Source of the DNA: a virus
Strand: one strand, 5' to 3'
DNA length: 64,000 nucleotides
IMG/VR virus record: IMGVR_UViG_3300035696_000012
Location: 69,217 to 133,216 of that record
Shown here piece by piece: positions 1 through 64,000 of the stretch. The stretch's first letter is position 1. Each line of letters starts with the position of its first letter. Below the pieces are notes generated by a model, which was not told the DNA's origin, did not search any database, and worked only from the letters and a program-made list of their open reading frames with translations. The position numbers and the translations under genes are program-made.

Positions 1-790
1 CATGACTTGCAGTAAACACTATATCACAAGATTTATATAGTGAATATATATTTGGAATATATTCTTTTATTATTTCTATTTCTGCATGATTTTTATATTT
101 TTCTTTAAAAGAATTAAATATATCTTTAAAAGATAGTTCGAATGGCTGTGTAGGAGTTTTATCCTGTATTTTTAATACTAAACATACATCATCAAATTTA
201 GTAAATGCTTTTCCATACATTTCTAAAAGACCATTTATATTTTTTCTTCTATGAACTTGTCCAATTGGTTGGATCATAATTTTAGTTGATTTTTTAGTTT
301 TTAAATTAAATGGTATTGCCGAATCAATTTCATCAAAATCAACTCCATGCGGTATAACTGTCATAGCATTTTCAGGAATACCTGAATCAATAAATATTTG
401 TTTTGCAAAATTAGATGGAGGCAATAACCGATCTGTTGATTTATAATTTTTTGCAAAACCTCCAGCAATAGAGTTTTTACCAGCAAACTCATAACACCAT
501 ATTCCAAATCTATTTTTTGGAGCATGTGATAGATATATTGGCATATTTTTTAATGCGGTATAAGAAATAGCCATATCATAATTATTATTTGGTAATTTAC
601 CAAAAATTAATTTATTTTCTTCTGATGCACCAATTAAATGTTTTCTTAAATTTTCTGGTATATTTTTTTCACCATCAGTTGAAAAAAGATCTACATCATG
701 CCCTTGTGCTATGAGGGCAGTAGCAATACCACGACCAACATGTGCCCAAGAATGATTAGCATTTAAAAATTGTCGCATTATTACGTGCAT
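1..790 (-). CDS. Glycosyltransferase, GT-B fold (GT4-like); runs off the window edge (3' partial)
   Basis: Manually translated open frame from ATG at 790 to base 2 (263 codons, no stop): MHVIMRQFLNANHSWAHVGRGIATALIAQGHDVDLF...LLPPSNFAKQIF...TVIPHGVD...GQVHRRKNINGLLEMYGKAF...YKSCDIVFTASH. The GHDV, PSxF, VIPHGVD and RKN motifs are typical of GT4; the ExF...E motif would follow just beyond base 1. Absent from the ORF track because it has no stop in the window. Confidence 0.85.
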   Translation of the reverse strand, partial: MHVIMRQFLNANHSWAHVGRGIATALIAQGHDVDLFSTDGEKNIPENLRKHLIGASEENKLIFGKLPNNNYDMAISYTALKNMPIYLSHAPKNRFGIWCYEFAGKNSIAGGFAKNYKSTDRLLPPSNFAKQIFIDSGIPENAMTVIPHGVDFDEIDSAIPFNLKTKKSTKIMIQPIGQVHRRKNINGLLEMYGKAFTKFDDVCLVLKIQDKTPTQPFELSFKDIFNSFKEKYKNHAEIEIIKEYIPNIYSLYKSCDIVFTASH

Positions 791-796
791 ATTGAT

Positions 797-805
797 ACTA
801 TATCA
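797..805 (-). promoter_or_regulatory. Candidate extended -10-like promoter motif TGATATAGT, 6 nt upstream of the glycosyltransferase ATG
   Basis: Minus strand reads gcgTGATATAGTatcaatATG with no Shine-Dalgarno. The same motif recurs upstream of several other starts. Confidence 0.4.
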
Positions 806-826
806 CGCAATATGTTTTTGTATATT

Positions 827-3800
827 TTAATCTATCTCAGGTCCATATATTTCAAATGTCGGTCCGGTGTTTCCACCAGGTATATATGTATTATCACCAG
901 AATATAGAGTGCTTGTAGAATATGTTTGAGTACCGGACGCCGGGGGTCCAACAAGATCGTTATATATACCGGTTGATATTGGTGAATATCCAGGTGTCGG
1001 CGTACCGAAGGTATTACTAATCAATACGGTAGCGGTTCCAGCGCTCAATGTTAATGGACCGGTATTAAAAGCATGTCCAGTTAATTCACCAACAACATTA
1101 AGACTTACATTGCCGGTTGGTAAACCAAATGAACCACTGACAGTAATAGTTATAGTGATATCTGTGGAAGGCGGTGGAGCTGGATAGTATGATGGACTAC
1201 CAGTAATTGTTATTGTAATTGTTGGTGTTGCACATTGATAGAAGTAAGATGTAACAGTAGATGTAACAGCATTATACGAAGAACTACCACCATAGGAAGC
1301 TTGCACTGTATGATATCCTTGTTGTTCCGTTCCACCAAAATTAGTTCCACTAATTGCTATACCGGGATAAGTTGTATCAATACCACCTCTATGTATTAAA
1401 TTACCGGTCAATGCCGTTGTAACACCGTCTATTAATAATGTAACTGTTCCAGTAACATTATGAGACCCATCACCAATTAAGTCCACATAATCCGTAGTAC
1501 TTGGATTTCCAGCGGTAGTGCTGTTGATAAAGTTTTGAGATATGGAAGGTGTTAATTTAGAAACAACGAACCCGCCTATGAATTGACTTGAACCATTAAA
1601 ATTGGAATCGCCGACATAGTTTGCTTGAAGTTGATAGGTGCCAGCAGTTGGAATATTTAAACTGCCAAGCGTTGCAACATTTGCGCTTATTACACCGGAG
1701 CCTAAACTAGTAAATGGTGATACTATTGTAAATGTTATGCTACCAGACGGACCTGGCGAAACCACATATTGTGGATTAACTGTTGCACTAAGACTAAATG
1801 TACTAAATACCGTTTCACCAGATGACGGTGATGCTGTGAATGGATTAATTGTTGTACTGGCTTTATTTACCATTTGTGTAACTGTATTTGATGTACTTGG
1901 CCCATTATTACCATCACCAGAATACACTACAGTGATCGAGTGTGAACCAGCTGTCAATAACGCGTAAGATGTAGTATTTGTTGGTAATGTAGTTGTGGCA
2001 AATGTAACACCACCGTTTTTGAATGTTAATGTACCAGTTGGACTAGATCCATTTACGGTTGCGGTAAATATAACGGCTTGACCATATGTTGATGTTGGTA
2101 AGTTAGACAACAATGTTGTTGTGGTTGGCGAAGCTGTAACAGTTTGTGTGAAATTTATAGATGTATTTCCATTAAAATTTGCATCACCAGAATATGTGCT
2201 AGTTATTGTATGTGCTCCAATTGTTAACCCTGAATATGCGAGTGATCCTGTTCCACTAATTAATGGAATCGCCCCATTAATATTTACTCCGCCATTTTTA
2301 AATTGAACTGTACCTGTTGGTGTCCCGGTTGTAACAGATGTTACAGTTGAACTAAATGTTGTTGATTGATTAATGGCAGTGGTTGGAATAGAAGAATTAA
2401 TTGATACTGAAACATTTGCTTTACTAACAGTTTGATTTGGTGATAGTGATATAGATGCCGAATTGTAAATCATATCTCCGTTGTAATTTGCAGAAATTGT
2501 ATGATAAGCTGGAGACAAGGTTGGTGTAGCTAACAACGCTGATGTTGATGTTTGGGCAGAACCAGCCACGAGTGTAATCGGAGCACCAAAATTAGTACCA
2601 TCAATTACGAATTGTACGGTACCAGTTGGTGTTCCCTGTGTACCGACTGCTGTACCGAAAAATATTACACTATTACCGTAAATAGACGGATTAGCACTTG
2701 ATGATACCGTGAATGTTGGAGTTAATCTATTAATAACTTGAAACACTGTATTTGATGTATCTGGCGCATATGTTGAATCACCACTATATATCGCTGTTAT
2801 TGGATGGGTGCCTGGAAGCAATTGTGTTGGTGACAATGAGAATGTTGCGACTCCACCAACTAATCCCTGAACAGAACCAAGGTTTACTCCGTTGTCTTGG
2901 AATTGCACGGTACCCGTTGGAGTACCCAATGAACCACTTACGGTGGCAGTAAATATTACGCCAGATGTTCCGTAATTTACTGTTGGCATATTCGATATTA
3001 AAAATGTAGATGAAGCTTCTGCTGTTATTACTTGTGTAATTGGAGCTGACGTGCTGGTGTTATTATTTGAATCTCCGCTGTATGTGGCTGTTATAGTATA
3101 ACTACCTGTGCCAAGAATACTTGTTGAATACGTTGCCATACCAGATCCATTAACGGTGGCAGGACTGCCCATAGGACTTGCATTATTGTAAAATTGAACA
3201 GTACCACTTACCGGGCCATTGTTAGATCCAACGATAGTAGCGGTGAACGTTATATTAACACCAGCCGGTGACGTTGGAGCTGACGAAACCACTGTTGTCG
3301 TAGTATTTTGTTTATTCACTACCTCACTAACTGAATTAGAAGTACTAACTAAATAATTAGTATCTCCAGAATATTGGGCAGTAAGAGAATGAGGCGAAAG
3401 AGCTACGCTAAATAATGGTATATTTAATGTAGCTACACCAGAATTATTTACAGGAATCGCACTACTAAGTGCAGTTACGCCATCATAAAATGTAACAGTA
3501 CCAGTTGGTATAGTAAATGCAGATGATACAGTTGCCGTTAGTAGTACCGCTGTGCCCCAGGTTATGGGATTTGCAGACGTCATCAATGTCGTCATACTTG
3601 GTAATTGATTTACCACTTGTACTAATATAGGTGATGTGGATGAACTAAAATTACTATCACCGGAATATTGTGCAGTTATATTATGGTTGCCAGCAGTTAA
3701 TGTAGAAACCATTAATGATCCCGAATTGGCAGAAACACCAGATGTACCAATAACGGTTGCACCATCATAAAATGTAATTGTACCAATTGCTACACCGCCA

Positions 3801-4444
3801 ACTGGAACAGTAATAGAAGCTGTAAAAATTACATTTCCACCATAATTTGATGGATTACTACTTGAAAATACAGCTATTGATGAAGCATACTCACTTACTG
3901 TCAATAATGCAGGGAATGAAGAACTTCCGCCAAATATATTATCTCCGCTATATTCTGCTATCACAGCATGCATTCCACCACTCAACACTACCGCAATAGA
4001 TGTAGCAGAACCAGAAACTAAAGTTTCAGTATCTATTACATTTGTACCATCTAAAAACGTTACAGTACCAGTCGGAGTACCACCAGAACCAGTAACAGTA
4101 GAAGAGAATGTTACAGCCATACCATATGTTATACTTGTTGCAGAAGGAGTTATCGTGGTAACAGATGGAGTTAAATTTACAATATCTACTTCCAATACAT
4201 TAGAAAACCCAGGAGCAAAATTTTGATCTCCTGCATAATACACTTTCATTTCATGGGTGCCCAGACCTAATGTAGTTGATGATATATTAAAAGTAAATTG
4301 TCCATTATCACCAAGCCTACCAACTGAAACTGTATGAGTGCTATCCTGTAAAATAACGGTACCAGTTGGAATTATTAATATTCCAGGAGACAATACCAAA
4401 ACATTTATTATAACCGGATCGCCTAATGCTATTATTAATGCCAT
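827..4444 (-). CDS. Ig-like repeat virion protein (about 12 bacterial Ig-like group 3 type domains), fibre/adhesin
   Basis: Roughly 95-100 aa repeats with PTGTVTFxDG and AxYSGDxN(F/Y) motifs; 11 YxGD plus one YGGS counted; S/T-rich; lies at the end of the baseplate cluster. Confidence 0.8.
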   Translation of the reverse strand: MALIIALGDPVIINVLVLSPGILIIPTGTVILQDSTHTVSVGRLGDNGQFTFNISSTTLGLGTHEMKVYYAGDQNFAPGFSNVLEVDIVNLTPSVTTITPSATSITYGMAVTFSSTVTGSGGTPTGTVTFLDGTNVIDTETLVSGSATSIAVVLSGGMHAVIAEYSGDNIFGGSSSFPALLTVSEYASSIAVFSSSNPSNYGGNVIFTASITVPVGGVAIGTITFYDGATVIGTSGVSANSGSLMVSTLTAGNHNITAQYSGDSNFSSSTSPILVQVVNQLPSMTTLMTSANPITWGTAVLLTATVSSAFTIPTGTVTFYDGVTALSSAIPVNNSGVATLNIPLFSVALSPHSLTAQYSGDTNYLVSTSNSVSEVVNKQNTTTTVVSSAPTSPAGVNITFTATIVGSNNGPVSGTVQFYNNASPMGSPATVNGSGMATYSTSILGTGSYTITATYSGDSNNNTSTSAPITQVITAEASSTFLISNMPTVNYGTSGVIFTATVSGSLGTPTGTVQFQDNGVNLGSVQGLVGGVATFSLSPTQLLPGTHPITAIYSGDSTYAPDTSNTVFQVINRLTPTFTVSSSANPSIYGNSVIFFGTAVGTQGTPTGTVQFVIDGTNFGAPITLVAGSAQTSTSALLATPTLSPAYHTISANYNGDMIYNSASISLSPNQTVSKANVSVSINSSIPTTAINQSTTFSSTVTSVTTGTPTGTVQFKNGGVNINGAIPLISGTGSLAYSGLTIGAHTITSTYSGDANFNGNTSINFTQTVTASPTTTTLLSNLPTSTYGQAVIFTATVNGSSPTGTLTFKNGGVTFATTTLPTNTTSYALLTAGSHSITVVYSGDGNNGPSTSNTVTQMVNKASTTINPFTASPSSGETVFSTFSLSATVNPQYVVSPGPSGSITFTIVSPFTSLGSGVISANVATLGSLNIPTAGTYQLQANYVGDSNFNGSSQFIGGFVVSKLTPSISQNFINSTTAGNPSTTDYVDLIGDGSHNVTGTVTLLIDGVTTALTGNLIHRGGIDTTYPGIAISGTNFGGTEQQGYHTVQASYGGSSSYNAVTSTVTSYFYQCATPTITITITGSPSYYPAPPPSTDITITITVSGSFGLPTGNVSLNVVGELTGHAFNTGPLTLSAGTATVLISNTFGTPTPGYSPISTGIYNDLVGPPASGTQTYSTSTLYSGDNTYIPGGNTGPTFEIYGPEID

Positions 4445-4450
4445 GAGTTC

Positions 4451-7400
4451 CTAACTTATAATAACTATTGATGGATCTGGACAAACAGTATTTGTTGGTG
4501 GCGGGTTAGGAACACCAAGAATATTTTGTGCCTGTATAAAATTGACATATATTGGATTATTATTCCACCCAGCTTTTTTTAGATATACAGTTATTTCTAC
4601 TTTTGTATTAAGAGTTTGTTTTACTGGATCTTGATACAAATTTGTAAAATTCAATGTTAATAATCCAGTAGAATAGTTTATAGAAACACCTATTTTACCA
4701 TCAACTATAATACCAGAAATACATTGAGGATCAATTCCATCTAACATCGGAGAAAATGACTGTACAGAGGCACCAAATCTAATTTGATTTAAATTTAATG
4801 CATTTAATCCAACTGGTGTACAATCTGCAAATTTCATCGCCCTATACCCAAGATTTGTATATCCAGTACCTGAAACATCAGCAATAAAATCAGTTAGTAA
4901 ATTAATACTATGTTCAGTATCAAATGATACGTCTGGTATTTCTATCAAAATGGTTGATATTTCAAAATCCATTTTCATAAAATAACCATCTGGGCGTAAA
5001 AATTGTCCACCATTATTCACTATCAAATTATTTGATATGAAAAAGTCATTTCTACCTGGATCAAATGGTTGAGCTTGTGGGAAAACTTGCGATGTTACTC
5101 CTGGCGCATAACATTTTGGATTAACATAACCTGTTTGATAATTAAATGATGCTTGAACTAATCTTGGATTAGAATTAACAACGACAGATGATGAATCCCA
5201 TACTAATTGTTGCATCACACTAAATGGTAGTGGGTTTATTTGAACATTTTGATTTGCAAAAAAAGTGTACCCATCTAAAAATACATCTGGTAACGGATGT
5301 AATGTTGTTCCTCTATTTGTACCGTTTGATGGGTAATCATCATTTCTATCAATATATTTTTCTAATGTTAAACGAATAACATTAAATGATGTTCCTATTT
5401 TATTTGCAGGTGCCGTTGTAGCTGGCAATGGTTGAACGCCATTTATGTAATTTGTAATATAATTTAAATCAGTTGCATTAAAAATCAAATCACCATTTAT
5501 ATCAGATCTCATAATTTGTAAAATTGTATCTGATGTATAGTATTGTTTTTGAATCGTAATATCATTATTGTCTATTAAATTTATGATAGCGAATGATCCG
5601 TTGTTACCAGGACTTGTAACGGAATTCATTATAGATAATGAATTAGCGCCTAAATTTATTATACTATTAAAATTTGCAGAAGCGCTGCCAAAATTAGCCT
5701 GAGCGCCATTAGATGGATTTGGAACCAAAATACCATCGCTGCCCGATGCCAATACATTTAGATTTGGATCCAGTACTTGCCAATGTAAATATCCATCAGC
5801 TACAAATAGTTCTGTCTGTTGAATATATTGAGAATAACTTGGAATCACATTTAAATTTGCTCCAAGCAATGGTTGTGCTGCCAATAGATCGTTACCATCG
5901 ACTACACCATCACCATTTACATCGCCATACATCATGGATATTAATTCAGCCTTAGATATTTTATAATAAAAAGATGGATTAGCTGTGTTCGGTATTATTT
6001 TTGCACCATTTAAAGCACCAGTAACAAGCAGAGATACAAGTTCTATTATATTTTGATCATATCTATAACCATCTGTAGAATCTGTTATAACTTTCATAAC
6101 AAGCTGGTTACCAATCATTCCATATTCATGGAATGCTGCTGTTAGAGTTGAAGAAAACGCATTATATGTTTTAATATTTTGATCTGAGATAGTACCGAGT
6201 ATTAATGGCTCAGAAACATTCTGTATATTAGCAAGCGAGGCAGCATTCAATAATGAAATTGAAGGTACTAATTGCTGCTCAGTAAATACTGGTTCACCAG
6301 TTCGTTCACTCTGGACTTGATTACTATCTTGTGTTATAGCCTGGAATAATGCATAATATAAATCATTTCTAACAAACTGAATGTCATTTAAAACATAATC
6401 TTCCGTTAGTCCGGTTGTTGAATTTATTTGTGTTTTTGGAACAAATGCACCATTGCCGGCGTCATATGCTTGACCGTCGGATACTTTTGCTGCATCAGTC
6501 CATACCTGAAACCACAACGATTGTTCGGGAACATCTACCCATACACTACCATTAAATAACGTTTCCCAAGTATCTGAAGTACTGTTAGAACCAAGAGCTA
6601 ATTGTATTTGACAAGTATCTGCAGATCCAGCTCGTTTAACGGTAATAGCATAATAATTACCAGGTTGTATTACGAGACCAGAGCCAACAGGAGTATTGCT
6701 AAATATAAAATCAACAGGTTGAGAAACGGTATTTAATTGAATACCTGATGCTAAAAGAGTTGAATAATTCACACTTAATTGAGCCAATGGTATATTGGAT
6801 GGATCAAAATCTATTGGTGCTTGTGGTGTAATATCAGTTGGACAAGATACCGTTGATTGAAGCGGGTACAAACTTATTAATAAATCACCAGTCCATACTA
6901 AATTACTTGGAGTAGTATCATTAATTACAGAAAGAAGAAGTGTAATTTTTTGTATATTATTTGTGGAGACTAAAAATTTTTGTGCTACTTGAGAGCTTAC
7001 ATCATTTTCAACAATACTTGCATATGAAAGTGGCGCTATGTTGATATTTAAATTATCAATATTATAACTTGGTAAGGCTGCTGCCAATGTGCCCGCTAAC
7101 GTTGATCCGGTAGTAACAAAAAAATCTCTAAAAAATAGATTAGGCTCTATATCTTGTGATATCATAACACAATCTCGTGAGAGCGTAAGCGGATTTGCTT
7201 CTTTTATTGTTATAATTCCACCAAGATTTAATGATTGTGATGGAGCACCAATAAAATCATTAAATAAAAGAGTTAAAATTGATCTATAGTGTTTTGAACT
7301 TAATTGTTTTTCATTTCTATCAAATGTAAATCTATCATATTGTAAATTATTTTGAAAATCTAATCCTATAATTAATACTTTAACTGTTCTATTACCGGAA

Positions 7401-7684
7401 GCTTTTGATTCGCACAGTTCAATTTGTAATTGATTTCCATTATTACTATCTGATGGTTGTGATTGAATATTTATTGGTTTTCCGTCTAATAATCCATTAG
7501 CCGATTCTGAATTAAATAATACACGTTGAATTAATGAATCAGGTAATACACCTGAGCCAAAATGGCTATCGATGATTCCTGATTGTATTGTATTATCGTG
7601 TGTCTGCTCTAATGTTAAGTTGGTATTATCAACATTTTGGGTATCAAACCAGATATTTTGTGGGGCTGAAACTGGTATTCGCAT
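4451..7684 (-). CDS. Large baseplate/tail-associated structural protein with two dockerin/EF-hand-like Ca-binding loops
   Basis: 1077 aa, beta-rich; contains GDVNGDGVVDGNDL and SDINGDLIFNATDL; follows the baseplate wedge genes; SD AGGA. Confidence 0.55.
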   Translation of the reverse strand: MRIPVSAPQNIWFDTQNVDNTNLTLEQTHDNTIQSGIIDSHFGSGVLPDSLIQRVLFNSESANGLLDGKPINIQSQPSDSNNGNQLQIELCESKASGNRTVKVLIIGLDFQNNLQYDRFTFDRNEKQLSSKHYRSILTLLFNDFIGAPSQSLNLGGIITIKEANPLTLSRDCVMISQDIEPNLFFRDFFVTTGSTLAGTLAAALPSYNIDNLNINIAPLSYASIVENDVSSQVAQKFLVSTNNIQKITLLLSVINDTTPSNLVWTGDLLISLYPLQSTVSCPTDITPQAPIDFDPSNIPLAQLSVNYSTLLASGIQLNTVSQPVDFIFSNTPVGSGLVIQPGNYYAITVKRAGSADTCQIQLALGSNSTSDTWETLFNGSVWVDVPEQSLWFQVWTDAAKVSDGQAYDAGNGAFVPKTQINSTTGLTEDYVLNDIQFVRNDLYYALFQAITQDSNQVQSERTGEPVFTEQQLVPSISLLNAASLANIQNVSEPLILGTISDQNIKTYNAFSSTLTAAFHEYGMIGNQLVMKVITDSTDGYRYDQNIIELVSLLVTGALNGAKIIPNTANPSFYYKISKAELISMMYGDVNGDGVVDGNDLLAAQPLLGANLNVIPSYSQYIQQTELFVADGYLHWQVLDPNLNVLASGSDGILVPNPSNGAQANFGSASANFNSIINLGANSLSIMNSVTSPGNNGSFAIINLIDNNDITIQKQYYTSDTILQIMRSDINGDLIFNATDLNYITNYINGVQPLPATTAPANKIGTSFNVIRLTLEKYIDRNDDYPSNGTNRGTTLHPLPDVFLDGYTFFANQNVQINPLPFSVMQQLVWDSSSVVVNSNPRLVQASFNYQTGYVNPKCYAPGVTSQVFPQAQPFDPGRNDFFISNNLIVNNGGQFLRPDGYFMKMDFEISTILIEIPDVSFDTEHSINLLTDFIADVSGTGYTNLGYRAMKFADCTPVGLNALNLNQIRFGASVQSFSPMLDGIDPQCISGIIVDGKIGVSINYSTGLLTLNFTNLYQDPVKQTLNTKVEITVYLKKAGWNNNPIYVNFIQAQNILGVPNPPPTNTVCPDPSIVIIS

Positions 7685-7713
7685 TCTATATTCCTATGTA
7701 ATATACTAAAAAA

Positions 7714-10700
7714 TTAGAAGTAATTAATATATACTTGAGTGTTAGCTGGTTTAAGAGTATTTATCAATTCTTCTAAAACCTGTTTTACTACAGCATTATC
7801 TGCTAATATATCAAATGAATCATAAATGTTGATAGTAAAATCACTTAAACCAGTTGTACTATTTTTTAGAGTAGCAAAATTAGTATTTTTAGTAATAAGT
7901 GTATCAAAATCTAACAGCAATGTCGTATATAGATCTGGCGTTACTGGTAAAACTATATCTGTATTTGTACTATAATTAACATCTAATGATTCACCGAATG
8001 GCATAAATAATGGTCTTGATTGGTTACTTATACGTAAATTATCTATCAGTGCATAAGCTCCATTAGTACCAGAAAAATCTGATCCTATGAATAACTCGTT
8101 TATGGTATCCTTAAAAATTATGCTTGCTTGCATAGTATTTTGCCCAGTAAATGATGACCCGAATACCTGATTTTGACCATATAACAATCCATTTCCAAAC
8201 AACACGTTTCCTCTTTCATAACCATCAACAAAAAACCTAATTTCGTCGGATCCTAATCCAGAATTAACTTTAAATGTTGCCTTTAAACGGTGCCATGTGC
8301 CCTTAGACCAATAAGCCGGAGTTCTTATTTGATACACAATACCTGATGCAGTAACACTAAAATTAACATATCCAGATGGATCTTTAAATATCGATATTCT
8401 ATCTCCGTTAGTTCCGGTTGGAATATAATTAACAACAACAGGAGTTTGTTGATTTGGAAGGGCTCTATTTAAGTATAGAGTTTGCATATCATCTCCTATT
8501 GTACCACCAGCAAAATAATCAACATTTTGGTTTCCAACTTGTAACTTTACATTAAGTACCTGTGACACTCTTCCAGATACTTGAACAGTAGCATTATTTA
8601 TACTAACTACCTGCTGACTAACTATACCAGATGCATCAAAATAATATCTATAATTAGGATCATTGCCAGTATCATAAATTGGATTAATCCAAAACTCTAT
8701 TGTTCCTTCTTGTTTTGATGTTAAAATACCAGTATTATCTATTACCATTGGTTTATTGGTTAACACGATACTTTTGCCAAAATTATCATTAACACTAATT
8801 GATGATTGAATGAATTGATTAGAAGCAGTTGTATATATAGAAGAATCATTTGTAAATGGAAAAGAATCAAAATGAAGCAACATTGATGTATTAGCAGTTG
8901 GCTGTAATGCTTTTAATGAGTTAAAATCTTTTGTTATTGTTTCTTGATTAGCACCAACCATTTCACCAATTCTCACATCAGTTAATTTTTCAGATATGAT
9001 TGTTAATTCATCAATTATACCATTAAAAACATTATGTCCAGCGAAATCAGTACCAACATATGAATATAAATTAGTTAGATTCATAGGTATTGTTAAATAA
9101 GTATAATATTCAAATTGATACAATCCTTGAACTAAATTGTATGGTTGACCAGGTGTGGTTAAATTTTCCAAAATAAAATATCCGTTTTGAAGACCGCTCC
9201 TATATGTACTAACAGTTAATACTTCGTACACACCATCGGATGTAATAGGCGATGGTAATGCGGGAGTAATGTTTATGCTCTTATAATCTGATGAAACATC
9301 AGTTATTTGATATTGTCCGGCGCTTGCGGGCGGATATGTTATTACTAAATAGTTTCCGATTGTTTGTGATGAGAAAAAATTATTAGAATCTGTTACAGTA
9401 TTGCCACTACCAATTAAACTATTACCAACAACAGTTTGGTAACTATATCGTATTACAGGAACTGTTGTGCTATTTTCAGCAACAGTTATTGGATTAGCTT
9501 CCAAAATAGAAATGACAACACAATTTTGTGTTGGGTCAATTGGATTACAATTAACTACAACATAGTTTACGTTAGTAAACTGTGATATTGTTGACAAGGT
9601 GTCATTTTTTGTAAAAATTAATATTTCAGGTGAAGATGTATTATTTGTACCATAAATTGATACTGTTACTGGATTAGAATAATCTATATTAGTACCAGAT
9701 ATATATACAGACAATGTTCTACCATTGTCAGATATTGATGGCTGATCTGTCATTATATTATTAGATACGAAAACCCCGCCAATTAATGTTGAATTGACTG
9801 GACCAATATTATATCTATCAAGCAAAATATGAGTAATTTTTACGTCTGACAATAATATTGGTGATGGTAATCTTGTTTTTATTATATTTGCTGTGTTCCC
9901 CCAAATATAATATTTATGATTAATCAATCTATGATTTAAACCAAGAGTTCGTATTAACACAATATCATTTGGAAGAGCTTTATCTTTTATAGTTAATGTA
10001 ACTGTATCATCCGGGTTTCTTGTTATACTATAAGCTGGATGCAACGCTCTTAGACCAGGTATTTCCTGTTCTATATTAGGATATATAAAAAATGATGCAG
10101 ATGAATAACTCGCAGGCATTTTACTATTCAATATTAAATTTTGACCATTGACTCCTAATATAACATAGTTTTCGGCAAAACCGCTTTCCGTTATCCTGAT
10201 CAAATATCCAGGAACTACATCTTTCATCGAAAAATTGATTGATGCGGAGGTAACAATATTATACCCATCAATTATTTTTAAGTCTGTTCCATTTAAAGAT
10301 GAGTGCAATAATGATATTATAACATTTGGATACAAATCTATTTCTGTTAATACATTGAATGATGTTTTATTTATTGAAAATGAAGCGCCGGTCATAGACA
10401 ACGGCATAGGTGTTGCAAGCGTTAATGTATTACCATTAACATTTATAATTAAATATCCTGATGTAGAAAATCCTGGTTCCTCAATATAGATAGTCCCACC
10501 ATTTACAATACCATAAGCACTAAAATTTAATGATGATGTAACGTTATTTAAGCCAAGTGTTGTGACCAAATCTGTTGATGAAACAATTGCAGATGTAATA
10601 ATACCAACAATTTCTTCTGGATTAACTGTTCTAAACTTTTCATGCAAATATGTTTCAACATTACTGCCATACTTTATTATATTTGGTACTTCTTGTCCAT

Positions 10701-13700
10701 CAATGAATAAATGAAGCTCGTCTCTGTTATTTTTTGTGTTTATTGCCCAAGATGCAGCAACATGATGTTGCTGCCCAGCTAACCACGAAGAAATATCAGT
10801 ATCTACTGTGGAGTTTCTACCATCCTTATCAAATACACGAAAATTTAAGTACCCACTCTCGTCTTTATAAATAGAAAATCTATTATGATTTTTATCTTTA
10901 CCAAAATCAAATATATAATGGTGATAGTCAGCTATAAATGTTATACCCTGATGCACATTATTAATATTCGATATAGTATAAGATATACTATTATTAGCAC
11001 TAAATATTCTATCTGATGTTGGTTGAATATATTTTAAAGATTTTACATTATAAAAATTTCCATCTGTTTTAATTGAAACTTGATAGTTTTTTATTCCATA
11101 TCCATCAGCATATCCATCTAAAATATCAACATACCACCTATTTATATTGGTGTATGGATCATTTGCTATATATATAAATATCCCATCTTTACTTTTATTT
11201 GGTATTCCAATTGTGGAACTATTTTTATTTACTGAAAAAGAATATCCATCTAAAAATTCTGGATGATACGCGCTTGGTCCAAGAAAAACATTTTGTGGTA
11301 AAACTGATTGACCATTTTTTATTATTGTAAATGTTAATATAGATTGATTATCAATGCCATTCCAGTTAGGCTTGACCCAACATTCAAAAGAACCTTGTTC
11401 TAATCTAAGATTAGAAACTGTGGGAAATTTAATAATCTGTCCTGGAACATTCATTAGAACACCATTGTCATATCTTGCAGGAACCAATGAAAAAGAACCA
11501 GAAGTTGTAATTGGCTCTGGATTTAATAAATCACTTCCAAGTGACCAATTCTGAAAAGCAGATTCTATTATTTGTGGTGGTGTATGAACAATAGTATTAA
11601 CTATGTTACTCATAGAAGAAATTGTTGGTCCTTGTGGAAATGAACTCATTGCAGCTATGAGAGCATCCCTATACCTTTCTCTTTCAAATGAAACATCTAA
11701 ACTATTTAATATTGGTATATTTATTAGTGTACCAAAATTTTTAAGCAGAGCATCTCTTAATGCTCCAACTTTATAACTAACATAGTATGTATCACCTGGG
11801 CTCAATGCCATAGATTTACTAAAATCTAGCACATTATCACCATATTCATAACTAATAATTATTTCATCCACAAGATATGTATAATCTATATAATATCCAC
11901 CTTTGTCATAATCAACAATAACTCTATACAAATTATTTATTGTATATGAATAAATTAATTGAATGGCATCTCCAAGCTGCGGAGAATTAATGTTTGGTAA
12001 TATTAATTTAAATGGATTCCCTAAAATTATCATTCCAGAATTATCCCATAATTGAGCATTATCTGAAAGTCTAATTATTTGTATATTTAATGTAATATTT
12101 GGTGATAGATATTGTAGGGAATTATTAGCAAATACATAATAATTTGTACCATCGAATTGTATTGAATGGTATTCAGTAAATACCAATGAACCAACGGTTA
12201 TGTTTTTTCCATTAAATGTTGATGACTGTGAAAAATTAATTGGATTAATGTTATTTAATAAATCTTCATATTCATATAACCCTCGTATATAACCTATATA
12301 ATTTGATACCCCAGGAGAAAATATAGTATTTATGAAAGTACCAACTTGATTGTTATATACCTGATATGGATATTGAGTATTTCCATTTAAAAAACCTTCA
12401 TTTGCTACATCAAACGTAGATGGTAATATATTACCATCTGTAAAATTTACATATGAAAATTGTTTTGTTTTTTGTCCAGCAATACTTAATTGATAGTAAA
12501 TATCATCAACTGATATAAGATGAGGATTATTTGGTGTAATATAGCCTCGTTTATATGATATTGATCCAACAGAATATGATTGTGTTGATGATACATAACA
12601 CCATACTACACCATTAACATAATCTATTTCATAATCACCTATATTTTGTAATCTTGAAACATTTTGTGTCTGAGTTGATGAATTATCAAAATATATTTCT
12701 TGAATAAATATATTCATATTAGAAAATGATACACTTGAATTAAATGATGACCCTACCTCATCCTGAGAAGCTGAAATTATATTATTATTGTTTAAATAAA
12801 ACTTAAATATATTACCACCAGTAAGCGTCATTACTGCGCCAACTGAAAGAGTTTCATTCATAATATTTTGAAAAGATGCTCTCTCACTAGTTAAACTAAC
12901 TATATTAGGTGCTTTTACATAATTGAAAAATATTTGATTATTTGTCCATCTTAAAATACTATATACTTCACCAGTAGTTTGATTAAATATTCTAAATACA
13001 TCTGTGACTGGAAAATTTAATGGCTGTATAGTGTTTAAAGCAACAAGTCTATTATCTATGTATTCATTTAAAACTTCAATATGAGATGATGCAACATAAT
13101 CTATCCCTTGTGCTAAAACCTCTTCATAATTAAATATAATATTTGCTGATGAACCAATTAAGCTACCATTAGGCAATGCAACTAGTTCAAAACTATCTGA
13201 ATCATAAACATAATCTATTTCTGACTTAAAAACATATCTATATGTATATGTTGCCAGCGGAGGATACGCGCCCGTACCAGTTTTGTTGTTATCTTGTCCA
13301 TATACATAAACATTTCCAGAACTATAATCAACAGAATATTCACCAATTTGAGACGGTAAATAATCTAATCTAAATGGTAATTCATATAAAAATGCTGGAT
13401 GTGGTATATTTGATCCTGGTGGTTCATTTGGATCAGTAAATATAACACTACCTATACTACCAATAGCATCATTATTAGTTACTATTGGAGCATGCATTAA
13501 TGTGAAAGTATTTTCCAATGGTGGTAAAACTTCACGACCAGATGACAAAATTGTATCTACAATTAATGATGTCGGATCTAAAACTTTTCCAGTATTTTGG
13601 TATTGATATGTTACTTGAACATAAGCAATATTTTCCGTAGAAAAATTAGGATCATTTAATATACCTCTATTTAATATTACTTGATTATTTGCCAATAACT

Positions 13701-14574
13701 CATATGTAAATGAGTTATCAGGATCATATAATGAATTATATATTTGATATCCATATGTAGGAATATCATAATTATATGGAGGTAAAGATGAATCATATAC
13801 AAATAAAACACTATTTAATATAATGACAAAATTTTTGGTAAAATTAATTGTAAATGTATCTTGATTAAAGGTTCCAATTTTATCCACAGTAACAAGCGGT
13901 AAGTTTTCTGAATAACTTGCAGCTTGTAGTGAAACAGGATAGCTTGGAAATGATGGAATCGACGTAATATTTTGAACTGGATCACTAGTTGGGTTCATTC
14001 CAACTCTTAAAATTTCATACGCACTTTCTTCATTTAATCTATCATATGGACCATTGCCTCTGGTTTTAAATTCATCTATTATTGTTGTTGTTAAATAATT
14101 TTCATTTTTTGATTGTCTTATGGCATATAATGATTGTGAAAATACAGATGATAGTCCTTGTATATAACTTGATATAATGGATGGGCTATCTAAATTATAA
14201 ACATTATTTCTAAGAAAATTATTTAAATATATTTGTACTGGATTGCTCGAATCTAATGGGCCCAATATTAACTGACGATTAGTTATACCATCATTTAAAA
14301 TAAACGCATCACCATTTAATGAATTAAATGGCACTTGGTTAGTTGATTGGAAAGTTATAAAATATGCTGCTTGTGGTACTAACGGTTGAGTTGTTATATA
14401 TAATAAATTATCAGATACTGTAACAATCAGCACAGATGGGCTAGAGACTCCGGGTGTTTGAGCACTTATTGTAATATTAGTTGTATTTATATCTTCATTT
14501 AAATTTTCAGAAAACTTAGCAGTAATATTACTGCTATTTACAACTGTTATAGATATAATTCTTAAATTAGCCAC
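7714..14574 (-). CDS. Giant baseplate wedge protein (gpI/gp7-like position) with an N-terminal Ig-like and two LamG/ConA-like domains
   Basis: 2286 aa; GTG start overlaps the end of the J-like gene. RERYRDALIAAMSSFPQGPTISSM resembles tail protein I segments. LamG-type motifs GSFECWVKP/HHVAASW/LHLFIDG and GTIEFWINP/WHRLKATF/IRFFVDG. C-terminal VLEELINTLKPANTQVYINYF is a typical wedge ending. Confidence 0.6.
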   Translation of the reverse strand: MANLRIISITVVNSSNITAKFSENLNEDINTTNITISAQTPGVSSPSVLIVTVSDNLLYITTQPLVPQAAYFITFQSTNQVPFNSLNGDAFILNDGITNRQLILGPLDSSNPVQIYLNNFLRNNVYNLDSPSIISSYIQGLSSVFSQSLYAIRQSKNENYLTTTIIDEFKTRGNGPYDRLNEESAYEILRVGMNPTSDPVQNITSIPSFPSYPVSLQAASYSENLPLVTVDKIGTFNQDTFTINFTKNFVIILNSVLFVYDSSLPPYNYDIPTYGYQIYNSLYDPDNSFTYELLANNQVILNRGILNDPNFSTENIAYVQVTYQYQNTGKVLDPTSLIVDTILSSGREVLPPLENTFTLMHAPIVTNNDAIGSIGSVIFTDPNEPPGSNIPHPAFLYELPFRLDYLPSQIGEYSVDYSSGNVYVYGQDNNKTGTGAYPPLATYTYRYVFKSEIDYVYDSDSFELVALPNGSLIGSSANIIFNYEEVLAQGIDYVASSHIEVLNEYIDNRLVALNTIQPLNFPVTDVFRIFNQTTGEVYSILRWTNNQIFFNYVKAPNIVSLTSERASFQNIMNETLSVGAVMTLTGGNIFKFYLNNNNIISASQDEVGSSFNSSVSFSNMNIFIQEIYFDNSSTQTQNVSRLQNIGDYEIDYVNGVVWCYVSSTQSYSVGSISYKRGYITPNNPHLISVDDIYYQLSIAGQKTKQFSYVNFTDGNILPSTFDVANEGFLNGNTQYPYQVYNNQVGTFINTIFSPGVSNYIGYIRGLYEYEDLLNNINPINFSQSSTFNGKNITVGSLVFTEYHSIQFDGTNYYVFANNSLQYLSPNITLNIQIIRLSDNAQLWDNSGMIILGNPFKLILPNINSPQLGDAIQLIYSYTINNLYRVIVDYDKGGYYIDYTYLVDEIIISYEYGDNVLDFSKSMALSPGDTYYVSYKVGALRDALLKNFGTLINIPILNSLDVSFERERYRDALIAAMSSFPQGPTISSMSNIVNTIVHTPPQIIESAFQNWSLGSDLLNPEPITTSGSFSLVPARYDNGVLMNVPGQIIKFPTVSNLRLEQGSFECWVKPNWNGIDNQSILTFTIIKNGQSVLPQNVFLGPSAYHPEFLDGYSFSVNKNSSTIGIPNKSKDGIFIYIANDPYTNINRWYVDILDGYADGYGIKNYQVSIKTDGNFYNVKSLKYIQPTSDRIFSANNSISYTISNINNVHQGITFIADYHHYIFDFGKDKNHNRFSIYKDESGYLNFRVFDKDGRNSTVDTDISSWLAGQQHHVAASWAINTKNNRDELHLFIDGQEVPNIIKYGSNVETYLHEKFRTVNPEEIVGIITSAIVSSTDLVTTLGLNNVTSSLNFSAYGIVNGGTIYIEEPGFSTSGYLIINVNGNTLTLATPMPLSMTGASFSINKTSFNVLTEIDLYPNVIISLLHSSLNGTDLKIIDGYNIVTSASINFSMKDVVPGYLIRITESGFAENYVILGVNGQNLILNSKMPASYSSASFFIYPNIEQEIPGLRALHPAYSITRNPDDTVTLTIKDKALPNDIVLIRTLGLNHRLINHKYYIWGNTANIIKTRLPSPILLSDVKITHILLDRYNIGPVNSTLIGGVFVSNNIMTDQPSISDNGRTLSVYISGTNIDYSNPVTVSIYGTNNTSSPEILIFTKNDTLSTISQFTNVNYVVVNCNPIDPTQNCVVISILEANPITVAENSTTVPVIRYSYQTVVGNSLIGSGNTVTDSNNFFSSQTIGNYLVITYPPASAGQYQITDVSSDYKSINITPALPSPITSDGVYEVLTVSTYRSGLQNGYFILENLTTPGQPYNLVQGLYQFEYYTYLTIPMNLTNLYSYVGTDFAGHNVFNGIIDELTIISEKLTDVRIGEMVGANQETITKDFNSLKALQPTANTSMLLHFDSFPFTNDSSIYTTASNQFIQSSISVNDNFGKSIVLTNKPMVIDNTGILTSKQEGTIEFWINPIYDTGNDPNYRYYFDASGIVSQQVVSINNATVQVSGRVSQVLNVKLQVGNQNVDYFAGGTIGDDMQTLYLNRALPNQQTPVVVNYIPTGTNGDRISIFKDPSGYVNFSVTASGIVYQIRTPAYWSKGTWHRLKATFKVNSGLGSDEIRFFVDGYERGNVLFGNGLLYGQNQVFGSSFTGQNTMQASIIFKDTINELFIGSDFSGTNGAYALIDNLRISNQSRPLFMPFGESLDVNYSTNTDIVLPVTPDLYTTLLLDFDTLITKNTNFATLKNSTTGLSDFTINIYDSFDILADNAVVKQVLEELINTLKPANTQVYINYF

Positions 14575-17500
14575 TTGTGATACTTTCTTGAACTATCGAA
14601 ATTGTGTTAGCAACAAAATATTGATTCTCTTGAGCGGTTATTGTTAATACTTGACCAGCCGTTCCATCTACGTTAAAATACACAACACGAACACGCTCCA
14701 CACCATCAACAGCCTGTGCTGCTGAAATTAACATTGATGAACTTAATACACCTCCCAGTTGATTTGTATTAATTGTTGACGTGATAGCATTATTAACATT
14801 TTGTATAACTATAGCTGCCGAATTAGTTGAATCAGAGTTAATAACTATATTTAACGTAGCATCTATTAATAATTGTTTGGCTTCTTTAATTAAAACATCT
14901 GCTGTTATAGGTCTAGCCCCTTCAACAGTAAATGTTGTATTTGTTATTAGTGAATTATAGTTATAATTTATTAATATTCTTTCATTTTGTTTTGGAGCTA
15001 AGTAATCATAAAACGCAGTGTATCTTGAACCAGTTGCAGGTTGAGTAAAAAATGAAACAGTAAATCTTGCAGATTGAGATGTATTAAATCCGCTTGATGG
15101 ATACAATCTATTTAAGAAAGCAAACTTTTTATTTGTATATAATGTTCCATTTTTTGTAAAATACACGTTTTCACTATCATTATCAGTTGCATAATAGAAA
15201 GTAATCATTAATGAATCACCAAGATTTGGAGAATTATTTATATTATTAGTTGTTGATGGTAATGTAAATTGGGTATTTTGTAATGAAGGATTGGTTATCA
15301 TTTCATTAGCATATAATATATTATTATTTATTTCTGTTCCAAGTACATCATATGTTGCCAATGTACTAAGTACCTGATTTCCAGTTGTAACGCTGACTTT
15401 TTTAACACTAACTACTCGTGTGATATATGTATTTGATGGAATAGTTGCATTTGTTGTTAAATTAAGAAATGTTACAAATGCTGAAAGAGCATTTTGAGTT
15501 AAACCGCCATTAATAGCTGTAAATACAACGTTAGCAACCTGAGTTACTGTTGTACCAGATGCCGTTATTACACCAGAATTAGATATTTGATCTGTGACTG
15601 TTATCGACAATTTTGTTGGTGATTGATGTAGATTTTTATTACCAAATAATACTACGACCACAGCATCTCCTTGAGACGCTACAGCATTTGCTGGCAGATT
15701 TAAAACATTATTTACAGGATCTATAGTACCAGATGTGGTCCATAAATCAGTATTATTAGCGACTCCAATAACGCTAACCTGTGTGGCTTGTAAATTAGCA
15801 ATGGCTAATTGTATAGTTAATACATTACTTGATGTATTAATAGATGTTATACTATAATAACCTTTATTATTAATATTCACTGTGTTTATTAATTTCAATG
15901 ATTTACCAAGTAAATCATCTACTGAGGAAAAATTAAATGATATACTTGAGAAGGTTGCTACCGAAGAATTAGATGAAACAGATTGTATATAACCATCTGT
16001 ACCTGATGCTATTGACAACCCAGTTGTATTATCAATAACATTGAAAACCATATTATTTTCAACAATAAAATTATGTATTGGCACATAAAAATTATTAGTT
16101 GTAAAATTATATGATAGATTTTGAAAATCTGTTTTTATTATTTGATTTGTAAAAGTAAATGGCTGGAATCTTCTTATATCATCAGCAAAATACATAACTA
16201 AAACATTATCTCCAACTGCTGGAGAATTAAAACCAGAAAATATTAATTGATATTGCGTACCAGTATTAACAACTGTACCTGGAAAATCAATATTCCATAT
16301 TTCTTTATTAGAAACTAAATCTATAACCGATATAATTTGTGATTGTAATAGAGAAAAATCCGATGATGGTATACTTAATGTTATATAATTTTGATTTAAA
16401 TTATTTGATTGAATTGTTTGATTTTCTCTTTTGATGGTGTTTGAGCTTATATTGCTAGTTGACCCAGTATTAGTATTTAGTAAATACCCATTACCAGTTC
16501 TACTAATTGGTAATCCTGTTATTCCAACATTAACTAAATCTGGTAATGCAGCCAGATACGTTACATCTAAATATATAGATTGTGTGGGCGATGATATGTT
16601 AGATGCCGGTATAGTTATTTGATTTGAAGTAAAACTTCCAGTTGAATTAACAACATTAAATGAATCTTGTTGATTATATGTTATTGATAGTAAATCTCCA
16701 ATTACTGCTGATGTATCTGTTGGCAATATTATAGTTGTACTATATTTTAATTGTATTCCGACAACAATGCTATTATTAATAATAATACCATCATTTTGTG
16801 CTGTATTATATATTTCCTGGTTAGAATCGGTTAGTCTGATACTTTCTATAGAATTAATTGGATTATCTATTGGAGACAAAACTACCTGAAGTCTTGTTAA
16901 GAAATTTGCAACTGTTCCGGTAACAGCTATACCACGACTAAAACTAAAATAATTTGCAGATATTACAACTGATACTGGATGTTTTACCGTACCAATAAAA
17001 AGATTATTAGCAGTATTTAATGAAAATAAAACTCTTTCATTTCTAATAGCATTAGAAATACCCCAATCAACGCTATCAGAAATTGGTCTTGGATTATTAT
17101 TTAATAATTTACCATCATAGTCACTATATGGATCGTAACTATCAATCCAAGTATAATCAACCTGAAGTATATCGCTTGATGCTGGCAATGTATTACCGCT
17201 TATTTGTATTTGACCAGTAGTATTTGTACTTCCGGTATTATCTAAATTTTGATTTATTATCGTATAAGTTTCACCAGTATTAACATTAAATACCCTTGTT
17301 ACATTTGTAGCTGGCGTATGTAATAATTGAATAATAGAACTATCACTGCTTGAAACTATACTATTTTCGCTAATTATAGATATACTCTGTTGAACTTTTG
17401 GTATATCAATAACATCTGAATATGTTGTTGCATCTTGACCATTAAATTTTGATTTAACTCTATCTTCTTGAAATAATGATATTTTATTTGATACCCAATG

Positions 17501-18658
17501 AAATTTATCAAAACCCCAAGGACTTCCAGCATATACACCGGTATCCTTTATTAATTCATAATTTCCTGAAACTCTTCCAAGACTATCGGTTGTTTTTGGT
17601 ACAAAATTACCACCACTCAATGAACCAGTAACTTGCAAAATTGCCTCAACTGGTTGTGCGGGTAAAACACCATTTGCAATATCATCTATTCTTTTTTGTG
17701 TAACTGTTTTATTTGCATCAGCAGCAATTTGTCCTAATACAATTATATTTGCAGTATTTGTTGGGTCATTATTATTACTTTGATCTATATAAATATACGT
17801 ATCTGTAAATTGAGTTAATGTGCTTCCAAGAATTAATATATCTACTTTTCCACCAGTACCCTCAGATATTATCGTATAACTTCCATCTGAATTTTCTGTT
17901 ACTTGAGTACCATCTCTTGTCATAAGAGGATTCCCTGGTCCTATAACCACTGCATCAGAAACAGCAGAATTTGACAAAACTAAATTTTTATAACCAAGAG
18001 CTGTACCTATATTTGAACCACTAAATACAGCTAATACTCTATTTCTGAATGTTGAATCATTTTCTTGATCATTACCACCAGTGAATGGAAATGTGTTTGT
18101 AACATTTGAAACTCCTGGAATTGATGTTTGATTTAACGAGTATTGCGATATATTCCCAGCACTTCCAGCAGTTGTAGCCTGCACAGAAACCTCTACTGCA
18201 TATTGATCTGTTATATTTAAAAAACCAAGCGCGCTTTGATATTTTGTTGCGATTGATTTATAAAAATTAGCATTTGCAGGATCTACACTTGTACCATTTA
18301 ATACAACAAAAGTTGATCCACTTGTAGATGTTATTAAAGACCCGGTATTTATAGCAATAATAGCCGGAATTGAATTAAATGTTAAAAGTGCTGTGCCTGA
18401 TGATTTTGTTGCTACTTTTCTGGTAACTCCATAATTTTGTGCAAGCTTGTCTAAATCACTACCAGATACCAACCTCAATGATTGAAGATTCGATATTTTC
18501 CCAATCTCATCATATAGAAGGGCTAGCTGTGAAGCCGGAGCATCAACGATCAAATCTCTTGCAACTGTTCCAGGTTTAAGATCTAAATTTGGTTGAGCAG
18601 TGTTAAAAAAATCAATTAAATTTAATATAATTTCATTAGTACTTCTAATAGTTACCAT
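14567..18658 (-). CDS. Baseplate wedge protein, J/gp47 (T4 gp6-like) family, enlarged by insertions
   Basis: N-terminal DLKPGTVARDL...SGSDLDKLAQNYGVTRK, then GSAGNI...PGVSNVTN...TGGNDQENDSTFRNRVL. C-terminal SSMLISAAQAVDGVERV. Classic baseplate J signatures; follows a gp25-like gene. Confidence 0.85.
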   Translation of the reverse strand: MVTIRSTNEIILNLIDFFNTAQPNLDLKPGTVARDLIVDAPASQLALLYDEIGKISNLQSLRLVSGSDLDKLAQNYGVTRKVATKSSGTALLTFNSIPAIIAINTGSLITSTSGSTFVVLNGTSVDPANANFYKSIATKYQSALGFLNITDQYAVEVSVQATTAGSAGNISQYSLNQTSIPGVSNVTNTFPFTGGNDQENDSTFRNRVLAVFSGSNIGTALGYKNLVLSNSAVSDAVVIGPGNPLMTRDGTQVTENSDGSYTIISEGTGGKVDILILGSTLTQFTDTYIYIDQSNNNDPTNTANIIVLGQIAADANKTVTQKRIDDIANGVLPAQPVEAILQVTGSLSGGNFVPKTTDSLGRVSGNYELIKDTGVYAGSPWGFDKFHWVSNKISLFQEDRVKSKFNGQDATTYSDVIDIPKVQQSISIISENSIVSSSDSSIIQLLHTPATNVTRVFNVNTGETYTIINQNLDNTGSTNTTGQIQISGNTLPASSDILQVDYTWIDSYDPYSDYDGKLLNNNPRPISDSVDWGISNAIRNERVLFSLNTANNLFIGTVKHPVSVVISANYFSFSRGIAVTGTVANFLTRLQVVLSPIDNPINSIESIRLTDSNQEIYNTAQNDGIIINNSIVVGIQLKYSTTIILPTDTSAVIGDLLSITYNQQDSFNVVNSTGSFTSNQITIPASNISSPTQSIYLDVTYLAALPDLVNVGITGLPISRTGNGYLLNTNTGSTSNISSNTIKRENQTIQSNNLNQNYITLSIPSSDFSLLQSQIISVIDLVSNKEIWNIDFPGTVVNTGTQYQLIFSGFNSPAVGDNVLVMYFADDIRRFQPFTFTNQIIKTDFQNLSYNFTTNNFYVPIHNFIVENNMVFNVIDNTTGLSIASGTDGYIQSVSSNSSVATFSSISFNFSSVDDLLGKSLKLINTVNINNKGYYSITSINTSSNVLTIQLAIANLQATQVSVIGVANNTDLWTTSGTIDPVNNVLNLPANAVASQGDAVVVVLFGNKNLHQSPTKLSITVTDQISNSGVITASGTTVTQVANVVFTAINGGLTQNALSAFVTFLNLTTNATIPSNTYITRVVSVKKVSVTTGNQVLSTLATYDVLGTEINNNILYANEMITNPSLQNTQFTLPSTTNNINNSPNLGDSLMITFYYATDNDSENVYFTKNGTLYTNKKFAFLNRLYPSSGFNTSQSARFTVSFFTQPATGSRYTAFYDYLAPKQNERILINYNYNSLITNTTFTVEGARPITADVLIKEAKQLLIDATLNIVINSDSTNSAAIVIQNVNNAITSTINTNQLGGVLSSSMLISAAQAVDGVERVRVVYFNVDGTAGQVLTITAQENQYFVANTISIVQESITSG

Positions 18659-18667
18659 AATCTGCCC

Positions 18668-19099
18668 TTAAGAATTACCTACTGTAAAAACTGCACTAAC
18701 TTTTCCGAATGCTCTACTCAAAACATTTATAGTTGTTTGATATTGTCTTGGATCATATGGACTTTGAGTTATTGATATATTTTGTATAAATGCTATTTGT
18801 TCATCTGGAGAAACTGATTGACCTGATTGTACTTGCAGATTTTGTAATTTTTTTAAATTTTCTATAGCATTTTGCAACTGTGTTTGAGCAACTGATAGTA
18901 ATATATCGTTTTGTAAAACGGATCCTATTAAAGATTTATTAATTAAAGTTCCATACCAAGGATTTAATACATTTCCGCCAGCAGGAGTCAGTGCTATTTT
19001 AAGCAAATCTTGTACCAATTTATCATTGCCCTGAATAGTGGCAAAATCAGAATTAGTTATAACCAAATCACCATTATATACCTGTAAATCAAATGACAT
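18668..19099 (-). CDS. Baseplate wedge/sheath initiator, gp25/gpW-like
   Basis: MSFDLQVYNGDLVI...QGNDKLVQDLLKIALTPAGGNVLNPWYGT; typical size and position before J. Start moved to ATG 19099, behind AGGTGA. Confidence 0.8.
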   Translation of the reverse strand: MSFDLQVYNGDLVITNSDFATIQGNDKLVQDLLKIALTPAGGNVLNPWYGTLINKSLIGSVLQNDILLSVAQTQLQNAIENLKKLQNLQVQSGQSVSPDEQIAFIQNISITQSPYDPRQYQTTINVLSRAFGKVSAVFTVGNS

Positions 19100-19149
19100 A
19101 ACTTCACCTATCAATATGCTGAATTATTATTATTTGGCTAAAATATAGA

Positions 19150-20811
19150 TTATTGTGCAATAAGAACTGTTCCGTTATTTACATTATCGTAATATTTTTG
19201 TATAAATTGGTAAATATTTAATAATGTACTTTCAAATGATGCCAATGATGTAACAACATCGGGTATATCAGAGTCTTCTACACCATTTATATTTATATCT
19301 GGTCTATAATCCGCAATTCTTTGAATGGCACGAGTATCAATTAATCCGAGCAATGCTAACGGATCCATAATCCACAATGCCGCCTGCATTGCTATCATAT
19401 CTATCAACCCAAAACCACTGAATTCTCCCATTATTATTTCTATATTTCTTAAATAATCAATACCATAATTACCTAATGTATTGCGATTATTATTAAGAGA
19501 ATCAAGATTAGATTGATATGATTTATCAACATTTTTATTTATAGAAAAAACTGAATCATCAAGATTTGAAAACACAAAATCTCCGAGATCTGGTGCTCCA
19601 TTTAATCCGGTATCAAATTGGATATCATTAAGTATTTGTTTTTGAGTTAATTGAATTATTTGAGTTTCAATTGCTCGATTATTTATATCATTTGCAATAG
19701 GAGTATTTAATTTTCCACCATTAGTACCATCCTCTACCCCTCCTGTTGGACTTGGTATTGGTTCAAAATTAATTTTCAATCTAAGTTTTTGTATATTATT
19801 TATTGATTCTATCAATTTATCTACAACAATTTGTATTATTTTAATATAATCGCTAAAAATTTTTACTTCTGAGCTATACAGTTGACCTAACGGATCAGCA
19901 ACTGCCGCAACAAGATCTTGATCTGTTTGTGATGGGTCAGCAGTTATTGCGTTAAATATTCCTGTTATTACATCATTTCCTTGATTAAGTGTAAGGTTAT
20001 TATTATTATATCTGGTTGTTATTACTTTTTCAATATATGGTCTTTTTAGATTATCAGTGGAGCCTGTCGTAGAACCAAATATTTTGGTTTGTGATTTATC
20101 TTTTAAAAATGGAGCACATATTCTATTTACTATGGGTCTAACTGATGAATCTATTCTCGGATCAACTATAAATGGTTTAATTGGGTGTTTTGTAGTTAAA
20201 ATACTTGTATCTATAGTATTATTTAATCCAAAAATCCTATTAACTTCTATTGACCTCTCATGCACGAATTGGAATTTATTAGGATCATCAACTAATGGAG
20301 CGGTACTGCCTAATTGTTGAGAAAATGACCGTATAAATAATGAACCAAGCATAATTTCTTGTGCTTGAACACCACTATTAGCAAAAATTTTGTTAAAATA
20401 TATTTGCACTTGCTGTTCACGAAATGCAAATTGTGATGTTAAACTCAAATTATTTATTACAGCATTTGCTATTTTTTGATATGCTGCCGTTGAAGTTTTA
20501 TCTAAATTTAAATTAGGATCATACCCTGGGCTATAAAAATTACCAGCATCAGCAACCACAGGAAATCCTATCATTCTATAAAATGCATGACACCTTGATT
20601 CTTGATATTGTGGAGTATTCAGCTCTTGTGAATTTGGCACTAATGCATTGAAATGACTTCTGATTGCATCGACTGGAACAATAAAATTATTATATAATGA
20701 ATCAAAATCAATATTTAATATATCTTGATTATTTTTATATTTTGATTGCGTGTTATCTTGCGACGAATCATTATTATAAAAATTATTATTTGAACTATTA
20801 GTATTTGCCAT
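19150..20811 (-). CDS. Hypothetical baseplate-region protein, largely helical, 553 aa
   Basis: Long ORF coupled to the upstream gene by a TAATG overlap at 20811; no recognised family motif. Confidence 0.5.
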   Translation of the reverse strand: MANTNSSNNNFYNNDSSQDNTQSKYKNNQDILNIDFDSLYNNFIVPVDAIRSHFNALVPNSQELNTPQYQESRCHAFYRMIGFPVVADAGNFYSPGYDPNLNLDKTSTAAYQKIANAVINNLSLTSQFAFREQQVQIYFNKIFANSGVQAQEIMLGSLFIRSFSQQLGSTAPLVDDPNKFQFVHERSIEVNRIFGLNNTIDTSILTTKHPIKPFIVDPRIDSSVRPIVNRICAPFLKDKSQTKIFGSTTGSTDNLKRPYIEKVITTRYNNNNLTLNQGNDVITGIFNAITADPSQTDQDLVAAVADPLGQLYSSEVKIFSDYIKIIQIVVDKLIESINNIQKLRLKINFEPIPSPTGGVEDGTNGGKLNTPIANDINNRAIETQIIQLTQKQILNDIQFDTGLNGAPDLGDFVFSNLDDSVFSINKNVDKSYQSNLDSLNNNRNTLGNYGIDYLRNIEIIMGEFSGFGLIDMIAMQAALWIMDPLALLGLIDTRAIQRIADYRPDININGVEDSDIPDVVTSLASFESTLLNIYQFIQKYYDNVNNGTVLIAQ

Positions 20812-22952
20812 TATTCATTTCCGTTATTTATAGATCCGTCTCTTGATATATCGCCCTCGTCTCTTCTTGGTACTCCACCATCGGAACTTGAGCTACTAGA
20901 TGAAGATATGGCTGGTGAATAGACGAAAGTATAACTTAATTCATTTATCGAAACCGATGGAGTTTGATTTATATCTGATGGATTTGATAGTATGCTAATA
21001 TAATTATTATTAAACGATACCTGAACTGTTCCGTTTCCTGGAACATCACTCAATATTGATGCTGTGAATAACTGATATCCATCATATGAAAACGGACTAA
21101 CTGTGCCAAGTGAAATATTGGCATGTAATTGTGCTGCTATTGACTGAGCAACATCTGACGGTAAATTATTTGTTAAGGCTTGAGATGAACTTTCATTAAT
21201 TAAAACTGAAAGTATTATTGGCTGAGTAATAAATTGAATATTTGTATTTAAATCAAATGAACTTGTATACTGATCATATGCTGCTGGTATAACTTGTGCT
21301 ATTGAATTATTTGTTTGTTGTTGTAAATTATTCAATAATCCTAATACTGTGGCTTGAAAAATATTAGTTGATGCTATTGAAACATTTTGACGATAGGCAG
21401 TTATAGCATTTGTAATTGCATCTTGTGTACCTGCAACATCTGGCAACACTACATTTGCAAGCGCTGCTGAATTTCCATTGAACTGAGCACCTATTGTATT
21501 ATTTATAAAATCTTTATTAAGTGCTACTTCCGGAATACATCCTAATGTTATTAAGCTTTCACCAACTAACACTTCATGATTAATTGTAAATGTATATGTT
21601 AGATCTGAAAATACATATCCATCATTTGGAAAATAAGATTCTTCATTAGCCGGTATATTTGTTGAATTTTGATGTATAAAAGTATTTAATGGAACCGGTC
21701 TATTTTGTGAATCAACAATTATATCACCATTATCTTCCGTGACTATACCACCGATTAAATTCAATGTTCCATTAAATGGAGCAATCAAATCATTATTATA
21801 TGATGAAACACCTATAGTAGGGGGATCTTTAACTATCGCATTTACAATTTTTATATACCTTGGTCCTTTTGGATCAGTAGGATTATAACTAAAATCAACT
21901 GGATTATAAAAAAATCTAAAACTAATTACATATGGAGTTGAATTTGGATCTGTTGTTGTTGTATAGTTAGTCCCACCAGGGAAAAATATTTTGGATGTGC
22001 CAGCGGGCAAATCATATGCTTTTACTATATTGCTAAATGCTTGCATAGTTGAAAGATTAGAATCATAAAATTGCCAACTTTCTGATCTAGTAGATGATAT
22101 AATCGGTGGAAATGATGCCGGTAAAACTAAACCAGAATCTATGCCAACCTCATTATAATATAAGAAAGTGCCTGTACTACTTATTATATCACTATTATTT
22201 TTAATAAAACCTGGACATACATCCGGGGTACAACAAGAACTACCGCCACTAGAACTGCATGGCGGAATTTTAAATCCTAAGCTAATTATAGCTTTTATAA
22301 TTTGAATAATTGTAGTCAAAACTCCAAATACAACAAATAAGTTTTGTAATGAACATATCAAATCACCAATTTTTTTAACAATTCCCATAATACTGTCATT
22401 ATCTAATCTGGGCGCAGCTTTCCCTAGCATATTTAGGTTAGCTATTATTACATCAATCATTCCAACTATACGAGTTATCAAATATTCTATTAAGGATAGA
22501 ATCAATAACAACAATGACATAATCATAATCGGTATGGCAAATGCTGGAAAAATTGAAAGAAACTCAGGTATACAATTACGAAACAAATTATTAATTGCTC
22601 CACCTAGTGAAAACGGATTTAGTAATGAGCATAAAACCTCAATTATACATAAAATTAAATTAAGTACTGGTAAGAAAAATTTATATAACATTAAAAATGG
22701 ACTAAATTTTTCTAATAAACTATTAACTGCCCCATATACATCAATGATGACGTTTGGTTCCATTTTTGGTTTTAAAGTACCAGGCGGCAATATAAAACTT
22801 AATTGATTAAATATAGCGGTTAAATCCTCTACAGGAGAAGGAGCAAATGGAATATTATAGCTAGGTAGTGCAACAGCATATCCGTTGGAACCAGGGAAAG
22901 TTCCTGCCGAAGGTGGTGTTACATTAGTTTCTGGGAGCGGTGTGCAAGGCAT
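20811..22952 (-). CDS. Baseplate-region protein with a long hydrophobic helical segment (candidate membrane-inserting protein)
   Basis: 713 aa; residues ~85-225 are strongly hydrophobic (FLMLYKFFLPVLNLILCIIEVLC; AFAIPIMIMSLLLLILSLIEYLI; LFVVFGVLTTIIQIIKAIISLGF); sits immediately downstream of the spike gene. Confidence 0.55.
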   Translation of the reverse strand: MPCTPLPETNVTPPSAGTFPGSNGYAVALPSYNIPFAPSPVEDLTAIFNQLSFILPPGTLKPKMEPNVIIDVYGAVNSLLEKFSPFLMLYKFFLPVLNLILCIIEVLCSLLNPFSLGGAINNLFRNCIPEFLSIFPAFAIPIMIMSLLLLILSLIEYLITRIVGMIDVIIANLNMLGKAAPRLDNDSIMGIVKKIGDLICSLQNLFVVFGVLTTIIQIIKAIISLGFKIPPCSSSGGSSCCTPDVCPGFIKNNSDIISSTGTFLYYNEVGIDSGLVLPASFPPIISSTRSESWQFYDSNLSTMQAFSNIVKAYDLPAGTSKIFFPGGTNYTTTTDPNSTPYVISFRFFYNPVDFSYNPTDPKGPRYIKIVNAIVKDPPTIGVSSYNNDLIAPFNGTLNLIGGIVTEDNGDIIVDSQNRPVPLNTFIHQNSTNIPANEESYFPNDGYVFSDLTYTFTINHEVLVGESLITLGCIPEVALNKDFINNTIGAQFNGNSAALANVVLPDVAGTQDAITNAITAYRQNVSIASTNIFQATVLGLLNNLQQQTNNSIAQVIPAAYDQYTSSFDLNTNIQFITQPIILSVLINESSSQALTNNLPSDVAQSIAAQLHANISLGTVSPFSYDGYQLFTASILSDVPGNGTVQVSFNNNYISILSNPSDINQTPSVSINELSYTFVYSPAISSSSSSSSDGGVPRRDEGDISRDGSINNGNE

Positions 22953-22966
22953 TTTATTCTTTTATA

Positions 22967-22975
22967 TCTATATCA
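22967..22975 (-). promoter_or_regulatory. Candidate promoter motif TGATATAGA
   Basis: Intergenic, 14 nt upstream of ATG 22952; matches the recurring TGATATA motif. Confidence 0.35.
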
Positions 22976-22999
22976 TAAAACATTATTATTGAAATAAAA

Positions 23000-25021
23000 T
23001 TATCTAATTGGTCCGGCTGCTGGATCCTCAATTACCGGTCTTCCATTCAATACTATATTTGGACTATCAAATTCAATGGATGCTGGGCTACGGAATAACA
23101 TTTTTCTCGCATAACAGGTCATGCTACCAGGCGTAGTAATTGTTAGTCCATCATCATCTATTCTCAGTATTGTCATTTCTTGTTGGGAATTAAAAACACG
23201 AATATCTACAACACCGGCTACCCAGCCAGTATTTGAATTTTGAAATCTCGTAGTTTCTGCTGGTACAGTATTTCCACCAACTTGTATTATTACTTCGCCA
23301 TCAATATTTGCTGCAAGGCTTATATTCCTTAAATCCCTGCCAACATTTGCAACTATTCCACCTTGAGTATCTAACCATAGTGATTGACGATCTACTGTAT
23401 TTGCGCCAATATTAATTTCTATTGAACCATCAAAATTTAAACTACCGCTTCTACCACCGGCATTTGCATTAACACCGTTAGTAATTATCTGTGAACTAAT
23501 TATCGTTGAAACTGGTTGTACTTGACCTGATGCCAATGTAGTTGTAGCAATATACTCAACTGGTGTATAAAAAGTATTTGTTTGTATAGTACTGCAAGTA
23601 TTTGCAATATTATGATATACCGTTCCATGTTGTATATATATTGGATTATTTTTATTAGAAAATCTATCTATTGGTCCAAAAGAATTGCCAATATCATCTA
23701 ATAAAGAAATTGCAGGATCATTAATAAATGATTCTGCTAATACATCTTTATATAATGAATTAAATACTAAATCATTAGTATTATTTGATTGTGGATTTGG
23801 TGAAACAGTCGAATAATTTTCATATCTTATATTAAGTGGCACATTACCAGTTTCACTGGATGCCGGCACATTTAATTTAAATTGGCCTTCTTTATCAACA
23901 TCGAAAAAAAATCTACTTCGCGCACGAGCATAATTATCTTTATTATTTACATTAGGAGGACCGGATCCATTAGTTTCTTTTCTTGCATTTATTTCAAAAT
24001 GAAATGCTAAACTTTTTCTTTCTTGTCTTTTTATTTGTTGATATGTGTTATTAAAAGTATTTTGCTCATTAGCAGTAGACTTTATATTAAAAGATGATAG
24101 TGTATTAACACCTAATGGAATAATATCCCTATTTAAATCTATTACATTTCCATATAAATCTACTACTGTTCCTTTTATTGATTCTATTAAATAATTTGGT
24201 GATGTTAGACTCAAACTTAATGCATCAGCACGCCCAGCTCTCCTATCAGTAATAGTTGAGTAATTTGGAAAAACTCCTGTTTTATAGAACTCTAATTCAA
24301 TATCATCAGAATATACATTGGCAGATTCCTCATATTCATACACAACTTCTCGTTTTTCTACTCTAGCAGGGTTTCTTACCGCAGTTCCAGAATTAAAAAT
24401 CTTTGCATCAGCGATAGGATCCATGCCAATGGCGATTAAGGTATCATCATATGATGTATCAAATTCTCTTAAAAATGAAGGATAGTTTGTGGATGGTTGT
24501 TTATCTCTATATATAATACCATTTATCTCTCTTGATCCTTGACCTAAATAGTATGATTGATCAAAATTATTAAGATATATTTTTCTAGTTATATCAAATG
24601 TTGCTGAGTTTTCAGTTTCACCTATAACAATAGTATCATTACCAAGATTTATAGCAACATCACTATTTGATTGTATCGTTACACCGCCTCTGGTTAAATC
24701 TGGTATATTTATTTTTGTAGATGATTGTGTTAATCTGGCTACCGGATCTCTGGCTAAAAAAGCAACTATTGCATAATTACTAGTTCCCTCAACTTGACTG
24801 ACATATACAGGTGTTCCTTCAGCTGGAAAACCACCAATAAATCCACCACCGGCTGAAAGATATGGGATTGGCAGTTGAGCCAATACATTTGATGCTCCAT
24901 CATTGTTTAATTGAGAATCAGGTCTAAATGTAACATAAGCTGACATTGTGCTAAGATCAATTTTGGTAATCGTAGCAAGTCGCGTCATTCCAGATGGTTT
25001 AAATATAGGTCCTTGAACCAT
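23000..25021 (-). CDS. Baseplate central spike, gp5/gpV-like OB-fold N-terminus
   Basis: N-terminal RLATITKIDLSTMSAYVTF...LPIPYLSAGGGFIGGFPAEGTPVYV is OB-fold-like; C-terminal short beta-repeats; follows the hub gene with TAATG coupling. Confidence 0.7.
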   Translation of the reverse strand: MVQGPIFKPSGMTRLATITKIDLSTMSAYVTFRPDSQLNNDGASNVLAQLPIPYLSAGGGFIGGFPAEGTPVYVSQVEGTSNYAIVAFLARDPVARLTQSSTKINIPDLTRGGVTIQSNSDVAINLGNDTIVIGETENSATFDITRKIYLNNFDQSYYLGQGSREINGIIYRDKQPSTNYPSFLREFDTSYDDTLIAIGMDPIADAKIFNSGTAVRNPARVEKREVVYEYEESANVYSDDIELEFYKTGVFPNYSTITDRRAGRADALSLSLTSPNYLIESIKGTVVDLYGNVIDLNRDIIPLGVNTLSSFNIKSTANEQNTFNNTYQQIKRQERKSLAFHFEINARKETNGSGPPNVNNKDNYARARSRFFFDVDKEGQFKLNVPASSETGNVPLNIRYENYSTVSPNPQSNNTNDLVFNSLYKDVLAESFINDPAISLLDDIGNSFGPIDRFSNKNNPIYIQHGTVYHNIANTCSTIQTNTFYTPVEYIATTTLASGQVQPVSTIISSQIITNGVNANAGGRSGSLNFDGSIEINIGANTVDRQSLWLDTQGGIVANVGRDLRNISLAANIDGEVIIQVGGNTVPAETTRFQNSNTGWVAGVVDIRVFNSQQEMTILRIDDDGLTITTPGSMTCYARKMLFRSPASIEFDSPNIVLNGRPVIEDPAAGPIR

Positions 25022-28000
25022 TATGTTCCATTCGCTGGGTTAGTTGAATCAGTTGGATTATTAAATACAATCCAACAATCTACTATATAACTATATATTG
25101 CAGAATCAATATCATATTGATCTAACGTTGAGTCGCCCGAACTGGATGAATTTTTATTAGCTATATCTCTTCCATAATAAAATGCCTCCCGAGATGGGGC
25201 TCTAAACTCACCGTCTTCATTAGAATCTACTATTGTAACTTGTATTTGCTCTTTATACGCTGATAGTTTTTGTGGATTAGTCTGTAAGCTACCAGTTGGC
25301 TGTGCATTGGTTGTTAAGTCGGTAGAACCAGTTAAATACCCAAGAACCTCGTTTGCTAATTTAAGTGCGTATGTATTCGGATCACTAAAATTATCACTAT
25401 TGCTATTAGAATATATTCTAAGCTCGAGAGTCGCTCCACTCAAACTCAATGTTGAGTTGCCATAATCTAATAGACGCTGTAATCCCATTTTATTGGATGA
25501 TCCATATATAGCATTAGTTATATCATCATCTATTGATGATGTGCTACTTGCTGCCACCAAATCATTTACTGAATTGCTAGTTGCAGTATTACCTACTATT
25601 GTAGCAACGTGCTCTTGATTAAATACATTGCCCTGTCTTTTATGAGCTAGATTTGTTGTGTCTTTATTGTTTTTGTAGAACATCTTCCCTATAACGTCTA
25701 AGAAAGTCGGTATATATTCTCCAAGATTATGACCATGAGTTAATTCTAATGTTGTAGTGAATCCAGAACCATACGTAAAATTATGTTGAACACTATGCAC
25801 ATAAAATAATAAATCAATATCCTCTAAATATACTACTTCACCAGGTTGTTGATATTCATTACCAACTATGGTCAATGATGCCTTTAATATTTCTCTTCTT
25901 GATTGATTAAGTACAGATACAGCATATGGAGCACATTGAACCTCTGGATTAGTTAAATATGGAGCATCAATACCTTGTGGAACTGAAATACCATACATTC
26001 TCCATAAATCATAATCTACCGCTGATACGCTATTAAAAGCATTACCGTATTGAAATAATTTTAAATCTTCTGATGCAATTCCATTTTGATTAATTAATTG
26101 TGCTGCCTGCCCACCAAATCTTCCGGTGATTTCTATTGATGTATATGGTGGCCTATTTTCCGTTATTGAATAACTTAATATATCATTATTTTTTATAACA
26201 TATCTGTTTCCAGAACCAGGACCATAATCATCATATGACTCATCTTCGATCATATACTCAAAAGTTTTTGGTATATTTTTACTTCGACTCAATGATGGAT
26301 GTAATAATGAATTTCCAAGTGATTGATTACCAGGACCGCCAGAACCATTAGTTAATGTAATTCCTTCTTGTAAGCTTTTCAGTGAATTGACTGCTGTTTT
26401 TATAGCAGTTTGTCTTTGAGATAGGCGTCCTGATATGCCATTAGCTATTTGTAAAATATCATTACTACTGACAATAGACGGTTGTTGCGATCCGCTTGGA
26501 AATAACTGTGACAAATCGAATGTCATACTCGTTGCACCTTGCAAACGTGTTACTATCATAGATTTTCTACTTTGTGCCGATGTATTACTTGCTATTTGCG
26601 CGGCAGTTTGAAATTGCGTTTGATTATTCGTTGTATTTGATGGTAATACTGATTGAACGAACTCTGCTCTTGATGCAACATTGAATAAATTCAGATTAGT
26701 TTGTTGTTGTAAATTATTAACATCTAAACTTGAAGTAATTGCATTATTCAATGCATCTGGTTGTGATAGAATATTTAAAGAAACAGTATTTGTTACTTTG
26801 CCAGTTTGTTCATCAGATACAAATTGAAATCCGCCAATATTTCCGCTTACTCTCTGTATTCCAGCGAGCGTTCCTTGATCAAAACTATTTATGAAACTTT
26901 CACAATCATTATCTGTTGCATATCCTAATGCTAAACAGTATAACCTAATTTCATCTTCTAGAGTTTCTATATTTTGATATGCAGCGTCGAGCTGATCCAA
27001 TGAAAGATCTTCCAAAAATTGCGGGAAGATCTGAATACCAAGATCATCTTTTAATCTTAACATTTTATAGAATACAGAACTTGGAACTCTATTATATCTT
27101 GGGCTTCTTGCCTCTATGTGTCCTTGTGTATTAACGAATAACTCGAAACCAGCTATTACATTTTTTATATTTTCTATTTTTGTAGCAACAGTCATATAAT
27201 CACTTTTAAATGTATCTGGATTAACAAACTGTGTTACGAACGCTTGAATATCATAATCTTTATCATATGTATCATCGACAATAAAAAAATTAATATCCTC
27301 GTTTGCTCTAACTTTCCAAGCTACCCTTCTTGTTAGAAATGCTAATCTACGTCGCAAATCTCTTCTTGAAGAATCGTCTAATCTCGTTGAAGAACCAGAA
27401 TTTAAATTTGAATTATCATAATCAAAAGAAATATCATTACCAAGTAATGAAACCGGAGGATTACCCGCTTGATTTAATGTTTGACTAATATCATTTATTT
27501 TTTTCTGTATCAGCGTGTCTAATTGTTGTAAATTTTGTTGTATTAACTTATCATTAGAATTACCTTTTGTAGCCAGATCTTGAGCATTTGTTATACCAAA
27601 TACTGACAACTTATCAGCAAAATCTGCTCTTTGTTTTAATAATGACTGTAAATCAGCATCATATGATGTAGCATTAATTTGATTATTTAATATTTTAGAA
27701 AATGTAGTTTCATCTACAGTTAATTGTTTAAATGGAATAAAATTACCATATATAGCATTTCTCTCTTTTAGCTGTTGAGTTAAACCTCGTAAAAAAGAAC
27801 CGCTTGAATCCCTGTTTGTTCCACTGTCTTTATTGAAGCTACCGTCAATCATCAATGCGGCTTTATAAAAAGTTGTAAAATTATATGGCTGACCAGAAAT
27901 CAATAATGATATGACATTCATTATGTCTTGACCAGCAAACGGATCACTTGTAATTGCAGGTGCATATGTACCGGGCGGACTTGGTTGATATGTATCACCA

Positions 28001-29967
28001 AATAAGGTTAATGTTGCGATACCTTCTTTCCATCTATATACCATTCCATCTGGATCATAAAATACTCTTCTAACGGAATTATTTTTTACTCTATCCGCAT
28101 CTTGTTGTAAAAAATTAGTTTCAGTTGAAACTATACCAGCAAATAATCCATTCTTATCTTTTATGAATTCTGAATTAAATAATTCTTTATTTTCGTCTAA
28201 TAATTCTAATTGATTATCTTGAACACCAGTAACTGTATCAAACTCTAATTTAAATGGAGTCATCGGATCGAATAATGATCCATTAAATACCTCAATAGAT
28301 GGCTTAAAATTTACAACACCATAGTTAAAATATCCTCCATTATCAGAGCCATTAACTGATACGGTATATTTTCTATCGCTATAAGTGGATGTTGCAGATT
28401 CTATTATACCAGCAAAAACGTGAGTTCCATCCTTATCAGAAATTATTTGACCTCTCATTATTTGCCACAACCAGTTTGGAAAATCATTACCAACAAATAC
28501 GGATTTTTCTAATGAATAATTTTCATTTATAGCAAAAGTATCCTTAATATCATTTGTTAAGTTATTTAATCCTTGTAAAAATCCAAGTCCAGAAAATGAA
28601 CTTTGAAGCCCACCAAGAATCTTATTATCTATTTTCTTTTTTGAATTTATATAGATATTAACATTATCCATTGGTTGGATTACAAGTTTTCCGGCGTAAT
28701 TTAACCTCATTTTTTTTCGTATGAGATTAAGGTTTTTCTTTGCATCTTGATTATCTGCTATCGCATTTCTTCGTGTGTTTGCAGTTAATGATATTTGTGA
28801 ATATAATGAACTAACTATATTATTAAATAATATTACTTCATTTGGACTTAAACCATCATCTCCAATACTATCACTACCTTGCAATGCTGACGGATCTATA
28901 TTGCTCGAACCAATAACATTACTAATAGAGCTTGCATCAAAATTAATTTCAAAACCAAGATTATCTATTATAGCTCTAACTCGTTTTCCTAAATATGTAT
29001 CTGGACTAACTAAAAAATTAATTGGATCAGCACCACGTAATTGTCTAGTTAAATTTAATTGTTGTTTTTGTAATGTTATTGTTTGATCTAATGATGTTAT
29101 ACCTAATTGTAAAAATGAATTAGAATAAAATCTATTTGTTGCGTCATTAATTGCTTGTTCAATATCTAAATTGGTGATCCTCATAATTTTATAGGGATCG
29201 TTAAAATTTAACGTAAATTTTCCTTGTGCAAAATCCAATGTTGTAGTCGTAGTTATTTGAGTTACATTAGTAAATTCAATTACACCGGTACCCTGACTAA
29301 AACTTGAACGAAAAGTATCTGGAATACCAGCGATCCATGATGTATATGGAGTATTTTGTGAGAGAGCATATATCTCTTTTACCCTATCTATTATATTTGT
29401 AAATTTAGACAACGCCCCCGTTACTGAATCTTGCACGCTATCTGCACCATATGCAGCAAGAGTTGCCGAAGGAGTTTGTGCTATGTTATCCGTCAATGAA
29501 AAAATTATTGGTAATAGATGGTAATCTACTCTACCTATATCTGTTGACACTTGCGCTATTTTACATAATTTTTCGTATGATGATATTTGTGTACATTTAT
29601 TTTGAAATAAAACTTTGGTTGTCCTATAAAACAACTGCTCATGAGCATCCATGTAATCTGGTCTATAATTTTCAGCAAGAGATGCAAACATACGTTTTTT
29701 TACTAACACCGTTGCACTTGGATCCTGCATAGATATATTAAGTTGTTTTGGAACATAATTATTATAATCTATCCGTTGAGCACCTTCTTCGGTATAACTA
29801 CGTTCAGCCGTTTGATCAAATTGATTAGCAAACTGCCCTAATTGACCATACTGATTAGTATGACCAGATTGTGCAATTTCTAGGCTTTTATCTTTATTAT
29901 CACCAGTACTAAATTGTTGATTTAAAATATCACCTAGATTGCTTAAAAAATCATTAGGATTTGCCAC
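25021..29967 (-). CDS. Baseplate hub protein (gp27/gpD-like), very large
   Basis: 1648 aa; hub motifs THVFAGIIESATSTY, LFVNTQGHIEARSPRYN and QPGEVVYLEDIDLLFYVHSVQHNFTYGSGFTTTLELTHG; lies between tube initiator and spike. Confidence 0.7.
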   Translation of the reverse strand: MANPNDFLSNLGDILNQQFSTGDNKDKSLEIAQSGHTNQYGQLGQFANQFDQTAERSYTEEGAQRIDYNNYVPKQLNISMQDPSATVLVKKRMFASLAENYRPDYMDAHEQLFYRTTKVLFQNKCTQISSYEKLCKIAQVSTDIGRVDYHLLPIIFSLTDNIAQTPSATLAAYGADSVQDSVTGALSKFTNIIDRVKEIYALSQNTPYTSWIAGIPDTFRSSFSQGTGVIEFTNVTQITTTTTLDFAQGKFTLNFNDPYKIMRITNLDIEQAINDATNRFYSNSFLQLGITSLDQTITLQKQQLNLTRQLRGADPINFLVSPDTYLGKRVRAIIDNLGFEINFDASSISNVIGSSNIDPSALQGSDSIGDDGLSPNEVILFNNIVSSLYSQISLTANTRRNAIADNQDAKKNLNLIRKKMRLNYAGKLVIQPMDNVNIYINSKKKIDNKILGGLQSSFSGLGFLQGLNNLTNDIKDTFAINENYSLEKSVFVGNDFPNWLWQIMRGQIISDKDGTHVFAGIIESATSTYSDRKYTVSVNGSDNGGYFNYGVVNFKPSIEVFNGSLFDPMTPFKLEFDTVTGVQDNQLELLDENKELFNSEFIKDKNGLFAGIVSTETNFLQQDADRVKNNSVRRVFYDPDGMVYRWKEGIATLTLFGDTYQPSPPGTYAPAITSDPFAGQDIMNVISLLISGQPYNFTTFYKAALMIDGSFNKDSGTNRDSSGSFLRGLTQQLKERNAIYGNFIPFKQLTVDETTFSKILNNQINATSYDADLQSLLKQRADFADKLSVFGITNAQDLATKGNSNDKLIQQNLQQLDTLIQKKINDISQTLNQAGNPPVSLLGNDISFDYDNSNLNSGSSTRLDDSSRRDLRRRLAFLTRRVAWKVRANEDINFFIVDDTYDKDYDIQAFVTQFVNPDTFKSDYMTVATKIENIKNVIAGFELFVNTQGHIEARSPRYNRVPSSVFYKMLRLKDDLGIQIFPQFLEDLSLDQLDAAYQNIETLEDEIRLYCLALGYATDNDCESFINSFDQGTLAGIQRVSGNIGGFQFVSDEQTGKVTNTVSLNILSQPDALNNAITSSLDVNNLQQQTNLNLFNVASRAEFVQSVLPSNTTNNQTQFQTAAQIASNTSAQSRKSMIVTRLQGATSMTFDLSQLFPSGSQQPSIVSSNDILQIANGISGRLSQRQTAIKTAVNSLKSLQEGITLTNGSGGPGNQSLGNSLLHPSLSRSKNIPKTFEYMIEDESYDDYGPGSGNRYVIKNNDILSYSITENRPPYTSIEITGRFGGQAAQLINQNGIASEDLKLFQYGNAFNSVSAVDYDLWRMYGISVPQGIDAPYLTNPEVQCAPYAVSVLNQSRREILKASLTIVGNEYQQPGEVVYLEDIDLLFYVHSVQHNFTYGSGFTTTLELTHGHNLGEYIPTFLDVIGKMFYKNNKDTTNLAHKRQGNVFNQEHVATIVGNTATSNSVNDLVAASSTSSIDDDITNAIYGSSNKMGLQRLLDYGNSTLSLSGATLELRIYSNSNSDNFSDPNTYALKLANEVLGYLTGSTDLTTNAQPTGSLQTNPQKLSAYKEQIQVTIVDSNEDGEFRAPSREAFYYGRDIANKNSSSSGDSTLDQYDIDSAIYSYIVDCWIVFNNPTDSTNPANGT

Positions 29968-29997
29968 TTATATTCCTCTTACATTATATATCATTAA

Positions 29998-30867
29998 TTA
30001 TGTTGATGTATTATTAAAGTTATTAGTATTTTGTAGATCGCTAAAACTAAGTGGAATGGCATCTGAATTTGATGGACCAGAATTAGCAGAACGTTGCCAT
30101 GCAAGACTGTTAGTACGATATCCACGTCTTTGTGTAACTGTAAATGATATATTGTAATTGAATAAGCCGAGTCTCTCAGCAGATTCTGTAACAGTCATAC
30201 TAGTAAAAAACCCACGAAATACCCAACCTGTATAATAAAACTCTATTCCTAATGCCATTGATGCCAAGGAAGGAACATTTTGTGGTAATATATTTTGACT
30301 AGCAGGGTCTAAACCTAGTACACCTAATGATCCGCTTGTCAATGAACTGGCAAAACCACCAAGATTTCCTAATGCAGAATCCACTAAATCATTTAATCCA
30401 GTTATTGAGCTATCGGCAGCCATCGTCAGAGCAATAGGATCAAAAAGATATTGTTCTGCTCTATATATTTCATATAACACATTAAGTCCTTCAACACCTG
30501 AACTGCCAGTATGTCCCTCTAACACTAATGTCGGTAATTCTTCTCCCCAATATTGTATGTTATAACCACCTTTTGTTCTATCCATAGTAATTATTTTTTT
30601 ATATCCATAATTTATATTTTGAGGATTAATGTACATATTAATAACGCCAACCTCTGGAACAAACCAATGTCCTATATTCCTTCTTGGAACTGCTAATTGC
30701 AATGGTGGTATATTACTTGATGGTAATCCGTTTCCATCTGCGCTTGGTATCGGAGTGGTAATAAAACCATTTTGTTGAAATGACTGGCTTTGTCCATTTA
30801 ATGCTTGATTTAAATTGGTAGTACCAGTTACTGTATTAGTTGGTGGAGCCTGATTAAGAAATGCCAT
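29998..30867 (-). CDS. Tail tube initiator / baseplate tube cap (gpU/gp48-54-like)
   Basis: MYINPQNINYGYKKIITMDRTKGGYNIQYWGEELPTLVLEGHTG...YYTGWVFRGFFTSMTVTES...FNYNISFTV; directly after the tape measure gene (TAATG overlap). Confidence 0.7.
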   Translation of the reverse strand: MAFLNQAPPTNTVTGTTNLNQALNGQSQSFQQNGFITTPIPSADGNGLPSSNIPPLQLAVPRRNIGHWFVPEVGVINMYINPQNINYGYKKIITMDRTKGGYNIQYWGEELPTLVLEGHTGSSGVEGLNVLYEIYRAEQYLFDPIALTMAADSSITGLNDLVDSALGNLGGFASSLTSGSLGVLGLDPASQNILPQNVPSLASMALGIEFYYTGWVFRGFFTSMTVTESAERLGLFNYNISFTVTQRRGYRTNSLAWQRSANSGPSNSDAIPLSFSDLQNTNNFNNTST

Positions 30868-33230
30868 TATTGTTGTCTCCCTGGGTACGCGCCAGCAACC
30901 GTTCCATTTATAATTTCTATAGTATTGGGTACTGATTTTGTATGAACTCCGAATCCTGGTGGTGCAGTTATCTCTAAAACTACTTTTTGTGGAGGGTGTT
31001 GTTTCATTTCTACCTGTGTCTTTAATGCCTCTTTGTTAGTTGTAGTAACTGCTGATGGTCTCTGTTGATTGGAGCCAACAGTAAATGCAGTTTTTAAGAT
31101 ACTATGCTTATCCTCTATTTCTTTTTGCATTCTTACACGTTGAGCTGCCAACTCTGGATTACCAGCTGCTTCTGATATAGTAGGCATTCTAGTTGAATTT
31201 ATAGCCGGACCTTTATATGCAGCCGTAATTGTTTCAGTTGGAATCCTTAATATATTTTCTGATGCCTTATCTGGTTGTCTTAATGTTCGTCTTGCTGGTG
31301 GAGTTATGGTATTATCCATTACTTTTTGTTCAGGAGTTTCTGATACCATTCCTAATGCACTTTTAAAATCATGTATCGTATCAGTTATACCGCTAGCCAA
31401 TTCTTTAAAACCCTCTTCTGATCCTTTACCTGTACCAACAACAGCGTCAATCATTTGTGACATCATCTGTCTTGCTGATAGAACTTCTTCTTTCTGGTAG
31501 GCTTCTTTATTTGTCGCAGTTTTTTCACCTTTGGTATAAATCTCCCCAAATGCTTCGTTTTTTTTCATTGTTTCGGTTATAGCAGCTTTATTGCCTCCTG
31601 TGGTGCCATATAATTGTTTCATTGTAAGACCGGCTGTAATTTCACCTGCTATTGCCATTCGTTGTGTTTGAATAGCAATTTGTTTTAATTCAGTATTATT
31701 TCTTTCTTGAATTTTTTCACCCCGTGTTGCAACCTCATTTACTGCACTTTGACCAGTTTTTAATTCTTTGGTAACGGCTCCGAAATCTCTTTTGCCCAAT
31801 GCCTCTAATAATCTGGTTGCTTGTTCAGGCGAAGTACCTTGACCAATTCCAAATGCTCCGCTTTGTAAAAGAGAGCGTTGTCTCATAAATTGAGCAGCTG
31901 CTTGTGGGCTTTCTGCAGCCTCTTGTTGCGTGTATATTTTACCACCAAATTGTTGCCGTAAGCTTCTTTCTGCCATTTGAGCAACCTGATCTAATTTACC
32001 CTGACGTAATAACTGATCGATCTGAAACGAACCTTGTAATCCACCTGGACCACCAGATCGTAATGATAGAAATGCTTTAGCTCCGACTGTCATTTCACTT
32101 ATTGATTTAACCATACCATCAACAATATCCATCGAAGCTTTACCAGTTAATCCTGTTTCTCGTAATGCGTCAGTGTATCTTGCAAGAACTTTTGCTGCAC
32201 CATCAGAATTATCTCCAACAAATTTAAATCTTTCAGCAATACCACTCATAACTTGATCTACATCTTTAAATTGTAAACCTAATGTATTAGCAACACTAGA
32301 TATATCTGCTAAAAACTCAGCTCCCTTTTGTGCTTGATCTGTTACTCGTCCAACTGAATTTCCTAGATTATCATAAGCATCAGCTAATGCTTTTGTAACA
32401 ACCGTTTCATTTTGACCTGTACCAGTCATTAATTTCATTGTATTAAGTAATACATTTGTTGATCTGTTCGCTCCATCACCAGCAACAATTGTTTGATCTA
32501 AGAACCCAGGAAGTTGTTTTAATGCATTAGAGAGCTGCATTGTTACCGGAATACCCAATCCTGTTGCACTTGCAATAGCACCTAATTGATTTGTATAGTT
32601 TTTTGTTTTCGCCGCTAAATCAACTAATCTGTCGTCCGTACCTTCAAATAAATCATTCATACTTCCGCTAGCAGACATCAATGATATATATGAATTTTCT
32701 AAAACCTCTGCTTGCCCTGAATTGGTAATAAAATTATTTCCTAATCCTTCAATTATTTTAGCAGTACGCTGCACACCAAAATCACCAAGTATTTGTGTTA
32801 AATTAGAAATATCACCAGACAACACGTTTATTGCAGCGCCACCTTTATCTGTTCCTTCGAACATCTTATCCCATTTCATAACAGCGCCCATTTTAGAAAA
32901 ATCTACTAGTAATTTATCTACGCTTTTTGATACACTACCAATAGAATTGGTACCAGTCATACCAACATCACTTAAACTATCACCAAAATTTTTGGCATGA
33001 TCAATTAATTTTGAAAAACCATCTTTAAGTCCGCCAGTAATTTTATGAAATTCTTGAACCGCATTGCTTGCATCCCCACCTAAAGAATTTATTATAGCCT
33101 TACCTAGCTCAGGCATTTTTACAATAAGATTTTCTATGTTAGAAAGCATTCCACCAGATGAACCAGCAAAACTATCTAATGTTGTTTGAGCTGCTGTTAC
33201 GCTAGTATCAGTTGGTATTGTGTTAGCCAT
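30867..33230 (-). CDS. Tape measure protein
   Basis: 787 aa, Ala/Gly/Leu-rich helical sequence directly downstream of tube and chaperone genes. Confidence 0.75.
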   Translation of the reverse strand: MANTIPTDTSVTAAQTTLDSFAGSSGGMLSNIENLIVKMPELGKAIINSLGGDASNAVQEFHKITGGLKDGFSKLIDHAKNFGDSLSDVGMTGTNSIGSVSKSVDKLLVDFSKMGAVMKWDKMFEGTDKGGAAINVLSGDISNLTQILGDFGVQRTAKIIEGLGNNFITNSGQAEVLENSYISLMSASGSMNDLFEGTDDRLVDLAAKTKNYTNQLGAIASATGLGIPVTMQLSNALKQLPGFLDQTIVAGDGANRSTNVLLNTMKLMTGTGQNETVVTKALADAYDNLGNSVGRVTDQAQKGAEFLADISSVANTLGLQFKDVDQVMSGIAERFKFVGDNSDGAAKVLARYTDALRETGLTGKASMDIVDGMVKSISEMTVGAKAFLSLRSGGPGGLQGSFQIDQLLRQGKLDQVAQMAERSLRQQFGGKIYTQQEAAESPQAAAQFMRQRSLLQSGAFGIGQGTSPEQATRLLEALGKRDFGAVTKELKTGQSAVNEVATRGEKIQERNNTELKQIAIQTQRMAIAGEITAGLTMKQLYGTTGGNKAAITETMKKNEAFGEIYTKGEKTATNKEAYQKEEVLSARQMMSQMIDAVVGTGKGSEEGFKELASGITDTIHDFKSALGMVSETPEQKVMDNTITPPARRTLRQPDKASENILRIPTETITAAYKGPAINSTRMPTISEAAGNPELAAQRVRMQKEIEDKHSILKTAFTVGSNQQRPSAVTTTNKEALKTQVEMKQHPPQKVVLEITAPPGFGVHTKSVPNTIEIINGTVAGAYPGRQQ

Positions 33231-33237
33231 CTAAAAA

Positions 33238-33600
33238 TTATCCTTGTATTTTTCTTTTACGTTTCCTGGTTTTTTTGCTATTTTCCTTATCGATTTTTTT
33301 ATTCATCTCCATAATTCTTCTTGATGTTTCTTCGAACTCTTCATCGCTGGATGAATGTTCATTTGATCCTATTCCTAGCATTTTCTGAACCAATTCTGGA
33401 TTAGTAAATAACCCAATTAAATATCCTTGATTTTCAAGTAATTTATTTTCATCATTATAATCTTCTATCCAATTATAAAACATCCAAGCTTTCATAATTG
33501 GATCCATGTTTTCTAGTTCAGGATCATTCGGGAAACAGCCACGCATTTTACATAAAAACCAAAGAAATCTATGGTCTGATTCCCTGACTATTTTTTTAAA
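33238..33600 (-). CDS. Tail assembly chaperone, frameshift extension (gpT-like part of a G-T fusion)
   Basis: The -1 frame is open from 33600: FKKIVRESDHRFLWFLCKMRGCFPNDPELENMDPIMKAWMFYNW..., continuous with track ORF 33238..33546. Confidence 0.75.
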   Translation of the reverse strand, partial: FKKIVRESDHRFLWFLCKMRGCFPNDPELENMDPIMKAWMFYNWIEDYNDENKLLENQGYLIGLFTNPELVQKMLGIGSNEHSSSDEEFEETSRRIMEMNKKIDKENSKKTRKRKRKIQG

Positions 33601-34235
33601 TCCGCTGATACCTCCTCAACTGCTTTTGGTGTTGTCATTCCATATTTGGTTCGAGCTTCCTCTTTCATTGCAGCAAGTTCATCCCATAATCGTCCAACTA
33701 TAATCTCTTCCAGTGAATCTATCAGCGCAAGTTTTGATTCATTTGTATCATCTCCAAGAACCATATTTATATCTTCTCCATCTATTTTGTAAATGGATCT
33801 GATTAATTGTTGCTTTCTTGATTCTAATGCGGCTTCGTAATCATTTTTCACATTTTCTAATGTAGCCATACCAGCTTCACGGAACTCTTGTGATTTTAAT
33901 GTTCGCAAAGAAAATACTGTATCACCAATTTGCACATCACGCGTTAGTCTCCCTATACCTGATAGTAACTCTATTCTGCGTTTGCCGTGTTCAGTAATTC
34001 TCGTTCCATGTTTTAAAACTTCATTTTTTTCTTCACGAGCAGCTTTCATTCTTGCTTCTAGCTCTGCTGGTGAAACTTTTTGTTGTGCAGCTTGCTGCCT
34101 AAGAATAACTGGATTTACAATCTCGTCTTCACCATCTTCTGGTAGTCCAACATTGAATTCACGTAATGGCTGTTGTGTTTGTGGTTTTGGTTGAGTTGAT
34201 TTTTTGTTAAAATTTGGTGAATTAAAATCTGGCAT
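33588..34235 (-). CDS. Tail assembly chaperone (gpG-like)
   Basis: 215 aa acidic/helical ORF between tube and tape measure genes, ending in a slippery sequence; SD AGGAG. Confidence 0.75.
   Translation of the reverse strand: MPDFNSPNFNKKSTQPKPQTQQPLREFNVGLPEDGEDEIVNPVILRQQAAQQKVSPAELEARMKAAREEKNEVLKHGTRITEHGKRRIELLSGIGRLTRDVQIGDTVFSLRTLKSQEFREAGMATLENVKNDYEAALESRKQQLIRSIYKIDGEDINMVLGDDTNESKLALIDSLEEIIVGRLWDELAAMKEEARTKYGMTTPKAVEEVSADLKK
33591..33600 (-). other. -1 programmed ribosomal frameshift site (T TTA AAA / A AAA AAA)
   Basis: Minus strand GAT TTA AAA AAA TAG holds two overlapping X XXY YYZ heptamers immediately before the chaperone stop; a -1 shift enters the downstream ORF in frame. 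Confidence 0.8.
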
Positions 34236-34293
34236 AATAGCTTTCTCCTGTTAATATGTGGTTTTATTAGAATACGGAATATTAAAACACAAA

Positions 34294-34320
34294 TCCCGCA
34301 ATATATAATATATCGCGGGA
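34294..34320 (-). terminator. Probable intrinsic terminator after the tail tube gene
   Basis: Minus strand tcccgc-gatatattatatatt-gcggga: a 6 bp GC stem extended by an AT stem, followed by tttgtgtttt; about 20 nt after the tube stop. Confidence 0.55.
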
Positions 34321-34339
34321 AAATTATGTTTTAGTTTTA

Positions 34340-34966
34340 TTAGACGTTTGAAAAATAATCAGTAATTAAACCTGGCGCATCCATTGAACCTAGACGCTGA
34401 CCTGAATCAGCAGCTTGTTCAATTGAATTAATTTGCAGTATGCTTGAACCAAATAAACCACCTGTTGCAGCAATACCGCCATTGAGTGTTGAATAAATAC
34501 CTTCTGCTTCAAATTGCATTGTTTCAGTTATAATCCAATTATCTGAGCGAAAATCAACGCTTATATTTTTTATCCACACATTTTTTATAGTTGTAACAAT
34601 GGCATTACTTCCATCTCCATTTGATATATCATAAACATCAATATCAAACGGAATACGTTGTGCATGGGCATGAATAAATCCACGTCGAAATGCCTCTGTT
34701 ATTCTAGCTCTATCGAATCTTATACGAGCACAAGTACCAGTTATATTTGTGCTTTTAGTTGGAGCTGAATCTATATGACCATCTGTTCCAACCTCATCAA
34801 TCATTGTAATTGTTCGATCTTCTTGATAGCTTATATTCTGAATAGCTCCAACAGCAACTGCACCAACACGTATAACTATATTCGTTGATAGCTGCGTTAA
34901 TGTAGCATCATATCCAGTAACTGGTTGCTCTGTTATGCTTCCCGTATTTGGTGCCAGATTCGTCAT
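34340..34966 (-). CDS. Tail tube protein
   Basis: 208 aa directly after the sheath; IRVGAVAVGAIQNISYQEDR...EVGTDG...IPFDIDV...TTIKNVWI...WIITETMQFEAE is typical of contractile-tail tubes; SD AGGAG. Confidence 0.85.
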   Translation of the reverse strand: MTNLAPNTGSITEQPVTGYDATLTQLSTNIVIRVGAVAVGAIQNISYQEDRTITMIDEVGTDGHIDSAPTKSTNITGTCARIRFDRARITEAFRRGFIHAHAQRIPFDIDVYDISNGDGSNAIVTTIKNVWIKNISVDFRSDNWIITETMQFEAEGIYSTLNGGIAATGGLFGSSILQINSIEQAADSGQRLGSMDAPGLITDYFSNV

Positions 34967-34980
34967 TCGTTATCTCCTAA

Positions 34981-37764
34981 TTATGCTATTATTCCAACGC
35001 TAACTGTTATATAAATCCAATCAATTGGATAGGTTGGTTGCACTTGAACCGTTATATCCCACTGACGAGGCTCAACACTATCACGTACAACAGTTGGCTC
35101 TGTATATTGCGTAATCAATCCTTGTGCTTGGAATCCTCGTAATAATGCAATTGCTCGTGTAAGCAGTGTTGCTTGTGTATCTGAATTTTCTGGAGTACCT
35201 ATGTATTCCTTGAATCCACTTCTCATTGCTTTTGCAAGACGATCTCTAATGAATACAATTGAAATTTCTTGTTCTTCTGGTGCTCCACTTTGTGAGGTTG
35301 TTATACCCCATAGAACTGTACCTCCACCAGCAACTGGTTGCAGTGGAGCTACTCCGGCATCAGTTAAGCTAGATAGTACTGTAGAGCTAACCATTCTATT
35401 TGATTGGATAGTAAATCCGCTTAGATTTTTGTTAGTTAATGGTTGAGCTATATTTGAGCTGCCTGATGTATACCCAGCTGCTGCTGCCGCAATATAGAAA
35501 CCATCAATAATTTGATTACTACCACCAACTTGAACAACAATCTGATCTGGCCAAAAATATACTGCCCTATATGTTTCACCATATGCAGAGGAAACTGAAT
35601 AATTTGCCAAATCTTCTGTATCACCAGCTAATACTTCTGCTACTGTATTACCTTGAATACCTTCAAGAACACCAAGATTTTCTACAGCTGCAAGTGTTGC
35701 ACCAGTCAAATTACTTGGAGTTAATCCGTTTATTGCTCCTATGAATAACACTCTTTCTTTTCTATTTAGAGGATTACTCATTGCAATACAATGATTTAAT
35801 GAGTTTTGGAAAATAGCAGAAATTGTTTGTAATGGGAGTGGAACTAATATGTCTAACTCTTGTGCTTCGAGTGTAGCAAGCGCTGTTTCCCAACCAGCAT
35901 CAAAGAACGTTGAATCCTGAATATCAACTATTGTTACTCTGAGTGAATTATTATTTGGAACAATATTATGATTTAGAACCAAATAATCACTTGTTTGTGA
36001 TGGATCAAGAACCTCATATTTTAAATTATGCTCACTAATAAATGTTTTAGATATTGATAGTGTGTTGGATCCAGAATTATATGATGTAATATCATATATA
36101 CCAATATTAGAGGCATCTGCTGATGCTGTTATTTGTAGCTTTAATCCAAGAGCTATAACATTGAATGGATTAAAATTAACTGAGATACTACTTAATGTAC
36201 CAGTTCCTGTGTTTGGAATCGCGATCAATGCCCCATCTGAGCCTACGCTTCCAGCAACCACTTCTCCAAAAATTGGATCAATTAATTGGAAAGTTGTAGT
36301 TGGATCATTAATAAAATCAGCAAATGGTGGAGTAGAGTTAGCTAATATTTCAAGTTTCCCACCAACAACTCCAACTATTGCGAATATTCCAACATTTGCA
36401 TTATTTACAGCATCAATTATTGAAAGCTCTTTTCCGATATAAGTTGAATCGAAAGTTATTGATGAACTAAATAATGCATTTATCTGTGTAGTTAGATCTC
36501 TATTAATATAGCCATCTTGACCAAAATTAAGAGTTGCAACAGTTTGTGTAACTGAATATGAATATGAGTTTCCTGCTGGTGGAAGAGCGTTATCAAATAC
36601 AAATTCAGATATAGTTGGCTGACCAGGATCGCCCAAAGTAAAGAACGTAAACTTATTAGCCAATAACTGTGTTTCAACACCAGTAGCGGGATTAGTTACG
36701 AAAATATCGATATTTGAGTTTGGATCTGGAGAAACCCCAAGAGGAAGCGGTACAATGAAATCATTTACATTTGTTGATGTAGCGGGGAAACTTGTTTCCA
36801 ATACATATGAAATACGTCGTGGAAGAGGAGGAGCTGCTTGTAGGCACATAATACCAGGAGGCGAATTAGCAAATGCTAATTGGCACCCAAGAGATAGTGT
36901 GTTTGTCAGACTTGGAAGACCATGTTTAGTATTTATTTGTTGTACTGATGTAAAAAATGTTGGACTATTTATATCACTTACCGCAATATATGTAGCAGTT
37001 AAACTGTCATTTTTAGTTAAGACACCGCTAGAAACTTGAACTGTAAAATAATCACCTGGTCTAAACGGTGATATTGTTGTTGGTCCATTCATAGTTTCTG
37101 ATATTGAAAACATCAAAATACTATTTGAAACAGTTTGATTATTTGCAATCCATACTGTTGGATTGCCATTTGCATCTAATACATTCCCTGATACAGACCC
37201 AAATGCAACGAATTGTGCTGTTCCAGCAATAGGTTGATTTAGGTTATTACGTTGTACAGAAACACATTTAATAGTCCATGTTTCATTTGGAGCATTTACA
37301 TCAACAAGAGATAGGTTTTGAATTGTCCCTACTCCAACATTGGATGCTCCAGCTAAATAAAATGTACCACCTTGATCTACTAAATGAGCTTGTTGAAGTT
37401 CAATTTGACCATTTGAAATATCTATTCTATAATCATATGTGAATGGAAATGGATTTTGATCTATTGACTGTTCTAATCCTTGAAGGAGACGACCATTCTT
37501 ATATAGCTGTTCCCTATTTGAAATAATAGGTGAATACTGAAGAAGAAAATGTCTTCCATCACTACCGTTTGTTGAAGTGTAATAACCATCTAATCCATCA
37601 TTCCCGCCACCTACAGCAGAAGCTACTATGATTTCTTGTCTGGCTCCCTCACCAATTATACAGGTAATTCGAGCACCACCAGGTACTGATGCGCCGGTAC
37701 TTTGTGTAATGACATTAGTAACTACGCCTGGAAGAATGTTATTTGCGCTTGGGATATTAGCCAT
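34981..37764 (-). CDS. Contractile tail sheath protein with insertion domains
   Basis: N-terminal PGVVTNVIT; C-terminal QEISIVFIRDRLAKAMR...YIG...ALLRGFQAQGLITQY...WDITVQVQPTYPIDWIYITVSV is a sheath C-terminal domain; 927 aa. Confidence 0.9.
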   Translation of the reverse strand: MANIPSANNILPGVVTNVITQSTGASVPGGARITCIIGEGARQEIIVASAVGGGNDGLDGYYTSTNGSDGRHFLLQYSPIISNREQLYKNGRLLQGLEQSIDQNPFPFTYDYRIDISNGQIELQQAHLVDQGGTFYLAGASNVGVGTIQNLSLVDVNAPNETWTIKCVSVQRNNLNQPIAGTAQFVAFGSVSGNVLDANGNPTVWIANNQTVSNSILMFSISETMNGPTTISPFRPGDYFTVQVSSGVLTKNDSLTATYIAVSDINSPTFFTSVQQINTKHGLPSLTNTLSLGCQLAFANSPPGIMCLQAAPPLPRRISYVLETSFPATSTNVNDFIVPLPLGVSPDPNSNIDIFVTNPATGVETQLLANKFTFFTLGDPGQPTISEFVFDNALPPAGNSYSYSVTQTVATLNFGQDGYINRDLTTQINALFSSSITFDSTYIGKELSIIDAVNNANVGIFAIVGVVGGKLEILANSTPPFADFINDPTTTFQLIDPIFGEVVAGSVGSDGALIAIPNTGTGTLSSISVNFNPFNVIALGLKLQITASADASNIGIYDITSYNSGSNTLSISKTFISEHNLKYEVLDPSQTSDYLVLNHNIVPNNNSLRVTIVDIQDSTFFDAGWETALATLEAQELDILVPLPLQTISAIFQNSLNHCIAMSNPLNRKERVLFIGAINGLTPSNLTGATLAAVENLGVLEGIQGNTVAEVLAGDTEDLANYSVSSAYGETYRAVYFWPDQIVVQVGGSNQIIDGFYIAAAAAGYTSGSSNIAQPLTNKNLSGFTIQSNRMVSSTVLSSLTDAGVAPLQPVAGGGTVLWGITTSQSGAPEEQEISIVFIRDRLAKAMRSGFKEYIGTPENSDTQATLLTRAIALLRGFQAQGLITQYTEPTVVRDSVEPRQWDITVQVQPTYPIDWIYITVSVGIIA

Positions 37765-37776
37765 TGAAGATTCCTT

Positions 37777-37785
37777 ATTATATCA
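37777..37785 (-). promoter_or_regulatory. Extended -10 promoter TGATATAAT upstream of the sheath gene
   Basis: Exact TGnTATAAT consensus in a 155-nt intergenic gap, 12 nt before ATG 37764. Confidence 0.5.
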
Positions 37786-37919
37786 GCACTGCTAAAATAA
37801 ATGTATTATTATTGCTATTAATCATATGCTATTATTCTTTATTATGCCGTGATCTTTTGGTTCCATGAACTATATTTGATGGAATAACGTGATGTATTTG
37901 AAAGCCTGAAAACTATCCA

Positions 37920-38711
37920 TTATAAATTTCCCATTATATCTACAATATTTTCTGATATATTAATTGTCAAATTTGGAGCCACTACACCAGGCGGTGATGG
38001 TAATCGTGTAAACTCTATACTTAAATTTATTATATCTATAACATTAGAAATAGGGATATGTCTATGCCATTCACTTCTGATTTGTAATGTAATTGTTTGC
38101 ACAAATAAATGATCATTACGATCATCACGTTCTGTTGGACCGCCTGAAGAAACACCTTTAATAACTAATCCAGATTTATATAGATCGTTAAATGCAATAT
38201 CTACAAATAATAATGATATTAAATCTACCAAATCATCTCTTGCTCTTAAATCTCTAGTCATTACATCTATATTAATAGATCCTTCCCAAGCACCGGCAAA
38301 TGAAAAAAATTGTGGAACAGGAAAAGTTTTAACATTACCATATCCATCTTCGAATACTAAATTACCATATTTTACTACGCCAGTTTCTCTATTCATAGAA
38401 ACCGGAACGGACGTCGAACCACCATGCCTAACAATAATTGCAGGATAGTATATTACATCAAAACGATATGACTCTCCAATGAAAACCCTAGTGGTAATGT
38501 TATCAGTATAACCGACATCTTGTGGCAAATTAGTATGATCTGGAGTTTGAGGATATCCCCATAAATCATGAGAATAATGATAGTAATCATCTCTGCTAAA
38601 AAAATCACGAAGAGTTGCAATAACTAGTTCCTTTGGGTATAATGTCATAGAGTTCTGAAATACATTATATAGAACATCTAATGATGAACGATAGAAATTA
38701 TTAGTTGCCAT
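37920..38711 (-). CDS. Tail terminator / tail completion protein
   Basis: 263 aa immediately upstream of the sheath; YPAIIVR...WEGSINIDVMTRDLRARDDLVDLISL...LFVQTITLQIRSEW fits a tail-terminator fold. Confidence 0.65.
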   Translation of the reverse strand: MATNNFYRSSLDVLYNVFQNSMTLYPKELVIATLRDFFSRDDYYHYSHDLWGYPQTPDHTNLPQDVGYTDNITTRVFIGESYRFDVIYYPAIIVRHGGSTSVPVSMNRETGVVKYGNLVFEDGYGNVKTFPVPQFFSFAGAWEGSINIDVMTRDLRARDDLVDLISLLFVDIAFNDLYKSGLVIKGVSSGGPTERDDRNDHLFVQTITLQIRSEWHRHIPISNVIDIINLSIEFTRLPSPPGVVAPNLTINISENIVDIMGNL

Positions 38712-38713
38712 CT

Positions 38714-38956
38714 TTAGTGATACCCATCTTTTATTGCATCAATTATATTATTTATTAATGATGCACTATACCCATCTTGTATATCATTAATTATAGTAAT
38801 CAAATCTGCTATACTAATTTGCTTTTCAATATAATGTTTTCCATTACACGTTTTACAAGCAATTTGTATATTTCTTTTTCCAAATTTTTGATATACTGGC
38901 GGTTGTCCGAGACAAACAATACATACAGTTTTTAAATTAATCATCCAATTTGACAT
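38714..38956 (-). CDS. Small zinc-finger protein (CxxCxG...CxxCxG)
   Basis: 80 aa; CIVCLG and CKTCNG; GGTGG upstream of the ATG; contains two DGY. Confidence 0.6.
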   Translation of the reverse strand: MSNWMINLKTVCIVCLGQPPVYQKFGKRNIQIACKTCNGKHYIEKQISIADLITIINDIQDGYSASLINNIIDAIKDGYH

Positions 38957-38960
38957 TTGA

Positions 38961-40055
38961 TTACCACCTATATTTTATTCTAATTGGTGAAAAAAGTATA
39001 CCAGCCAATACAATACCTGTAAATAATTGATATTTATACACTACTGATAGTGTAATTGATGACTGTAATGTATTGAAATAATATTCTAAATTATTTTGTA
39101 TTCCTGAATCAATAGTTAAATAATAAGTTCCCGACTGAATGCTTGACTCCGATCCTGAATCAGATACTACCAACTCTACCGATTCATAATCAGCTTCACC
39201 AAGATTACCATAAAATTGTGATGCTGCATCCAACATGGCGTTATAATCTATAATACCAGCTGTTACAGCCAATTCAAATGATGTTCCTGTATAATCAAAA
39301 GTATGACCAGCTGATGCAGAATAAATACCTTGTTTTACTTCCAATATCTGAGTATTTAACGGCACAATTTTCGTCATATCAAAAACTCTAGCATAACTGG
39401 TAGGCGTTGTATCTTGTAACACAGCACTTGCATATATAGGATTACCATCCAACCCACCACCAGCAGTACTAAATATTTCACTAGGAGGAACCTCATTAAC
39501 ATTACCGTTATAATTAATTCCGTCTCCTAATGCACCTTCTCCTTGAAATTGTTTTTCACCAACTAATACCGGTACAAAAGCATATCCAGTTTGATTTTTA
39601 TTATTACAATAAGTGGATCCAACAGTTAGCCCAGTTGGATTATAATAAGGTTGAGGAGGAGAATTTAGATATATTCCTTTGACAAGATTTTCATCCGTAC
39701 CATCAACTGTATATCCATCAAAGACATTATCTGTAATGATTTGATCATCAGTAGAATTATTAACTATATAAGCATATATGCTTGTGGATCCTCTATTGAA
39801 TATATTATTTTTTACAATACTAGAATTAGCACCAATAACTAAATGACTGCTTGAACTACCAAGTACAATTTGTCCTGGGGCAGCCATACCTGAAAAATAA
39901 TTATTTGTAACAATTGTATCGGAAGTTGTTCCAACGCAATTATAATATGAATAAGTTATTGGCGTACTCGAGGGATTACCATCAGGTGTATACGTACCAT
40001 AATCGAACGAATTACCATCTATAATTATATTATATATAGGGGTGCTAAAAACCAT
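38961..40055 (-). CDS. Beta-helix/tailspike-like protein, C-terminal type
   Basis: 364 aa with repeats IIIDGNSF / IVTNNYF / IVKNNIF / IITDNVF typical of parallel beta-helices; coupled to the upstream gene by TAATG. Confidence 0.5.
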   Translation of the reverse strand: MVFSTPIYNIIIDGNSFDYGTYTPDGNPSSTPITYSYYNCVGTTSDTIVTNNYFSGMAAPGQIVLGSSSSHLVIGANSSIVKNNIFNRGSTSIYAYIVNNSTDDQIITDNVFDGYTVDGTDENLVKGIYLNSPPQPYYNPTGLTVGSTYCNNKNQTGYAFVPVLVGEKQFQGEGALGDGINYNGNVNEVPPSEIFSTAGGGLDGNPIYASAVLQDTTPTSYARVFDMTKIVPLNTQILEVKQGIYSASAGHTFDYTGTSFELAVTAGIIDYNAMLDAASQFYGNLGEADYESVELVVSDSGSESSIQSGTYYLTIDSGIQNNLEYYFNTLQSSITLSVVYKYQLFTGIVLAGILFSPIRIKYRW

Positions 40056-43000
40056 TATGTTCCCGTCCTAGTATCTATTATTAACCCCACTGGTTGTGTA
40101 TTTACCAATCCACCATCGAAAAATGTTGTAAAGTTAACATCATATGCTATAAACTTATTATTTCTTATAATAACTGGTGCACATCCAGTAGCATCTGTTG
40201 CTGGTATTCTATTAGATATATACATAAATGCACACGTATTATCCACTATTTTTAATGCTCCAGTAAATATACCCGAATTGTTTGGAAATGATCCAGCCGG
40301 TGTATCAAGAGTTGCGTTATATACGATACCAATAGCATATCCAGTAAATATATATTTGCAGTTATTATTAGATATTGTTAAATTATTTATTTTATCAGCC
40401 TGATACGTTGTATTTGGTAATATTGAATTGGGCAGATCTTGTTTTGTAGTAACATTAATAGCTCCACAGCTATTGTTTGAAATAATGGTATTAGTTGTGC
40501 AAATAGCATCATATACAACTAAACCCACATTAGTGGGAGCAATCTCAATTAATTGATTTTTATTACAATAATTATTAGATATAACACAATTATTCAACCT
40601 CGTTCCAGTAGTTGTTGTTGGAGCAATACTTGGCCCAGCAATTATTATTACTGCAAACTTATCATCTACATTTGCCGTTGTCATAAACTTATTATTTGTA
40701 ATTTTTACGTTTTCCGCAAAGCAAAGAGAATTAGCAAATATTATTGATATAAAAGCAAATCTATTTAAATTTGGTGATGTAAATATACAACTATCAATAG
40801 TTAAGTTTTCTAAACCGTTTGGTGTTATATTTGACAACAAACATGCCTTAATTGGACTAGCTGGATTTGTACTGGTAAAACTCGAATCAAGAGTGGCATC
40901 ATATGTATAATTAATTGTGCAAAGCTGAAATGTATTATTATTAGCTAACGTAAAACCAGTAGCACATGATATATTAATTATACAATTTATGAAAGAGTTA
41001 TTATTTGATAGAGTGATATTAGATCCAGCCGATGAATTAATAGTCAGGGTTGAATTAGTGAATGACGTGAACGCTCCAACTGTTGCTCCCGATACAGCGG
41101 TGATTGTACAATTATTTATTACTGAATTAGACCCAAATGTACTTAATGCTCCAAGTGTACCAATGGTACATCCAGTGAAAATAGAATTATTTCCAAAAGT
41201 AATTACTGTATTTGGTGCAATTAAGGTACAATTTGTAAATATGGCATTATTACCAAAAGCAACAGAAGTTTCTAATAAATTAATAATACAATCTATAAAA
41301 GATACATTATTGCCAAATGAAACAGTATTAGCTGGGAAATTAATAATACAATTTACAAATGATATATTAGCACCAATTGATAGGGTTGAGCTAGCCGCGT
41401 TAATCGTCATATTAGAAAATTGTATGTCATTACTTAATGAAACTATAGAAATTCCAAAATTTAATATAGCATCATTTCCATTAAAATTTGCTTGTGCTGA
41501 ATATCCTAATGATATTGATGGTGATGTAAATATTATTTGTCCTCTTATATTTACACTGGTTCCTTTTGTATTATTAGATGTATTTGCATATGATATAAAA
41601 TTAGTTAATTGAGAAATCCAAGAATTAACTGAATCAATAGTTCTAAACTGTCCTTCGGTGCTAAGTATGAAAGAATCTGTTGTTCCTGCGTACCCATTAG
41701 AAACAAATCGTCTAGCATCTGTCATAGTTAATGCAGAAATAGCTGTTCCAGTCACCGTTGCTGTCACAATATAAAGTGGAACTACATCTGTATAATTTAT
41801 TAGTAAATTATTAAAATACGTTCCTCTAACTGGATATGGATTAGATATTGATGGACTTGTTACATAAAATATTCTATTTTGATCTAATGATCCATATGTT
41901 GTAATAAGCGATGGAGCATAATCCGTTGAGGCAATTAATTCAATTTCAGATTTATTATTAGCACATATATACCAAGTAATTGTATTTACTGTTGTAGTAA
42001 AAGCAGGATATAAAGTTTCAATAACTGTTGGAATAGTAATACTTAATTCATTGATTAGAATTAATTTACCATTAATTAATGCTGTTCCACCGTTGAATGA
42101 TATCACATTTCCGGATACAGAAGAATTATCGAAGCCATTTATTATACCATTTTCATTTAGCAGTCTGGTTGGAGTACTAATATAATCAAGAGCGGAACTT
42201 GTAAATTGTTCCTCACTGACATTACCAAACTCACGTTCATCTTTTAGATATGAAACTTGTTTAATAATATCATTGACTTGACAACTTGAAATTAACATTA
42301 TCTCTTCATCAAGCTCTAATGTTTTAAATAACTGTATATCTATTGTCTTATTAGAAAAACTACTAAGAGATGTATTTATATCTATAATAAAATCTATATA
42401 ATCTATATTTGTCTCATCATAAAATCTAATTATTTCTCCTTTTTTACCAGTAATAGTTGGACCTAAATTAGACAATGTTGATGATATTGAATTCCATCTA
42501 GCCAAAAATCCTATATAAATACCGCTATTTTGATCATAATTAGTGATCGTTAATCTTATTTCTTTATCATTATTAGTTCCGGTATATCCGCGTAATTTAG
42601 GAGAAACTCGATATAAATTAATATTGGTTATATCCAGTCCAGTATTAATAAACCTAGCACGTTCATGAGAAAATGTATGTCCATTTCCATCGACATATAT
42701 TTCAAAAAATCTTTTAAACGGTCCAACAGTAGTTGCATCAAAAACATTTTCTGCATCAAATGATACAGAGTCATCTGAAAAATATATGAAAACAGGTATA
42801 TTATTTGATGTTGCTGCTGGGGATGTTCCAGCTGCATGAACACCATCATATACTGTTATATTTGTGTATGCTGCCGGCGTAGAACAATTTTGAAATGAAA
42901 TATTTTTTATAGTGAATCTTCCATAATCTCTAAAATTAAATCTAGAATCTGACAACGGGAATGCTGGCTGAATAACAATAGTCTTTCCTGGAGCTAAACC

Positions 43001-44971
43001 AGCACCAGACAAATCAAGATTTACTTGATATACTACTTCAACTCTATTTGGTAAAACATTAGTATATGGTGGAGGCAATATAGTTGCAAGCCAATATCCA
43101 TCACCAAAAGTATCTTGTATATTATTTAACACTATTGGATCTGATTTTAAACTATCTCGTTCTACACCATTTGTATAAAAGAAGTTTCTCTTTAGTGGAT
43201 AGAATAATAGCGTAGGATTAAACATTGCAGCTGCAACTGTTGCATAGGCTGTTGTTGGAGGAGGACTTGCAACATTTGCTCCACCAAGACCTAATCCTAA
43301 CGGATCTATTGAATTAAAATTATCAACAACGTTGTAAGGAAACGATGAAAGCGATGATGATGTATAATTACCATTTACATCAACAGTTCCACTTGATATA
43401 CTAAAACTCGCATTATTGTATGGATCTGCGAGCATTATGCCAAATTGACCATTATACTCAAAAGCAATAAACCTATAATTGAATCCAGGAGCCCTAAATG
43501 CTATATTGATATTATTAACTATATTATCTAATTTATATTGTCCGGGGGTTGTTCCTTTATTTCCAGTCACATCAATAGCTGGTAATGGAATAATCGTGGT
43601 TGTATCACCTGTTGGTAACAGGTATAGATATAAATTATAGTGATTCGAATCAAATGTAGATGAATTAAATCCATTACCTAATGCAGCAGCAGATTTAGGA
43701 CTTGATATAATCAAGCTCTCATAACTACCGGTATAATTCGGCGAACGACCAGATGCTAATACACCATATTTTCCTCTATGAAAAACTGCCTTATCTATTC
43801 TCGCTAAAGCATTAATATTTGAAATCGGATTTTTACCATTTATTCTAACAGCATAAGTTCTAACTAGACCATTAACATTAGATTTAACTGAATCAATTAT
43901 AAATTGATATGATATTCCTGTACCATAATTTATTGTTAATATGTCTCCCGGTTGAACCTGAGCAAACTGTGCATCAAAATTGAATGTACTTAGTTGCTGC
44001 GGGGTTGGGCTAAATAATACAACATCATCACCATTAGTAAAGCTATCAACCGGAGATGATGCCATTGGTCCGGGTGGAACATTTAAAAAATAAGATATAG
44101 CAGGAGTTGGTGGAACAATTGGCTCTCCATATCCGTCCGACAGAAAACTAGAAGCTCTGGATGTTCTAGATATACCATTAGCATATAAGTTTTGGACGCG
44201 ACTTCCTAGTAAAAGTAAACTTGAACTATCAAAGTATTCTATAATGCTCTGAACATCTTGATTTGACTGTGGTATAGTAGAAAAATTATTTGATACGACA
44301 TTTATTCCGCTAGCCATATGAGCATAATTAACTGGTGGAACTGTTCCGCCAGAAGTTGTCGTAACATTAGCACTTCCATCAGATTTTTCGTGTATTACTA
44401 AATCATTACTGATATCTTGAATTAAAAGATCGGCATTAGTTTCATTTCTATTTATAACATTAGTACCAGCGGACGGAAGTGTTGTTGGATTTGTTTTTAC
44501 AAACGGTGTTGTCTGATCAACACGAATAGCCGAAAGAAAATGATTATATGCTGTACCATCAATATGTGGTTCTAATTTAACACCAGTTAAACTTAAAAAA
44601 CCATTTAACACATCAATAGAGTTTTGTAATGTAAGTATTAATGTATATAATGATGATGTGGAATAAACTAAGCTTAATTTTGATTCTTGTATAGCGGCAG
44701 TTGGAGATATTTGTGCATCTGTTATTGGTAATGTGACCAGACCAATACCAACTAACGCTGATGGCATAATCGTTCCATCAGGATTTAATGATACAGATAG
44801 ACGCTGTGCTATTGAGCCAGTAGAGCCTTGTGCATTTATACCAACATTTGATTCAACTGCAAACATTGCTGAACGCAGAGCATTAATGGCGATGCCCCCG
44901 ATGCTTGTGATATTATCATCTACCTGTGGCAATTCAACGTTAGAATCTATTTGGAATGGAAAATTACTCAC
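40055..44971 (-). CDS. Large tail fibre/tailspike-like structural protein with a C-terminal parallel beta-helix
   Basis: 1638 aa; ~20 aa repeats (xFGNNxxFxNCxI) over the C-terminal part; the N-terminus resembles a virion-anchoring segment; GTG start. Confidence 0.65.
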   Translation of the reverse strand: MSNFPFQIDSNVELPQVDDNITSIGGIAINALRSAMFAVESNVGINAQGSTGSIAQRLSVSLNPDGTIMPSALVGIGLVTLPITDAQISPTAAIQESKLSLVYSTSSLYTLILTLQNSIDVLNGFLSLTGVKLEPHIDGTAYNHFLSAIRVDQTTPFVKTNPTTLPSAGTNVINRNETNADLLIQDISNDLVIHEKSDGSANVTTTSGGTVPPVNYAHMASGINVVSNNFSTIPQSNQDVQSIIEYFDSSSLLLLGSRVQNLYANGISRTSRASSFLSDGYGEPIVPPTPAISYFLNVPPGPMASSPVDSFTNGDDVVLFSPTPQQLSTFNFDAQFAQVQPGDILTINYGTGISYQFIIDSVKSNVNGLVRTYAVRINGKNPISNINALARIDKAVFHRGKYGVLASGRSPNYTGSYESLIISSPKSAAALGNGFNSSTFDSNHYNLYLYLLPTGDTTTIIPLPAIDVTGNKGTTPGQYKLDNIVNNINIAFRAPGFNYRFIAFEYNGQFGIMLADPYNNASFSISSGTVDVNGNYTSSSLSSFPYNVVDNFNSIDPLGLGLGGANVASPPPTTAYATVAAAMFNPTLLFYPLKRNFFYTNGVERDSLKSDPIVLNNIQDTFGDGYWLATILPPPYTNVLPNRVEVVYQVNLDLSGAGLAPGKTIVIQPAFPLSDSRFNFRDYGRFTIKNISFQNCSTPAAYTNITVYDGVHAAGTSPAATSNNIPVFIYFSDDSVSFDAENVFDATTVGPFKRFFEIYVDGNGHTFSHERARFINTGLDITNINLYRVSPKLRGYTGTNNDKEIRLTITNYDQNSGIYIGFLARWNSISSTLSNLGPTITGKKGEIIRFYDETNIDYIDFIIDINTSLSSFSNKTIDIQLFKTLELDEEIMLISSCQVNDIIKQVSYLKDEREFGNVSEEQFTSSALDYISTPTRLLNENGIINGFDNSSVSGNVISFNGGTALINGKLILINELSITIPTVIETLYPAFTTTVNTITWYICANNKSEIELIASTDYAPSLITTYGSLDQNRIFYVTSPSISNPYPVRGTYFNNLLINYTDVVPLYIVTATVTGTAISALTMTDARRFVSNGYAGTTDSFILSTEGQFRTIDSVNSWISQLTNFISYANTSNNTKGTSVNIRGQIIFTSPSISLGYSAQANFNGNDAILNFGISIVSLSNDIQFSNMTINAASSTLSIGANISFVNCIINFPANTVSFGNNVSFIDCIINLLETSVAFGNNAIFTNCTLIAPNTVITFGNNSIFTGCTIGTLGALSTFGSNSVINNCTITAVSGATVGAFTSFTNSTLTINSSAGSNITLSNNNSFINCIINISCATGFTLANNNTFQLCTINYTYDATLDSSFTSTNPASPIKACLLSNITPNGLENLTIDSCIFTSPNLNRFAFISIIFANSLCFAENVKITNNKFMTTANVDDKFAVIIIAGPSIAPTTTTGTRLNNCVISNNYCNKNQLIEIAPTNVGLVVYDAICTTNTIISNNSCGAINVTTKQDLPNSILPNTTYQADKINNLTISNNNCKYIFTGYAIGIVYNATLDTPAGSFPNNSGIFTGALKIVDNTCAFMYISNRIPATDATGCAPVIIRNNKFIAYDVNFTTFFDGGLVNTQPVGLIIDTRTGT

Positions 44972-44980
44972 TATTAGCCC

Positions 44981-45376
44981 TTATCTATTTGTTGGAAACG
45001 GTATTACTTGTGATGCAGGATTAGATTGATTTGACGACTGTTGAGAAGATACGAAGTTTTGTATTTTATCTTTTAACATTCCCTTAGCTACCTGGAAAAT
45101 TAGGCCAGATAGAAGACCAGCAACTGATCCAAAAAGTAGCCTACCGCTCAATGATGTTAAGCCATCCGGGTAAGCATATTTTGTGGCAAAGTATGCTATT
45201 AAAGCGCCGATAGATGGCGGAAGCAACGGCAAACAAAGCTCTGTCCAAAACTTATAGTTATCCAATTTAGGAAACGCGTATTCAGTAATTGTGCGTATAA
45301 ACCACATTATTACTGAGACACCTAATCCAAATAATATAAATTGCCATGAAAAAAGCGCTGTAATTCCCGGATCCAT
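44981..45376 (-). CDS. Holin-like membrane protein (about 3 TM segments)
   Basis: 131 aa with three hydrophobic segments and a polar C-terminal tail; SD AGGAG. Confidence 0.55.
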   Translation of the reverse strand: MDPGITALFSWQFILFGLGVSVIMWFIRTITEYAFPKLDNYKFWTELCLPLLPPSIGALIAYFATKYAYPDGLTSLSGRLLFGSVAGLLSGLIFQVAKGMLKDKIQNFVSSQQSSNQSNPASQVIPFPTNR

Positions 45377-45412
45377 CCTAAACTCCTATCATTATACTTA
45401 AATATGAATAGA

Positions 45413-45598
45413 TTAGCTTTTTATGAAACCAGCTCGCTCAAATAATAATTTCAATAAAAAATCCTTATCCGCTTGCGTTAAGTCTGAAAAAACCTTATCC
45501 TTAAATGAAGATAGTTGAATAACGAGATCAGCTTTTTCTTGTCTTGATTCATTTAGTCCTGGAATATCTTTTGTATTTTTAGCTCTCACTCTGCTCAT
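45413..45598 (-). CDS. Hypothetical protein, 61 aa
   Basis: In operon orientation, fills the gap; AGGA upstream. Confidence 0.55.
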   Translation of the reverse strand: MSRVRAKNTKDIPGLNESRQEKADLVIQLSSFKDKVFSDLTQADKDFLLKLLFERAGFIKS

Positions 45599-45607
45599 TG
45601 TTTTATC

Positions 45608-46006
45608 CTACGATTGATTTGGATTTAAAATGATATTTAAAAATGATATTGATTGATTTTCTAAATCTGTTTTAGATATTTTTGCTAATGATTCTATTAA
45701 TCTATAATGAGTACTTCCATCAAACTTATATGGAGTATGTCCACTATATACCTCATCAACCACTATGCACGGTTCGTTACCGTTCGTAAGATCTAAACAT
45801 AAAGAAATATTTACCAAATTAGGAAATGGTAGCGGTATAATAACCTCTGTTTCTGGCACAAAATATGTGGTAGAAGTCATTGTGGCGTAGCCATCACTAA
45901 TAGTTAAATGATAGCCATCAACGTGATACCCATCATATGTGCATGTTAAATTCAATGAATTAATTGATGCATTAAGTGTATAAACATTTTTATATGTAAC
46001 AATCAT
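45608..46006 (-). CDS. Hypothetical beta-rich protein with a triple DGY motif
   Basis: 132 aa; TYDGYHVDGYHLTISDGYAT; SD AGGA. Confidence 0.6.
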   Translation of the reverse strand: MIVTYKNVYTLNASINSLNLTCTYDGYHVDGYHLTISDGYATMTSTTYFVPETEVIIPLPFPNLVNISLCLDLTNGNEPCIVVDEVYSGHTPYKFDGSTHYRLIESLAKISKTDLENQSISFLNIILNPNQS

Positions 46007-46013
46007 TCTTGTC

Positions 46014-48593
46014 CTATCCTCCTATCCATCCATAAACAACAAATAATATAGCATCAGAAAAAGCATCAAAGTCTTGCGCATCTTGACCAAGATCTTCGGC
46101 ATAAATATCAAATGAGGAGTTAGTTATATTCTGAATACTAGTCACAAATGGCCCAGTGCTGCTACAAATTATAGTATAATTTGCGTCATCCATTATATAA
46201 TCCAATGTTACGCTAATTGGCATTCCTACCCCACCAACATATGTTATTGAGCTAACACCAAACCAATCTCCTGATGCAGGTGCTCCGGCTGTGTAAATTG
46301 ATGCCCATGCTTTTGTTATATTATCCGCATAAACAGAATTAGGTAATGAAGAAGCTGAATGTAAATTCAAACCACCAGATTGTCCGCCAATTTGGATGCG
46401 CGGTATATTTGTAGTAGTTACACCAATCTTAAAATAATTTGACCAACCACCTGATGCATTTGGAATAACATCAGTCCAAGTGGAAGTGAGTGGTACCGAT
46501 TGTGTAAATAACTGAATACCATTTGACTGATCAAATGTAATTAAAGATGACGAATGTGTGTCACTATATGATGTCCATCCAGATGAACCAGATATTTGTC
46601 CCCAATAACAATTAGAAGCTATTTCGTAAGCTCCAGTATGATTATTTCTATAAATTGTATTTGATCCTGTGGCTCCAGTAGAAGGAATATAGGTTAATGT
46701 TGTTCTTCCTGCTCCAACGGATGTAAAAGTCAATTGATTTGTCGTTGTGTAAGTAATGCCAGTTCCGACTGGAGTTACTGCTACAGCAGCAGTATTTAAT
46801 GTTGTGGTTCCAGCAACACTTAAACTGCTCAACGAAGTTGTTCCAGTAACAGACAAATTATCTGCTATATTCTGCGAACCAGATACAGTTAATGTTCCAG
46901 TGGTTGGAATCAAACTACCAGTAAGACTTAAATTACCACCAACGCTAAAATTACCAGGTTGACTGCTACCACCACTAATTGTTCCGCTTATTGTTCCATT
47001 AACAGTAAGATTTCCATTTATTTGAGCATTACCATAGTTTAGATATAATAATCTTATCCACTTGCCATTTCCAGATGCAGTAGCAAATATATTAATTCCA
47101 TCAACCGATAGCCCAGCAGCATTAGTTCCTCTATCTAAATAATAATGTTCCTCATTACTAATAACCCATACTACTGAACCAGCAGCCATACTAGTATCAT
47201 CAAGTTGTTGCAGTGCTACTGTGTTTGGTACTATTGTTCTTTGATTTGATGAATCTGACCCAAATGTATTATTTGCAATTGTAGCTAAAATAATTGTCTG
47301 TGGTGTTGATTCATTGGTTCCAAATATACTTACCGAAAGATTATTGCTAACGTTAGCATATGTTGCATTATTGTTTACAACACCAGAATTACCAATTATT
47401 TCTGCTCTTGGCATTAAATTTTTACTTGATGGAGCAGACATACCATTGATATCTACATAAACGCCATATTTTATATTATTACCATTTCCAATTATATAGT
47501 TATTATCAAACTCTATATTACAAGGAGTGGTACTTAAAATACAGTTATGTATTACAGATGCAGAATCATTTCCCAAATACCCATATACACGAATTTTATT
47601 ATTTATATACTCGCATACATCAGCATTGTATCCAGTTCCTCTAAATTCTCCTGCTATTGCAAAACCATCAATAAAACAATCTTTAACTTTCAAGATAGTC
47701 CCAGTACTAATAGGATTAGCAGGATCTAGTTGAACTGGATATGCTGTAATACCATTTGTACCAACTGTCTGACCAGTGGCGAAATTAACTCTTCCAACAA
47801 ACACAACATGATCGCATTCTAAATGCGATCCTGGCTCTTGTAATATGAGTGGGTTGTTAGCCGTGTAATTTTGAGCTAATTTATAATTAAGATCTCCTAA
47901 AATTGTTGGTTCAATAAAATTATCTCCAATAACTAAATTCATAATTTTAGTTACACGCTCAAACATAAAATATGGAATATTTGAATTTATTGCTCCATCA
48001 TTATTAATTCTGTTAATATCTGGAAGTATTTTAAACACAGGAGCAGACGTTGATGTAACTTTTGGATATGGAGGGCTTCCAGATGTTGCTGGAATAACTA
48101 ATGATGTTGCATTAACTATTTTTGTTCCATATCCTTCACCAAGAATTATTATTCCTGGTGGTACATTTATTGTATTTACAACATAATATGTTCCAGCTTT
48201 AATGACAACTATTCCACCACGAACAATTCTTTGATATTGAGTTGGTAATGCTGTATTAGTATATATTGCATTAAATATTGGATTTAATATTGTATCTAGT
48301 GATGGAACTGTTGGATCAAAATTAATAGTTCCATTTGCATTATGCCAGCTATCATATCCATCACCAATAGTAACAAAACCCTCACCGTTAGATATTAGTT
48401 GTGATATTGATAATGATGTTGCAGTAAGTGCATCCGCAACCGTTACGTATGGAAGCCCGTTGATTATTACCGGAGGAACAACATCAATTTGATCAGCGCT
48501 ATGACGAAAGCTTAACCCTTCGATATGAGTTTGAAAATCATAACGATTAGTAGACAAACCTCCAATAGGAGGTGTATAGGTAGGTTTCGACAT
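46014..48593 (-). CDS. Tailspike/fibre with a pectate-lyase-like beta-helix and a C-terminal fibre domain
   Basis: GGIVVIKAGTYYVVNTINVPPGIIILGEGYGTKI is the usual beta-helix entry motif; IEFDNNYI and EIIGNSG repeats; a Gly/Ser/Thr-rich fibre segment; C-terminal KAWASI...YIMDDANYTIICS domain. Confidence 0.65.
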   Translation of the reverse strand: MSKPTYTPPIGGLSTNRYDFQTHIEGLSFRHSADQIDVVPPVIINGLPYVTVADALTATSLSISQLISNGEGFVTIGDGYDSWHNANGTINFDPTVPSLDTILNPIFNAIYTNTALPTQYQRIVRGGIVVIKAGTYYVVNTINVPPGIIILGEGYGTKIVNATSLVIPATSGSPPYPKVTSTSAPVFKILPDINRINNDGAINSNIPYFMFERVTKIMNLVIGDNFIEPTILGDLNYKLAQNYTANNPLILQEPGSHLECDHVVFVGRVNFATGQTVGTNGITAYPVQLDPANPISTGTILKVKDCFIDGFAIAGEFRGTGYNADVCEYINNKIRVYGYLGNDSASVIHNCILSTTPCNIEFDNNYIIGNGNNIKYGVYVDINGMSAPSSKNLMPRAEIIGNSGVVNNNATYANVSNNLSVSIFGTNESTPQTIILATIANNTFGSDSSNQRTIVPNTVALQQLDDTSMAAGSVVWVISNEEHYYLDRGTNAAGLSVDGINIFATASGNGKWIRLLYLNYGNAQINGNLTVNGTISGTISGGSSQPGNFSVGGNLSLTGSLIPTTGTLTVSGSQNIADNLSVTGTTSLSSLSVAGTTTLNTAAVAVTPVGTGITYTTTNQLTFTSVGAGRTTLTYIPSTGATGSNTIYRNNHTGAYEIASNCYWGQISGSSGWTSYSDTHSSSLITFDQSNGIQLFTQSVPLTSTWTDVIPNASGGWSNYFKIGVTTTNIPRIQIGGQSGGLNLHSASSLPNSVYADNITKAWASIYTAGAPASGDWFGVSSITYVGGVGMPISVTLDYIMDDANYTIICSSTGPFVTSIQNITNSSFDIYAEDLGQDAQDFDAFSDAILFVVYGWIGG

Positions 48594-48623
48594 ACAAGAA
48601 TACTATTTTATTAGCAATATTAA

Positions 48624-50231
48624 CTATAACGTAATTGTATGTGTATGTAATCTTTCCGTAAGAACAACCCCATTTTCAATAACATGATTGTGACCTGCTG
48701 CAACAGATGTTAATTGATTTATTTGACTAATAGAAGTTACATTTTCATTAATTACAAGAGTATGAAAATGTGGTTGTATTCCAATAGATGATGAAACACT
48801 TGTAGGTATAGTGCTTGGAAAATCACTTGTATCATATGTTATTCGTACTTGGTATATTGGATCTGTTTTTCGTATTCTTTGCATTGCAAACTTTTGAGCA
48901 CCAGTTCCATCCAAGAATAATTTATTTCTTGTAACATTCAATACTTCATAACGAAACTCTTCATTACCACAATCGTCAAACCTAACAATAAAATCTCTAT
49001 CTTTTATTGTTGGAACAGGTATAGTCCAAACATTGGGTTGCATTGTTGATTCTAACCCACTATCCATAGCTATTAAATCATCAACACTTGGATCAAGTCT
49101 TACCATAATTTTTCCATCACTACGAGCTGGATTAAAATATTGAATCCAACCAACGACGATACCTGTGCCAAAACAGATATTGCAGCGTGCTTCGGGATAT
49201 TCGTTATATGGTAACATGCATTTACAAGTTATACCTGTCCATCGTCTTTGTACTAAACATACTGGTTCTCCGGTTGTTGCCAATATAATTGATGATTGTA
49301 TAGCTATATTAGCCTGTTGCGCATTCAACCCCCTCAGCTGTAAGCCAACTCCGTTATAGCCATCAGCACAACCAATTTGACCACCAATATAACTTCCTAT
49401 ACATGCACCACTTAATAGCAATGCTGGACTAGTTCTACGATATCCAGAAAACAAAAATGATGATGTGTTTTCTGCTAACGGGGTATTCATTGCATCACTA
49501 CAAGTTGCGTCTATTGTTAGAATATCTTTGGTTTTTTGACGATATCCATCTGTGATCGTAAATGGAAAATGTTCTATATCAAATCTATTCCAACATTCAT
49601 AAACTACGGTATTTTGGTCTTCTAGTTCAACCGGCCAAAAAATAACATTAGGATCCCAATATACATAACCGTCATATCCATCGGTATTATAGATAGTAGC
49701 AATACTGTTATTAAATCCTCTTTGAATTGATGGATTAATTAATACTAAATTATTATTAATATCTATACTGGAATAATTTACTAATTCTCCACCTATTTTC
49801 ACGGTTCCGGTTGCAGGAAACCCATAAGCATCTACCAATGGTATTAAAGAACTTGTTGCGGTTATATTATTTTCTAATAAACTATATGGCAATACCCCGA
49901 GTCCATTATATGCCTGCGGCAACGTTGTAGGATTAAAAAATGATGGATCATATTCAGCAGCTCTAATAGCAAAATGGTACAATGTGCCCGGTACTAAATC
50001 AATAATTTGAACGCTTGTAGAACCATCAAAAGATACAAACGCCGGAGATTGATTAAAAAACATATCGGTATTTGGTGGTGCGATACCATCATTCATATAT
50101 ATATTATACAATATCTTATATGAACGATTAGTTGGATAGGCAGTAGCCCATCTTAAAGTAATAGAATAGCCGTCGCCATTACTTTGAGCGATTATTAATC
50201 CATCTATATTAACATTTAAATAGTATGGCAT
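48624..50231 (-). CDS. Head closure/neck protein with an N-terminal FN3-like domain, a Cys zinc finger and His-rich C-terminal repeats
   Basis: TGEPVCLVQRRWTGITCKC...CNICFGTG; WTIPVPTIKDRDFIVRF...EEFRYEVLNVTR is stopper-like. FN3-like ITLRW...DLVPGTLYHFAIRA. Terminal PHFHT/GHNHV/LHTHT. Confidence 0.6.
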   Translation of the reverse strand: MPYYLNVNIDGLIIAQSNGDGYSITLRWATAYPTNRSYKILYNIYMNDGIAPPNTDMFFNQSPAFVSFDGSTSVQIIDLVPGTLYHFAIRAAEYDPSFFNPTTLPQAYNGLGVLPYSLLENNITATSSLIPLVDAYGFPATGTVKIGGELVNYSSIDINNNLVLINPSIQRGFNNSIATIYNTDGYDGYVYWDPNVIFWPVELEDQNTVVYECWNRFDIEHFPFTITDGYRQKTKDILTIDATCSDAMNTPLAENTSSFLFSGYRRTSPALLLSGACIGSYIGGQIGCADGYNGVGLQLRGLNAQQANIAIQSSIILATTGEPVCLVQRRWTGITCKCMLPYNEYPEARCNICFGTGIVVGWIQYFNPARSDGKIMVRLDPSVDDLIAMDSGLESTMQPNVWTIPVPTIKDRDFIVRFDDCGNEEFRYEVLNVTRNKLFLDGTGAQKFAMQRIRKTDPIYQVRITYDTSDFPSTIPTSVSSSIGIQPHFHTLVINENVTSISQINQLTSVAAGHNHVIENGVVLTERLHTHTITL

Positions 50232-50239
50232 ATTATATC

Positions 50240-50749
50240 CTATTCATCAACTTTTTCCATAAGTATTTGTTTAAGTTCGTTTCTATCCTTACCTTTTCTA
50301 TCATGATGATCTAACAAATGATCTACATAATTTTCTGCCTCTTCCTCACCATGTTGATGATCCAGAAACTCGACCTGACGTTTAAATCCATCTTGCTCAA
50401 ATGGATTATGTAAATAATCACCATCATCAGCGCCTTTTGTAGGTTTATCACCCATACATTGTTGTAAGTAATGTTCGCACTCATGAATTAAATAATGATA
50501 GTCATTGAAAAAATCACCATCACATAATAGCTTGTAATTTAATGTTATTACACCATGATCTGTTCGGGCGCTAACTTCGAGATCGCCAAATTTAATTGGT
50601 ATCATATCTATAATGTCTGTATCTGTGTTGTAATCCTTACACATATCGCGAAAGATATCATTCTTCTTAAGAAAGTTTTTTGCTCTATTTATTAATTTTA
50701 ATAATGTTTGCGGCGGGACTTTTTTTATATCCTCAATAGAATACTTCAT
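50240..50749 (-). CDS. Zincin-like metallopeptidase (HExxH)
   Basis: HYLIHECEHYLQQ plus downstream YLHNPFEQDGF; 169 aa. Confidence 0.6.
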   Translation of the reverse strand: MKYSIEDIKKVPPQTLLKLINRAKNFLKKNDIFRDMCKDYNTDTDIIDMIPIKFGDLEVSARTDHGVITLNYKLLCDGDFFNDYHYLIHECEHYLQQCMGDKPTKGADDGDYLHNPFEQDGFKRQVEFLDHQHGEEEAENYVDHLLDHHDRKGKDRNELKQILMEKVDE

Positions 50750-50775
50750 AATAATATGCAGAACTATTAGAATGA

Positions 50776-50784
50776 TGATATAGC
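50776..50784 (+). promoter_or_regulatory. Candidate promoter motif TGATATAGC upstream of the J-domain gene
   Basis: In the divergent intergenic gap, 18 nt before GTG 50803, oriented with the plus-strand gene. Confidence 0.35.
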
Positions 50785-50802
50785 ATTATTAGGTATTTTA
50801 TT

Positions 50803-51177
50803 GTGAATATTAAAAAGATAGAAGAATTATCTGAACTTTTTTGTATAGCAACTACACTAAATAATTTGCTAGACAATATGACATTAGAGCAAGCAATGTT
50901 TGTATTAAGACTATCAGATGATGCTTCGGAAGAAGATGTTATACGATCTTATAGACGATTGGCTAAATTATATCATCCAGATGCCGGTGGAAATGATATG
51001 AAATTTAATTTATTAAATAAGGCTAAAAAAGTAATGTTAGACAATCTTAGGGCTCAGGATGAGGTTGCTGTGGAACCGGAGAAGCCTAAGGAATATGGGA
51101 AGTTGAGATTAGTAAAAAATCCTAATGAAACAGGTAATCATTGGGGTGATTGGTATCAAAAAGAAATCGGTAAGTAA
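50803..51177 (+). CDS. J-domain (DnaJ-type) co-chaperone
   Basis: AMFVLRLSDDASEEDVIRSYRRLAKLYHPDAGGNDMKFNLLNKAK: canonical HPD motif and helix pattern. Confidence 0.85.
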   Translation: MNIKKIEELSELFCIATTLNNLLDNMTLEQAMFVLRLSDDASEEDVIRSYRRLAKLYHPDAGGNDMKFNLLNKAKKVMLDNLRAQDEVAVEPEKPKEYGKLRLVKNPNETGNHWGDWYQKEIGK

Positions 51178-51208
51178 TTAATATTAGAGATTATATCTAT
51201 TGATATTA

Positions 51209-52126
51209 TTAAAATATTTGGCGCGCACGCAGGTGGCGAAGACGCTGTAATTGCGGATTCATTGCACCAGCGCTTGCGATAGTTAATGTTCCAAGGCCAT
51301 GCGGGCTGGGGCGCATTGAATTCTTAATATATTTAAGCTTATCATAGTATTGAGTTAACATTGTGCTATATTGTGTTTCTAACAACTCTGCAACACTTGG
51401 AGGAGTAAAACTAACCCCATTATCATTTATCGAATATTCACGACCACGTTCAATTAACGCTTGACTTGCTAGCGCCATCAACACAGCACCATCAACTAAT
51501 ATAGCATGAAATTGATTAATAATCAATGTATCTTCCCATGTGAAGTATGTAAAATATGGTATTTGATTAAACTCACTCAATGCATTTACAACAAATGTTG
51601 TTATCATATCAGCAGAAAATATATCACAATTTACATAAATTGTATTACCATATTGATCTTGGCTTTGTGCTAATCCACTATTATTTAATCGTGCCTTTAC
51701 GGTTTTAGCTACTTTATTGATATTACGAATAGCAAGTTGGGAAAAGTTAAACCCCGGATCGTCCATTAGATGAACGTAACCATCACTATTAATCGATGGG
51801 AGTTCTGTAAATACGACAACAAACTGAAGTGAATTACTTATGACATTACCATTCAATGTTCCTTGCCATATGTCATTCCATACACCATATGGACCATTGA
51901 ATGGAGTCGTAAAATTAAATTGATATAAACCTACATCTAATTGCATAACTCCGGCTGTGGTTGGTCCGACAACTATTAATCCAGACGGAGCTCCTATTGT
52001 GACGGACGGAAAACTATCTAAATTGGTAGGTACTCCGGCAGCATTAGTAAATTGTGCTGTTAATTGAACCGTTTCATTAACGTTAATTAATTGATTACGA
52101 GTAGTTAAAGTTGTTAAACCAGCCAT
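51209..52126 (-). CDS. Head-tail adaptor/neck protein with an N-terminal Ig-like domain
   Basis: N-terminal beta-sandwich (VQLTAQFTN...GLYQFNF...GVWNDIWQG); C-terminal helical adaptor-like part (ILVDGAVLMALASQALIERGREYSINDNGVSFT); near the head closure gene. Confidence 0.6.
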   Translation of the reverse strand: MAGLTTLTTRNQLINVNETVQLTAQFTNAAGVPTNLDSFPSVTIGAPSGLIVVGPTTAGVMQLDVGLYQFNFTTPFNGPYGVWNDIWQGTLNGNVISNSLQFVVVFTELPSINSDGYVHLMDDPGFNFSQLAIRNINKVAKTVKARLNNSGLAQSQDQYGNTIYVNCDIFSADMITTFVVNALSEFNQIPYFTYFTWEDTLIINQFHAILVDGAVLMALASQALIERGREYSINDNGVSFTPPSVAELLETQYSTMLTQYYDKLKYIKNSMRPSPHGLGTLTIASAGAMNPQLQRLRHLRARQIF

Positions 52127-52185
52127 AATATAATACTAGATTATTATACATCTATCATTTTATATACATATATTTAAGTATACCA

Positions 52186-52587
52186 ATGAGAATATTGCAA
52201 CCATCAAAAGAATTCTGGATCACTAATATATCCAGAAAAGCACAGAGTCTTGCAGATCTTGGGATATGTATTTACCCCATGCGTTCCGTTAATCTTTTAG
52301 ACAAGAATCATTATAGGCATTTAACAGAAGAACAACTCATTAAATCTGAAGCATCTGGTTCATTATTCTTAAAAAGAAATTTTGTTGTACATAGGAAAGT
52401 GGCACCTATGACTCCAATGAAAACCCCGCCATTAATGCAAGAAGGTACGGTTTTTCCAACTAGACAACGCTCTGCTATTGATGTTGAAAAAATTACATAT
52501 GATGAATTGGTTGTTGATGAAAATGAATTTGCGGAAGAAACAGCTGATATAGCTCAGGAAAATCATCTAGGTAAGTGGAATAAATAG
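52186..52587 (+). CDS. Hypothetical protein, 133 aa
   Basis: First gene of a plus-strand three-gene island; acidic C-terminus. Confidence 0.6.
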   Translation: MRILQPSKEFWITNISRKAQSLADLGICIYPMRSVNLLDKNHYRHLTEEQLIKSEASGSLFLKRNFVVHRKVAPMTPMKTPPLMQEGTVFPTRQRSAIDVEKITYDELVVDENEFAEETADIAQENHLGKWNK

Positions 52588-52595
52588 GAGTTATT

Positions 52596-52811
52596 ATGAA
52601 GGATTCTATTTTATCATATAATGATTTACAGCAAGAATCTATAATTGAAACAGTTAAACCTAGAAAAAAATCCAAAAAAACTACAGAATATATTGATGAA
52701 TTAAGTATTGATGAGTGTCCAAAAAAAACATCTAAAAAACTTGAAGAAAAATATAAAAAACTAAATGATAAATTAGATCAAACAATAAAAAAATTAAATA
52801 AGGATACATAA
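52596..52811 (+). CDS. Hypothetical Lys/Glu-rich protein, 71 aa
   Basis: SD AGGAG; TAATG coupling to the next gene. Confidence 0.55.
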   Translation: MKDSILSYNDLQQESIIETVKPRKKSKKTTEYIDELSIDECPKKTSKKLEEKYKKLNDKLDQTIKKLNKDT

Positions 52812-53095
52812 TGCAACCAACAACTCTAACAACTATCCTTACTACAATATTAACTGTACTACTAACAGCATTTTTTGGCGTTCTTGGTTGGTTCATTAAA
52901 ACCATACTTGCAAAAATGCATCAGATAGATTCGGCTCTCAATGCACATATAGTTGAGGACAAACAAATACAGACAGCATTAAATGTTACATTAACATCTC
53001 AAATCAAATTAGCTGATAAAATGGATGAAAAAATAGATCAGATCAATGAAAAAATTGATGCTAAGTTAGAAAAAATAACTGAAAAATTAGAATAA
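52811..53095 (+). CDS. Single-TM coiled-coil membrane protein (holin-like, BhlA/XhlA style)
   Basis: N-terminal hydrophobic helix TILTTILTVLLTAFFGVLGWFI followed by a coiled coil. Confidence 0.45.
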   Translation: MQPTTLTTILTTILTVLLTAFFGVLGWFIKTILAKMHQIDSALNAHIVEDKQIQTALNVTLTSQIKLADKMDEKIDQINEKIDAKLEKITEKLE

Positions 53096-53108
53096 TAGAT
53101 GATGATTA

Positions 53109-53330
53109 TTATTTAATAACCATTACATTAATGGCTTTTGGTTGTCCTCGTCTATTAATACCTACTTGATAAGATACTAATTGACCTTTTGATAATGTTT
53201 TATAGCCTTCCATTGTTATATCGGAATAATGCACAAACATATCAACCTCATAATCATCTTGTTTAATGAAACCCATTCCTTTGGAGAACCAAATAACGGT
53301 CCCATATAATACCTTGTTTTCTTCGCCCAT
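53109..53330 (-). CDS. csp: Cold-shock domain protein
   Basis: GTVIWF-KGMGFI (RNP1), DMFVHYSDI (RNP2), GYKTL...GQ-V-Y...GQPKAINV. Confidence 0.9.
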   Translation of the reverse strand: MGEENKVLYGTVIWFSKGMGFIKQDDYEVDMFVHYSDITMEGYKTLSKGQLVSYQVGINRRGQPKAINVMVIK

Positions 53331-53338
53331 AAGAGTTC

Positions 53339-53602
53339 CTATTTTATTATTTTATTGTTTTCATCTACAATAATAGATGAACCATCTTTGTGCCATACTT
53401 TTATATTACTTTTTCCAAAAAAATTATTAAATTCCATGATACCCATCGCCTGAACCGCTTTACGTTCCTCAATAGTTTTGCATCCTTTTAGAGCATTGTC
53501 ATATCGATCAAATAATTTTAATAACTCTTGTTCACAACCATTAGCACGGGCATGTCCCAATAATTGCCTACGTGTTTCTTTTTCTGACATTGGCTTGCTC
53601 AT
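53339..53602 (-). CDS. Hypothetical protein, 87 aa
   Basis: Operon orientation; AAGGAAG upstream; helical charged sequence. Confidence 0.6.
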   Translation of the reverse strand: MSKPMSEKETRRQLLGHARANGCEQELLKLFDRYDNALKGCKTIEERKAVQAMGIMEFNNFFGKSNIKVWHKDGSSIIVDENNKIIK

Positions 53603-53621
53603 GTTCTTCCTTACTTTAAAA

Positions 53622-54041
53622 CTAAATTACTACCCATACAGAATTAGTACTATCAAATACTACTGTAATTGATTCATATCTAATATCCATATTATATGTT
53701 GAACTTCCAGCAATATTATTACCGTTTCCATCTATAACTATTTGATATGATGATGCGGAGCCTTTAGCATCAACTACAATATATGTATTTCCATTAGTTG
53801 GTGATGCAGGCAATGTAATAGTAATACTGGAGCTAAGCGTACCAACACTAATTATATAGTCAGTATTTTGTACGTTATAGCTGGAAGTTTTCGATACCAA
53901 ATTACTTGATACGCCAGCTCCAATAATTAAATTACCATTTATTGTAAGAGTACTACTAATCGTTACCGAATCTGATGAATGAGCTAATTTATTTACTCCG
54001 GAGGCATCTAAATAAATTATTTTATCGACATATGATGCCAT
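53622..54041 (-). CDS. Small fibre/baseplate-type beta protein (resembles T4 gp9/gp10-type domain)
   Basis: ITITLPASPTNGNTYIVVDAKGSASSYQIVIDGNGNNI...YESITVVFDSTNSVWVVI, a module common in phage fibre proteins. Confidence 0.5.
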   Translation of the reverse strand: MASYVDKIIYLDASGVNKLAHSSDSVTISSTLTINGNLIIGAGVSSNLVSKTSSYNVQNTDYIISVGTLSSSITITLPASPTNGNTYIVVDAKGSASSYQIVIDGNGNNIAGSSTYNMDIRYESITVVFDSTNSVWVVI

Positions 54042-54062
54042 CTATTCATTTCCAGTAAATTA

Positions 54063-54461
54063 TTATTTCACTCTTTGAAATACCATTTCATTCGTATCTA
54101 GATTCCATTTACTATCATCTTTTGTGCCATCTGGGTCAATTCCGTTTGCGATAGCAATAGCTTTTACCGTTTCAATCATTGCTTGATTATTAAGTGTTAT
54201 TTGGCTTAGTAATCGAGTCTTTTGTGTTTGTACATCAGCAAGGTGTAGCTCAACATCTGCTAATTGTAATTTTACTTGTAAAACCGCTTGTTCAGCATCC
54301 CTAACCTTTTTTGCATCTTCTGCTGTAAGAGAAATTTGAGTTGTCTCTGGTGAAGGAGGTGCTGGAGAGGCTGGAGTTTCTGAAACTGTTGGAACCACTG
54401 CTAGTGGTGATTTTGCTTCTTGATTATGAGTTGAAGTAAATTTCTTGTTTTGTTTTGCCAT
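54063..54461 (-). CDS. Coiled-coil protein, possible fibre assembly chaperone
   Basis: Pro-rich linker then heptads AEQAVLQVKLQLADVELHLADVQTQKTRLLSQI; follows a long fibre gene. ATG 54461 preferred over GTG 54470. Confidence 0.55.
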   Translation of the reverse strand: MAKQNKKFTSTHNQEAKSPLAVVPTVSETPASPAPPSPETTQISLTAEDAKKVRDAEQAVLQVKLQLADVELHLADVQTQKTRLLSQITLNNQAMIETVKAIAIANGIDPDGTKDDSKWNLDTNEMVFQRVK

Positions 54462-54500
54462 GACTTTCACTTTCTTTTAGGTAATAGTATCCCGACATAG

Positions 54501-54542
54501 GACACTGTCTCAACATACTATATCAGTGGTTGAGACAGTGTC
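54501..54542. repeat. Perfect 14-bp inverted repeat (hairpin) with the TGATATAGT motif in its loop
   Basis: gacactgtctcaac (54501-54514), atactatatcagtg, gttgagacagtgtc (54529-54542). Confidence 0.85.
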
Positions 54543-54567
54543 GAATGTTTTTTTTAGGGATTAAGGA

Positions 54568-56538
54568 TTAGAGTTGAACTGGGGTTAGGATACGAATAAC
54601 CATTTGAGTTGAACTTAACATGAACCCAACTGGTGCTACGACTTGACCGACAGTTGTTGGCGCAGTGGCAGTTACTTTACCTGCGTTTGCTGGATCTAGA
54701 TACATTACGTTACCTGGAGAAGCTGAACCAGTAATGTTTGGGGTAACTAGACCGTCTGTATATAGGTTACCAGATGCTGTCTTATCTTTTGCGAAACCCG
54801 CACAATATGCAGTTGAAAGGCTGTTAGCCTCGGCGGATGATACAGCTAGAGAACCTGATACATATACTGCATCATTAGCTGCACCTACAGCAGAAGTATT
54901 TACACCAGTAACGGTGATTTCTTCTGTACCAGAAGATGATGTTGCAATGATCTGACCGCCAGAAGCAGCTTCTAGTGTAATACCTGATGGAACGGTGATT
55001 ACGTTGCTAGATACTGTACCAACTTGTAGGTAGTTAGAACCACCTACTTGTAGGTTGGTACCACCGGCACCATTGATTGTCAATACATCAGAACCACCTG
55101 ATTGTAATGTTTGTGTTTGTAGGTAATAACCATCTGCCACTGTTACATCACCATCAAATAGTGCATTTGATTGGAATGTTGAAGTACCAACGATTGTTTC
55201 TGCACCATCGACCATCAAATTACCTTTGACTTCGAAGTTGCCAGCAGCTTGTGTTACTGTTAGTACACCTGATGCATTGATGTAACCATCACCTGATAGA
55301 GTGTTCCATGTTGCAGGAGCGCTTCCTTGTGCAATTAGAAGTTGTGCACTTGAACCAGCTGACGAAGTAAGAACACCAGAACCATTTACTTGAACTGTAC
55401 CCCAGTTAGTAAGTGGTGTTGTGATATTACCAGATGATACTGTTAGACCGTTGCTTGCAGTCAAAAGACCAGTTGATGTAAGTGTGCTAGATGCTGTAGT
55501 GGCACCAGTTAGTGTATTTGCACCTTGTGATGTTTTGAATGTACCAGTTGAACCAGAGAAATCGAAATTAGGATTATTTCCAGTTGTAACGTTACCGTTG
55601 ATTGTATTGGTACCTGTACCAGTTGTAAAACTACCTGTACCATCGATTGTTAGATTGCCAGAACCAGCTGCACCCACTGTAAAGTTACCTTGTGCACTTA
55701 CGACTGTAACTGCGCCAGTTGCTGAGATAGTTGCATCTTGTGATACTGTGGTCCAAGCTGCTGCTGGAGTTCCGTTAGTTAGAAGAACTTGACCAGCTGT
55801 GCCAGGAGTAATATCATTAGTAACATTGATTAGGCTTGTTGATAGAAGACCTGATGCATTATTATGAACAACACCGGCTGTATTGAATGCATGGACTGTA
55901 ACGGAAGTTGAACCGGTAAATGTTGTATTACCATTTACAGATACTGCACCTGATGATGTTTGGAACGTACCTGTTGATGAATGGAAATCAAATGCACTTG
56001 TACCAGTAGCGGCAACAAAATTAGTGTTGTTAACTAATGTTACGGCGCCAGTTGTCATAGTTCCAACATCTAAATATGTGGTACCAGCCATTGCTAAATT
56101 AAGACCAGCTGTACCGCTTACAGTTAGAACACCAGCTGATGTCGACCAAGTTGAATCTGATGCTGCTGTAATTGTTAGAGCACCAGCAGTTGTACTTAGT
56201 TGTGAAGCAGCATTACCAGTTAGTGAGAATGCACCGCCTGATTGTGTTAGTGCACCACCTAGTGTAGTTAGACCAGTTCCAACTGTAAATGTATTTGAAC
56301 CAGTTACTGATGTAGCACCGTTTAGTGATACGGCACCTGTACCAGTTGAAAATGTTTGTGCACCTGGCATTGATGTATTTTGATTTAGTGTAATACTTGT
56401 TGCAGTTGTTGCACCGATAGATAGTGCACCTGCTGCATCGGCATCAATACCATTACCGACTAAAAGTTGATTTGTAGATTGAATTTGAGTTGTAACACCT
56501 GATTGAATTGTTAGAGCGCGAAATTGAGATCCAGACAT
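54568..56538 (-). CDS. Gly/Thr/Ser-rich fibre with a C-terminal capsid-decoration-like (DUF2190-type) domain
   Basis: 656 aa of short beta repeats (FTTGTG, FQTSSGA); C-terminal DAVYVSG...AGFAK...YTDGLV...GNVMYLDP...GKVTATAPTT-GQVVAPVGF is paralogous to the 56893 gene; strong codon bias. Confidence 0.6.
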   Translation of the reverse strand: MSGSQFRALTIQSGVTTQIQSTNQLLVGNGIDADAAGALSIGATTATSITLNQNTSMPGAQTFSTGTGAVSLNGATSVTGSNTFTVGTGLTTLGGALTQSGGAFSLTGNAASQLSTTAGALTITAASDSTWSTSAGVLTVSGTAGLNLAMAGTTYLDVGTMTTGAVTLVNNTNFVAATGTSAFDFHSSTGTFQTSSGAVSVNGNTTFTGSTSVTVHAFNTAGVVHNNASGLLSTSLINVTNDITPGTAGQVLLTNGTPAAAWTTVSQDATISATGAVTVVSAQGNFTVGAAGSGNLTIDGTGSFTTGTGTNTINGNVTTGNNPNFDFSGSTGTFKTSQGANTLTGATTASSTLTSTGLLTASNGLTVSSGNITTPLTNWGTVQVNGSGVLTSSAGSSAQLLIAQGSAPATWNTLSGDGYINASGVLTVTQAAGNFEVKGNLMVDGAETIVGTSTFQSNALFDGDVTVADGYYLQTQTLQSGGSDVLTINGAGGTNLQVGGSNYLQVGTVSSNVITVPSGITLEAASGGQIIATSSSGTEEITVTGVNTSAVGAANDAVYVSGSLAVSSAEANSLSTAYCAGFAKDKTASGNLYTDGLVTPNITGSASPGNVMYLDPANAGKVTATAPTTVGQVVAPVGFMLSSTQMVIRILTPVQL

Positions 56539-56590
56539 GTTATTTTCCTATTATTTGATTGTTGAAAGTTGATTGTTTGTTGTTAAAGTC

Positions 56591-56821
56591 TTACGAAAGC
56601 TGAGTAAATCTTACATCTGATTGTAAAACACGAATTGCACGAGAATCCGTTATATCCACACCAATATCAGCTCCGATTGTAAAACCATGAACCTGATCTG
56701 ATGCCATTACTACTTGATGCCCACCATTTTTTAGTGGAATGTTTATTTGTTTGCATGGACCTTGTGAGTGCAAGCAGTGTCCATGAGGTGGAATCTCTCC
56801 CATATACGCAAATCTAGCCAT
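56591..56821 (-). CDS. Hypothetical protein, 76 aa, His/Cys-rich N-terminus
   Basis: SD AAGGAG; PPHGHCLHSQGPC. Confidence 0.6.
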   Translation of the reverse strand: MARFAYMGEIPPHGHCLHSQGPCKQINIPLKNGGHQVVMASDQVHGFTIGADIGVDITDSRAIRVLQSDVRFTQLS

Positions 56822-56892
56822 TAGTGTTCTCCTTTTTATTGTTGGTCTTTCTTAATTATATATGATACTATTACTATTTATTTTTGAAAAAA

Positions 56893-57444
56893 TTACAGTT
56901 GAATAAAATCCTCATCGATTTCAATAACTAATGTTGTTGAATTTTTTGCAAAACCAATTTTTTGAACTACATTTCCGCCAGTTGTTGGAGCAGTTGTTGT
57001 CATTGTTCCATCGACTAATCCTAAGTAGTATATCGCTCCAACGCTCAATCCTGAGAATGAACTGTTCTCTCCTTCCAATTGTACGACGCATTGCGTTGAT
57101 GAACTCTTTGACAAGACTATTCCTATTGCCAATTTAGTTGCATCAGTTGCATTTGCCAACCCAACCGTACTAGCAGAAGAAAGATATACCACGTTACCAA
57201 CAATAGCTGATGATACACATGTATAATTACCATAACCATCTGAACCAAGACTACTTATTGGTTGTTGTGGTTTCCATTGACTTGAAGAAGCATCCCATGT
57301 TAAAACTTGACCATCGGTTGGTGTTATGGTTGATATTGCATTTCCTTGGATTTTAGTAACGGTGACATTGGTGGTTGTTCCGCTTGCGTCCCCGCCAAGC
57401 GAACCGCCACCTCCTCCCGTCGGAATAATGAGAAAGCCACTCAT
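56893..57444 (-). CDS. Short fibre/capsid decoration protein (DUF2190-like C-terminus)
   Basis: N-terminal LGGDASGT...VTKIQG...PTDGQVLTWD fibre motif; C-terminal GNVVYL...ANAT...AIGIV...GLSVGAIYYL...TTTAPTT-GNVVQKIGFA. Confidence 0.6.
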   Translation of the reverse strand: MSGFLIIPTGGGGGSLGGDASGTTTNVTVTKIQGNAISTITPTDGQVLTWDASSSQWKPQQPISSLGSDGYGNYTCVSSAIVGNVVYLSSASTVGLANATDATKLAIGIVLSKSSSTQCVVQLEGENSSFSGLSVGAIYYLGLVDGTMTTTAPTTGGNVVQKIGFAKNSTTLVIEIDEDFIQL

Positions 57445-57479
57445 AATTTTATGATCAAAAATGCGGTGATATATAACTA

Positions 57480-58475
57480 ATGGGGTATAAAATTATGACC
57501 GTCCTGACTAAAAATGATTTGATTTTTATAGAAAAAGCTACCAAAACTCATAAAGACAGATATGATTATTCGGAATGCTATGTTGTTGAAAAAGGTAAAA
57601 GAAAAATTATCTGTAAAACTCACGGTCCATTTATGCAACAAACAAATTATCATACCAAAGGAGGTGGATGCACAAAGTGTTATCACGATAGTTTAAAATA
57701 TTCATTCGAAGAGTACTGCGCGTTAGCCAATAAGGTACATAATAATAAATATACATATATTAGAATTATTGAAACACCACTAGATGGTAAAGATAGATTA
57801 ATAGAATATTATTGCACAGAACATAATCTAACAGTTATTCAAACAGTCAGTAATCATATGAATGATGGTAATCGTTGTCCAAAATGTGTTGAAGATATTA
57901 CTAGGTGGGGACTTGAGGAATTTATCATTGAAGCAAGAAAAATACATGAAAATAAATATAATTATATTGAACTAGATTGTAGTGAACGAACAACAAAAGT
58001 CATAATTGAATGTCCAAAACATAATAGAATTTTCACGCAATTATGCGGGCAACATCTTGTTGGCAAAGGCTGTAAAGATTGTGCCAGACAACGCAGAACT
58101 AGAACGGCAACAGCCTGGCTAAATTATATGGGAATACCAGAAGACGATGAACACCGTGAGGTACGAATAAATCTTGAAAGCAACTTTTACTATGCTGATG
58201 GATTTGATCCAATAACAAATACTATTTATGAGTTTTATGGTGATTACTACCACGGAAACCTAAATATATATGATCCTAATAAATATAATAAAACAACTCA
58301 CTGCACGCACGGTGAATTAAATAAAAGAACTATAATCAGAGAAAATAACTTATTATCAGCTGGCTATAAAATTATTACTATTTGGGAAAGCGATTGGAAT
58401 GATTTTAAAAAACTAAATAATTTACCTGCCAGCCCAAGCCCTAACGCTAACAATAGCGCTACCACCACTTTCTAA
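57480..58475 (+). mobile_element. Free-standing homing endonuclease: zinc-ribbon (DUF723-like) repeats plus a C-terminal PD-(D/E)xK/Vsr-like nuclease
   Basis: Three repeats of H.xxYxY...CxxH...Q...H..G..CxxC. C-terminal ADGFD...IYEFYGDYYHG...GYKIITIWESDW. Antisense to the operon; its 3' end overlaps the neighbouring gene by 54 nt. Confidence 0.75.
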
Positions 58476-58745
58476 TTGAAACCATATCTTACTAACAACG
58501 CGATTATCATACGTAAATCCACGAATAACGGTTGGGTTCAGCTCGTCGTGAATTGACTGTCCATTAAACGATACCTGAACAACGCTCGATGCGTCTTCAT
58601 TTACCAACATAAAACCTTGTGTTGAAAATGGAATAAATATATCAGCAATATTATTGAAAGCTGAATTAGTAACAGTTACTTTTTGAAAAAAATTAAAATC
58701 ATATCCATATGTAATTTTACCTAATCCAATACCATTATTAGTCAT
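58422..58745 (-). CDS. Small beta-sandwich structural protein, 107 aa
   Basis: SD GGGAG; beta-strand pattern (FMLVNED, VQVSFNG, KIWFQ, VSVRAW). Confidence 0.6.
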   Translation of the reverse strand: MTNNGIGLGKITYGYDFNFFQKVTVTNSAFNNIADIFIPFSTQGFMLVNEDASSVVQVSFNGQSIHDELNPTVIRGFTYDNRVVSKIWFQLESGGSAIVSVRAWAGR

Positions 58746-58760
58746 AGTATCTCCCTAATT

Positions 58761-59624
58761 TTATATTATATAATTAGCAGATAGGGCGTCTCTATAACCA
58801 ATGTCAATCATAGTTTGTATTTTTGATGGAGAAAAATCTAACATATCTTCTATTAGATTAAACTTAGGTCGTATTATATTTAGTTTTATTTCTTTCTTAT
58901 TTGTTATACCTGATTTGGCTAATTGATTATATATTAATGCTTTTTCAATATCATTAGACATAATTTTATCTGTATATAAATCAAATGATCTTTTTAGTAT
59001 ATCTATTATACTTGGCTTAATAACAAACTTCTTATCACGAGTTTCTGGCGAAGTAACTATTGCGTCAATTTCAGTTGCACCAAAATCTATTGCAGTATGA
59101 ATAGGAGATATGGATTTTATTCCGCCATCGCCGAATAATTGATCTCCAATTTTAACCGGCTCGAAAAGAACTGGAAAAGATGCGCTGGCACCAACAGCAC
59201 TGACAAAATCATCTGATGTCTGATCAAAATTATTATATTTACCAGTGGTAAAAGAAACTGCGCCAACAATGACATGCCTGTTAGCATCTCTTATTTTTTC
59301 TACCGATATATTATTTTCCAATAGAAGTTTCATTGGCGTGCTATCAAAAAACCCTAACTTCCAAGCAACATGTAGTTTTCCGAATGGCTTCCATTTTTTG
59401 TATATTTTGTCATTGGTCAATGATAGCCACATATTGGTAAGTGTATTGATGGCGAGTTTTTCTTGTCCGTGTGGAAATTGACTTAAATAAGCAGCATTGA
59501 TTGCCCCAGAAGAAACGCCGACCACGATATTGTAAGACTTTTCTAAATCACCTAGTAAATGACGCAATGCGCCAACGGCCCAGCTACCTTTGCTACCTCC
59601 ACCACCAAGTATGAGGGCACGCAT
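58761..59624 (-). CDS. Patatin-like phospholipase (copy B)
   Basis: GGGGSKG, GVSSG (nucleophile Ser) and DGG motifs. True start is likely ATG 59624 (MRALIL), overlapping the GIY-YIG stop as TAATG with GGAG upstream. Confidence 0.9.
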   Translation of the reverse strand: MRALILGGGGSKGSWAVGALRHLLGDLEKSYNIVVGVSSGAINAAYLSQFPHGQEKLAINTLTNMWLSLTNDKIYKKWKPFGKLHVAWKLGFFDSTPMKLLLENNISVEKIRDANRHVIVGAVSFTTGKYNNFDQTSDDFVSAVGASASFPVLFEPVKIGDQLFGDGGIKSISPIHTAIDFGATEIDAIVTSPETRDKKFVIKPSIIDILKRSFDLYTDKIMSNDIEKALIYNQLAKSGITNKKEIKLNIIRPKFNLIEDMLDFSPSKIQTMIDIGYRDALSANYII

Positions 59625-60433
59625 TAAATATGTCTCCACGTTTTTCTTAATATTATTCTACTTACAATACTTGTAGATACCTGATATTCATCAGCCAGTT
59701 CTTTTTGATTATAGTTTCCTGTATTAAATTTATCTCTAATTTCTAAAACTATTTGCTCAGTTACTTTACTTGCAGAGTTCTTCTCGCCAACAAATAACCC
59801 AACTCTACTAATAGCCATTTTTTGCTTTGTTTCTTCTGAAAGAGTTTTACCAAAAAAATGATGATTTTCTCCGGCATTTTTTCCAATTCGGGCTCGTGAT
59901 ATTTTTTCTTTCGTTTCAATACTATGCAATTTACCATAAAATGGATTACCAATACCAGTATTGGCTACAGATCTTTCTAACTTATATTCATCAGAACGTT
60001 TTTTTCCGGTATTTGCTTTAGATATTTTTTGTCGCTCTATATCTGATTTTTTTCTACCTTTATTACCTTTACTAATTTTAGCCCTGGTTTCTGGCGAAGG
60101 ATTTATACCTCCTACACCACCATAGTTCATATTATATCCGTATCCATTTGATATGAATGATCCAAGATAGTCTATCCACCAAGTTTCATATTTATATGTT
60201 TCAGTTTCACTGTTAAATTCTTCAAGAACTTCTATAATAAATTTATCTATACCATATTTTCTTATGGCAGCATGTACTGCCATGAAACCCTTACCATCTC
60301 GATCATAATATACAGCTCTTTTATGTGATTTCCACCTCTCTTCAATATCACTTGTCTTCCCAACATAAATCTTGCCATTTATCAGATTAGTTATCAAATA
60401 GATACAATATCGTTTTTCTTTCCTTGATTTCAT
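59624..60433 (-). mobile_element. GIY-YIG homing endonuclease with NUMOD3-type repeats and a C-terminal HTH
   Basis: CIYLITNLINGKIYVGKTSDIEERWKSH, GYGYNMNYGG, repeated (S)xETxxKIS motifs with NPFYGKLHS and HHFFGKTLS; C-terminal QKELADEYQVSTSIVSRI. Confidence 0.9.
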
Positions 60434-60451
60434 CCGATACCTCTAACCAAG

Positions 60452-60460
60452 ACTATATCA
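60452..60460 (-). promoter_or_regulatory. Candidate promoter motif TGATATAGT upstream of the GIY-YIG gene
   Basis: Intergenic, 18 nt before ATG 60433, followed by an AGAGG SD-like sequence. Confidence 0.4.
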
Positions 60461-60483
60461 GTATACAATAAAACTGATAGAAA

Positions 60484-61344
60484 TTATGGCTTATACTGTA
60501 ATTTACACTGATCATATCCCTGCTGTAAAAGCAAGCGCATCGTAGCGTTGTCAAATGACAACGAGCTATTTGGAAGATCCGATGATGGTCGAATGATTTT
60601 TACATTCAAAAACTTCTTATCTGGTTGGAGACCAGCAGATACTAGCTTATTATACATAAACATCATTTTGATATCTGATTGAACCATTTGATCTGTCATA
60701 TAATCAAAACAACGAAGACCATATGTTACAACATCAACATCATTGAAAGATGATGATGGCATTTTTGGTCCGCATAAAACTATATCTAAATCTGTCGCGC
60801 CCATTGCAATTGCTTCATTGATTGGAGTTGAGTGACGAACTCCGCCATCTGTATATTTGATTCCATTAATTACGATAGGAATTAATCCCATTGGAAATGA
60901 ACTCGACGCAAGTATAGAATCTATAAAATACCCATCATCTTGCGTGAATGTATGATATTTACCCGTGCATATTTCTGTTGCTGAAACCGCTACCTTGTTG
61001 CCAGATGCACGTATTTTATCGAGACTAATATGGTTATGAACAAGATCTATAAGCGGTTGTGAATTATATACTGAATCTGACCATAATCCCTTTACAATAT
61101 TCCACGGACACCAGTTTTTCTTTACGGTTGAATCTTGTATATTATACCATAAATTATACAATGCCTGATATCCTAATTTCTGATCCGCTGGTGCATACTG
61201 AGCCATCCAAGATGCATTTAGCGCACCAACTGAAACGCCAGTAAATAATTGGTATGTGTTACCAAGATCTTCGAAAAGATATTTTAATGCCCCACATTGA
61301 AAACTACCAGCACTCCCGCCACCAGATAAAACTAATGCTCGCAT
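60484..61344 (-). CDS. Patatin-like phospholipase (copy A)
   Basis: SGGGSAG, GVSVG and DGG motifs; start likely ATG 61344 (MRALVL) behind GGGAG. Confidence 0.9.
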   Translation of the reverse strand: MRALVLSGGGSAGSFQCGALKYLFEDLGNTYQLFTGVSVGALNASWMAQYAPADQKLGYQALYNLWYNIQDSTVKKNWCPWNIVKGLWSDSVYNSQPLIDLVHNHISLDKIRASGNKVAVSATEICTGKYHTFTQDDGYFIDSILASSSFPMGLIPIVINGIKYTDGGVRHSTPINEAIAMGATDLDIVLCGPKMPSSSFNDVDVVTYGLRCFDYMTDQMVQSDIKMMFMYNKLVSAGLQPDKKFLNVKIIRPSSDLPNSSLSFDNATMRLLLQQGYDQCKLQYKP

Positions 61345-61381
61345 ATGTACTCCCTGCAATCATACTGGTATATTGGTCGAT

Positions 61382-62365
61382 TTAAGTATTTTTTGTACGA
61401 GCTACTGTAAGTACCCACGTTACTTGTAGTCCAACGTGTCCAGAATTAGTTATAATAACCATATGCATCCATTGCGGTAATACCTTGCGTGGTATCAATG
61501 CAGGTATAACTAAATCAATAGCATTGGAACCATTCATTTGATATTTTGTAACTGGATGCGTAAGATTCAATTGCACCGTGTATAAATCATATGCGCCACG
61601 CTGAATTGCGTTTGGAACAATTGTTCCTTTACCAACTCCTGTTGATGGAGCTGACCAATCCCAAAAACCAGTGCCAGTTAAATTTGGAACCGGTACTGCC
61701 TGTGTTAAATCCACCGAGTTGTTTGTATTGACCCCTGGAACTATAAGAACACTACCTGGACCAACCAAATTAACATTTCCTGTTCCGCTAACCGTTGTTA
61801 CAGTTGTTGCTGGTGCATAAATCCAATAATCTATATAATCTCCAACAACTGCGTTGGCATATATTATTTGACCACCTGCAAGATATAGGTAATCATTATG
61901 ACCCCAAGTAACTGTATGCTCAGTTAAATACCCATCATCACTTGTATGTGTAAAAGGAGTTCCCATACCATTACCAAGAGTAGGATCATCTCCGGCACCA
62001 ATTATTGTCATTTGAACGTTAGCAGAGAACAATGTTGGGAGAGTATTGGGTCTGCCATCCGCCGATCTAGGAATAGTTGATGCATTACCATTTGGCATAT
62101 AATTAGTTAAGAAATCAGTAACATCTAGGTCATTTTGAGTCTGTGAATAATCTGGATCGAATGGAAACCCAGGAGAATTAGTCGTAAAAATAAGAATTGA
62201 TTTGTATGCTATATTTTGATCAAAAGCAAATACGCAATAACCATCAACTTGCACAACATATTGAACGGTAATGTTTTTACTAACAATGATTTGTTTAAAA
62301 TCTAACCATCGTAATGTTACGACCGCTGGACTATTGAATTGTACCTGTTGAGTATATGACATCAC
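61382..62365 (-). CDS. Hypothetical structural protein, about 327 aa
   Basis: Beta-rich, Gly/Thr/Pro-rich; AAGGGA upstream; two DGY. Confidence 0.55.
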   Translation of the reverse strand: MMSYTQQVQFNSPAVVTLRWLDFKQIIVSKNITVQYVVQVDGYCVFAFDQNIAYKSILIFTTNSPGFPFDPDYSQTQNDLDVTDFLTNYMPNGNASTIPRSADGRPNTLPTLFSANVQMTIIGAGDDPTLGNGMGTPFTHTSDDGYLTEHTVTWGHNDYLYLAGGQIIYANAVVGDYIDYWIYAPATTVTTVSGTGNVNLVGPGSVLIVPGVNTNNSVDLTQAVPVPNLTGTGFWDWSAPSTGVGKGTIVPNAIQRGAYDLYTVQLNLTHPVTKYQMNGSNAIDLVIPALIPRKVLPQWMHMVIITNSGHVGLQVTWVLTVARTKNT

Positions 62366-62371
62366 TATCCC

Positions 62372-64000
62372 TTATTCAAAATATCCATTTACAAGTATAG
62401 TACCACGAGTAACCCCTGTGGTTGTTCCATATAGATGCTTACATATGATTAAGAAATACATACCTGGCTGAACTACCAATGGGCAAGTAAATGTCTGTTG
62501 TATTGGTGTACCAGTGTAAATTACACCAACGGCAGAGCTTGCCGGTGCTGTAAATATACCTAACGAATATCTATATCCCGTTGCAGTAGTAGGATTATTA
62601 GAGTTAGCTATCATAAAACTCCATTCCTGAATATTAATACCAGCACCCATAGCCGTAGTAACGAATGGCTGAGGCATATATAACTCGGTTATGTACAGAG
62701 AATATGGAGATGGAACTTGATATCCAAAGATGCCGTATTGAGTTTCAGATCCATTTGCTTGACCAATATCAAAATCTCCACCCAATGTTGTATAGTTGAC
62801 GCCAGTGGATGTAAGTACGGCGGCTGTTGGAGCTGTGGTAAAAATTTGTCCAGTTTGAGCAAAATTAATTGGATCAATACCAGATGATTTGCCAGCACCA
62901 CCTAACTGTTGAGCCCATGGCTTATTTGAATTTACCTCATATCGCCACGCTTGGAAAGAAGTGATTTTCAATTGTGCCGCAGCTCCCGCAACACCAGAAT
63001 TATATACTCGAGCAAAACACGGAATGTGTGAGGTTAAAGACGCTTCCGGAGTAGTAACTGGGATTTGCTCATACACATCAACGATCGGAATACCTCCAGA
63101 ATCTTCAATAATAAATCTAGAGCCACCATCATCTATTGTAACCAAGAACAAATAATAATGTGTAGTGGTCAAAGTTGCAATAACAGCTGAAACAGTTTCT
63201 GTACCATTATAACTTGTAACACATTTTACTTGACCGCTGTTTTGAATGCGGAAGAAAGCGCCATTATTAATTATGGCAGTTGTTCCGGAGGGGGCTCCGA
63301 AACCTAACTCAATAGTTGAATTAGTAGTTTGAGTGGCAAGCGCCCTAAAAGCACATTCAATTGGTGACTCACTTAGTATAGCGCATTGAGTGGCGGTGGT
63401 AATAATAGCATCAGTAGTAGTGGTGGTAGTGGAGTTATTATTAAGTGTTAAAATACCACTTGCTTGAACGGTAGTCATAGTAGTATTGCTGAGAGTCCAT
63501 AACCACGTATTAATAGTCGATTGTTCGACCATATCTAATGCCAATAAAGTCTTATCACCTGGTATATTATAACTCAATCTATCTAATCTTGGTATCCTAC
63601 CAACACCAGATGACTGCCCAATAGTTGGTTGACCTGATTGAACACCAGCAGTCATAGCTGATTTATCGACAACTAACTCCGTACTATTGGGTGACATAGT
63701 AACAACCAACGCTGGATCGGTCGTTGTTGCAGATGTAGATGCTGCCTTAACTGCAACAGCATTAGTGCCGTCTGTAAGTTTAGCCGGTAAGGGCTCACCA
63801 GGATAACTGCTCAATACTTGAACGCGATTAATATCTTCATAGAAGAAATAATCTGTTTGAATGGTTGTGCTGCTAGCTGGAGCAGGAGAGCTGTTATTGA
63901 TTCCTAAAACGGAAAACAATAAATCATATGGTCCAGGTATGTGGAGAGCATTCACTCCAACAATTATACCATCAATAGAACAAGTAACTTGAGTGGCAGA
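62372..64000 (-). CDS. Fibre/structural protein with a ConA-like lectin region; 5' partial (frame open to the window edge)
   Basis: The frame stays open upstream of the track start 63955 to base 64000 (SATQVTCSIDGIIVGVNALH...). Contains TDGTNAVAVKAASTSATTTDPALVVTMSPN and a lectin-like GAFFRIQNSGQVKCVTSYNG...HYYLFLVTI...FIIED segment. Confidence 0.55.
   Translation of the reverse strand, partial: SATQVTCSIDGIIVGVNALHIPGPYDLLFSVLGINNSSPAPASSTTIQTDYFFYEDINRVQVLSSYPGEPLPAKLTDGTNAVAVKAASTSATTTDPALVVTMSPNSTELVVDKSAMTAGVQSGQPTIGQSSGVGRIPRLDRLSYNIPGDKTLLALDMVEQSTINTWLWTLSNTTMTTVQASGILTLNNNSTTTTTTDAIITTATQCAILSESPIECAFRALATQTTNSTIELGFGAPSGTTAIINNGAFFRIQNSGQVKCVTSYNGTETVSAVIATLTTTHYYLFLVTIDDGGSRFIIEDSGGIPIVDVYEQIPVTTPEASLTSHIPCFARVYNSGVAGAAAQLKITSFQAWRYEVNSNKPWAQQLGGAGKSSGIDPINFAQTGQIFTTAPTAAVLTSTGVNYTTLGGDFDIGQANGSETQYGIFGYQVPSPYSLYITELYMPQPFVTTAMGAGINIQEWSFMIANSNNPTTATGYRYSLGIFTAPASSAVGVIYTGTPIQQTFTCPLVVQPGMYFLIICKHLYGTTTGVTRGTILVNGYFE

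Follow-up and report, generated by a model that had tools for sequence, protein, structure and literature searches.

An Asp-Gly-Tyr tripeptide enriched on the outer tail, neck and fibre proteins of a huge-phage lineage: a candidate surface mark

General protein O-glycosylation in the Bacteroidota, for example in Tannerella forsythia, has the motif D-(S/T)-(A/I/L/V/M/T) (PMC8550257). The tripeptide Asp-Gly-Tyr (DGY) of the phage described here resembles it, as both are bare three-residue motifs with Asp first and a hydroxyl residue, scattered over unrelated surface proteins, and the Bacteroidota motif is read by one glycosylation system, as is proposed for DGY. The Bacteroidota acceptor is Ser or Thr at position 2 and transfer occurs outside the cytoplasm, whereas DGY has its hydroxyl on the Tyr at position 3, behind Gly, its targets are viral, assembly is cytoplasmic, and the modification is hypothetical. 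The Campylobacter PglB sequon for N-glycosylation is D/E-X-N-X-S/T. It shares with DGY the shortness, the acidic residue upstream of the acceptor, the exposed flexible turns, and the disfavoured Pro beside the acceptor (+1 in DGY). In contrast, PglB is a periplasmic oligosaccharyltransferase with an N-linkage and different residues.

Mycobacteriophages glycosylate their virions with glycosyltransferases of their own, to which one paper alludes (PMC11256854). Both these phages and the DGY phage have phage-encoded glycosyltransferase genes beside structural genes, and mycobacteriophage virion proteins are modified intracellularly. Work by Freeman et al. in 2023 reportedly describes glycans on capsid and tail-tube subunits of mycobacteriophages, with phage-encoded glycosyltransferases; to our knowledge, a DGY-type sequon was not described there. 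In contrast, the tube of the DGY phage is without the motif, and the candidate targets of the hypothetical modification are outer tail, neck and fibre proteins. The major capsid protein of chlorovirus PBCV-1 is glycosylated at non-canonical sites by virus-encoded cytoplasmic glycosyltransferases. The likeness lies in virus-encoded, host-independent machinery with its own acceptor rules, but PBCV-1 is a eukaryotic virus with N-linked glycans on Asn. An established bacterial precedent for O-glycans on Tyr is found in the S-layer proteins of Paenibacillus alvei and Thermoanaerobacter(ium), although we know of no DGY consensus in them. These systems are non-viral, and transfer takes place outside the cytoplasm by an O-oligosaccharyltransferase. 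RGD-type tripeptide ligand motifs occur in exposed loops of animal-virus capsids. RGD is a bare tripeptide with a central Gly like DGY, stands on surface loops, and is read by a partner; it occurs once per receptor-binding protein, whereas DGY occupies dozens of sites across sheath, neck and baseplate. A literature search found no paper that describes the DGY motif.

The window, the whole stretch of 64,000 nucleotides that was analysed, is part of a 133-kb fragment of an uncultured huge phage of about 400 kb. Its 44 ORFs (20,863 aa) contain exactly 36 DGY among 134 DG, where the first-pass annotation had estimated about 36 among about 130, and the per-protein counts are identical. Tyr comprises 4.09% of residues, which gives an expectation of 5.5 DGY, and the first-order Markov expectation is 7.4 (z = 10.5). 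No other tripeptide is biased nearly as strongly; those next in rank with real counts reach a z of about 4–5. The 133-kb genome has 59 DGY, compared with 6.3 ± 2.5 and a maximum of 17 in 2000 within-protein shuffles. Outward-facing tail, neck and fibre proteins of the phage and of hundreds of relatives have DGY at about 6–10 times chance. The virion proteins of T4, which has a similar AT content, are close to baseline, with 5 DGY in 67 DG and 2.9 expected.

The bias acts at the peptide level, and both the order and the identity of the residues matter. The coding frame contains GAYGGNTAY 59 times and each of the five other frames 0–3 times, which bears out the earlier claim that selection is on the peptide and not on a DNA site. 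The Asp and Tyr codons at DGY sites follow genome usage. DGY comprises 41% of all GY dipeptides, while NGY (6), DGF (5) and DGW (0) in the window, and likewise EGY, are not enriched. The same holds for DYG, GDY, GYD, YDG and YGD, with 4–15 each genome-wide and 7.3 expected. The flanks contain no longer consensus, and Pro is avoided at +1. The Gly codon GGG is mildly over-used at DGY sites (10/59 vs 6.4% overall, p = 0.004).

Table 1. Features of the window and their DGY sites
Feature	Coordinates	Strand	DGY sites	DGY/DG	Remarks
GT4 (GT-B) glycosyltransferase	2..790	-			C-terminal two-thirds of 374 aa; first gene of sugar cassette
1205-aa Ig-repeat protein	827..4444	-		0/7	10 Big_3_5 domains
1077-aa outer baseplate/fibre-type protein	4451..7684	-	538, 630, 804, 899	4/11	4–7 DGY in homologues of G008, G003, G002; no Pfam or PHROG family match
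2286-aa baseplate-periphery/fibre protein	7714..14574	-	1109, 1153, 1157, 1436, 2117	5/13	Includes DGYADGY; homologues hold 5–8 DGY
1363-aa baseplate wedge protein (gp6/J-like)	14567..18658	-	888	1/7	phrog_6, E = 4e-42
713-aa baseplate-region protein	20811..22952	-	444, 624	2/4	No family match in Pfam/PHROG-type search
DGY-free inner-tail block	23000..34966	-		0/18	673-aa and 1648-aa hub-region proteins, tube initiator, tape measure, 102-aa, 215-aa, 208-aa tube
927-aa tail sheath	34981..37764	-	59, 417		phrog_23; PF17482/PF04984 on homologues
263-aa protein, tail terminator position	37920..38711	-	122		Directly upstream of sheath
80-aa protein	38714..38956	-	61, 77	2/2	Second DGY three residues from C-terminus
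364-aa protein	38961..40055	-	113	1/6	
1638-aa neck/fibre-region protein	40055..44971	-	279, 624		
132-aa protein	45608..46006	-	25, 30, 38		All within 16 residues
859-aa protein	46014..48593	-	78	1/4	
535-aa neck (stopper/head-completion fold) protein	48624..50231	-	20, 184, 187, 228, 290	5/10	N-terminal FN3 domain, Cys4 ribbon, C-terminal HxH motifs
305-aa protein	51209..52126	-	115		One DGY kept in G002 homologue
656-aa protein	54568..56538	-	417, 469	2/6	
183-aa protein	56893..57444	-	69		
Patatin-like phospholipase, copy A	60484..61359	-	142		PF01734, E = 1e-25
327-aa protein	61382..62365	-	41, 144		

The motif separates outer from inner proteins (Table 1). The inner-tail block together with the 553-aa protein (19150–20811) has DGY at 0 of 19 DG, compared with 33/87 in the outer proteins of the window (Fisher p = 6e-4), and there is none among the 43 DG of the replication, lysis and sugar genes immediately upstream (p = 2e-7). 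In counts pooled over about 50 relatives, which are phylogenetically non-independent, the tube, tape measure, tube initiator and hub-region families contain 1 DGY in 566 DG. The pooled families of the sheath (97/371), the terminator-position protein (50/87), the neck protein (43/88) and the 1638-aa protein (243/636) have DGY at 26–57% of DG. Within the sheath family, DGY is confined to the variable middle (insertion) domains, and the inner, conserved C-terminal domain (residues 700–927) has 0/142. The split between outer and inner or non-virion proteins that had been claimed from the window holds there, in the pooled homologues and within the sheath. The Ig-repeat protein had been listed as an exception; this has a simple explanation, as its gene was inserted in a lineage-specific way between the GT4 gene and the last fibre gene, and the three other clade A genomes inspected (G008, G003 and G002) lack it there.

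The first-pass gene labels are only partly verifiable. Support was obtained for the sheath, the gp6/J-like wedge, gp25-like, tape measure, the two patatin-like, GIY-YIG endonuclease and Ig-repeat proteins, the fold of the neck ("head closure") protein and, weakly, the tube initiator, and none for "tailspike", "decoration fibre", "Zn finger", "hub" and "spike". PF26461 (Phi812 tail tube) is matched in relatives by the gene that follows the sheath. The 263-aa protein is presumably the tail terminator, as judged from gene order.

DGY is kept at homologous positions. Sheath site 417 is DGY in 113/116 homologues, terminator-position site 122 in 42/45 relatives, and each DGY of the neck protein is retained in 64–95% of 120 homologues; for four sites the figure is at least 86%, and one is kept in 114/120. 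Distant relatives have DGT, DGQ, DGV or DGA at sheath site 417, and the aligned sequences indicate that the Asp-Gly turns predate the clade and that Tyr is a later addition. The 1638-aa family has a median of 5 DGY per protein over 46 distinct alignment columns, and the sheath family has 16–19 such columns. The alignments reveal a conserved core of sites together with continual gains at new, non-homologous positions. Several sites are above average residue conservation (86–97%), which also fits individually structural sites.

All 52 related loci of the clade-wide tally are DGY-rich (482 DGY/2004 DG), independent of GC content (29–45%), and independent metagenomic contigs repeat the pattern in their hundreds. 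With 23 DGY in 80 kb vs 5.2 expected, G002, a complete genome of 446 kb, is DGY-rich as well. The sister clade is near baseline (107/1811), and two outgroups with the same gene order have DGY at 0/41 and 0/16 DG.

The replacements at DGY Tyr columns comprise 61% Ser/Thr and 5% Phe/Trp/His, whereas those at other conserved Tyr of the same proteins are 67–72% aromatic and 1% Ser/Thr. The Tyr of DGY seems to count for its exposed hydroxyl and not as a packed aromatic, because Phe almost never substitutes for it and Ser and Thr do. Ser or Thr after Asp-Gly is a common default in exposed turns, and the substitutions therefore point to exposure more firmly than to an acceptor role. An AlphaFold model of one protein, the neck protein (pLDDT 79), places the DGY sites in loops or at strand edges. 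Every DGY site is probably exposed.

The sugar cassette GT4-GT2-GT2-epimerase lies after the last fibre gene and runs upstream beyond the window; GT4 is followed by GT2, a 337-aa membrane-anchored β-rich protein, a second GT2, and an NDP-sugar epimerase/dehydratase. The resemblance of GT4 to solved structures goes no further than the generic GT-B fold, and this includes a weak match to the PBCV-1 glycosyltransferase B736L (3oy2, E = 0.004). In 13/13 clade records the GT4 gene comes immediately after the last DGY-rich fibre gene. Full-length GT4 orthologues are at the same position in 10/12 sister-clade records, including ones with a sheath neighbourhood at baseline (DGY 2–3% of DG), so that GT4 presence does not follow the DGY level. 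Both GT2 genes are absent from G002. Since the DGY-poor clade has GT4 too and the GT2 genes are missing from a DGY-rich genome, DGY as a Tyr glycosylation sequon is only plausible. The first-pass interpretation is partly supported: peptide selection and exterior marking stand, DGY is conserved at homologous positions, and a sequon for the adjacent glycosyltransferase is no more than a candidate.

The favoured explanation, held tentatively, is that DGY is a surface site for a cytoplasmic enzyme that would modify the Tyr hydroxyl during virion assembly. Tyr would be selected directly after Asp-Gly β-turns on outward tail parts, comprising the sheath insertion domains, the terminator-position protein, the neck, the baseplate rim and the fibres. 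One bare tripeptide stands on unrelated folds and at ever new positions, so it most likely serves for recognition by a single partner common to all sites. The likeliest chemistry would be O-glycosylation begun by the conserved GT4 that follows the last fibre gene. We infer both the existence of the partner and its chemistry at DGY.

It is rather unlikely, though with appreciable weight, that the exposed turns themselves work non-covalently. They could form many weak glycan-binding patches, with the Asp carboxylate and the Tyr ring and hydroxyl holding the virion to host-envelope or environmental glycans, or a shared peptide on which a small decorating or assembly protein docks. An Asp carboxylate with a Tyr ring and hydroxyl is also seen in sugar-binding sites and antibody paratopes. 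The distribution, exposure and hydroxyl evidence applies equally here, many outer proteins that are unrelated have DGY and share no longer consensus, the motif persists whatever glycosyltransferases a genome has, and the tandem or clustered DGYDGY, DGYADGY and three sites in 16 residues would suit multivalent binding. However, the strict order and residue specificity (NGY, EGY and permutations are not enriched) would be unusual if DGY were merely sticky in a generic way, the analysis turned up no candidate partner protein, and DGY is also on the neck and terminator proteins, which are far from the receptor-binding end.

An unread structural micro-motif, in which Tyr steadies hairpins or subunit contacts in β-rich outer proteins, is improbable. 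The greater age of the Asp-Gly turns, the very high conservation at several sites, and the loop-to-strand transitions of the single neck-protein model agree with it. Against this, Asn-Gly turns draw no Tyr, Phe is no substitute, and tails of the same fold cope without DGY in the outgroups, and nearly so in the sister clade and T4. The tube, the hub-region proteins and the inner sheath domain are equally β-rich and have no DGY, and sites keep arising at non-homologous positions.

Other Tyr chemistry has a still slimmer chance, either as oxidative Tyr-Tyr or Tyr-X cross-links that would harden the outer tail, or as phosphorylation or nucleotidylation, with the enzyme coming from phage or host. 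It shares the Tyr hydroxyl requirement and the outside exposure, and the Ser/Thr replacement would suit a hydroxyl-directed transferase but is at odds with dityrosine chemistry; a partial scan of the genome proteins and of genes specific to the DGY-rich clade detected no kinase, Fic, tyrosinase or peroxidase families. An artefact of composition, DNA-level signal, hidden repeats or ORF calling has a negligible probability and no point in its favour, being refuted by the within-protein shuffles, the confinement to the coding frame with varied codons, the heterogeneous sequence contexts on unrelated folds, and the replication in independent contigs.

The DGY motif is specific to one huge-phage lineage. 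It is present on outer proteins and absent from the inner tail and from non-virion proteins, and therefore looks like a surface mark without earlier description.

The window makes up the right-hand 64 kb of a viral contig that is 133,216 bp long and has a GC content of ~34%. Its 44 non-overlapping open reading frames (20,863 amino acids) contain 134 Asp-Gly (DG) dipeptides, 36 of which are followed by tyrosine. With tyrosine at 4.09% of residues, 5.5 Asp-Gly-Tyr (DGY) tripeptides are expected, a 6.5-fold enrichment. A first-order Markov model gives 7.4 expected (z = 10.5), and other tripeptides with real counts reach a z of at most ~5. These totals and the counts per protein are exactly those of the first-pass annotation. 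The whole contig has 59 DGY, against 6.3 ± 2.5 and a maximum of 17 in 2000 within-protein shuffles, a comparison that the annotation had proposed. The shuffles and the Markov model rule out a composition effect. The DNA pattern GAYGGNTAY is found 59 times in the coding frame and 0–3 times in each of the five other frames, which, together with the varied codons, rules out a DNA-level motif and upholds the earlier claim that selection is on the peptide. The Asp and Tyr codons at DGY follow genome-average usage. In the whole genome record, the Gly of DGY is encoded by GGG at 10 of 59 sites, compared with 6.4% of all Gly codons (p = 0.004), which may be noise.

The enrichment is confined to the order D-G-Y, as the five permutations occur 4–15 times each against 7.3 expected. 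NGY (6 in the window, 7.5 expected), DGF (5, 6.0 expected), DGI, DGV, and DGW do not exceed expectation. This does not fit a generic Asp/Asn-Gly beta-turn followed by a strand residue, in which Asn could stand for Asp and other aromatic or beta-branched strand formers for Tyr. EGY is at expectation, and Asp precedes 41% of all GY dipeptides. Proline is avoided at position +1, and the flank comparison found no longer consensus beyond this; with the heterogeneous contexts, this rules out a hidden repeat domain. The tyrosine corner of Greek-key beta-sandwiches is of the L-x-P-G-x-Y type, has its Tyr after a Pro-Gly turn, and is confined to beta-sandwich domains. It is ruled out because Gly directly precedes Tyr in DGY, there is no L-x-P context, and DGY also occurs in non-sandwich folds. 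The virion proteins of T4, whose genome has a similar AT content, contain 5 DGY among 67 DG (2.9 expected). Two outgroups with the same gene order have no DGY, one with a 45%-identical sheath (0/16 DG) and one with a 38%-identical sheath (0/41 DG). Together with T4, they rule out a general trait of AT-rich myophage tails.

Family searches identify a contractile tail module in the window, comprising the sheath, a gp6/J-like wedge, a gp25-like protein, the tape measure and, weakly, the tube initiator. They also find two patatin-like genes, a GIY-YIG endonuclease, and a protein with Ig-like domains. The DGY-rich proteins in the other half of the contig are of the tail-fibre type and have Gly_rich_2 domains and an N-terminal module similar to gp34. 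The genes at 43–70 kb, for replication, nucleotide metabolism, lysis, and sugars, have no DGY among 43 DG. The annotation had proposed a split between exterior and interior proteins, and this is borne out. Of the 19 DG in the window's inner-tail block (tube, tape measure, tube initiator, hub-region proteins, and small proteins), none is followed by Tyr, compared with 33 of 87 in the outer proteins (p = 6e-4), and the pooled orthologues agree. For the inner-tail families the counts point to absence of DGY; active avoidance is not claimed, because the pooled counts are phylogenetically non-independent.

DGY per DG in protein families of the tail and neck, pooled from orthologues over ~50 genomes (phylogenetically non-independent)
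Protein family	DGY/DG
1648-aa hub-region protein	0/227
Tube initiator	0/101
Tape measure	1/57
102-aa protein	0/11
215-aa protein	0/76
Tube	0/94
Sheath	97/371
Terminator-position protein (263 aa, directly upstream of sheath)	50/87
1638-aa protein	243/636
Neck protein	43/88

The sheath itself is partitioned. Its DGY sites are all between residues ~50 and 610, and the conserved C-terminal domain (residues 700–927), which matches sheath families, has DGY at 0 of 142 DG. This domain is taken here to be the inner layer of the sheath, from general sheath architecture. Judged by its distribution and by the permutation counts, DGY is a surface-restricted and strictly ordered tripeptide.

Homologues of the neck and sheath proteins number in the hundreds and lie on metagenomic contigs as long as 480 kb, and IMG/VR contains 455 relatives of the sheath. 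The present contig has its closest relative in a 406-kb record, whose sheath is 93% identical, and the size of the metagenomic contigs indicates that it is a fragment of a ~400-kb huge phage. Every one of the 52 related loci that span at least 12 kb is rich in DGY; together they have 482 DGY among 2004 DG, compared with 73 expected (6.6-fold), at a GC content of 29–45%. A populous sister clade, with a sheath of ~1066 aa and contigs of up to 335 kb, has DGY at 107 of 1811 DG (5.9%, 3.4% expected), which is T4-like. In two complete genomes of the sister clade, DGY is mildly enriched over the tail module as a whole (~3-fold, z ~4), and the trait is therefore graded and not all-or-none. No substitute motif stood out in the sister clade. 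Some very distant large sheaths (1100–1470 aa) have 3–5 DGY each, which suggests a patchy distribution.

Homologues retain the motif, in line with the annotation. At sheath site 417, 113 of 116 homologues have DGY. Among 120 neck-family sequences with at least 48% identity, 64–95% retain the five DGY, compared with ~66% at average Asp/Tyr positions. Distant sheaths have DGT, DGQ, DGV, or DGA at site 417, so the Asp-Gly turn is old and the tyrosine is a novelty of the DGY-rich clade. Rare, lineage-specific DGY is found at 19 positions among the 116 sheath homologues, and the 1638-aa family has 46 DGY positions, of which 5 are common and 41 rare. As read from these alignments, DGY is maintained by purifying selection where it has arisen, and new copies are gained repeatedly. 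Where the tyrosine of a DGY column is replaced, the residue is Ser/Thr in 61% of cases and Phe/Trp/His in 5%, whereas the values at the remaining conserved tyrosines in these proteins are 1% and 67–72%. The DGY tyrosines thus behave as exposed hydroxyl residues and not as packed aromatics. The pattern fits a function that depends on the Tyr hydroxyl as an acceptor, and equally a merely exposed turn position.

The 535-aa neck protein has a stopper/head-completion fold and an FN3 domain, and in structure it is most similar to the neck proteins of phage 812, Pam3, and T4. In its AlphaFold model the five DGY sites are in loops or at strand edges. The FN3 domain contains a separate, tyrosine-corner-like segment, LVPGTLY, which is distinct from DGY. 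The protein has four invariant cysteines (C336, C338, C350, and C353) and, at its C-terminus, three invariant HxH pairs (H488/H490, H514/H516, and H529/H531). These are similar to the HxH motifs with which T4-type tail fibres bind metal, and by this resemblance the end of the neck protein may be a short fibre. The insertion in the neck homologue of a 150-kb relative looks like an intein with a homing-endonuclease domain.

Positions of features in the window and in related records
Feature	Record	Position	Strand	Observation
Ig-repeat protein, 1205 aa	window	827-4444	-	ten Big_3_5 Ig-like domains; DGY 0/7 DG
Sheath residue 59	window	about 37588-37596		DGY here; NPT, NST, NSS, or DPT in most relatives, a different short polar motif at this exposed position
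Neck protein, 535 aa	window	48624-50231	-	five DGY
Patatin-like pair	window	58761-61359	-	GIY-YIG/NUMOD3 homing endonuclease gene between two paralogous patatin-like phospholipase genes
Patatin-like copy	window	60484-61359		the only one of the two copies with DGY
337-aa protein	L004 (same genome as the window)	17156-18202 (genome 67156-68202)		just upstream of the window, inside the sugar cassette
Neck homologue	L008 (150-kb relative)	9104-12412		~420-aa insertion inside the conserved Cys4 ribbon, between ...RCxxCF and GTG..., ending ...VHNC
GT4 orthologue	G005:C1 (394-kb relative, record of L059)	165178-166286		seems broken; C-terminal part in other frame, 2 TGA and 1 TAG
Genes after GT4	G014:C1 (sister clade)	171574-185061		>10 co-oriented genes of 250-510 aa, including a second GT4-like gene
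Genes after GT4	G016:C1 (sister clade)	84906-94303		>10 co-oriented genes of 250-510 aa, including a second GT4-like gene

The window starts inside a 374-aa GT4 gene, which is followed upstream of the window by a GT2 gene (PF00535, E = 7e-19), a gene for a 337-aa protein, a second GT2 gene, and an NDP-sugar epimerase/dehydratase gene. This sugar cassette comes directly after the last DGY-rich fibre gene. The Ig-repeat gene that separates GT4 from that fibre gene is an insertion specific to this lineage, and the DGY-rich records G008, G003, and G002 lack it at that place. The lack of DGY in the Ig-repeat protein is as expected for a recent acquisition.

GT4 orthologues with 44–82% identity are present in all 13 records of the DGY-rich clade. 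Full-length GT4 with 31–35% identity is also found at the same position in 10 of 12 records of the sister clade, some of which have baseline DGY near the sheath, and thus the presence of GT4 fails to discriminate DGY-rich from DGY-poor phages. The two GT2 genes are restricted to the DGY-rich clade, where they occur in 12 of 13 records. The complete 446-kb genome G002 has neither of them, yet its outer tail proteins are DGY-rich (23 DGY in 80 kb, 5.2 expected), and this weakens either GT2 as the writer of DGY. The co-occurrence of DGY with glycosyltransferases raised in the annotation therefore holds as linkage, but these gene distributions do not demonstrate co-variation. If the cassette writes on DGY, the priming enzyme would have to be GT4 only, with an acceptor preference that differs between the clades. 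Compared with solved structures, GT4 has only generic GT-B similarity. In G005, the sheath locus is among the most DGY-rich (15 of 44 DG) despite the apparently broken GT4; recent pseudogenization or faulty assembly could explain the break.

After GT4, the sister clade has a different cluster of >10 genes, presumably a larger glycan-synthesis cluster, and the post-fibre sugar genes differ between lineages much like O-antigen clusters. The 337-aa protein is clade-restricted, with 96 homologues. Its N-terminal part is a long helix or membrane anchor, and its C-terminal domain is all-beta, with long strands and the end ...VGF. Its AlphaFold model (pLDDT 85) has no match in the PDB. As a membrane-anchored, all-beta protein without a solved relative it is unlikely to be a cytoplasmic enzyme, and it may be membrane- or outer-membrane-associated. 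The DGY-rich genomes have 77 genes that are lacking in the sister clade; these are too many, and the phylogenetic contrast is a single one, so that no partner of DGY can be named from them. In G008 (record of L027), genes without a BLAST match in the sister clade include, by Pfam, an NTP-transferase (sugar-nucleotide synthesis), a PF08484 sugar-type C-methyltransferase, and an RmlD-like reductase, and further a trigger-factor-like protein and a papain-like peptidase.

A common reader of DGY would be the simplest explanation of these patterns. DGY is a short motif common to many otherwise unrelated proteins, as in sequon-directed glycosylation, and enzymatic modification of its tyrosine, with glycosylation leading, is the favoured reading, though held tentatively and short of an even chance. 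More specifically, and with more doubt, DGY might be the acceptor sequon of a cytoplasmic tyrosine O-glycosylation system new to science, which would give the huge phage a sugar coat on its tail, neck, and fibres. The GT4 encoded after the fibre genes would act as the priming enzyme on the DGY tyrosine, and the variable sugar genes downstream would produce lineage-specific glycans on the exterior of these parts. A role in non-covalent binding or docking is about as plausible as this specific scheme. A purely structural role is improbable: Asn and Phe are not tolerated in place of Asp and Tyr, homologous tails manage without DGY, and the inner parts are equally beta-rich yet lack it. Some other chemistry on the tyrosine has a slim chance, and an artefact as the source of the signal has practically none.

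The systems nearest to such putative tyrosine glycosylation are the glycosylation sequons of bacteria, above all the motif D-(S/T)-(A/I/L/V/M/T) of Bacteroidota (PMC8550257), and the virion glycosylation of mycobacteriophages and chloroviruses. In the mycobacteriophage type, the phage glycosyltransferases adjoin structural genes, like the cassette after the last fibre gene here. The modified proteins, however, are major capsid and tail-tube subunits, whereas here the tube has DGY at 0 of 94 DG and the fragment has no capsid gene. The tube without DGY implies a different target set from the mycobacteriophage type, even if glycosylation occurs here. Full-text literature searches found no description of the DGY motif or of tyrosine glycosylation in phages. 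New here are the Tyr-to-Ser/Thr signature, the partition within the sheath, Asp-Gly turns older than the tyrosine, DGY-free outgroups with the same gene order, and a still DGY-rich genome from which both GT2 genes have naturally been lost.

If DGY has a reader, it would be of practical use for telling outer from inner tail parts by sequence alone among the many unannotated huge-phage proteins, and as a candidate short tag for site-directed protein decoration. Even if its role is non-covalent, an ordered tripeptide at dozens of exposed turns on several hundred related metagenomic contigs needs explaining. If something reads DGY, it would be a three-residue code by which a huge phage designates the protein surfaces that come to lie on the exterior of the particle. 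It would also be the first sequon-like motif described in phage virions, and perhaps the first tyrosine-linked modification of a virus. The motif would then mark sites where virion surface chemistry could influence host range, defence evasion, and environmental persistence.
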